Origin: an uncultured virus (IMG/VR IMGVR_UViG_3300021387_003647)
Lineage: Duplodnaviria; Heunggongvirae; Uroviricota; Caudoviricetes
DNA: 27,453 nt
Virus record (IMG/VR): IMGVR_UViG_3300021387_003647
Strand: one strand, 5' to 3'
Of this stretch, positions 1 to 27,453 are shown in pieces; positions within the stretch are counted from its first letter, which is position 1; each line of letters starts with the position of its first letter. Under the pieces are notes generated by a model, which had not been told where the DNA came from, made no database searches, and saw only the letters and a list, made by a program, of their open reading frames with translations. The position numbers and the translations under genes were made by a program.

Positions 1-1
1 C

Positions 2-439
2 GGACCATTCGAACAAATACCACATAATCATCTTCGTGGTCATGGATGTTCTCGTTGCCGTTCTTTGCAATCAAAGATATTGTTGACAGTATTAAATGCA
101 TTAGAAGAAAACAATATATCGTATTCTGTAGAAAAGATATTCGATTGGCTGAAAGACAAGAGTTATTTGAAACTTGATGTATATCTTCCTGATTACAATA
201 TTGCTATTGAATGTTAGGGTTATCAACATTTTAGTCCAATACCGATGTACGATAAAGACAATGATAACTTCGAGAAACGAACAAGAAGAGACAAAATAAA
301 ATATGAGTTATGCAAAGAGCATAATATTCCCGTATTATATTATGCAGAGAAAGAATATGTTTCAGATTACTTTGATAAGATATATACAGATGTCAATGAG
401 ATAATTGAATATATTTTAAATACAAAAGAGCACTCTTAA
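2..439 (+). CDS. 5'-truncated Vsr/DUF559-like (homing-type) endonuclease with Zn-ribbon; in-frame TAG at 215-217 read through
   Basis: Frame from base 2 reads GPFEQIPHNHLRGHGCSRC...LKLDVYLPDYNIAIEC(TAG)GYQHF, then continues into ORF 245..439. The D-x-YLP...IAIE-x-QG-x-QH and R..RDKIK...C motifs are typical of Vsr-like phage endonucleases. Confidence 0.8.
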
Positions 440-452
440 CTAGAGTGCTCTT
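426..452. terminator. Hairpin between convergent genes (probable bidirectional terminator)
   Basis: AAGAGCACTCT-TAACT-AGAGTGCTCTT, a perfect 11-bp stem. Confidence 0.7.
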
Positions 453-454
453 CC

Positions 455-1018
455 TTATCCGCCATACAACACGAGCATATCTTTATCGAAGTCGAATGTT
501 CGGTAGACGAAGATGAGATTGAAGATGGTGTACTCCCAATAATCAGAATTGCTCACTTTATATTCTTCGTCTGGCTTTACTGCAAAATTATACTTCCATT
601 CGAAACGTTTGTGACGTATATACTCTTTCAGATTAAACAGATGCAAGTCATCCGGAGTGACATCGTTCGTATCGATGCCGTTGTCTTTCATCTCCTGAAC
701 ATCCGGAGCAGCATACAACTCTTCGAGCCACTTCGTGACTTCTTCTTCGTACTTGTCGATGAACAGGCGGAGTCCGGCTTTCGTCACACGATAGAAGTCT
801 TCGCCCGTCTCCGGGTTTATCAACTGCTCGAACAGTTCGGGATTCTCCTTCTGCTCCCGACTGATATGCTCTTTCCAGACAGCCGTCCCCTCGTTGTTCA
901 GAATCTCCTTGCCGTTAATATACGGACGTTCCTCTTCACCGGTCTCGTCATCACGTACTTTCTCCCAGACAACTGGCTCTTTCTTGTCAGCCTTATAGAA
1001 TGAAACTCTCCAACTCAT
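455..1018 (-). CDS. Hypothetical phage protein
   Basis: Likely start is MSWRVSF at 1018, forming an ATGA overlap with the stop of the upstream gene. TAA stop. Confidence 0.75.
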   Translation of the reverse strand: MSWRVSFYKADKKEPVVWEKVRDDETGEEERPYINGKEILNNEGTAVWKEHISREQKENPELFEQLINPETGEDFYRVTKAGLRLFIDKYEEEVTKWLEELYAAPDVQEMKDNGIDTNDVTPDDLHLFNLKEYIRHKRFEWKYNFAVKPDEEYKVSNSDYWEYTIFNLIFVYRTFDFDKDMLVLYGG

Positions 1019-1614
1019 GGTCTTTTGTAAATTAAACATTGACAATAGTAACTTTTATCAGCCCAATCATCATCGCCGATGGCTTTCTCGATAGCCGCGA
1101 ATATATCATCGATAGAATTCACGGCATAGTACGTGGGCTTCTTGGCATAGGGCTTCTTCGGGTCACGGCATTCCAGGAATACCTTGTTCGTAGCGAAGTC
1201 AATCTTGTGAATATCAACTTTCTCATAGACATCCTGACTCTCTGGAAACTTCCTGGTCGGGTCATAGCATACGTATTTCTCTACTTCAAGCAATGGAGCG
1301 GTCTGAAAGAGCCATTGCGTTCCCAGATTCTCACGAAAACGATGAATACGGTACGTTTGATAGTCTTGTTGGAAGCACCGATGCTGTTCGGGAGTAATCT
1401 TGCCGCGTTCCAGCAGAATGTCGAAATCACCCTTATTATGCAGTCCGTATAGACTGTGACCGTGATTACGGGTCAAACTGACAATATCTTCGTCAGTCTG
1501 GACTTTCCTGACTCTCTTCAGATGTTTCTTGTTATCTTCATCGAATGCCTTCTGAATATTGTCCTGATACTGCCGCATCACTTCTTCGTATTTCTTCTTT
1601 TTCTCTTCGGTCAT
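1015..1614 (-). CDS. Hypothetical protein
   Basis: 199-aa ORF in a co-oriented operon with natural composition. Confidence 0.75.
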   Translation of the reverse strand: MTEEKKKKYEEVMRQYQDNIQKAFDEDNKKHLKRVRKVQTDEDIVSLTRNHGHSLYGLHNKGDFDILLERGKITPEQHRCFQQDYQTYRIHRFRENLGTQWLFQTAPLLEVEKYVCYDPTRKFPESQDVYEKVDIHKIDFATNKVFLECRDPKKPYAKKPTYYAVNSIDDIFAAIEKAIGDDDWADKSYYCQCLIYKRP

Positions 1615-1626
1615 AACTCTATTAAT

Positions 1627-2358
1627 TTAAATAAAACCTTCAAATATATTCATATCGTGCATGTCGAAATGCTTAATGACCGAGATTGCTTCCGGCGGGA
1701 TATTGTCGGCAGTGAATATCCCGAACGGGATGAAGTTCTGGTCGTACATCAAATTCGTGTCATTGCGCAACTTTGACACATCAATGCGATAATACGTGTA
1801 CTCATAATCGTTGACGTACTCATCATCCCGCTTCGGCAGGACAATCGTAAACAATTTCTCTATAATGTCCAGCAGCATTGAATCATCCATCTCTGCATAT
1901 CCGTCATCAGTGTGGGTATTATCCAGGAACAGATATATCCGGTCTGGATAGGAGAACATCCGGTTCTTACTCTTCGGGACAAGTCCCTGCTTCAGAATCT
2001 TGTGCTCGTACTTCGTCGGAGAGATATGATACAGACACTTCTGGGTCTTAATCAGCGCATTCTTAATCGGCTTCTGGAATTTCGGCTCGTAATGCTTTAC
2101 TTTCCACACGACATCATTGCATCCATCGACTATCTTCTCTTCGTTGTTCAGCACCGGGAAATATCCGAAGGCAGACATCGCACGGTCGATGATTGCTTCG
2201 TTCTCCTTGATATCCGGGAACGAAATATAGAAATAACTCTCGTTATCTGGAGTCTGCACTATCTGTACGTTCTCCGACTTCAACGGGAAATACTTCAGTA
2301 TCTGCGACCTGGCATTTCTCGGTGTTTCGTGAAGCCGCTTCAACCAGTTCGGTGCCAT
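1627..2358 (-). CDS. ADP-ribosyltransferase-fold (Tpt1/KptA-like) domain protein; probably the C-terminal part of a frameshifted gene starting at 2705
   Basis: LYHISPTKYEHKILKQGLVP...DRIYLF...NIPPEAI resembles YH-x-T/S...I...GL-x-P NAD-binding ART motifs. The frame is open upstream to 2412 with no ATG. Confidence 0.55.
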   Translation of the reverse strand: MAPNWLKRLHETPRNARSQILKYFPLKSENVQIVQTPDNESYFYISFPDIKENEAIIDRAMSAFGYFPVLNNEEKIVDGCNDVVWKVKHYEPKFQKPIKNALIKTQKCLYHISPTKYEHKILKQGLVPKSKNRMFSYPDRIYLFLDNTHTDDGYAEMDDSMLLDIIEKLFTIVLPKRDDEYVNDYEYTYYRIDVSKLRNDTNLMYDQNFIPFGIFTADNIPPEAISVIKHFDMHDMNIFEGFI

Positions 2359-2393
2359 CAGTGCCTTGAAGAGTTTCTTGTTCTCTGGATTCG

Positions 2394-2705
2394 TCAGGAT
2401 TTCTTCACCTTCTCAGCATCATAACTGCGGATAAGTCCTTCAGTCACCGATCTGAGATTCGTGTCTCTCAACATCAGGGCACAGTATGGCTTGAATCCGT
2501 TCTTCATCACTAGCGACAACGGACAGTTGAAACTGGCCATAACATCCAGGTGCCGGTAGTCAACTTCCATCTTCTTGAGTTCGTCTTCGGTGAAGTGACT
2601 CAAGGAAAACTTGTAGTTGACCGGCATTATTCCGGATTCCGTCAGTGACTTACTATAGTCGATGCCGACGAACCCGAAGTCCGGTATTTCTTCAAAGTAA
2701 CCCAT
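2394..2705 (-). CDS. Hypothetical protein (N-terminal part of a probably frameshifted gene)
   Basis: MGYFEEIPDF...EGLIRSYDAEKVKKS*. The ATG at 2705 lies just after the stop of 2716..2958. Confidence 0.6.
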   Translation of the reverse strand: MGYFEEIPDFGFVGIDYSKSLTESGIMPVNYKFSLSHFTEDELKKMEVDYRHLDVMASFNCPLSLVMKNGFKPYCALMLRDTNLRSVTEGLIRSYDAEKVKKS

Positions 2706-2715
2706 AACATATTGT

Positions 2716-2958
2716 TTAAATCTTCTTCTCCATTTCCTTGATTGAAAGTTCTTTAGCGTACTTGGTGAACAACTCCACCAGAATATCACGAGCAGTGTTC
2801 GCTCCGGTGATGAATACATTATACAACTCAGCATATGCTTCATCGTATTCATCCTTTGGCATTATAGCTTTCACATCACTGAGACTTTTCTCAATGGCTT
2901 CGGCTGCTTTAGCCTTTACTTGCTCTTCGTACTTTGCGTACAGATCTTCTTTTGTCAT
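2716..2958 (-). CDS. Hypothetical protein
   Basis: 80-aa helical ORF in operon. Confidence 0.75.
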   Translation of the reverse strand: MTKEDLYAKYEEQVKAKAAEAIEKSLSDVKAIMPKDEYDEAYAELYNVFITGANTARDILVELFTKYAKELSIKEMEKKI

Positions 2959-2978
2959 AACTTTTCGATTTAATTAGT

Positions 2979-3224
2979 TTATAACCATTTGACTCTTATA
3001 TCACATTCACACCCAGCATAGTGTGCTTCAATAGATACATCGAAACCATCGGATTTCAAACGATTGATGACGTAGTTTCTTTCTTCTTCATTACCTTTAA
3101 CTATATAACAGCATTCAGTTGTACTTTTAGACATTTCTTTTTCAATGTCTTCAATGATACGGAAATACTCTGATTCTGGTTTAGTCCGGTAGAACTTCTT
3201 CAGCATCTTATCTTTCTTCTTCAT
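2979..3224 (-). CDS. Hypothetical protein
   Basis: 81-aa ORF with ATGA overlap to the upstream gene. Confidence 0.7.
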   Translation of the reverse strand: MKKKDKMLKKFYRTKPESEYFRIIEDIEKEMSKSTTECCYIVKGNEEERNYVINRLKSDGFDVSIEAHYAGCECDIRVKWL

Positions 3225-3481
3225 ATGTTACTCTTTAGTTGTTCAACATTGTCGTAATTGTCGTTCTCCGTTGAAATCTTCCCGTCGTCATAGACATACC
3301 AGGTTTCTTCCCAATCATCTCCCGTTCTCCAACTGTGCCAATAAACAGTTATTTCAACGTATGTATCATACCATTTGCTGTTTCCGGCTGTCGCAGTCAA
3401 ATAATAATCCGTAACATTGTCAACGGCTTTCTCTACCTCATTGACGATACGTTCCATTTCTTCTTGTGATAACTTTCCCAT
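3221..3481 (-). CDS. Hypothetical protein
   Basis: 86-aa ORF in operon. Confidence 0.7.
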   Translation of the reverse strand: MGKLSQEEMERIVNEVEKAVDNVTDYYLTATAGNSKWYDTYVEITVYWHSWRTGDDWEETWYVYDDGKISTENDNYDNVEQLKSNI

Positions 3482-3485
3482 AGTC

Positions 3486-3947
3486 TTACATATTTTCTGC
3501 TGCTATTATTCTATCTACTTCCGGGAACATTGGCTCCGGCAATTCAATCTTTACTTTCTCGGGAGAAAAGTCAGGGACGAACTGCATAATCTCTGGGTCA
3601 CAAAACATCCCCTTGAACTCAATGACAACCGGTTTGTCAATGAAATACTCTACGTCAGCAATCGACTGCTGGAGTTTACGGAAACACTTAGCATCAAGAA
3701 CAGTCTCCAAAGCATCGTATTTGCCAAAATAGTCGTTTGTGTTCATATCATACGACATAATATGCATCATATTATTGCCCAGAGCAACCATTGCCTTTGT
3801 CTTCGATATACGACATCTGGTCGGAGATTCATCCCAATCAGGTGCTTCATCTTCTGGAACTACTGCATCATAGACGCAATTAAGGACTGCTAACGCTGCA
3901 ACGTACTTGTTGCGAATGTACTTGAAATCTAATGTATATTTCTTCAT
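3486..3947 (-). CDS. Hypothetical protein
   Basis: 153-aa ORF, first gene after a TAnnTTTG promoter. Confidence 0.75.
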   Translation of the reverse strand: MKKYTLDFKYIRNKYVAALAVLNCVYDAVVPEDEAPDWDESPTRCRISKTKAMVALGNNMMHIMSYDMNTNDYFGKYDALETVLDAKCFRKLQQSIADVEYFIDKPVVIEFKGMFCDPEIMQFVPDFSPEKVKIELPEPMFPEVDRIIAAENM

Positions 3948-3975
3948 AACTGTTATGTTTTATAAATTCTGCAGG

Positions 3976-4045
3976 CAAAGGTACGAATAAAAACAATACG
4001 AAACAAGTTTTTCGGGAGAAATTTTCCGGGATTAACTTTCTTTAA
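3976..4045 (-). promoter_or_regulatory. Bacteroidota sigma-A-type promoter (-7 TACCTTTG) with upstream TTAA-N6-TTAA box
   Basis: CAAAGGTA at 3976-3983 is minus-strand TACCTTTG, matching the Bacteroides consensus TAnnTTTG. TTAA-N6-TTAA at 4032-4045. Confidence 0.65.
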
Positions 4046-4080
4046 CAGTACGGGCATTTCCGGGAAAATCCGTAAAGTAA

Positions 4081-4106
4081 ACTTTTTTGGTTTTCCGCAG
4101 TACAAT
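4081..4106 (+). promoter_or_regulatory. ACTT-N16-TACAAT promoter-like motif
   Basis: One of eight similarly spaced copies upstream of gene starts. Confidence 0.55.
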
Positions 4107-4139
4107 ATAAAGAAGGTATACAAATTAATATAATAAGAA

Positions 4140-4334
4140 ATGAAGAAAACATTGCATCAACTATTATGCTACTGCAACGGAAAGTTCTGTGCATTGAGAA
4201 ACAAATGCCGCCGGCATCGTGAGTCAACAACATCCAGTGGACTGTCTGCACCCGACTCGTCCATCATCGACCATTGTGATCCAGAACACCGAAGTTTGTT
4301 CCTGGATTGCGACGAATGCAGTGATGACTGTTAA
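4140..4334 (+). CDS. Small Cys-rich hypothetical protein
   Basis: 64 aa, CYCNGKFCALRNKCRRH, downstream of a promoter motif. Confidence 0.6.
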   Translation: MKKTLHQLLCYCNGKFCALRNKCRRHRESTTSSGLSAPDSSIIDHCDPEHRSLFLDCDECSDDC

Positions 4335-4391
4335 AGAAACTTAAAGTTTCGGACAAAGTCATTGCCGGTTGAAAAATTCTTCGTATATTTG
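4331..4391 (+). promoter_or_regulatory. Bacteroidota-type promoter (TATATTTG) with TTAA-N6-TTAA box
   Basis: TTAAAGAAACTTAA at 4331-4344 and TATATTTG at 4384-4391. Confidence 0.65.
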
Positions 4392-4454
4392 CGGCAGAAA
4401 ACGCGAGAACAGTGTGACTGTCCTTGCAATGTGAAATTAAAACATTAAGCAATT

Positions 4455-4997
4455 ATGAAGAAGACAAAGTTAAACAAGAGAAAGTTGTTTGCAACTCTGA
4501 GAGTCTGCAAGCTGGCTGCTAAGGCCGGTTACAACGAGATGGAAGAGAACGCTTACCTGCGTTACTCTGAGATTACTGCGTATGCCCGCAAGAAGTACGG
4601 CGACCTGAGCGACGACGGGTACTACGAGTTGACTACTGATATGGGCGGTGACGAGCCGTTCGATAAGATTTATTCCAAGAAGTACTCGCTGTGTATGAAG
4701 TATCCAGGACGCAACCTCGACTATCTGAAGGAAGAGATTGATGCTTATGCCGCTCCGAGAATCGATACACTAGCTATGTGGCTGCGTAAGAACTACGACA
4801 CGAACGTGCACGTAGAGAAGTGTGCCTGTAATCTGTGGCGCTACTGTGTGGAGAACAACGGTCATACCGGCGACTTCGCCATGCGTTCCGAGAACTACTT
4901 CAAGGACTATTTCGTTGCTTACAATAAAGGTCTCGAGGATGTTCTCCGCGAACTTATCAAATTCAAGAAGGAACAATTCAAAAAAGAGTGTAAGTGA
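4455..4997 (+). CDS. Hypothetical phage protein
   Basis: 180 aa with an AP......WLR motif of a kind common in small Bacteroidota phage proteins. Confidence 0.75.
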   Translation: MKKTKLNKRKLFATLRVCKLAAKAGYNEMEENAYLRYSEITAYARKKYGDLSDDGYYELTTDMGGDEPFDKIYSKKYSLCMKYPGRNLDYLKEEIDAYAAPRIDTLAMWLRKNYDTNVHVEKCACNLWRYCVENNGHTGDFAMRSENYFKDYFVAYNKGLEDVLRELIKFKKEQFKKECK

Positions 4998-5641
4998 TGA
5001 AGTACAAGTTTGTGAAAGTAGCGGCTCGTAAAGACAAACCGGCAACAGAGAGTTCAGAAAAGAAACTGAACCCCCACTGGTATTTTGTCCCGCAGACTGT
5101 TGACCAGGTGATAGAACACTGGAAGAAGTATTGTAGTCCGATTATCAAACAGGGTTCTCGTCAAGTAGCGCAGATTATATCCGGAGAGATTCCCTATACG
5201 CATCCCGATAATCAGTTCCGGATGGCTGTTGACCAGTTGACGATGCTGCCGTATCCTGAGAAACGATGCGGCGGTATGATGGCGGCTGAGATTATGCTGA
5301 AAGTAGAGAACGAAGCATACAACGGCCGCATTCGTGAGTTTCAGAGAGGCAACGGTCATAAGATGTTTCTGCATCCCGATATGCGTTTGCAGATTTATGA
5401 CGACCGTTGGTCAGAAGTCGTGGATACTGTTGAGAAAGATGTGTTAACTTATCCGGAAGAGGAACGTCCGTCAATCAGTGATGTCCGGATTATCCAGTGG
5501 AAAGGCGGTGAGCACTACTATGCTAAAATTGGCAAACTGGATGTTGTCGATGAATTCGGAAACCAGAAATGGTTTTCTGAAGAAGAAGCTCTGGATGCTG
5601 CTGAGTGGTATATTGAAGAGAACTGGCCGACGTTAAAGTAA
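4994..5641 (+). CDS. Hypothetical protein
   Basis: 215-aa ORF coupled to the upstream gene. Confidence 0.75.
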   Translation: MMKYKFVKVAARKDKPATESSEKKLNPHWYFVPQTVDQVIEHWKKYCSPIIKQGSRQVAQIISGEIPYTHPDNQFRMAVDQLTMLPYPEKRCGGMMAAEIMLKVENEAYNGRIREFQRGNGHKMFLHPDMRLQIYDDRWSEVVDTVEKDVLTYPEEERPSISDVRIIQWKGGEHYYAKIGKLDVVDEFGNQKWFSEEEALDAAEWYIEENWPTLK

Positions 5642-5647
5642 AATGTT

Positions 5648-5839
5648 ATGGCAAAGAAATTCAAGATAGAGACTAAGATTCTGAAGATTGAAGAAAATTG
5701 GAATAATTACGACACTGAAGAACTCGACCTGCTGTTGAACGACGGTTGGAAAGTTAAGAACTTCGGTGCTTGCTCTCCTCCGAGTATTGATAACTACGTA
5801 GTATTTTATTTACAAAAGAGAGTTAACGTAGAAGATTAA
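5648..5839 (+). CDS. Hypothetical protein
   Basis: 63-aa ORF filling the operon gap. Confidence 0.65.
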   Translation: MAKKFKIETKILKIEENWNNYDTEELDLLLNDGWKVKNFGACSPPSIDNYVVFYLQKRVNVED

Positions 5840-5841
5840 CC

Positions 5842-7125
5842 ATGGCAGACTACTTCGATAACATAGAATACGATGAAGCGGAAGTTCCCGACCTGGTCAT
5901 TGACGAGACGAACATCGATTCGATGTGCCGTGTGATGCCGTTGCCCGATGCAAAGGACTTCAGTGTGCGTGTGCTGATTCCATGCACCAACGTGTCGGAA
6001 AATATTAACGAGACCCGCTATAAACTCTGGAGTTTTCTGGAGTCACACTCAACACTTGTTTACGGTCATAGCGGAGTGTTTGCCACGTCACGCAGTGAAC
6101 TGCACGGCGAGAAACGTCTTGACTACGACCATCGCATCTGGCAAGGAGTCAGCGTGACAACGGCAATGGAAGAAGACTACATCGACTGCGGGTTCAATCA
6201 CGGGTTCAACACCTTGCAGTTCTTCGAATATCTGAAAGCGATGTACGATGCTATTGCACTTTCCGGAGCACCGGAGATGCTGATATACTATTCCGAAAAC
6301 AACTACTGGCACTACTTGCATTGTCATCAGGAGGGAAAGTATGCCATGCTCATCAATTGCGATGACGTGCTGTCTTACTTAAAAGGCCCGAAGCGCGGCT
6401 GGTGTATGACCTATGAAGAGTCTATCCTGCTGAACACCACACAGCATATCATCAAGTCTGAGACTGAATCAGCACGTATGCTGGAGCGCAGTGGAGAATT
6501 CCTGCCGTCTATACAGTATCTACCCGACTTCAACGGTCAGAAGACAACGATGAAACTGGTTGATATGACTCGCTATAGCAGTGTGCCGGCAGAAGCACTC
6601 AAGAACTTCTCGTTCTCGTATGCTGACTTCCAGAAGAACGAGGGTTTCACCCTGCTGATATATCCCGCATCTCGTGTATTCTACGGTGAAGATGCTCATA
6701 TCCAGAACGAAGATGAAAAGCGGAAAGTCTGGTGCAGGGTGGCCGGAGCGAAACATCTGAAAGTGAAGAACGTAGCGATGATTCAGACAACGGTACTGGC
6801 ATCACGGGACGACCGCGGAGTCTATAACTACGGTGCTCTGCTGTCGCTGGGGACTTATCCTTTGCGCGACGAACACAGTCAGATATTCGACTTCGTGAAG
6901 ATTTACGCTGTCTGCTGCTTTGAGTGCGGCTGGAATAGTCGCGGCCAGTTGATGAACAAGAAAGGTGAGCAGATAGAACAGCTCTGCTGGCATTACGTGC
7001 CGAAAGAGAAACAGATACGACCCGTCCTGGTTAGCGACCGTGTGATGGAAGATACATTAGGTCCGGACTGGCTAAAGCCTGTATATACGGAACAGCCGTC
7101 CGTTAAGTGGAGACAGTGCAGATAA
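5842..7125 (+). CDS. Hypothetical protein with acidic DYFD-type N-terminus
   Basis: 427-aa ORF, TAA stop. Confidence 0.8.
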   Translation: MADYFDNIEYDEAEVPDLVIDETNIDSMCRVMPLPDAKDFSVRVLIPCTNVSENINETRYKLWSFLESHSTLVYGHSGVFATSRSELHGEKRLDYDHRIWQGVSVTTAMEEDYIDCGFNHGFNTLQFFEYLKAMYDAIALSGAPEMLIYYSENNYWHYLHCHQEGKYAMLINCDDVLSYLKGPKRGWCMTYEESILLNTTQHIIKSETESARMLERSGEFLPSIQYLPDFNGQKTTMKLVDMTRYSSVPAEALKNFSFSYADFQKNEGFTLLIYPASRVFYGEDAHIQNEDEKRKVWCRVAGAKHLKVKNVAMIQTTVLASRDDRGVYNYGALLSLGTYPLRDEHSQIFDFVKIYAVCCFECGWNSRGQLMNKKGEQIEQLCWHYVPKEKQIRPVLVSDRVMEDTLGPDWLKPVYTEQPSVKWRQCR

Positions 7126-7254
7126 CGATGTTTTAAATATGCTGGACTTCACTGAACTACTATATAAATGTAATTTAGTCTTTGGAAATATCTATAAAAA
7201 CTTTCATTCGTTTCGTGAGTATAATAAATAAGAAAACTAATTTATTAAGATAAA

Positions 7255-7722
7255 ATGCAAATAACAAGTCCGTGTCTAATAGACACATTCAAAGATGAGT
7301 ATCATCTGAACGAACAACAAGACGAATCTCTTGATGAAGCAAGAGATATGATGAAGTATAAGCCGCTTAAACAACCGGCTGTAAATACTACATAGACTAG
7401 AGAACTAAGTCAGCGAGAAGCGGATCGTATTCTTTTTTATGACCATTATAACAAATGGTAGGAAGAGACGTGTTTCTTCTCTTTTGATTATTTAAAAGAA
7501 AGAAACGAACATTACAAAGCTATTTTGAAAATGGGAAAGAGAGCCGTGCCGTTTTTGTATGAAATGCTATTAAACAACGAAAAATATGCAATCGGTATAT
7601 TAGAACAAATTTACGGATGTACTTTTAGTAAAGGTGCTAATAATATCAGAGAAGCACGAATAATTGCTTTAGAAGCAAAAGAAAAATGGATTAAGAAAAT
7701 AGAAGAGGAGGAAGGTATATGA
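7255..7722 (+). CDS. Hypothetical protein, 155 aa, with two in-frame TAG codons (7393, 7459)
   Basis: The ATG at 7255 follows promoter motifs and is in frame with ORF 7525..7722. Only TAGs interrupt it (KW*EETCFFS...HYKAILKMGKRAVPFL). Confidence 0.75.
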
Positions 7723-8237
7723 TATTACCAGAATCTTATTACAACACATTCCCGAATTTGTCTCAAGATGCAGTTGTTGTCGAACCGCCCGATATACATT
7801 ATAATTGTATAGCGTATTCTATTAATTGTACGAAATTATTTATACAACCGATAGAAAAACGTTTTCGACCGGTAAAATATAATCTAGACGGAACCATTGA
7901 CTTCTGGCCGACAGAATTAGAATGTAGTTGGGAACTGAGCAATATATTGAAATTTTATCGTATGTTCAAATATGAATTACACGAGAATGACAATTATACG
8001 ATGAAGTTTAGAAAGATTGCGTTATTCTGTAACCCGAATACGAATGATGTTACACATGCTGCTTTACAAATCGGTCCGAATATATGGAGAAGCAAACTCG
8101 GACCCGCTACATTACTTCAACATCAGTTATATGATATTGAAGGAGAGATATACGGAGAAGTTCGCTGTTTCATTAGAAGGCCGAGAACTATCACTAAAGA
8201 ATACGACTTCGAAGTATTAGAAAGATATTTGAAATAA
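7719..8237 (+). CDS. Putative papain-like/Cys-His fold protein (DUF7689-like)
   Basis: Motifs YNCIAYS, THAA and WRSKLG. ATGA-coupled to the upstream gene. Confidence 0.55.
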   Translation: MILPESYYNTFPNLSQDAVVVEPPDIHYNCIAYSINCTKLFIQPIEKRFRPVKYNLDGTIDFWPTELECSWELSNILKFYRMFKYELHENDNYTMKFRKIALFCNPNTNDVTHAALQIGPNIWRSKLGPATLLQHQLYDIEGEIYGEVRCFIRRPRTITKEYDFEVLERYLK

Positions 8238-8242
8238 AAAGA

Positions 8243-8268
8243 AGAGCACTCTCAAACGGGAGTGCTCT
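8243..8268 (+). terminator. Hairpin after 7719..8237
   Basis: AGAGCACTC...GAGTGCTCT, the same stem sequence as the hairpin at 426-452. Confidence 0.55.
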
Positions 8269-8385
8269 AAGCAATGCTTTACCCGCTGACTAAAGCATAG
8301 TTTACTGGTTGACTAAACTATGCTTTAGTGAGTCACTAAACTATGCTTTACCGAGGCACTAAACTATGCTTTAGTCGAGCACTAA
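8266..8385. repeat. 23-bp period tandem array, ~5 units, core CTAAA-CTATGC-TTTA(G), with the core inverted in one unit
   Basis: ACTAAACTATGCTTTA at 8312, 8335 and 8358; ACTAAAGCATAGTTTA at 8289; degenerate units at 8266 and 8381. Confidence 0.9.
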
Positions 8386-8467
8386 GATATACCTTGCATT
8401 TTAGCAAATTCAAAAATCGTTGAATTCACCATAGATAAATAAGGAAATTAACAACTATTATACGCCT

Positions 8468-9037
8468 ATGATACTCTATAATGTGCTCATAAACAACGGC
8501 AACGAGAACATCGGTGCCGAAGGTCAGACCATTACATTGCAGGAGCAATTGACTCCCGCCGGCAACACTGAAGTTGCCAGACAGATTACCCATCAGAATT
8601 CGCTGATTCCCATTTCGCTCAGTGAGTTGATGGTTGAATACACACTCAAGGGAATTCTTGAGTTGCTTGCACTCGGACACGTAGCCCAGTTGAAGATCGG
8701 CAATAATGTGATGCTGCGCATCTGGCCGGATGTGAAGCCGGTTGGCGGCGACAACATCAATCTTGCCCGTGCTCAGGAGAAAGATTCGACTATTACGGAA
8801 TTCACTGTAGAGAATGCTGGACGGATTGTTGACTTGTTCGGTGTGAATCTGAGAGTCCAGGCAGAAGTTCAGGTTAAGTTGTCGGAGATGCTTCGTGAGC
8901 TGAAGCCGGAAGTTTGCCGCGATAAAGTCATCAATCGCCCGAAAGTCACCCGTACCGAGAGCAACACAACAACCGTTGACACATCAACCGGTTCAAATTC
9001 TGGAGGCGGTGATGACATTCCTTCTGGAAACGGATAA
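8468..9037 (+). CDS. Bacteroidota HU-related DNA-binding protein (tentative)
   Basis: 189 aa. The layout (L....VA..I.H; LL..GH..Q....M.I.P) and a Gly/Ser-rich tail GSNSGGGDDIPSGNG are reminiscent of Prevotella HU-like proteins. Confidence 0.5.
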   Translation: MILYNVLINNGNENIGAEGQTITLQEQLTPAGNTEVARQITHQNSLIPISLSELMVEYTLKGILELLALGHVAQLKIGNNVMLRIWPDVKPVGGDNINLARAQEKDSTITEFTVENAGRIVDLFGVNLRVQAEVQVKLSEMLRELKPEVCRDKVINRPKVTRTESNTTTVDTSTGSNSGGGDDIPSGNG

Positions 9038-9056
9038 CTCCTTATTAGAAACGCAT

Positions 9057-9091
9057 AAAAGAGAGATTTTCAGCCCGAAAGTCTCTCTTTT
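9057..9091 (+). terminator. Intrinsic terminator
   Basis: AAAAGAGAGATTTT-CAGCCC-GAAAGTCTCTCTTTT. Confidence 0.75.
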
Positions 9092-9093
9092 AG

Positions 9094-9164
9094 TTAAAGA
9101 ATATTAACCCACAGAAACTTTTTGTATAAATGCTTGTATAATATAAAAGAAATGCTTAATTTTG
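9094..9164 (+). promoter_or_regulatory. Tandem promoter motifs: TTAA-N6-TTAA, ACTT-N16-TATAAT and TAATTTTG
   Basis: Motifs at 9094-9107, 9117-9142 and 9157-9164. Confidence 0.6.
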
Positions 9165-9197
9165 CAAGCAGAAATATAAATTTAAATTTTTGAGACA

Positions 9198-9410
9198 ATG
9201 ACTATAACAGAACGTATCAAATGGTTAATGGAACTACGCAAGAAAGGCGGTTGGAAAGGATTCTGGAGCATCCGTAAGGAAAGTGCTCAATGGGGATATG
9301 AACTAGCCCTGGCTGATGTTCAACAACTATTCTATGATGAACTGTCGGACGAAGAGAAGACAGACCCGGTAATAATGAGACTGTATCATAAGATTTCAAC
9401 AATAAAATAA
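9198..9410 (+). CDS. Hypothetical protein, paralog of 10739..10942
   Basis: Shared MTI..RI..L...SA.WGYE.AL.D...LF.DELSDE.K..P...RLY..I..IK. Confidence 0.8.
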   Translation: MTITERIKWLMELRKKGGWKGFWSIRKESAQWGYELALADVQQLFYDELSDEEKTDPVIMRLYHKISTIK

Positions 9411-9418
9411 TAAAGCAT

Positions 9419-10117
9419 ATGAATTGGATGAGAATTTATCCTTTTTACAAAGGAAAGAACATTGCGAAAGACCCAGAGGGTTACGATTCAGCATTTGCTG
9501 CCGTCAGACATATGGATGACGATGAGTTAATAAAAGATTTCGAGAATACTCTTCCCGAAGACTTTGAGTATAATCAACTGTATGTTTATCAGGCAGATGA
9601 GAAAGATACAGAGAAAAGAAGTGGTAAATTGCTTATCAATTATTACACTGAAGTAGATACTTCTCAAGATACTAGTTCTGGAGTATGCTTATTTGATTTG
9701 TTTTCTGGAGAACATTATAATCCAGGGAAAATGCTTATAAAAACACCAGAAGATCACAAGAAAGATTTGGTCGTTCATTTTAGGCGTGAAGATTTCGAAA
9801 AGCGAGTAGTATTCTTAAAAAATGTTAAGAACAAACATCTGAAAGAATTGTTAGATGAATTAGTTCAAATAGAAAAGACAGATGTTTCAGAATTGCCACC
9901 GGAAGAACAGCAGCATTGCATTGCTGTATATGAAGAAATAGATGCTCTTGGGTATCATCCCGTAATACAAGAAAGTATAGATGAATATCGCAGATTGTTG
10001 AATAAGTATATCCGCGAGAATGTTGAGTTCCGTAAGATTCACAAAGACTATTACGAAGTGATTCCGTTGGAGAAAAAGCCGAAGCCGGAGTATCAAAAGA
10101 GCAACGAATTGTTCTAA
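9419..10117 (+). CDS. Hypothetical protein
   Basis: 232-aa ORF. Confidence 0.75.
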   Translation: MNWMRIYPFYKGKNIAKDPEGYDSAFAAVRHMDDDELIKDFENTLPEDFEYNQLYVYQADEKDTEKRSGKLLINYYTEVDTSQDTSSGVCLFDLFSGEHYNPGKMLIKTPEDHKKDLVVHFRREDFEKRVVFLKNVKNKHLKELLDELVQIEKTDVSELPPEEQQHCIAVYEEIDALGYHPVIQESIDEYRRLLNKYIRENVEFRKIHKDYYEVIPLEKKPKPEYQKSNELF

Positions 10118-10126
10118 ATTATAGAT

Positions 10127-10181
10127 TTAAGTTTTCTTAACGGAAAATCTATACGTTGTATCGAAATTATTCGTATCTTTG
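10127..10181 (+). promoter_or_regulatory. Bacteroidota-type promoter (TATCTTTG) with TTAA-N6-TTAA box
   Basis: Motifs at 10127-10140 and 10174-10181. Confidence 0.65.
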
Positions 10182-10207
10182 CAGCAGAAATATAAAAGAG
10201 AACGATT

Positions 10208-10384
10208 ATGACTAAGCAGAAAGACAGGTATTGCATTTCCTACTGTGACAAGTATGACAATTGGGAACATGTATATGCAAAGACAATTAAGGAAGCAGAT
10301 GAACTCTATGAGATGATAGGTTCTGAAACTGCTTTCAAAGTCTTATATGATACAATAAGTGGAACACAATTAAAGCAAACGTAA
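10208..10384 (+). CDS. Small hypothetical protein (58 aa, not in the ORF track)
   Basis: MTKQKDRYCISYCDKYDNWEHVYAKTIKEADELYEMIG..., directly after a promoter, TAA stop. Confidence 0.7.
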   Translation: MTKQKDRYCISYCDKYDNWEHVYAKTIKEADELYEMIGSETAFKVLYDTISGTQLKQT

Positions 10385-10386
10385 AA

Positions 10387-10734
10387 ATGAATAACATGAA
10401 TAAAGATTACAAACCAAAGAGATTAGACATTGTTACATTAATAGAACCATATACTGGCGATAAGTATATCGGGTTTTATAGTCATTATAGTTTTTGTACT
10501 GTGAAACTATTTATGGCAGTCATAGAAGGAAGTGATGAACTTATTCTGATGCCAGACGGTTCTAAAATCAATTGCACTGGTATTTCTTTAGAAGATGTTC
10601 ATCAAGCAACGGATAAAGAAGCAGATTATTTTATAGATGTTGTCAATCGTAAATGGGCAGATACAGTTCGTAACATTGCTAAACAATATGTATATGAGCA
10701 CCCGGATGAGTTCGAAAATATAATAAAAAGATAA
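10387..10734 (+). CDS. Hypothetical protein
   Basis: 115-aa ORF in operon. Confidence 0.7.
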   Translation: MNNMNKDYKPKRLDIVTLIEPYTGDKYIGFYSHYSFCTVKLFMAVIEGSDELILMPDGSKINCTGISLEDVHQATDKEADYFIDVVNRKWADTVRNIAKQYVYEHPDEFENIIKR

Positions 10735-10738
10735 AGCC

Positions 10739-10942
10739 ATGACAATAGCAAAGCGTATAGAACAATTAAAAGTGATTCGTTATCTACCAAACATAGATAA
10801 CAATAGTGCAGAATGGGGTTATGAGAACGCTTTAGATGATATATTAGAGTTGTTTCAAGATGAATTATCAGATGAAGCAAAACAGAATCCTTCAGTTAGA
10901 CGATTATATCAAATGATATACGACATTAAAGATCAAGAATAA
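10739..10942 (+). CDS. Hypothetical protein, paralog of 9198..9410
   Basis: See paralog. TAATG overlap with prfB. Confidence 0.8.
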   Translation: MTIAKRIEQLKVIRYLPNIDNNSAEWGYENALDDILELFQDELSDEAKQNPSVRRLYQMIYDIKDQE

Positions 10943-12072
10943 TGGTTTCAAAAGAGCAGATAAACGATTTGGTCGGCAGACTGGACATTCTCCGCGGGAA
11001 GGTGGGGATTGACGAGAAGAAGATGGAGTTGCAGGAACTCCGTCTGAGACAGCAGGACCCGGAGTTCTGGAATAATCCCGAAGCGGCAGTAGAGCATTCG
11101 AAGAAAGTTTCTGCTGCTGAGAAGTTCATTGACGGATTCCGGGAAGTGGAAGACCTGGTGACAGAGTGTGAACTAAGTATCGATGACGAGTCGGTGACAG
11201 AAGAGGCAATGGACAATCTCTATGCACTGACCGAGAAGCAACTGAGCGACTACGAACTGTATAATATGTTCGCAAACACAGAAGACTCGATGTCGTGTGT
11301 CATCCAACTGACTGCCGGAGCCGGAGGTACGGAAGCACAGGACTGGTGTAAGATGCTGACCAGGATGTACATCCTATACTGTAAGAGTCACGAGTTTGAA
11401 GTGGATGTCACCGACGACCAGGAAGGTGCCGTGACCGGACTGAAGTCGGCAACACTACTCGTCACGGGAAAGAATGCTTACGGACTGTTGAAGTGCGAGA
11501 CCGGCATTCACCGGCTGGTGCGGGTGTCTCCGTTCAATGCGCAGGGCAAGCGAATGACTTCGTTCGCCAGTGTGTTCGTGAGTCCGGTAGTGGACGACAC
11601 GATAGAAGTGGTCATCGACAAGTCCCATCTGGATGAAGAGCTCTTCAAGCGCAGCAGTGGTGCCGGCGGTCAGAACAACAACAAGGTATCGACGGCTTGT
11701 CGTCTGAAGTATGACTACGTGAATCCGGAGACCGGTGAGACTGAACAGATTATCGTAGAGAACCACGAGACCCGTAAGCAGCACGATAACCGCGAACGGG
11801 CGATGACTATCCTGAAGTCGATTATCTATAAGAAGGAACTGGACTATCGCAACCGTCAGAAACAGAAGGACGAAGACTCGAAGGACGACATCGGATGGGG
11901 AGCACAAATCCGTTCGTATGTGTTCGATGACTCACGGGTGAAAGATCATCGTACCGGCTACCAGGAGAGTGATGTCCAGAAAGTGATGGACGGCAACCTG
12001 GACGGTTTCATCAAAGCATATCTAATGAGTAAATTTAAAGACTATGACAGCAGACACGAAGTATTACAGTGA
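10942..12072 (+). CDS. prfB: Peptide chain release factor 2 (phage-encoded, no programmed frameshift)
   Basis: GAGGTEAQDW, E.GIHRLVRVSPF (SPF is the RF2 specificity tripeptide), GAGGQ and WGAQIRSYVF, in a continuous 376-aa ORF. Confidence 0.97.
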   Translation: MVSKEQINDLVGRLDILRGKVGIDEKKMELQELRLRQQDPEFWNNPEAAVEHSKKVSAAEKFIDGFREVEDLVTECELSIDDESVTEEAMDNLYALTEKQLSDYELYNMFANTEDSMSCVIQLTAGAGGTEAQDWCKMLTRMYILYCKSHEFEVDVTDDQEGAVTGLKSATLLVTGKNAYGLLKCETGIHRLVRVSPFNAQGKRMTSFASVFVSPVVDDTIEVVIDKSHLDEELFKRSSGAGGQNNNKVSTACRLKYDYVNPETGETEQIIVENHETRKQHDNRERAMTILKSIIYKKELDYRNRQKQKDEDSKDDIGWGAQIRSYVFDDSRVKDHRTGYQESDVQKVMDGNLDGFIKAYLMSKFKDYDSRHEVLQ

Positions 12073-12181
12073 ATTCTCAACAAAACGAGAATTGTTGAAT
12101 TGGATAGATGAACACATCAACGAGATAGATTTCGACAAAGGTGATGTTCGTATAGAGTTCTATCCGAACGAATACAATTAA
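12044..12181 (+). CDS. Small hypothetical protein (45 aa)
   Basis: MTADTKYYSEFSTKRELLNWIDEHINEIDFDKGDVRIEFYPNEYN*, overlapping the end of prfB. Confidence 0.5.
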   Translation: MTADTKYYSEFSTKRELLNWIDEHINEIDFDKGDVRIEFYPNEYN

Positions 12182-12253
12182 AATCCGGAAAGTCGGAAAC
12201 TTTTCCAATTTTTCGGAGTATACTATATAGAAACATAAATCAAGAATAGAGAA

Positions 12254-13093
12254 ATGGAAACATCAGAAAAAGATTTAACAGCACAGAACAACATTGGACC
12301 CGCAGTTATTGACTGGGTACACCACGACAGCCAGACGGGAGTTGACGGTATTAACAGCGGAGACTATCCCGATGACAGCACTGTTACGGTTCCGTACAAT
12401 CCGTTGGGTGATGATGCAAACGCAGAAGTAGTGATGAAGACACTGAACAACGTAGTGACAGATGAGCGTCTGGAACTGAACCCGGAGTCTTATCGCAGAC
12501 TCGTATCGGGCGGTGAAGAGACATCAGAAGAGTTTACGGCCAGACAGTTCAAGGATGCATTCGCTATCTGCCGGGATATTTTCGCAGCGAAACTCATCGA
12601 TTACGGTCCTTCGTGGAGAATACTCCGTCCACGGTCGGTAACAGACCAGATTTACATCAAGGCGAAGAGAATCCGACAGATTGAAGAGAGCGGCATCTCG
12701 CTGGTCGGCGAAGGTATCTACGGAGAATTCCAGGCTATCGCCAACTACGGCATCGTAGCACTGATTCAGTTGGAAATGGGATATTCTGACTACATCGATA
12801 TGAATCCCGAACGTGCACTGGAACTCTATGACAAGTATGCACATACGGCTTTCGAACTGATGCTGAAGAAGAATCACGACTACCACGAAGCCTGGCGCGA
12901 GATGCGTACTTGTTCATACACAGACTTCATCCTGGTGAAACTGGCTCGTGTGAAACAGATAGAAGAGAATGCCGGGCAGACGAAGATTTCCGAGGGCATC
13001 GACTCAAACTATCTTGATATGATTAACTATGCCATCTTCGGCATCATCAAGATTAACGAAGAGCATGGTGACGGGAAATATCAAGAACAATGA
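12254..13093 (+). CDS. DUF1599 (nucleotide-modification-associated domain) protein with N-terminal extension
   Basis: Tandem domains K..DYGPSWRILRP.S.TDQI.IKA.RIR and KNHDY.EAWR.MR..S.TD.I..K..R.KQIE...SEGID.NY.DMINY, as in Bacteroidota DUF1599. Confidence 0.85.
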   Translation: METSEKDLTAQNNIGPAVIDWVHHDSQTGVDGINSGDYPDDSTVTVPYNPLGDDANAEVVMKTLNNVVTDERLELNPESYRRLVSGGEETSEEFTARQFKDAFAICRDIFAAKLIDYGPSWRILRPRSVTDQIYIKAKRIRQIEESGISLVGEGIYGEFQAIANYGIVALIQLEMGYSDYIDMNPERALELYDKYAHTAFELMLKKNHDYHEAWREMRTCSYTDFILVKLARVKQIEENAGQTKISEGIDSNYLDMINYAIFGIIKINEEHGDGKYQEQ

Positions 13094-13135
13094 AATGCGT
13101 AATAGTACTTAATTTTTTACTCATATGAAAATGTT

Positions 13136-13168
13136 GAATGCCGACTCATTGAGAGCCGGCATTCTTTT
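13136..13168. terminator. Hairpin between convergent genes
   Basis: GAATGCCG...CGGCATTC followed by TTTT. Confidence 0.6.
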
Positions 13169-13973
13169 ATGCTTTAAGACGGTTACGTTCCTGATGGATT
13201 TCACTGACTGTTGCTTGAATCGTCTGATACATCTCATTCTGGAGTTGTTGGTAGTCTTCACGAGAGTCATCATACTTCAACATATAGACCCGAGTGAGAT
13301 AGTCACAGAGTTTCTTCGTTGACTCGCTCTGATTCTTACTGCCGTCAACGATACTGTCTATCGTAAACAGCAATGTATCAGGGTTGTACACTTCATAACA
13401 CAACTGGACTAGTTCAGAACGACTGAATTTCGGATGCCGGAACTTATCATCGGCATTGACTGGAGAGTGCTGTAAAGCAACCAGGATAAGTTCGTTCTTG
13501 AAGAAAGAAGTGTCCCGTTGTTTGAAGTCTGTCATCAGTTTGTTCATGACAGCAAACATCCGGATATAACGTTTGATGTTTGTAGTGTCCAACGGTTCAA
13601 AGCAAATCATAAACGTAATCACCTCAGTATCATAGTCGTATGTGATATAGGTATTGGGAATTCCCGATACTGTATCTTCATACTTCGTATCAGCGAAACA
13701 GACCGCTTCAGAACTGCGCAGTCCGCAATAGTCACCGATACGTTTCATTTTCTTGAGTACGAATTCAATGTCCGGTCGCAACATCGACATATCTTTCTCT
13801 TCTGCGTATATGCCCATAAACACGATACTGAAAGAATTTCCGAACACTTGCGACTGTGTCTTCTCGAACGTAGGGCAATCTACGTTGGCATTGTCCTCAG
13901 TGCTCACCTCACTGGCAGCATTGCTGTTCTCGGCTACTGCCGCCTCACTTAACATTTTGTCTATTATATTCAT
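13167..13973 (-). CDS. Hypothetical protein
   Basis: 268-aa ORF. Confidence 0.75.
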   Translation of the reverse strand: MNIIDKMLSEAAVAENSNAASEVSTEDNANVDCPTFEKTQSQVFGNSFSIVFMGIYAEEKDMSMLRPDIEFVLKKMKRIGDYCGLRSSEAVCFADTKYEDTVSGIPNTYITYDYDTEVITFMICFEPLDTTNIKRYIRMFAVMNKLMTDFKQRDTSFFKNELILVALQHSPVNADDKFRHPKFSRSELVQLCYEVYNPDTLLFTIDSIVDGSKNQSESTKKLCDYLTRVYMLKYDDSREDYQQLQNEMYQTIQATVSEIHQERNRLKA

Positions 13974-14637
13974 GCCACAGATTTGTTACTAAATGTGAAT
14001 ACTCGTTTCTTAACTTATCAAACTCTTCTTCAGTGCCGGTTACAGAACCTTGAAGCAACGGATCAACTATGTTCAGAAGCGTAGCACTGCCGAGATTCTC
14101 ACGGTCGGTCAGTCTTCTCAATCCGGAAGTGTAACCGATTGCATATTTCGCTACCGTCTCACGTGTTTGAACGACTACTCTATTGTAGTTCATCGATACG
14201 ATACAGTTGTATTTGTCTTCTACTGCCTTAATGAAATGCATCATCTGCACGATGTCGTCAAACCGTTCGGGAGTGAAAGCCTCTGTGTAGAAAGTAGTAA
14301 CAATACGGTCGAACGTCTTTATATTCAGACTCTCGCAAGCAGTACGATGAAGACTCATCTCTGACAACCTGGTGAAATAGAACAGTGCACTGGTCCGGAA
14401 CTCAGGAGAAGTGCGCATCTCATACTTCATACTACGCAGGACATCATAGTCGTCGGGCATCGTTGATTGGTATGTGAAGATGAAATCAATCGCAACCGGG
14501 AGGTTACATTCCTTTGCATAGAACATATCATAAGCATCCAGACTGTCATCAGCCGGAACTCCCATCTCTTCAAGACCACACGAAACATCTTCTGTTCCGA
14601 TGTCTTCTTCTGTTACTTTATCAAACCAGTCACTCAT
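13945..14637 (-). CDS. Hypothetical protein with acidic DWFD-type N-terminus
   Basis: 230-aa ORF after a TAnnTTTG promoter. Confidence 0.75.
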   Translation of the reverse strand: MSDWFDKVTEEDIGTEDVSCGLEEMGVPADDSLDAYDMFYAKECNLPVAIDFIFTYQSTMPDDYDVLRSMKYEMRTSPEFRTSALFYFTRLSEMSLHRTACESLNIKTFDRIVTTFYTEAFTPERFDDIVQMMHFIKAVEDKYNCIVSMNYNRVVVQTRETVAKYAIGYTSGLRRLTDRENLGSATLLNIVDPLLQGSVTGTEEEFDKLRNEYSHLVTNLWHEYNRQNVK

Positions 14638-14655
14638 AATATCTTATTTTTGCTG

Positions 14656-14716
14656 CAAAGGTACAAAAAATCTGGCAATAACGGATCGCTATCACCAGAA
14701 AATTAAGAATATTTAA
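14656..14716 (-). promoter_or_regulatory. Bacteroidota-type promoter (TACCTTTG) with TTAA-N6-TTAA box
   Basis: CAAAGGTA at 14656-14663 and TTAAGAATATTTAA at 14703-14716. Confidence 0.65.
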
Positions 14717-14731
14717 CAAAAGAACATTATA

Positions 14732-14941
14732 TTAGCGAAGATTTCGAGTTTCAGCGGGAGCTTGAAGTGTATCGATTTTAAAGTAATCACATCTCGAATC
14801 AAACATATTATGTTGAGCAGTGTCTCTCGGTAACAATGTATTTCCGCGAGCTTGCTGATGCGTATTCGGATATACATGACTGTAATAATACACATCACCG
14901 ATAACATCACAAGATGAGTTATGTCTTCTTTCTATTCTCAT
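14732..14941 (-). CDS. Short protein ending LQAPAETRNLR
   Basis: Member of the four-ORF array with a shared C-terminus. Confidence 0.7.
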   Translation of the reverse strand: MRIERRHNSSCDVIGDVYYYSHVYPNTHQQARGNTLLPRDTAQHNMFDSRCDYFKIDTLQAPAETRNLR

Positions 14942-14942
14942 A

Positions 14943-15197
14943 TCACCTCATATTCCTGGTTTGTTCGTAAGCATTCGTGTAACTGGGAGAGCATTGAACC
15001 AGCATCAGCCGGGTATATTCGTTATCGAACTTTCCATCAAGCCCTTCGATATTAAGAGAAAACAGACTGCCGTCGCGTTCCAATTCAAACTGTGCCACAG
15101 TATCGTTCCAGTCTTCATATTTCCGACCAGTCACATCACTGTAATGCACACGATGTCCGTGCTGTATTCTTGGATAATTCTTATTAAATTCTCTCAT
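14943..15197 (-). CDS. Short protein ending NAYEQTRNMR
   Basis: Array member, ATGA coupling. Confidence 0.75.
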   Translation of the reverse strand: MREFNKNYPRIQHGHRVHYSDVTGRKYEDWNDTVAQFELERDGSLFSLNIEGLDGKFDNEYTRLMLVQCSPSYTNAYEQTRNMR

Positions 15198-15428
15198 CGT
15201 ATATTCCTGGTTTCAGCTGCTGCTTGGAATGTTTCACTAGTAATCCATTCTCCCATATGGTCAAATCCTCTATGTGTACGTTTGTCTCTTGAATCATTGA
15301 TGTTTACAACTGCTTGTTGGACAGTAGAAGTATAAGCTAAATATGTTGTATATACTTCACTATAATTCATATACGGTCTTAATGGTTTAATTATCTTCAT
15401 CGCATATTCCTGGTTTGTTCGTAAGCAT
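14949..15428. repeat. 26-bp direct repeat CATATTCCTGGTTTGTTCGTAAGCAT at 14949-14974 and 15403-15428 (partial copy 15201-15213)
   Basis: Exact match read from the sequence. Confidence 0.9.
15194..15400 (-). CDS. Short protein ending FQAAAETRNIR
   Basis: Array member, ATGA coupling. Confidence 0.75.
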   Translation of the reverse strand: MKIIKPLRPYMNYSEVYTTYLAYTSTVQQAVVNINDSRDKRTHRGFDHMGEWITSETFQAAAETRNIR

Positions 15429-15708
15429 CTACTTGGTTAGGAAGAATCTTCCGACCCATATCATCCTCGATGTCACAGCCAGTAGGAAAATTCTTACTGT
15501 ACCACATATCAAAATCATCATCAACGAAGTAGTCGCGGACGGACTGGTAGTTGTTTACGTAGTCGCGCTCATCATATTGGTCGCTATTCTCGTAAACATC
15601 CGGATTATACAACCCCTGTGTATAGTCCCACCAGTCGTCAGCATGAAACAGTTTCTGTTCATTCTGACACTCTCCGTCGCGCACACTTCTATCGTCAAAG
15701 TCTCTCAT
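15397..15708 (-). CDS. Short acidic protein ending DAYEQTRNMR
   Basis: Array member, TAATG coupling to the AAA+ gene. Confidence 0.75.
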   Translation of the reverse strand: MRDFDDRSVRDGECQNEQKLFHADDWWDYTQGLYNPDVYENSDQYDERDYVNNYQSVRDYFVDDDFDMWYSKNFPTGCDIEDDMGRKILPNQVDAYEQTRNMR

Positions 15709-16955
15709 TATGCCTTGTTGAATCCGATTGTTTTCTTGCGAGTCTCACTGAAGTTGTTCTTCTCTTCGTAGTTGTAGATGTCGGCCAGTGTCAACGACTC
15801 ACCCTCTGGGATATTCTTACCCAGTTTCTTGCCGAGAGCGAACGTCTTCTCTGGAGTCAGTTTCGCAAACTCATAACGAACCTTCATACGGCCCTTACGC
15901 AACAATGCAGGATCGATGTCGGACACTTTCGCATTGAACGTACAGATGAACTTCAGATTGAACGAGTCGCCGATGATACCGCTCGACAGATTGAGCAGTG
16001 TTGACAGCATACCGTTGCTTCCCTGACGCTCCTTCAGCACACCTTCGCAGTCTTCGAGAATGATGATAGCATCTTTGTAGTTCAGCAGCAGTTTCACGAA
16101 CGAAGCATCTGTCAGATAAGCCAGACACGACTCATTGACGAACAGGAAGTCGTGATTCTTCATCTTCGTGATAAGATGCTTAATCAGGAACGACTTTCCG
16201 CAACCGGGAATACTCGACCACACTACTAGACCGCTGGTATTCTTCTGCTTCAGGAAGTCAACAGTCTCCTGATACGGCAGGTCATCGTTGTAGTTTGACT
16301 GGATGTCGATGTCAACCTTGTCCTGGAGTGTCATCTCACACGTCTCGAAACCTTGAGAACCGTGAATCAGATAGTCGTAGCGGGGAAGGTCTTTCTGCTT
16401 CTTCACCTTCGTGTACTGCATATAGTCGTTGATGCGGAACTTGTCCTCACCTTCACCCCACACATCACCGCAGAACATGATGTTCAGCGGATGAATCTTA
16501 TCAGTCTTGATGTCGATATGCTCTTCTACTGTGCGATATTCCGGACAGAGTACAATAAAACTTGTCTCCTGGTTCCAGAACACAATGTAGTTGTCGAGGA
16601 TAATCATATTGATGCCGCCGAACGACACAGGATAGCAGTAGCCTTCGTTCAGTTCCTTAATCTTGTAGAGCGTCTCGACAAAGTCCACCTTATGATACTT
16701 GTCGTAGCCGTACAGATACTGCTTGGCAAAAGCATAGTCCTGATCCGTGAACTTATCGAATCCTACCGGTTGCAGGAACTGACAGATAGGAAAGTCGTAC
16801 GGCCACGTACCGAACATTTGTTCGTACAGAGAGTAGATACCGGCTACATAGCCGTCACGGGTTGAGTTCGCTCCCGAAGGAGTGAAATACAAGTTCGTAG
16901 CAGTCTTGATAGACTTCTCGAACAATTCCTTGAGTTGTTTAGTTGTTCTTCTCAT
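15708..16955 (-). CDS. AAA+ family ATPase
   Basis: Walker A-like SIPGCGKS, Walker B IIILEDCE, SRH IDPALLRKGR and C-terminal IGF. Start at ATG 16955 or TTG 16967. Confidence 0.9.
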   Translation of the reverse strand: MRRTTKQLKELFEKSIKTATNLYFTPSGANSTRDGYVAGIYSLYEQMFGTWPYDFPICQFLQPVGFDKFTDQDYAFAKQYLYGYDKYHKVDFVETLYKIKELNEGYCYPVSFGGINMIILDNYIVFWNQETSFIVLCPEYRTVEEHIDIKTDKIHPLNIMFCGDVWGEGEDKFRINDYMQYTKVKKQKDLPRYDYLIHGSQGFETCEMTLQDKVDIDIQSNYNDDLPYQETVDFLKQKNTSGLVVWSSIPGCGKSFLIKHLITKMKNHDFLFVNESCLAYLTDASFVKLLLNYKDAIIILEDCEGVLKERQGSNGMLSTLLNLSSGIIGDSFNLKFICTFNAKVSDIDPALLRKGRMKVRYEFAKLTPEKTFALGKKLGKNIPEGESLTLADIYNYEEKNNFSETRKKTIGFNKA

Positions 16956-17027
16956 TATTTCTTTCAAATATATGTTACTATTAATGTATACGCATGTATA
17001 GCGTATTTGTCTTTTTTGCGGAAATCC

Positions 17028-17374
17028 TTATCCGGCACCGCAGCCCTGGATATTCGTCTTGTGTACTTTATTATAGAGCCACAGCGGACAATTGTCAATC
17101 TTTACTTTCTCGGGAACGTATGCGTAACTCTTCCGGTCAGTATCGATGCGCAGTGTAATAACCTGCTGAATCTCCGGCTGACGATAGACATTCGAAATGC
17201 AGATTAACTCACAGTCGGCAATGTCCGTGTACTCGATTTCCCAGTCCATCACTACCAGTGTGGGCTTTCCGTCTTCTCGCTGCTTCGATGACAAGTCCAT
17301 CGCATAGCAGTCCTTGTTCTCAATCACAACTTCGTTGTTATGAGAAATTGCTTAATGAATTCTTGTATTGTCAT
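17028..17374 (-). CDS. Hypothetical protein with an apparent single-base frameshift near 17345
   Basis: ATG 17374 gives MTIQEFIKQF, which joins SHNNEVVIENKDCYAM of ORF 17028..17327 if one T is added to CAATTTCT. Confidence 0.6.
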
Positions 17375-17386
17375 AATCTTCTAAAT

Positions 17387-18556
17387 TTAATTTTCGTCTT
17401 CTTCTTTTTCTTCTCTGATGATATAATCCCGCGGATAAACTTTCGGAATATAGTTAATAGACAAGTCATACTCCCGAAGCAGTTTTTGTTTGTATAGTTC
17501 TATATCTGCCGCAGTTATTGATATATGGTCAAACTTATCCCAAATCAAATCATCTACTCCTTTGATGAACATATGCTGAACATAAGAAATACATTTTTTC
17601 CAACGTTCATCATCAAAGTCAATTACTAACATATTTGGATCTTCTTGTGAACGAGTAACACGCAGTACTTCTCCGGCTTTCGTCATAAAGTCATAATTCC
17701 CACATCGTTCATCGCACCACGAAGTATTCTTCTTTTGGTCAAATTCATATATATGAGTATGAGTCTTTATGTCTTTGTTTGTTTTGCCGTGATTTAAATG
17801 ACAGCCCATATTACATCGATAATCCGGACTAGTGATGTTAAACTTAACGAATAAGTCTTCCACAACTTTCATCGTATCCCATTTCACTTCTTCTGGAACA
17901 GTAAACAACAAATAAGTCTTGTCATTCATTCGTTCAGAATACAGTGCAAATTGCTTCTGATTAACTCGCAGACGGTTTTGTAAGAACTCCAGTGCAGCAA
18001 GCGGAGAGTTCATATACAGAGCGTGACCGAGCATATGAATTTCATCCAATGTCAAAGGTTCATCCAGATGTTTAATATCTGGAACTCTAATCTCTTCAGT
18101 GTTTGCATTTTCTGCATTCTCGCGTGAAGCGAGCATCATGTTTTCATCTAATTGTATTCTCATATCGTAATATTTCTTGCACCAACGGCGCATGTTAATT
18201 TTCTTGTAAGTGATTCGTTCTACATACTTATCGTGCTTGTAGTATTCATCGAATATCTCCTGTTCGGATTTCGTATCATCGTTAATGAAATATACATTTT
18301 CTATATAATCATAACTACGATATACCCGATGAGGAATCGTTCCCTTGCGCAAGCCGACAGACATATCTCCGTCGCCAGGAGACATTTCACGAACATCTTC
18401 TGCATTCACAAAAGAAGCATAAGATACTATCGGCTCTGCCATTTTCTTATAATACACAGAAACTTCGTACATCGTATCCGGTGTCCGTTTCCTATTGAAC
18501 TTCTCGTATTTACAGAAGTCCATAAACCTGTTTTCAAAATTCATCAATATTCTCAT
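17387..18556 (-). CDS. Hypothetical protein
   Basis: 389-aa ORF. Confidence 0.8.
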   Translation of the reverse strand: MRILMNFENRFMDFCKYEKFNRKRTPDTMYEVSVYYKKMAEPIVSYASFVNAEDVREMSPGDGDMSVGLRKGTIPHRVYRSYDYIENVYFINDDTKSEQEIFDEYYKHDKYVERITYKKINMRRWCKKYYDMRIQLDENMMLASRENAENANTEEIRVPDIKHLDEPLTLDEIHMLGHALYMNSPLAALEFLQNRLRVNQKQFALYSERMNDKTYLLFTVPEEVKWDTMKVVEDLFVKFNITSPDYRCNMGCHLNHGKTNKDIKTHTHIYEFDQKKNTSWCDERCGNYDFMTKAGEVLRVTRSQEDPNMLVIDFDDERWKKCISYVQHMFIKGVDDLIWDKFDHISITAADIELYKQKLLREYDLSINYIPKVYPRDYIIREEKEEDEN

Positions 18557-18560
18557 ACTA

Positions 18561-18586
18561 ATATTACTACAGTTTCTGAAAAAAGT
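18561..18586 (-). promoter_or_regulatory. ACTT-N16-TAATAT promoter-like motif
   Basis: Closely similar to 26281-26306 (TAGACTTTTT...CTGTAGTAATAT). Confidence 0.6.
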
Positions 18587-18683
18587 CTATTTGAGGATTT
18601 TCCGTAAAGTTCCGAAGAGTATGAAACTGATGTAGAGATTTCATAAAATGTCTTTAGAAAACATACAAGAACAGACAGAATCG

Positions 18684-18754
18684 TTAAAAGAAGTTAAAGA
18701 ATGAAAGTTTTCTGCTGAAATATTTGCATGTTCCAGAAAGAATGCCTATATTTG
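18684..18754 (+). promoter_or_regulatory. Bacteroidota-type promoter (-33 TTTG, -7 TATATTTG) with TTAA-N6-TTAA box
   Basis: TTAAAAGAAGTTAA at 18684-18697, TTTG at ~18723, TATATTTG at 18747-18754. Confidence 0.7.
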
Positions 18755-18807
18755 CATCGTGAAACTTAAAAAAACTTTTATTGTTAAACTTAAAAAACTA
18801 ACGTATT

Positions 18808-19674
18808 ATGAAAAAGATTATGTTTTTCGTTTTTGCACTCAGTGCAATCATGTTAACCAGTGCATGTTCAAGTGCAAGTGTTGATGAGATGTTTACTCAG
18901 GCCGAGCAGCCCGCAGTAGATGAGTATGTAACCATCAGTTTCAGTCCCTACTTCGTGGAAGCAATGACCCGTGGTGCCGGTGACAAAGCCGTGTCTGAAG
19001 TGTGTGACCGACTGGACATCTGGATTTCTGACGGTGAGACTACTACTGAGTATCACCAGCAGAAGACTGATACGGGCTTCGGCAGTCTGAGCGTACAGTT
19101 GAACAAGACCAAGACTTACACACTGTATGCTATCAGTCACAAGAGTCCGTCTGCCGTGACGATGTCGAGCAATCTCATATCATTCGCTGACAATCTTGTT
19201 TTTGATGCATTCTATTGCAAGAAGGTATTTACTCCGAGTGCTTCACTGGAATGCCAGTTGACTCGCTTCGTCGGACAGTTCAGTCTGTGGATTACCGATG
19301 CTATTCCAGAAGAGACTGCTAAGATGCATTTCATTATCTCTTCCAGCAATACGCAATGGAACGTCTCAACCGGAGTCGGAGCAACCCCACTTGCCCGCAC
19401 TCGAGACTTTACTTCGTGGTCATCACTCAGCGACGGTTCAACGATGTTCAATATCAATGTCATTCCGGACAATCTAACAGATGTTACAACCGTTGACATC
19501 ACGGTTCAGGCACTTGACGAGAACGACAACATCATTGAAGAGCGGTCTTTCGCGGATGTAAACATCAAGGCTTCTTACCGCAGCATCTACAAAGGTACGT
19601 TTTTCGTCACCACGGATATGGCATACTCCTTCGTGCTGAACGATGCGTGGACACAGGATGTAACCAACTTCTGA
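18808..19674 (+). CDS. Bacteroidota lipoprotein, FimB/Mfa2 (type V pilin)-like
   Basis: Signal peptide MKKIMFFVFALSAIMLTSAC with lipobox Cys; MTR processing-type motif; beta-rich body with D.FY, L.R.VG and YRSIYKG.FF. Confidence 0.65.
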   Translation: MKKIMFFVFALSAIMLTSACSSASVDEMFTQAEQPAVDEYVTISFSPYFVEAMTRGAGDKAVSEVCDRLDIWISDGETTTEYHQQKTDTGFGSLSVQLNKTKTYTLYAISHKSPSAVTMSSNLISFADNLVFDAFYCKKVFTPSASLECQLTRFVGQFSLWITDAIPEETAKMHFIISSSNTQWNVSTGVGATPLARTRDFTSWSSLSDGSTMFNINVIPDNLTDVTTVDITVQALDENDNIIEERSFADVNIKASYRSIYKGTFFVTTDMAYSFVLNDAWTQDVTNF

Positions 19675-19697
19675 ACGTTCCTGACACTTTCGGCAGA

Positions 19698-19735
19698 AAA
19701 GAAAAGCAGACCCGGTAGCGGGTCTGCTTTTCTTT
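19698..19735. terminator. Bidirectional intrinsic terminator
   Basis: AAAGAAAAGCAGACCCG-GTAG-CGGGTCTGCTTTTCTTT. Confidence 0.85.
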
Positions 19736-19811
19736 CGTATATCATTTATGGTAAGTTTGCTATATCTTTCTATACGATTTACTATACCAAATGAGGGTAT
19801 TTTACTATACC
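19733..19811. repeat. Degenerate 22-23-bp phased repeat TTT(A/G/C)(C/G)TATA(T/C)C x4
   Basis: Copies at 19733, 19756, 19778 and 19801. Confidence 0.55.
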
Positions 19812-21104
19812 TTAATATTCGTATTCTTCTTCATCGTCTTCATCGTACTCTTCTTCCCGTTCCCGATCGTCATACTCATCACGCTCGTGCTCGTAGTAAA
19901 TCTCTTCAGCACGTTCCAGTGACGGCAACACACAACTCAACGTAGCCGGACGGCTGATGACATTATTATTTTGTTCGTGACCTTCCGACTCCAGTGCCAG
20001 GATAAACTCCTTTCCTTTTGAGTCGCTGATTGTTCCGTGGAAGAACAGATGCACAGAAGTATAAACAGTCCCGCCATCGTCTTCGTGATTGATGATATAC
20101 GCTTCACCGGGAGTATTCTCCAGGAAGTCACGAATGTTCTGACTGCGTGTTGCTGTCGGATCCCAAGGTTCCAGACCACTGCCGTCCCTATATCCGCTGA
20201 CACTATAGTAAGTCAACAGTTCTGCACACGGAGTACCATTCCGTCCGGCCCAGTGGTTCTTGTCCTTCACCGGTCCGATGCGCTCGAAGTCACATACCTT
20301 GATGACTTTCTCCTTATTGTTCAAGTCATTCATAATGTCATAGTTCTCAGAGCCGTCATCATGCCCAAAGAACGCAAACGCAAGGATTGTGTCGATGTTC
20401 CACTGATGAGTGTCCTACATCACCTGACCGAATGTATAGTCCGGACTTATCAGCAGTTTACACATTCTCCACACTTTCTGTGAAATAGTCGGCCAGATAA
20501 TCTGCGGAACACCGTCAACAATATCAACACTATAGAATTCCACATAAGTATCTTCTCTTGATTTAGCATCCAACGAGTTAGACTTGTCTATTAATATGTT
20601 TGAATTTGAAGAAGTTCCGGCTTCTACTGTATTACAAGAAATGGTAAAGATTCGGTATATGAAATATTTCAAAAAGTTCAATACATTGTATGCATTATTG
20701 AAGTCTCCATTGAATGTGACTATACCGTATAATATTGTACTTACATCAGCATCGAATATATTATGTGCTTTCATCCCGACAATATCTACTCCATCCAAGT
20801 CATAATGCTTTAAGCAGTCTTCTTCGTGTCGTAATACATGTTGATATGCATTACTGTCATAAAATACTGGCTTACTGAAGTTGGTTATTTGCGGGCAACG
20901 ATTAAGCATAACTATCAATCTGCGTTGGAACCTCTATAAGTCATTCGTAAGACTAGCAATCGTATCGATATTGATATACTTATGCATCACAACATCAAAC
21001 TCCAACCGGTACTCATATTGTATCTCAGTGCCGTCAATATCATCCTGCAACTCTTCGTCGTCTATCTGGACATTATCCAGAAAATCTTCAAAAATCTTTT
21101 CCAT
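19812..21104 (-). CDS. Hypothetical protein, 430 aa, with two in-frame TAGs (20934-36, 20415-17); merges ORFs 20415..20918 and 19812..20333
   Basis: Continuous frame from MEKIFEDFLDNVQIDDEEL at 21104 to the TAA at 19812, interrupted only by TAG. Confidence 0.8.
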
Positions 21105-21119
21105 GCACTATTTATTGTA

Positions 21120-22600
21120 CTATTTTCATAAATTTATAAATTCTAATCAAATCTATAGATTATACTACTAATTTCGTGCTCTGTCTGTTCTTCGGATTTA
21201 AAAATCCTCGAACATTTAGAACATCTGGTGATACAACGTCACCTCTATCCAGTAATCTGCTCAGAGCAGAATCCTGTATTACATTTGCTTTACGCAAGAT
21301 GCCGACTGCGCCGTTGCAGTCGGCGTTCAGCAACTTTCCAGTTGATGATTTAAACAATCCACGCTTAGTTCTCTTTCCGAGATAAGAATCGTGATGCTCC
21401 ATAGTCTCTTTGGCTAAGTGATCACACTTAGATGTGTAACTTTCTTCTACTTCTATGAATTCTATTCCAACTTCTTCGAGTTTATATTTCAACTTTGAAA
21501 TCAATTCTGAATGTGGAATTGAACAGAACAATCGATTGTTTGCTTTGAACATATTTGATTCATTCTTCCAGAATTCATTATGACCGATAACTACTCTACC
21601 TATAGCATTCTCTAAGCAATAATCTCTTATCATACTGCTTACATTATGAATATAGTTAAATTTATAGTTGTTATAGTTGAAGAAAATTCTGTTCATTCTC
21701 CTTGATAGTTTCACTTGTTTTAATAGCCCATCTTTTCGAGAAACTTTAGTCAGTTCTCTGTTCTTCGAAGTCAATACACAAGATGTCAAATGAGCAATTG
21801 AATCATTTGTCTCGTTGATTCTTTGTTTCAGTTCGCTGCCGCGAACTATGAAAGAATCTTCTTTGTCTAATCCGAACGTCACACAAGTTATTAGATTTTT
21901 GACACCTAGGTCAATGCCCAATGCTTTATCTTTCAAAACAACTATCTTCGGCTTAACTTTATTTTCTCTTAACTCATCAAGATATTTCAGATTCTAATCA
22001 TATATGAACGTAATTTTGAATTTACTTTCATTTATGAATTTGATTTTAAGCATTACAATCCATTCTTTCTTCAGATTAGACGGAATCCGAACTTTATAGT
22101 CAGAACACGGCAGTGTTATCTTATCTTTTTCTTTTCCTCTGAATCGTGTCTTATCTATCGAGACTATATTATGTGTTTTCTTTCTGTATTTGTATTTTGG
22201 CATCTAAGGTTCACCCGTGTATCTCTCCGGGTGAACTCTGTAGTCTTTCTTTGCTTTAATCCAACTAAACCAATTGCTATATGCTTGTCCGATACATTGT
22301 TTCTTTACATTAATGTCTAATTTAGAATTCTGAAATGCATCAGTCGAGTTAACTAAGTCAAACAAATTAAACTTTGACGGATATTTCGGAATTTCTTCCC
22401 AGTTCAAATCTCTACATCTGAAGTATTCTTGACGAAGGAAATACAGTCCCTAATCATAGAGTGAAACAGAATCAACGGTCATACTGTTTAACCGTTCATC
22501 ATAGTCAACGAACGTATGGACAGCACGAAGGAACTGATTATTCTTTCTCATAAATTATTTATCACAAAGTTCTTATATAGTTGAATTATCATATTTTATT
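21120..22600 (-). mobile_element. TnpB-only (IS1341-like) element; ends approximate
   Basis: AT-rich island carrying only tnpB. No tnpA in the window. Confidence 0.5.
21160..22551 (-). CDS. tnpB: IS200/IS605-family TnpB RNA-guided endonuclease, 463 aa, with three in-frame TAGs (22450, 22204, 21994)
   Basis: LYD(TAG)GLYFLRQEYF (family LYNQxLY), YTGEP(TAG)MPKY, ALGIDLGVKNL, VEESYTSK, KRGLF and NADCNGA.GILRK. Three ORF-track fragments are in one frame. Confidence 0.9.
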
Positions 22601-22653
22601 TACTAACTTAAATACATTCTAAACTTTCTCGGAGTTCTGAAGTATAATAGTTG

Positions 22654-24006
22654 ATGGGATATTACATTGACATATCATATGATGAGCAACTGAAGAGTGC
22701 TGTGCAACTTTGGGATGAAGGATTCGTGAACGATTCTATCCTGGAGTTAAGTCGGCTTGTGTATGATGACGACTATCTGCCGGCTTATCCGGAATATCTC
22801 CGTAGGATTTGGGGAAATGGTCAGCATTACGATGAGTTCAATGAGTTGCTGGAACGCGGCATCGGGAAAGGTTCACTCGACTGTGAGTATCTGAAAGTGT
22901 GGAAGGAATTTTCCAACCGGCCCAGTGTTGATGAGTATTGGAACCGTATCGGTACGCTGGCACGGAAAGGACAGAAGAACGCCCGTCTTGCACTAGCGAT
23001 GCGTTACCTGCAGTTCCAGCAGTACGAAATGACACTGAAATGTATGAACGATGCTTATCCGTGTATGTCGTCGGTAGAGAATCTTGCACTGATGTATCCG
23101 TACTTCAAGTCACGCGAGTCTTTCTTCCGGAAGATTATCCCGAATTGTCAGCGATGGGTGCGTCGAGTAGAGGGTTATATCCGGCAACACGATTCATCGT
23201 TTGCTGCATCAGATGGAGTTATTACAACTCCACTTGAGTCCATCCGCTTACAGCCGTGGCCGGTGAACACCGATAAGTTGTTGATGCACGAGATTTCGAA
23301 TGAAGAGTTCAATGCCCACGTATTCAGCCGGTTGAGAATGCTGGAACGGAAGAGAATCCAGCAGGGAACGGCTCTGAGTTATTCGCAGATAGTGGACGAA
23401 CTGGTTCATAAGTTGCGAGCATTCCCGGACTTGTATATTATGACTGGACTGACGAAGAATTCGTGGAGTCTCTCCGACAACGAGAAAGACTCAGCAAAGG
23501 AACGCAGCAGCATCTACGTGATGAAACATACAGACCAGGGTTGGATGACATTGCGTATAGGAGACCATACACCCAATATGCAAGACTATTACAAATACCG
23601 CCGGATGTTCATTCCGTCAATAGAGCGTTATGCGAATATGTGTCTGATGTTCCATGGCGACCGTGAACAGGATAAGCAGCTCAGTTACTCGTTCCGGTTC
23701 CGTCCGGAGACTGCCGACCCGTGTGTGACAGTCCGCGATGAAGACTTCGTTATCTACCGGCCGTTTATGTATATGCTCGTGCATTATATTCCCGGCCTTA
23801 TTGAAAACATAGACCCATTAGTAGAGAATATCCGTAAGTGGTTTGACGGCGAGGGAAAGAATCCTTATCAAGACCCGTGGTGGCAAACGAGTGAGAACGG
23901 GCCGTGTGCTCGGACTACCAGCGGGTGTGTGACTATCGAGACGTGGAAGATGAAGTACGACCGACGGGAAAGGAAACGTCAGTCCAGTGATTCTTCTATC
24001 TTGTGA
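22654..24006 (+). CDS. Hypothetical protein with Sel1/TPR-like helical N-terminus
   Basis: ~450 aa with LARKGQKNARLALAMRY. ACTT-N16-TATAAT at 22623-22648 lies immediately upstream. Confidence 0.75.
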   Translation: MGYYIDISYDEQLKSAVQLWDEGFVNDSILELSRLVYDDDYLPAYPEYLRRIWGNGQHYDEFNELLERGIGKGSLDCEYLKVWKEFSNRPSVDEYWNRIGTLARKGQKNARLALAMRYLQFQQYEMTLKCMNDAYPCMSSVENLALMYPYFKSRESFFRKIIPNCQRWVRRVEGYIRQHDSSFAASDGVITTPLESIRLQPWPVNTDKLLMHEISNEEFNAHVFSRLRMLERKRIQQGTALSYSQIVDELVHKLRAFPDLYIMTGLTKNSWSLSDNEKDSAKERSSIYVMKHTDQGWMTLRIGDHTPNMQDYYKYRRMFIPSIERYANMCLMFHGDREQDKQLSYSFRFRPETADPCVTVRDEDFVIYRPFMYMLVHYIPGLIENIDPLVENIRKWFDGEGKNPYQDPWWQTSENGPCARTTSGCVTIETWKMKYDRRERKRQSSDSSIL

Positions 24007-24041
24007 ATTAACTTTAAGCAATATCCAATTTACTAGTTGAG

Positions 24042-24217
24042 TGCTTTCGGGCCGTCCCGTCTTCCAGAACGGGAGATGAGGGATTCCCGAACGGGATGTA
24101 ATTACCTGCCGAACGGGAGGTGAAATGCTATCGAACGATGACAGAAAACAAAACGTTCGATAAACGACTTCAACACGAACGTTTAATGACTGACTCCCGA
24201 ACGTTGGGCGAATGCTT
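24042..24217. repeat. 22-bp phased array of CGAACG cores (one inverted); possible structured RNA
   Basis: GAAC at 24067, 24089, 24111, 24133, 24177 and 24199; GTTC at 24155. Confidence 0.75.
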
Positions 24218-24336
24218 ACCGTGAGCAAAGCGAAATCACTGCTGGTCTCTCGATTTTTTATTTCCGTACGGAAAAAAACTTTTTCGCCAGTGCGTAGGTA
24301 TAATTATTAGAAGATAATTTAAAGAAAGGAAAGCAT

Positions 24337-24672
24337 ATGAATAATGAACAACAAACAATGAGTAATGTCCGTGTAGAGTTAGACATTCCCGGACAGAGGT
24401 TGCTGGCTCAAGCAATGGATGTATTCGACAACTATCAGCCGCTGGTAAAGGAAGCATTGGAAGAGGCTCGTGAGAAACTGCTATTTGATAAAGACTTTCA
24501 GCAGCATATCAAGGATGTGATTATCGCTCGTGTAGAAGAAGCGATGAAGAAAGGTATAGAACAGGCTGCGAAGCGAGTGATTGACGATGCATACTATCAC
24601 CACTATACGGAAATTGAAAAATCGGTCAGAGATACTATCATCTCGAAACTGACAAACAATGCGACCGTTTAA
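24337..24672 (+). CDS. Hypothetical helical protein
   Basis: 111 aa with an AAGGA upstream and a promoter motif at 24278-24304. Confidence 0.75.
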   Translation: MNNEQQTMSNVRVELDIPGQRLLAQAMDVFDNYQPLVKEALEEAREKLLFDKDFQQHIKDVIIARVEEAMKKGIEQAAKRVIDDAYYHHYTEIEKSVRDTIISKLTNNATV

Positions 24673-24704
24673 TTGATTTTGCCCAATACATGTAAAATAA
24701 AATT

Positions 24705-24740
24705 GAAGAGCGAGCCGTTGGTGACTCGCTCTTCTTTTTT
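24705..24740 (+). terminator. Intrinsic terminator
   Basis: GAAGAGCGAG...CTCGCTCTTC followed by TTTTTT. Confidence 0.8.
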
Positions 24741-24755
24741 AGAATAATGAAAGTT

Positions 24756-24974
24756 TCAGAACAATGGGTTACTTGAATCGTTTTTATGCCGGTATTTCGA
24801 CATATCGACCAGTGTAACCACTTTCGTGTCTTTCTTAGGACTCCCGAAAGAGAACTTCGGAAACTTCAGCGGTTCTATTTCCTTGCCGCTTGGCGGACAG
24901 GCTCCGCAGATTTTGTGTTTCTTCGGACTCTTCTGGGGAATCTTCGGAGTGTTGTTGCCAAAGAAATCTAGCAT
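24756..24974 (-). CDS. Small basic hypothetical protein
   Basis: 72 aa, Lys/Pro-rich, ending at the terminator. Confidence 0.5.
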   Translation of the reverse strand: MLDFFGNNTPKIPQKSPKKHKICGACPPSGKEIEPLKFPKFSFGSPKKDTKVVTLVDMSKYRHKNDSSNPLF

Positions 24975-25020
24975 ACGTGTACAGTTTGATTGTTTTTGTA
25001 TTTATGTTCACCAGATGTTG

Positions 25021-25431
25021 TCAGATAAGCACAGCATCGGGGACATAAATTTTCTTCAGCACTTTGGGTGCATTCTTCTTCTGACCTTTTCCGAACGGCT
25101 GTACCAGGAACACGTAGTTGCCGTAGCCGGTAGGCAGTTTCTGCATACACACACCGCGATAACTCTCGCCGCGATAGTTGAACTTCACTACGGTCTTCGA
25201 CTCTTCGTTCTTGATGTCACACTCGCACTTCAGGAATGTGTCTGACATCTGAGTCACCTTGTACTCACCGTTGTCAACGAATTCAGATTCATCGTCCAAC
25301 GGCATAAAACCGGCCGACTCTTCCTCGTCAGAAGATTTATGACGGCTGTCGTCAGAATAATACACTTCATCTGTTATCTCATCATTCTCATCGAAATTGA
25401 TGTTCTCGTTAATGTTTTGATTTTCTAGCAT
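25021..25431 (-). CDS. Hypothetical protein with acidic N-terminus
   Basis: 136-aa ORF. Confidence 0.75.
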   Translation of the reverse strand: MLENQNINENINFDENDEITDEVYYSDDSRHKSSDEEESAGFMPLDDESEFVDNGEYKVTQMSDTFLKCECDIKNEESKTVVKFNYRGESYRGVCMQKLPTGYGNYVFLVQPFGKGQKKNAPKVLKKIYVPDAVLI

Positions 25432-25470
25432 GATTATAAAATATTTAGTTATTAATTTTAAATAGCGGAG

Positions 25471-26253
25471 TTATTTATCATACTCCGGAATTGCGAAATA
25501 GTCAGTTAGTCGGATTCCCTGCTCGTAGGCATTCTCCGTAGCATAGTCAATCTTGTCGTTCAACTCGTCGCGGATGTCAGAAGCCATCTGTTTCTTGTCA
25601 GCCTGGATGACGATGGGAGTTGTACTTACGTATGTATTTACAAGTTGGGGATTTATCACGGCTTTATAGAGCGGACCGTCGGCCACCCAGAACTTCTTGT
25701 TCATAAATGCCAGGTAATATTCCATACCCTTGCGTGACAGTGCATACATCGAACAGTTCCAGAGTCCAACACCAGAATGCTGCACCCAGAAGAAGTTCTT
25801 TTTAGTATATTCCTGTATTCGCTTGTCAACGGTGAATGCTCCGAACTGACAGATGTCATAATCTTCGGGCATTACGTTCAGGCAATCATATATATATTCA
25901 GTATCCCGTAAAAATAGTACGTCATCCTCTATTACCAGACAGTGTTCGCATCCCAAGTCATAACAAGTCTTGACAATTGCATAATGATTGCGAGCACAGT
26001 CATACTCATTGACTTTCGTAAACTTTCCGCGACCCGTCTGGTTGAAGGCATTCATAATGACATCGTTATGCGGGAACGGTGTAGCGAAGTAATAACGGAA
26101 ATAATTACTTCCAGTATCGGGCAGTTCAAGACCCATCTCACTGAACTGGTATTCTATCAGGTCTCGCCGGTCTTTTCGACTGGTAAGGTTCAACACGTAG
26201 GTACGGTCGAACTTCTCTTCGAACTTTTTCTGTAACTTTGATTTTTTATCCAT
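25471..26253 (-). CDS. Glycosyltransferase family 25-like protein
   Basis: YVLNL..RKDRR, CARNHY, LVIEDDV and Y.LSRKG motifs of GT25 (Lex2/Lgt). Confidence 0.8.
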   Translation of the reverse strand: MDKKSKLQKKFEEKFDRTYVLNLTSRKDRRDLIEYQFSEMGLELPDTGSNYFRYYFATPFPHNDVIMNAFNQTGRGKFTKVNEYDCARNHYAIVKTCYDLGCEHCLVIEDDVLFLRDTEYIYDCLNVMPEDYDICQFGAFTVDKRIQEYTKKNFFWVQHSGVGLWNCSMYALSRKGMEYYLAFMNKKFWVADGPLYKAVINPQLVNTYVSTTPIVIQADKKQMASDIRDELNDKIDYATENAYEQGIRLTDYFAIPEYDK

Positions 26254-26333
26254 TGCTGTAGTAATTTAATGTTTATGTATATATTACTACAGTCAACAGA
26301 AAAAGTCTAACGTACGGAAATATTTTCCGGAAA

Positions 26334-27453
26334 TCAACTCTCCTGGATGGTGTTTCGCTGTGTCTCTATGCTACGAGCCTGTTCGTTATACTGGTTGTAG
26401 TTCTTGATGGCTTGTTCCAGTCCGGTGGGAAGATTTCCCTGATTGGCCAGTGACACACTGGTCCAGAACTTCTTCTGGATTTCTTTCTCGGTGCCGAAGT
26501 GATAGTGCTTCGTAGATACTCCGCTGTCGTCCTTGGTCTGTTCGATACAGCAGGCCACACCGTTGCTAATCATTGCCTGGAGCACATTGCTGTTCGATAA
26601 CACATAATCGGTCATAATCGACTTGAAGTCCTGACCGTCGCCGTTGATGATGTCGAAAGCTTCACCGTACAGATGCCGGGAATTATTCGTAGCGAAATAC
26701 ATAATCTCACCCTTAGCATTCGAGCATTTGTAAAGACCGCCTTTCTGTACGAAAGCGTTTCCATCTACACGGTTACCTTTCTCATCAACAGCCCACCGAC
26801 GTGCTGACACAAGTTTAATGCCCGGACATTCCTGCTTCAACACACGGTAAATTTGTTTCAGTCCGTCTTTCAGTCCAGTCAACGGCACTTCATCCTGTGT
26901 AGCATCATCCGGTGCTACATTGACTGGTGTTGATGCACTCTCGTTCGCTCCCTACTCTTCGGGATTCTCTGTATCTGCTGTGGGTGTGTTGCCTTCTCCG
27001 CCAGTAGTATTCTCAGGATTCTGTCCGGCTGTATCAACAGTTGTCTCGTTCAGTATCTCTTCATCTTCTTTCAGCACCACCCCATTGCGTCCGGGAATAG
27101 GCCACTCACGGCGCACTAGTTTGCAACAGGTTGTCCAACGGGTGTTGCCGTGCTCTGCTTCGTTGCGGTCCCACTTCCACATAATACTGTCGATGACGAA
27201 CCATCCGCTACCGCTCTCGTAGAGCATTCGTTGTGCACGGGTGCCGGGGAACGACTGTGTGGGCGCGATAGAGTTCAGTTTATCGTGATCCATTATCATC
27301 ATCGGAATCTTCTCACCACGCATAATCGCCAGGTTCAGTCCCATCAGGTCCACTTCTATATATTGCTTCTGCAACTGCAGGTTGTTGCGCATGTTATGTT
27401 CCCAACCGGCTTCATAGAAACGGTTTACGTTACCGTTGGCCTGACTGTTGCCG
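26334..27453 (-). CDS. 5'-truncated virion (baseplate hub/tail-like) protein with C-terminal M15-type peptidase; in-frame TAG at 26952-26954
   Basis: ORFs 26952..27392 and 26334..26888 are in one frame, joined by a TAG inside a T/P/E/N-rich linker. SRHLYGEAFDI and HYHF match the M15 SxHxxGxAxD/HxH Zn ligands. The frame is open to the window edge. Confidence 0.7.

Follow-up and report, generated by a model that had tools for sequence, protein, structure and literature searches.

TAG is very probably read as glutamine in a 27-kb segment of a large gut phage genome that shares genes with Lak megaphages

Does TAG still end genes in the 27,453-nt stretch of viral DNA analysed here (the window; GC 41.9%) and, if not, which amino acid does it encode and in what kind of phage? 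The original prediction placed nine TAGs in frame, and every coordinate was borne out: 215, 7393 and 7459 on the plus strand, and 20415, 20934, 21994, 22204, 22450 and 26952 on the minus strand (CTA on the plus strand). It also held that no credible gene ends in TAG, and the 44 ORF models of the window indeed end in TAA (25) or TGA (19) and never in TAG. With TAG making up 19.9% of the stop trinucleotides in six frames, the probability of this is 5.8e-5. The list of models was partly built with TAG as a sense codon, and the stop count was repeated without that assumption. Greedy selection of the longest ORFs under code 11 kept 43 ORFs, five of them TAG-ended (2..217, 20415..20918, 21994..22203, 22204..22407 and 26952..27452), all of which are pieces of homology-supported split genes. 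The remaining 38 end in TAA (25) or TGA (13), for which simple arithmetic gives 0.8^38, about 2e-4. TAG ends no credible gene of the window. The 44 models include four doubtful small ORFs that overlap larger ones (2716..2958, 4264..4452, 13125..13322 and 24236..24457), and three further in-frame TAGs in an unsupported 5' extension (8366..8467) were left out of the count. We also observed that the gene at 1627..2705 is frameshift-broken compared with 359-aa relatives, that ORF 2394..2852 represents the 5' portion of a gene with a frameshift, and that an A-run within the window holds one probable 1-base difference.

Coding density, proposed with the original prediction as a comparison between codes 11 and 15, rises when TAG is read as sense, but only by 3.0 to 4.1 points (88.1 to 91.1% with the ORF models, 85.2 to 89.3% with the mechanical ORF selection), which makes it a weak check here. 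TAG usage is sparse, with 9 TAG against 296 CAA/CAG codons. The gain is below both thresholds given in the available text of a survey (>10% for contigs of 5-100 kb, >5% for contigs of at least 100 kb; bioRxiv 10.1101/2021.08.26.457843). Recoding in regions like the window would escape the density screens used by surveys, and gene calls would then be wrongly split; such fragments are already in the public protein collection. The gain of only 3-4 points also suits the standard code, under which the five TAG-bearing genes would be pseudogenes or truly split genes; two of the five, encoding an HNH nuclease and TnpB, are selfish elements, which often decay, and another window gene (1627..2705) is broken by a frameshift. 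Against it, intact TAG-ended genes number zero, and all nine internal stops are TAG, none being TAA or TGA (P = 4.8e-7 from the trinucleotide share).

The five genes with the nine TAGs are colinear with full-length homologs only when TAG is read through. The 3' part of an HNH/homing-endonuclease gene (2..439, plus strand; phrog_559, E 1.7e-28) carries its TAG at 215-217 (codon 72 of the portion inside the window). This is the IEC*GxQH motif to which a family glutamine had been assigned, and its TAG column holds Gln in 70 of 72 homologs and His in the other two. Both code-11 pieces of this nuclease are found in the database: P0124 ends right before the TAG, its final 71 residues agreeing with the window by eye, while P0145 (64 aa, 100% identity) represents the part downstream of it. 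The second gene (7255..7722, plus strand) encodes a 155-aa protein of unknown function, for which Pfam and PHROG searches returned no family; homologs (156 aa, 62-65% identity) run colinear with it. Its TAG at 7393-7395 (residue 47) faces Gln in 10 of 10 homologs, while that at 7459-7461 (residue 69) faces Arg in nine and Lys in one.

An exchange of codons was found among relatives of a 430-aa protein of unknown function (19812..21104, minus strand), colinear with relatives of 441-447 aa at 75-76% identity. Its own TAGs lie at 20934-20936 (residue 57), where relative L017 alone has TTA (Leu), and at 20415-20417 (residue 230), where relatives L017 and L018 have AAA (Lys) and the column is Lys in 14/14 homologs. 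The relatives carry TAGs of their own at sites where others have CAG or CAA. L017 and L018, 98% identical in this gene, have TAG and CAG respectively at one codon and CAG and TAG at another, and the frames with this exchange stay open to a common TAA/TGA end. Moreover, all three members of the cluster that are C-terminally truncated under code 11 stop right before columns that are Gln in every other sequence (13/13, 13/13 and 15/15).

The remaining four TAGs lie in two genes on the minus strand. The first encodes a 463-aa TnpB, an IS200/IS605-type RNA-guided nuclease (21160..22551), assigned by NF040570 (104.7 bits, cut-off 100) and by the OrfB_IS605 and Cas12f1-like TNB Pfam domains. Its TAGs are at 22450-22452 (residue 34), 22204-22206 (residue 116) and 21994-21996 (residue 186). 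The first of these is the LYD*GLY motif, for which a family glutamine had likewise been proposed, and the 49 homologs have Gln there in 43 cases, Lys in five and His in one. Residue 116 is Lys in 33/49 and Arg in 8/49 homologs. In P0002, which at 89% identity is the closest homolog, all three sites hold Gln. The last gene, the 3' part of a Lak-only protein (26334..27452, 372 aa), carries one TAG, at 26952-26954 (residue 167), within an acidic linker that cannot be aligned; its Lak orthologs are continuous through both conserved halves.

We give close to no credence to the TAGs being sequencing or assembly errors for CAG: nothing was found in favour of this, the probable 1-base difference in an A-run aside, nine independent errors all yielding TAG are implausible, and calls of the same genes truncated under code 11 are present in the database. 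In addition, Logan contigs, a separate assembly of run X1, match the window letter for letter from 7329 to 21141 and from 22592 to 27299, covering five TAG sites, in a comparison that listed the 40 best-supported differences; this agreement is not independent, as the run may derive from the source sample. The contig pieces listed from that run stop at 21141 and resume at 22592, around TnpB, and the summed contig depth is 68-111 over bins 20640-22640 (TnpB) versus about 11 on most flanks.

With TAG taken as sense, the residue was assessed by summing log-odds over the eight alignable window sites, which gave 3.71 for Gln, -0.70 for Lys and -9.4 for Arg. Alignment to homologs, named beforehand as a check, came out in favour of glutamine at the conserved columns. 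At the other five of the eight sites the columns are variable or Lys/Arg/Leu; because what homologs have there is Lys/Arg, Leu or an Asp/Glu-type residue in place of Gln, these sites show only that a residue is present. Another residue, with Lys the next best, or ambiguous decoding would fit the Lys/Arg at TnpB residue 116 and residue 69 of the 155-aa protein and the Lys that faces residue 230 in the 430-aa protein. We consider it very unlikely, as Gln dominates the two conserved columns of greatest depth (70/72 and 43/49), Gln leads Lys by 4.4 natural-log units, and the partner codon of TAG in the 98%-identical relatives is CAG, a single transition away. All experimentally tested TAG-recoded gut phages described in the available text of PMC9523058 also decode TAG as Gln.

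The window further contains a gene for peptide chain release factor 2 (prfB, 376 aa; 10942..12072, plus strand) that ends in TGA and has no in-frame TAG; the original prediction had made no mention of it. RF2 recognises UAA and UGA, never UAG, and the SPF tripeptide is a mark of its specificity. The protein scored 385 bits with TIGR00020 prfB (cut-off 370), while RF1 models gave 198 and 183 bits, both under their cut-offs; it has the PCRF and RF-1 domains (Pfam) and the motifs SPF and GGQ (RVSPFNAQ, SGAGGQ). It resembles the bacterial RF2 of Bacteroidales (Prevotella, Segatella) in being a full-length prfB with SPF and GGQ. Its top alignment to a bacterial RF2 has 56% identity over 361 columns, and best-segment identity to Bacteroidales RF2 is 51-55% among the best 80 loci. 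In nearly all of the alignments listed, residues 1-362 of the window RF2 fall in one frame, as they do in these bacterial genes, so no +1 frameshift site is apparent. It differs from the bacterial genes in being a highly diverged copy, with an end branch of 2.04 changes per site versus a median of 0.03, and in its phage-like placement among ORFan genes. Identity to the Lak RF2 is 47%, both sequences having very long branches. The presence of this gene, the Gln columns and the reciprocal TAG/CAG swap in frames open to a common end add to the stop counts in making a standard code with five broken or split genes extremely unlikely.

The Gln columns, the swap at 98% identity, the truncated relatives and the RF2 gene thus uphold the original reading of TAG as Gln (code 15). 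We conclude that the window is very probably part of a very large animal-gut phage genome in which TAG encodes Gln (NCBI table 15) and only TAA and TGA terminate. This reading of TAG is a known mechanism; what is new here is the lineage. The search for a tRNA-CUA, also named beforehand, gave no credible tRNA in the window, which covers 27 kb out of a genome no smaller than 346 kb. ARAGORN in default mode and Rfam at E up to 1 found none; ARAGORN with introns and relaxed thresholds made low-confidence calls only, most of the listed ones having introns of hundreds of bases, and none of the five -ps90 calls in the window reads CTA. As a positive control, ARAGORN found two tRNA(cta) genes in Lak-C1. 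We picture a Gln-charged suppressor tRNA with anticodon CUA whose gene would lie in another part of the genome, as is the case in Lak phages. Termination at UAA and UGA would stay efficient through the phage RF2, with RF1-dependent release at UAG outcompeted or shut down. The RF2 operon and most window genes are TAG-free and so readable by an unmodified host; the TAG-bearing genes might be fully made only after the suppressor is active, and TAG may thereby act as a lock on timing or containment, a role already suggested for other phages with altered codes.

The assignment to a phage would follow from the affinity to Lak and from the content of ORFans; Pfam and PHROG searches found no capsid, portal or terminase genes in the window. 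The predicted jumbo phage is supported indirectly by 13 exact window proteins on record on one contig of 345,957 bp. Close relatives also lie on contigs of 831,161 and 836,250 bp, one protein being 95-97% identical and seven more reaching 90% or above. The predicted Bacteroidota host gains indirect support from the RF2 relatives, a TAnnTTTGC motif and two genes that, among the phage records, are shared exclusively with Lak, whose members infect Prevotella. Among bacterial RF2 relatives, the 80 best come mostly from Prevotellaceae or Bacteroidaceae. TAnnTTTGC, which we take to be the Bacteroidota -7 promoter element, has 11 matches in the window versus 3.77 expected, a number reached by 0 of 100 shuffles. 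Eight matches are strictly intergenic, at 9157..9165, 10174-10182, 14645-14653, 18747-18755 and 19752-19760 on the plus strand and at 3975-3983, 10375-10383 and 14655-14663 on the minus strand, and are candidate promoter elements of the host type; the match at 4384-4392 (plus strand) falls within the doubtful ORF 4264..4452 and is hence not among them. A host from the Bacteroidales, of Prevotellaceae type, is probable.

Should the 0.83-Mb contigs each represent one genome, they would exceed every gut phage and every recoded phage recorded so far, and the lineage would bear on the limits of phage genome size. In the literature consulted, the record for gut phages is 716.8 kb (PMC11662467), and that for all phages is 841.7 kb, in a code-11 phage of an oil reservoir (bioRxiv 10.1101/2025.01.14.633092). 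Recoding of TAG would also persist here without the low GC and TAA-only stops thought to precede it, as GC of about 42% and heavy TGA use do not fit the path of low GC first and recoding later drawn from AT-rich clades. Selfish elements such as TnpB and the HNH nuclease would be translatable only in cells whose code the phage has switched. With a standard-code RF2 operon beside TAG-bearing genes, the window makes a compact test bed.

The closest known system is that of the Lak megaphages, the proposed order 'Grandevirales' (PMC6784885, PMC8346664 and PMC11165621, as far as their available text goes). These are Prevotella phages with code 15, a tRNA-CUA, RF2 and large TAG-free regions, as described in the available part of PMC6784885. 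The window resembles them in reading TAG as Gln, in its phage-encoded RF2 and animal-gut origin, in its TAGs lying in patches with long TAG-free stretches between, and in its TnpB, which has relatives in a Lak genome (P0117, Lak_Megaphage_Sonny). Two adjacent genes point the same way: tblastn against 50,697 phage records matched 15 records for the 372-aa protein, exclusively Lak, and 15, all Lak, for a TAG-free family-25 glycosyltransferase (25471..26253, minus strand; PF01755, E 8.7e-9) at 55-56% identity. In Lak-C1, however, this pair lies about 236 kb apart, and the window, unlike Lak with its tRNA-CUA, has no tRNA. Membership in Lak proper is unlikely: GC is 41.9% versus 25.8% measured in Lak-C1, and only 4 of the 44 window proteins, the products of the two Lak-only genes among them, match that whole genome at E up to 1e-3, in line with the predicted lineage distinct from Lak and richer in GC. 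The window GC and the contigs of 345,957, 831,161 and 836,250 bp fall outside the ranges of 26-31% GC (PMC8346664) and 476-660 kb (PMC8346664, PMC11165621) given in the available text on Lak. An undescribed lineage of TAG-recoded megaphages of animal-gut Prevotellaceae, of about 42% GC, loosely linked to Lak and with close relatives on the 831,161- and 836,250-bp contigs, is a possibility that we put forward tentatively.

Among other TAG-recoded gut clades, the available text of one survey names crAss-like, Agate, Garnet, Topaz and further phages, reports RF2 from six Lak phages with recoded TAG and from two Agate phages, puts forward a late-gene timing model, and ties recoding to low GC and TAA-dominated stops (bioRxiv 10.1101/2021.08.26.457843). 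Code-15 jumbo phages of the rumen, pig and human gut carry RF2 as well, according to the accessible part of PMC13037316. The window shares its recoding with all of these and RF2 as an accessory gene with Agate and some of the jumbo phages, and like other recoded gut phages it keeps most of its sequence without recoded codons and its code-change genes in the standard code. It departs from the surveyed recoded clades in its GC of about 42% and in the TGA ends of 19 of its 44 gene models.

TAG acts as a sense codon in the window, and TAA and TGA terminate. For evaluation of stop-codon use, we compiled 44 ORF models from ORF lists that had partly been drawn up with TAG taken as sense. None of them ended in TAG (TAA 25, TGA 19), as the original prediction had claimed for all credible genes, and the nine in-frame TAGs that it had named were each recovered at exactly 215, 7393, 7459, 20415, 20934, 21994, 22204, 22450 and 26952. 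Since part of the model list depended on taking TAG as sense, the count was redone mechanically by greedy longest-ORF selection under code 11. This kept 43 ORFs, five of which ended in TAG, every one a fragment of a split gene, and the remaining 38 ended in TAA (25) or TGA (13). TAG accounts for 19.9% of the stop triplets over six frames and is thus not a rare trinucleotide in the window. From this share, the probability that 0 of 44 models end in TAG is 5.8e-5, and the trinucleotide share gives 4.8e-7 for nine of nine internal stops being TAG. As a codon, TAG is sparse, with 9 TAG against 106 CAA and 190 CAG codons. The expected increase in coding density from code 11 to code 15 was found when run on the window, but amounted to only 3.0 to 4.1 points, which is below the recoding thresholds of a survey (bioRxiv 10.1101/2021.08.26.457843). 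Two AT-rich spacers, 8366-8467 (+) and 10093-10338 (-), each hold three TAGs in one frame that is open if TAG is sense, and show no sign of coding.

Five genes were made whole by reading TAG as a residue, and two of the five are selfish elements. An HNH/homing endonuclease gene, present with its 3' part (2..439, +; phrog_559, E 1.7e-28), has its TAG in a column where 70 of 72 homologs have Gln and the other two have His; these homologs come from the 150 best matches of a full HMMER search. The code 11 pieces of this gene were found in the public protein collection: a 194-aa protein whose last residue directly precedes the TAG, and a 64-aa downstream piece. TnpB (21160..22551, -; NF040570 above the cut-off) contains three TAGs. 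Of 49 homologs out of the 120 listed, 43 have Gln at residue 34, five have Lys and one has His. At residue 116, 33 have Lys, 8 Arg, 5 Gln, 2 Glu and 1 Cys, and residue 186 varies; all three TAG sites are Gln in the closest homolog among the matches listed (89% identity). Three N-terminally truncated TnpB relatives begin at a Met directly after the column of the second window TAG (residue 116), a start suggesting that the same stop is present in them. In the sequencing run X1, bins 20640-22640 had a summed contig depth of 68-111, compared with ~11 for most of the flanking sequence; the contig pieces listed end at 21141 and begin again at 22592. The TnpB element (21141-22592) behaves as a repeat in this run, with depth and piece breaks as expected of a repeated element, and its three TAG sites are covered by none of the pieces listed.

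A 155-aa protein without a family (7255..7722, +) has TAGs at residues 47 and 69. Residue 47 is Gln in 10/10 close homologs, while residue 69 is Arg in nine and Lys in one of them, and a wider alignment shows Asp at residue 47 in five distant sequences. The first ~40 residues (window 7255-7380; CLIDTFKDEYHL...ESLDEARDMMKYKP) are common to the 120-125-aa database proteins P0276-P0280, which have unrelated C-terminal parts and are encoded on contigs as long as 831,161 and 194,032 bp, and this start may be a shared N-terminal module. The window contains no second copy of it, and the 155-aa family had no match in the genome contig collection. The fourth TAG-bearing gene, of which the window has the last 372 codons (26334..27452, -), encodes a protein with matches only in Lak phages, the Prevotella megaphages using code 15; its TAG lies in an acidic linker, and the two halves flanking this linker are fused in the Lak orthologs. 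Structure prediction of its C-terminal 190 aa reached a pLDDT of 43.9, too poor for structure search. The motif S-x-H-x2-G-x-A-x-D / H-x-H raised the suspicion of a LAS/M15-type peptidase at the end of this protein, a reading that was rejected because Pfam and PDB sequence searches lent it no support. The PDB sequence search, which included this protein, gave no match below E 0.3, and 12 proteins without a family gave only chance-level rows against Pfam at E up to 1.

The fifth gene, encoding a 430-aa protein without a family (19812..21104, -), contains two TAGs and is colinear with 441-447-aa relatives at 75-76% identity; its predicted structure (alignment A4) had a pLDDT of 34.2, too poor for structure search. 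This family is the cleanest test among relatives. Its 90% cluster has three members truncated at the C-terminus, and all three end right before columns that are entirely Gln in the other sequences (13/13, 13/13 and 15/15). The metagenome contig collection yielded two short loci only, L017 and L018, which are 98% identical in the 430-aa gene and have frames open to its common end. One codon is TAG in L017 and CAG in L018, another is CAG in L017 and TAG in L018, and judged from the sequences this reciprocal pattern has the appearance of synonymous exchange. At the window's own TAG sites, L017 has TTA (Leu) at one, and both loci have AAA (Lys) at the other. When log-odds were roughly summed over the eight TAG sites that can be aligned, Gln scored 3.71, Lys -0.70 and Arg -9.4; at five of the eight, homologs carry other residues rather than Gln. 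The Gln columns of the HNH (70/72), TnpB (43/49) and 155-aa (10/10) genes and the TAG/CAG exchange bear out the TAG=Gln reading made from the sequence alone, and Gln is the most likely residue.

The phage supplies release factor 2 (RF2). Its prfB gene (10942..12072, +) scored 385 bits against a cut-off of 370, with PCRF and RF-1 domains and with SPF and GGQ in the translation, and RF1 models scored well below their cut-offs. The gene was absent from the original prediction, whose interpretation is strengthened by its presence in the window. Both RF2 and its operon are TAG-free. According to two reports, Lak RF2 reads UAA and UGA, not UAG (PMC6784885; bioRxiv 10.1101/2021.08.26.457843). The tRNA-CUA expected alongside was not recovered, as ARAGORN and Rfam gave no credible tRNA within the window: ARAGORN at default and Rfam at E up to 1 returned none, and ARAGORN with introns and relaxed thresholds returned low-confidence calls only. 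Since ARAGORN detected two tRNA(cta) genes in the Lak genome Lak-C1, the decoder would be encoded in another part of the genome or be supplied from outside it. Following the Lak and Borges model, UAG would be suppressed by a phage tRNA-CUA, the extra RF2 would secure termination at UAA and UGA, and the TAG-bearing genes would be completed only after the switch.

In an RF2 tree sampled from Bacteroidales only, the window RF2 and Lak RF2 both form long branches, so that the tree is silent on a common origin of the two. No relatives were found in the viral contig collection with RF2 peptide patterns. Two loci at the top of the RF2 search, filed as 'Bacteriophage sp.' (L001, MT835889.1; L002, MT836638.1), were rejected as phage relatives. 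The RF2 of L002 is 100% identical to that of Segatella copri, the RF2 of L001 shares 80% identity with one from Bacteroidaceae, neither locus shares a window gene other than RF2, and their code is ambiguous; by their sequence, both records look bacterial. RF2 is adjoined by a gene with two DUF1599 domains ('nucleotide modification associated domain 1'; 12254-13093, +; E 9.5e-55), which has members at at least 90% identity on 0.83-Mb contigs. In the spacer between the two genes (12035-12184), relatives' contigs from runs X3 and X13 omit 148 bases and have 10 other letters. The small paralogs 9198-9410 and 10739-10942 (+; 70 and 67 aa, 47% identical) each lie directly upstream of a larger gene, the first preceding 9419..10117 and the second preceding RF2, whose ATG overlaps its stop.

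A frameshift near 2397-2406 splits the gene 1627-2705 (-), which is a single 359-aa protein in relatives (P0358, 831,161-bp contig). P0358 aligns to the window in two parts, 2705..2400 (95% over 102 aa) and, in a different frame, 2406..1630 (97% over 259 aa). The frame changes at an A-run (GAAGAAATCC), for which mutation proper, slippage and misassembly are all possible causes; a 345,957-bp contig is the recorded source of the two fragments (P0360, P0356). Four small genes at 14732-15708 (-) are alternating paralog pairs (14732..14941 with 15194..15400, 40% identity; 14943..15197 with 15397..15708, 36%). The string ...gcttacgaacaaaccaggaatatg... recurs upstream of both 14732..14941 and 15194..15400, and the arrangement suggests that a unit of two genes was duplicated in tandem.

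We infer the host from three lines: RF2 relatives, a -7-like promoter motif and bovine gut runs. The best 80 of 590 confirmed bacterial RF2 relatives were Prevotellaceae (60), Bacteroidaceae (8) and a few bins labelled otherwise, with best-segment identities of 51-55%, and this family tally may be biased by seeding of the scan with the window's own peptides. TAnnTTTGC, presumably the -7 promoter element of Bacteroidota, is present at 11 sites where 3.77 would be expected (0/100 shuffles reach 11); 8 of the 11 lie in the intergenic 9% of the window, several ahead of TAG-free operons. Most of the public runs containing window sequence, from 13 studies, are metagenomes of the bovine gut, contigs of two bovine gut runs match scattered parts at 90-99% identity, and the RNA run X20 contains small pieces only. 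Another upstream motif, AGTANWAT (18 against 9.8 expected), was rejected as a late promoter because it is too weak, with 1/100 shuffles reaching 18 and occurrences upstream of certain genes with TAG and certain genes without.

Most window proteins belong to no Pfam or PHROGs family, and no virion genes were found within the window. Exact copies of thirteen window proteins are recorded for the 345,957-bp contig (6/7 and 7/7 sequences in two rounds), 8 of 14 clusters examined have members at least 90% identical on contigs of 831,161 and/or 836,250 bp, and one window protein is 95-97% identical to its relative on the 831,161-bp contig. If these contigs are single phage genomes, they exceed the largest gut phage that we found in the literature (716.8 kb; genes called with code 11 only, PMC11662467) and come near the largest phage genome found overall, the 841.7 kb of BF3 (code 11, 55% GC). 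BF3 was ruled out as the lineage on its GC content and code, as were the Jug phages (27-30% GC, no alternative code). The 50,697 phage records contained no near-identical DNA, the viral contig collection held no relatives by exact 43-mer or by the 430-aa family, and the 427-aa and 451-aa window proteins had no phage match.

Recoding of TAG to Gln with tRNA-CUA and RF2 has been published for Lak (PMC6784885, PMC8346664), for a number of clades from the gut (bioRxiv 10.1101/2021.08.26.457843) and for jumbo phages of rumen, pig and human (PMC13037316). The mechanism is already known, and the window is a further case of it. We found no recoded lineage with ~42% GC or 0.83-Mb genomes described in the literature searched, and if the large contigs hold up, the lineage is of more interest than the recoding itself. 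Lak-C1 differs from the window in GC content (25.8% against 41.9%) and matched 4 of 44 window proteins: RF2 (47%), the family-25 glycosyltransferase (25471..26253, -; 56%), the 372-aa protein and one weak match. Published Lak genomes are described as having 26-31% GC and 476-660 kb (PMC11165621, PMC8346664). The glycosyltransferase and 372-aa genes match Lak alone among the 50,697 phage records (15/15 records each). The window lineage is linked to Lak, yet is not Lak as currently defined.
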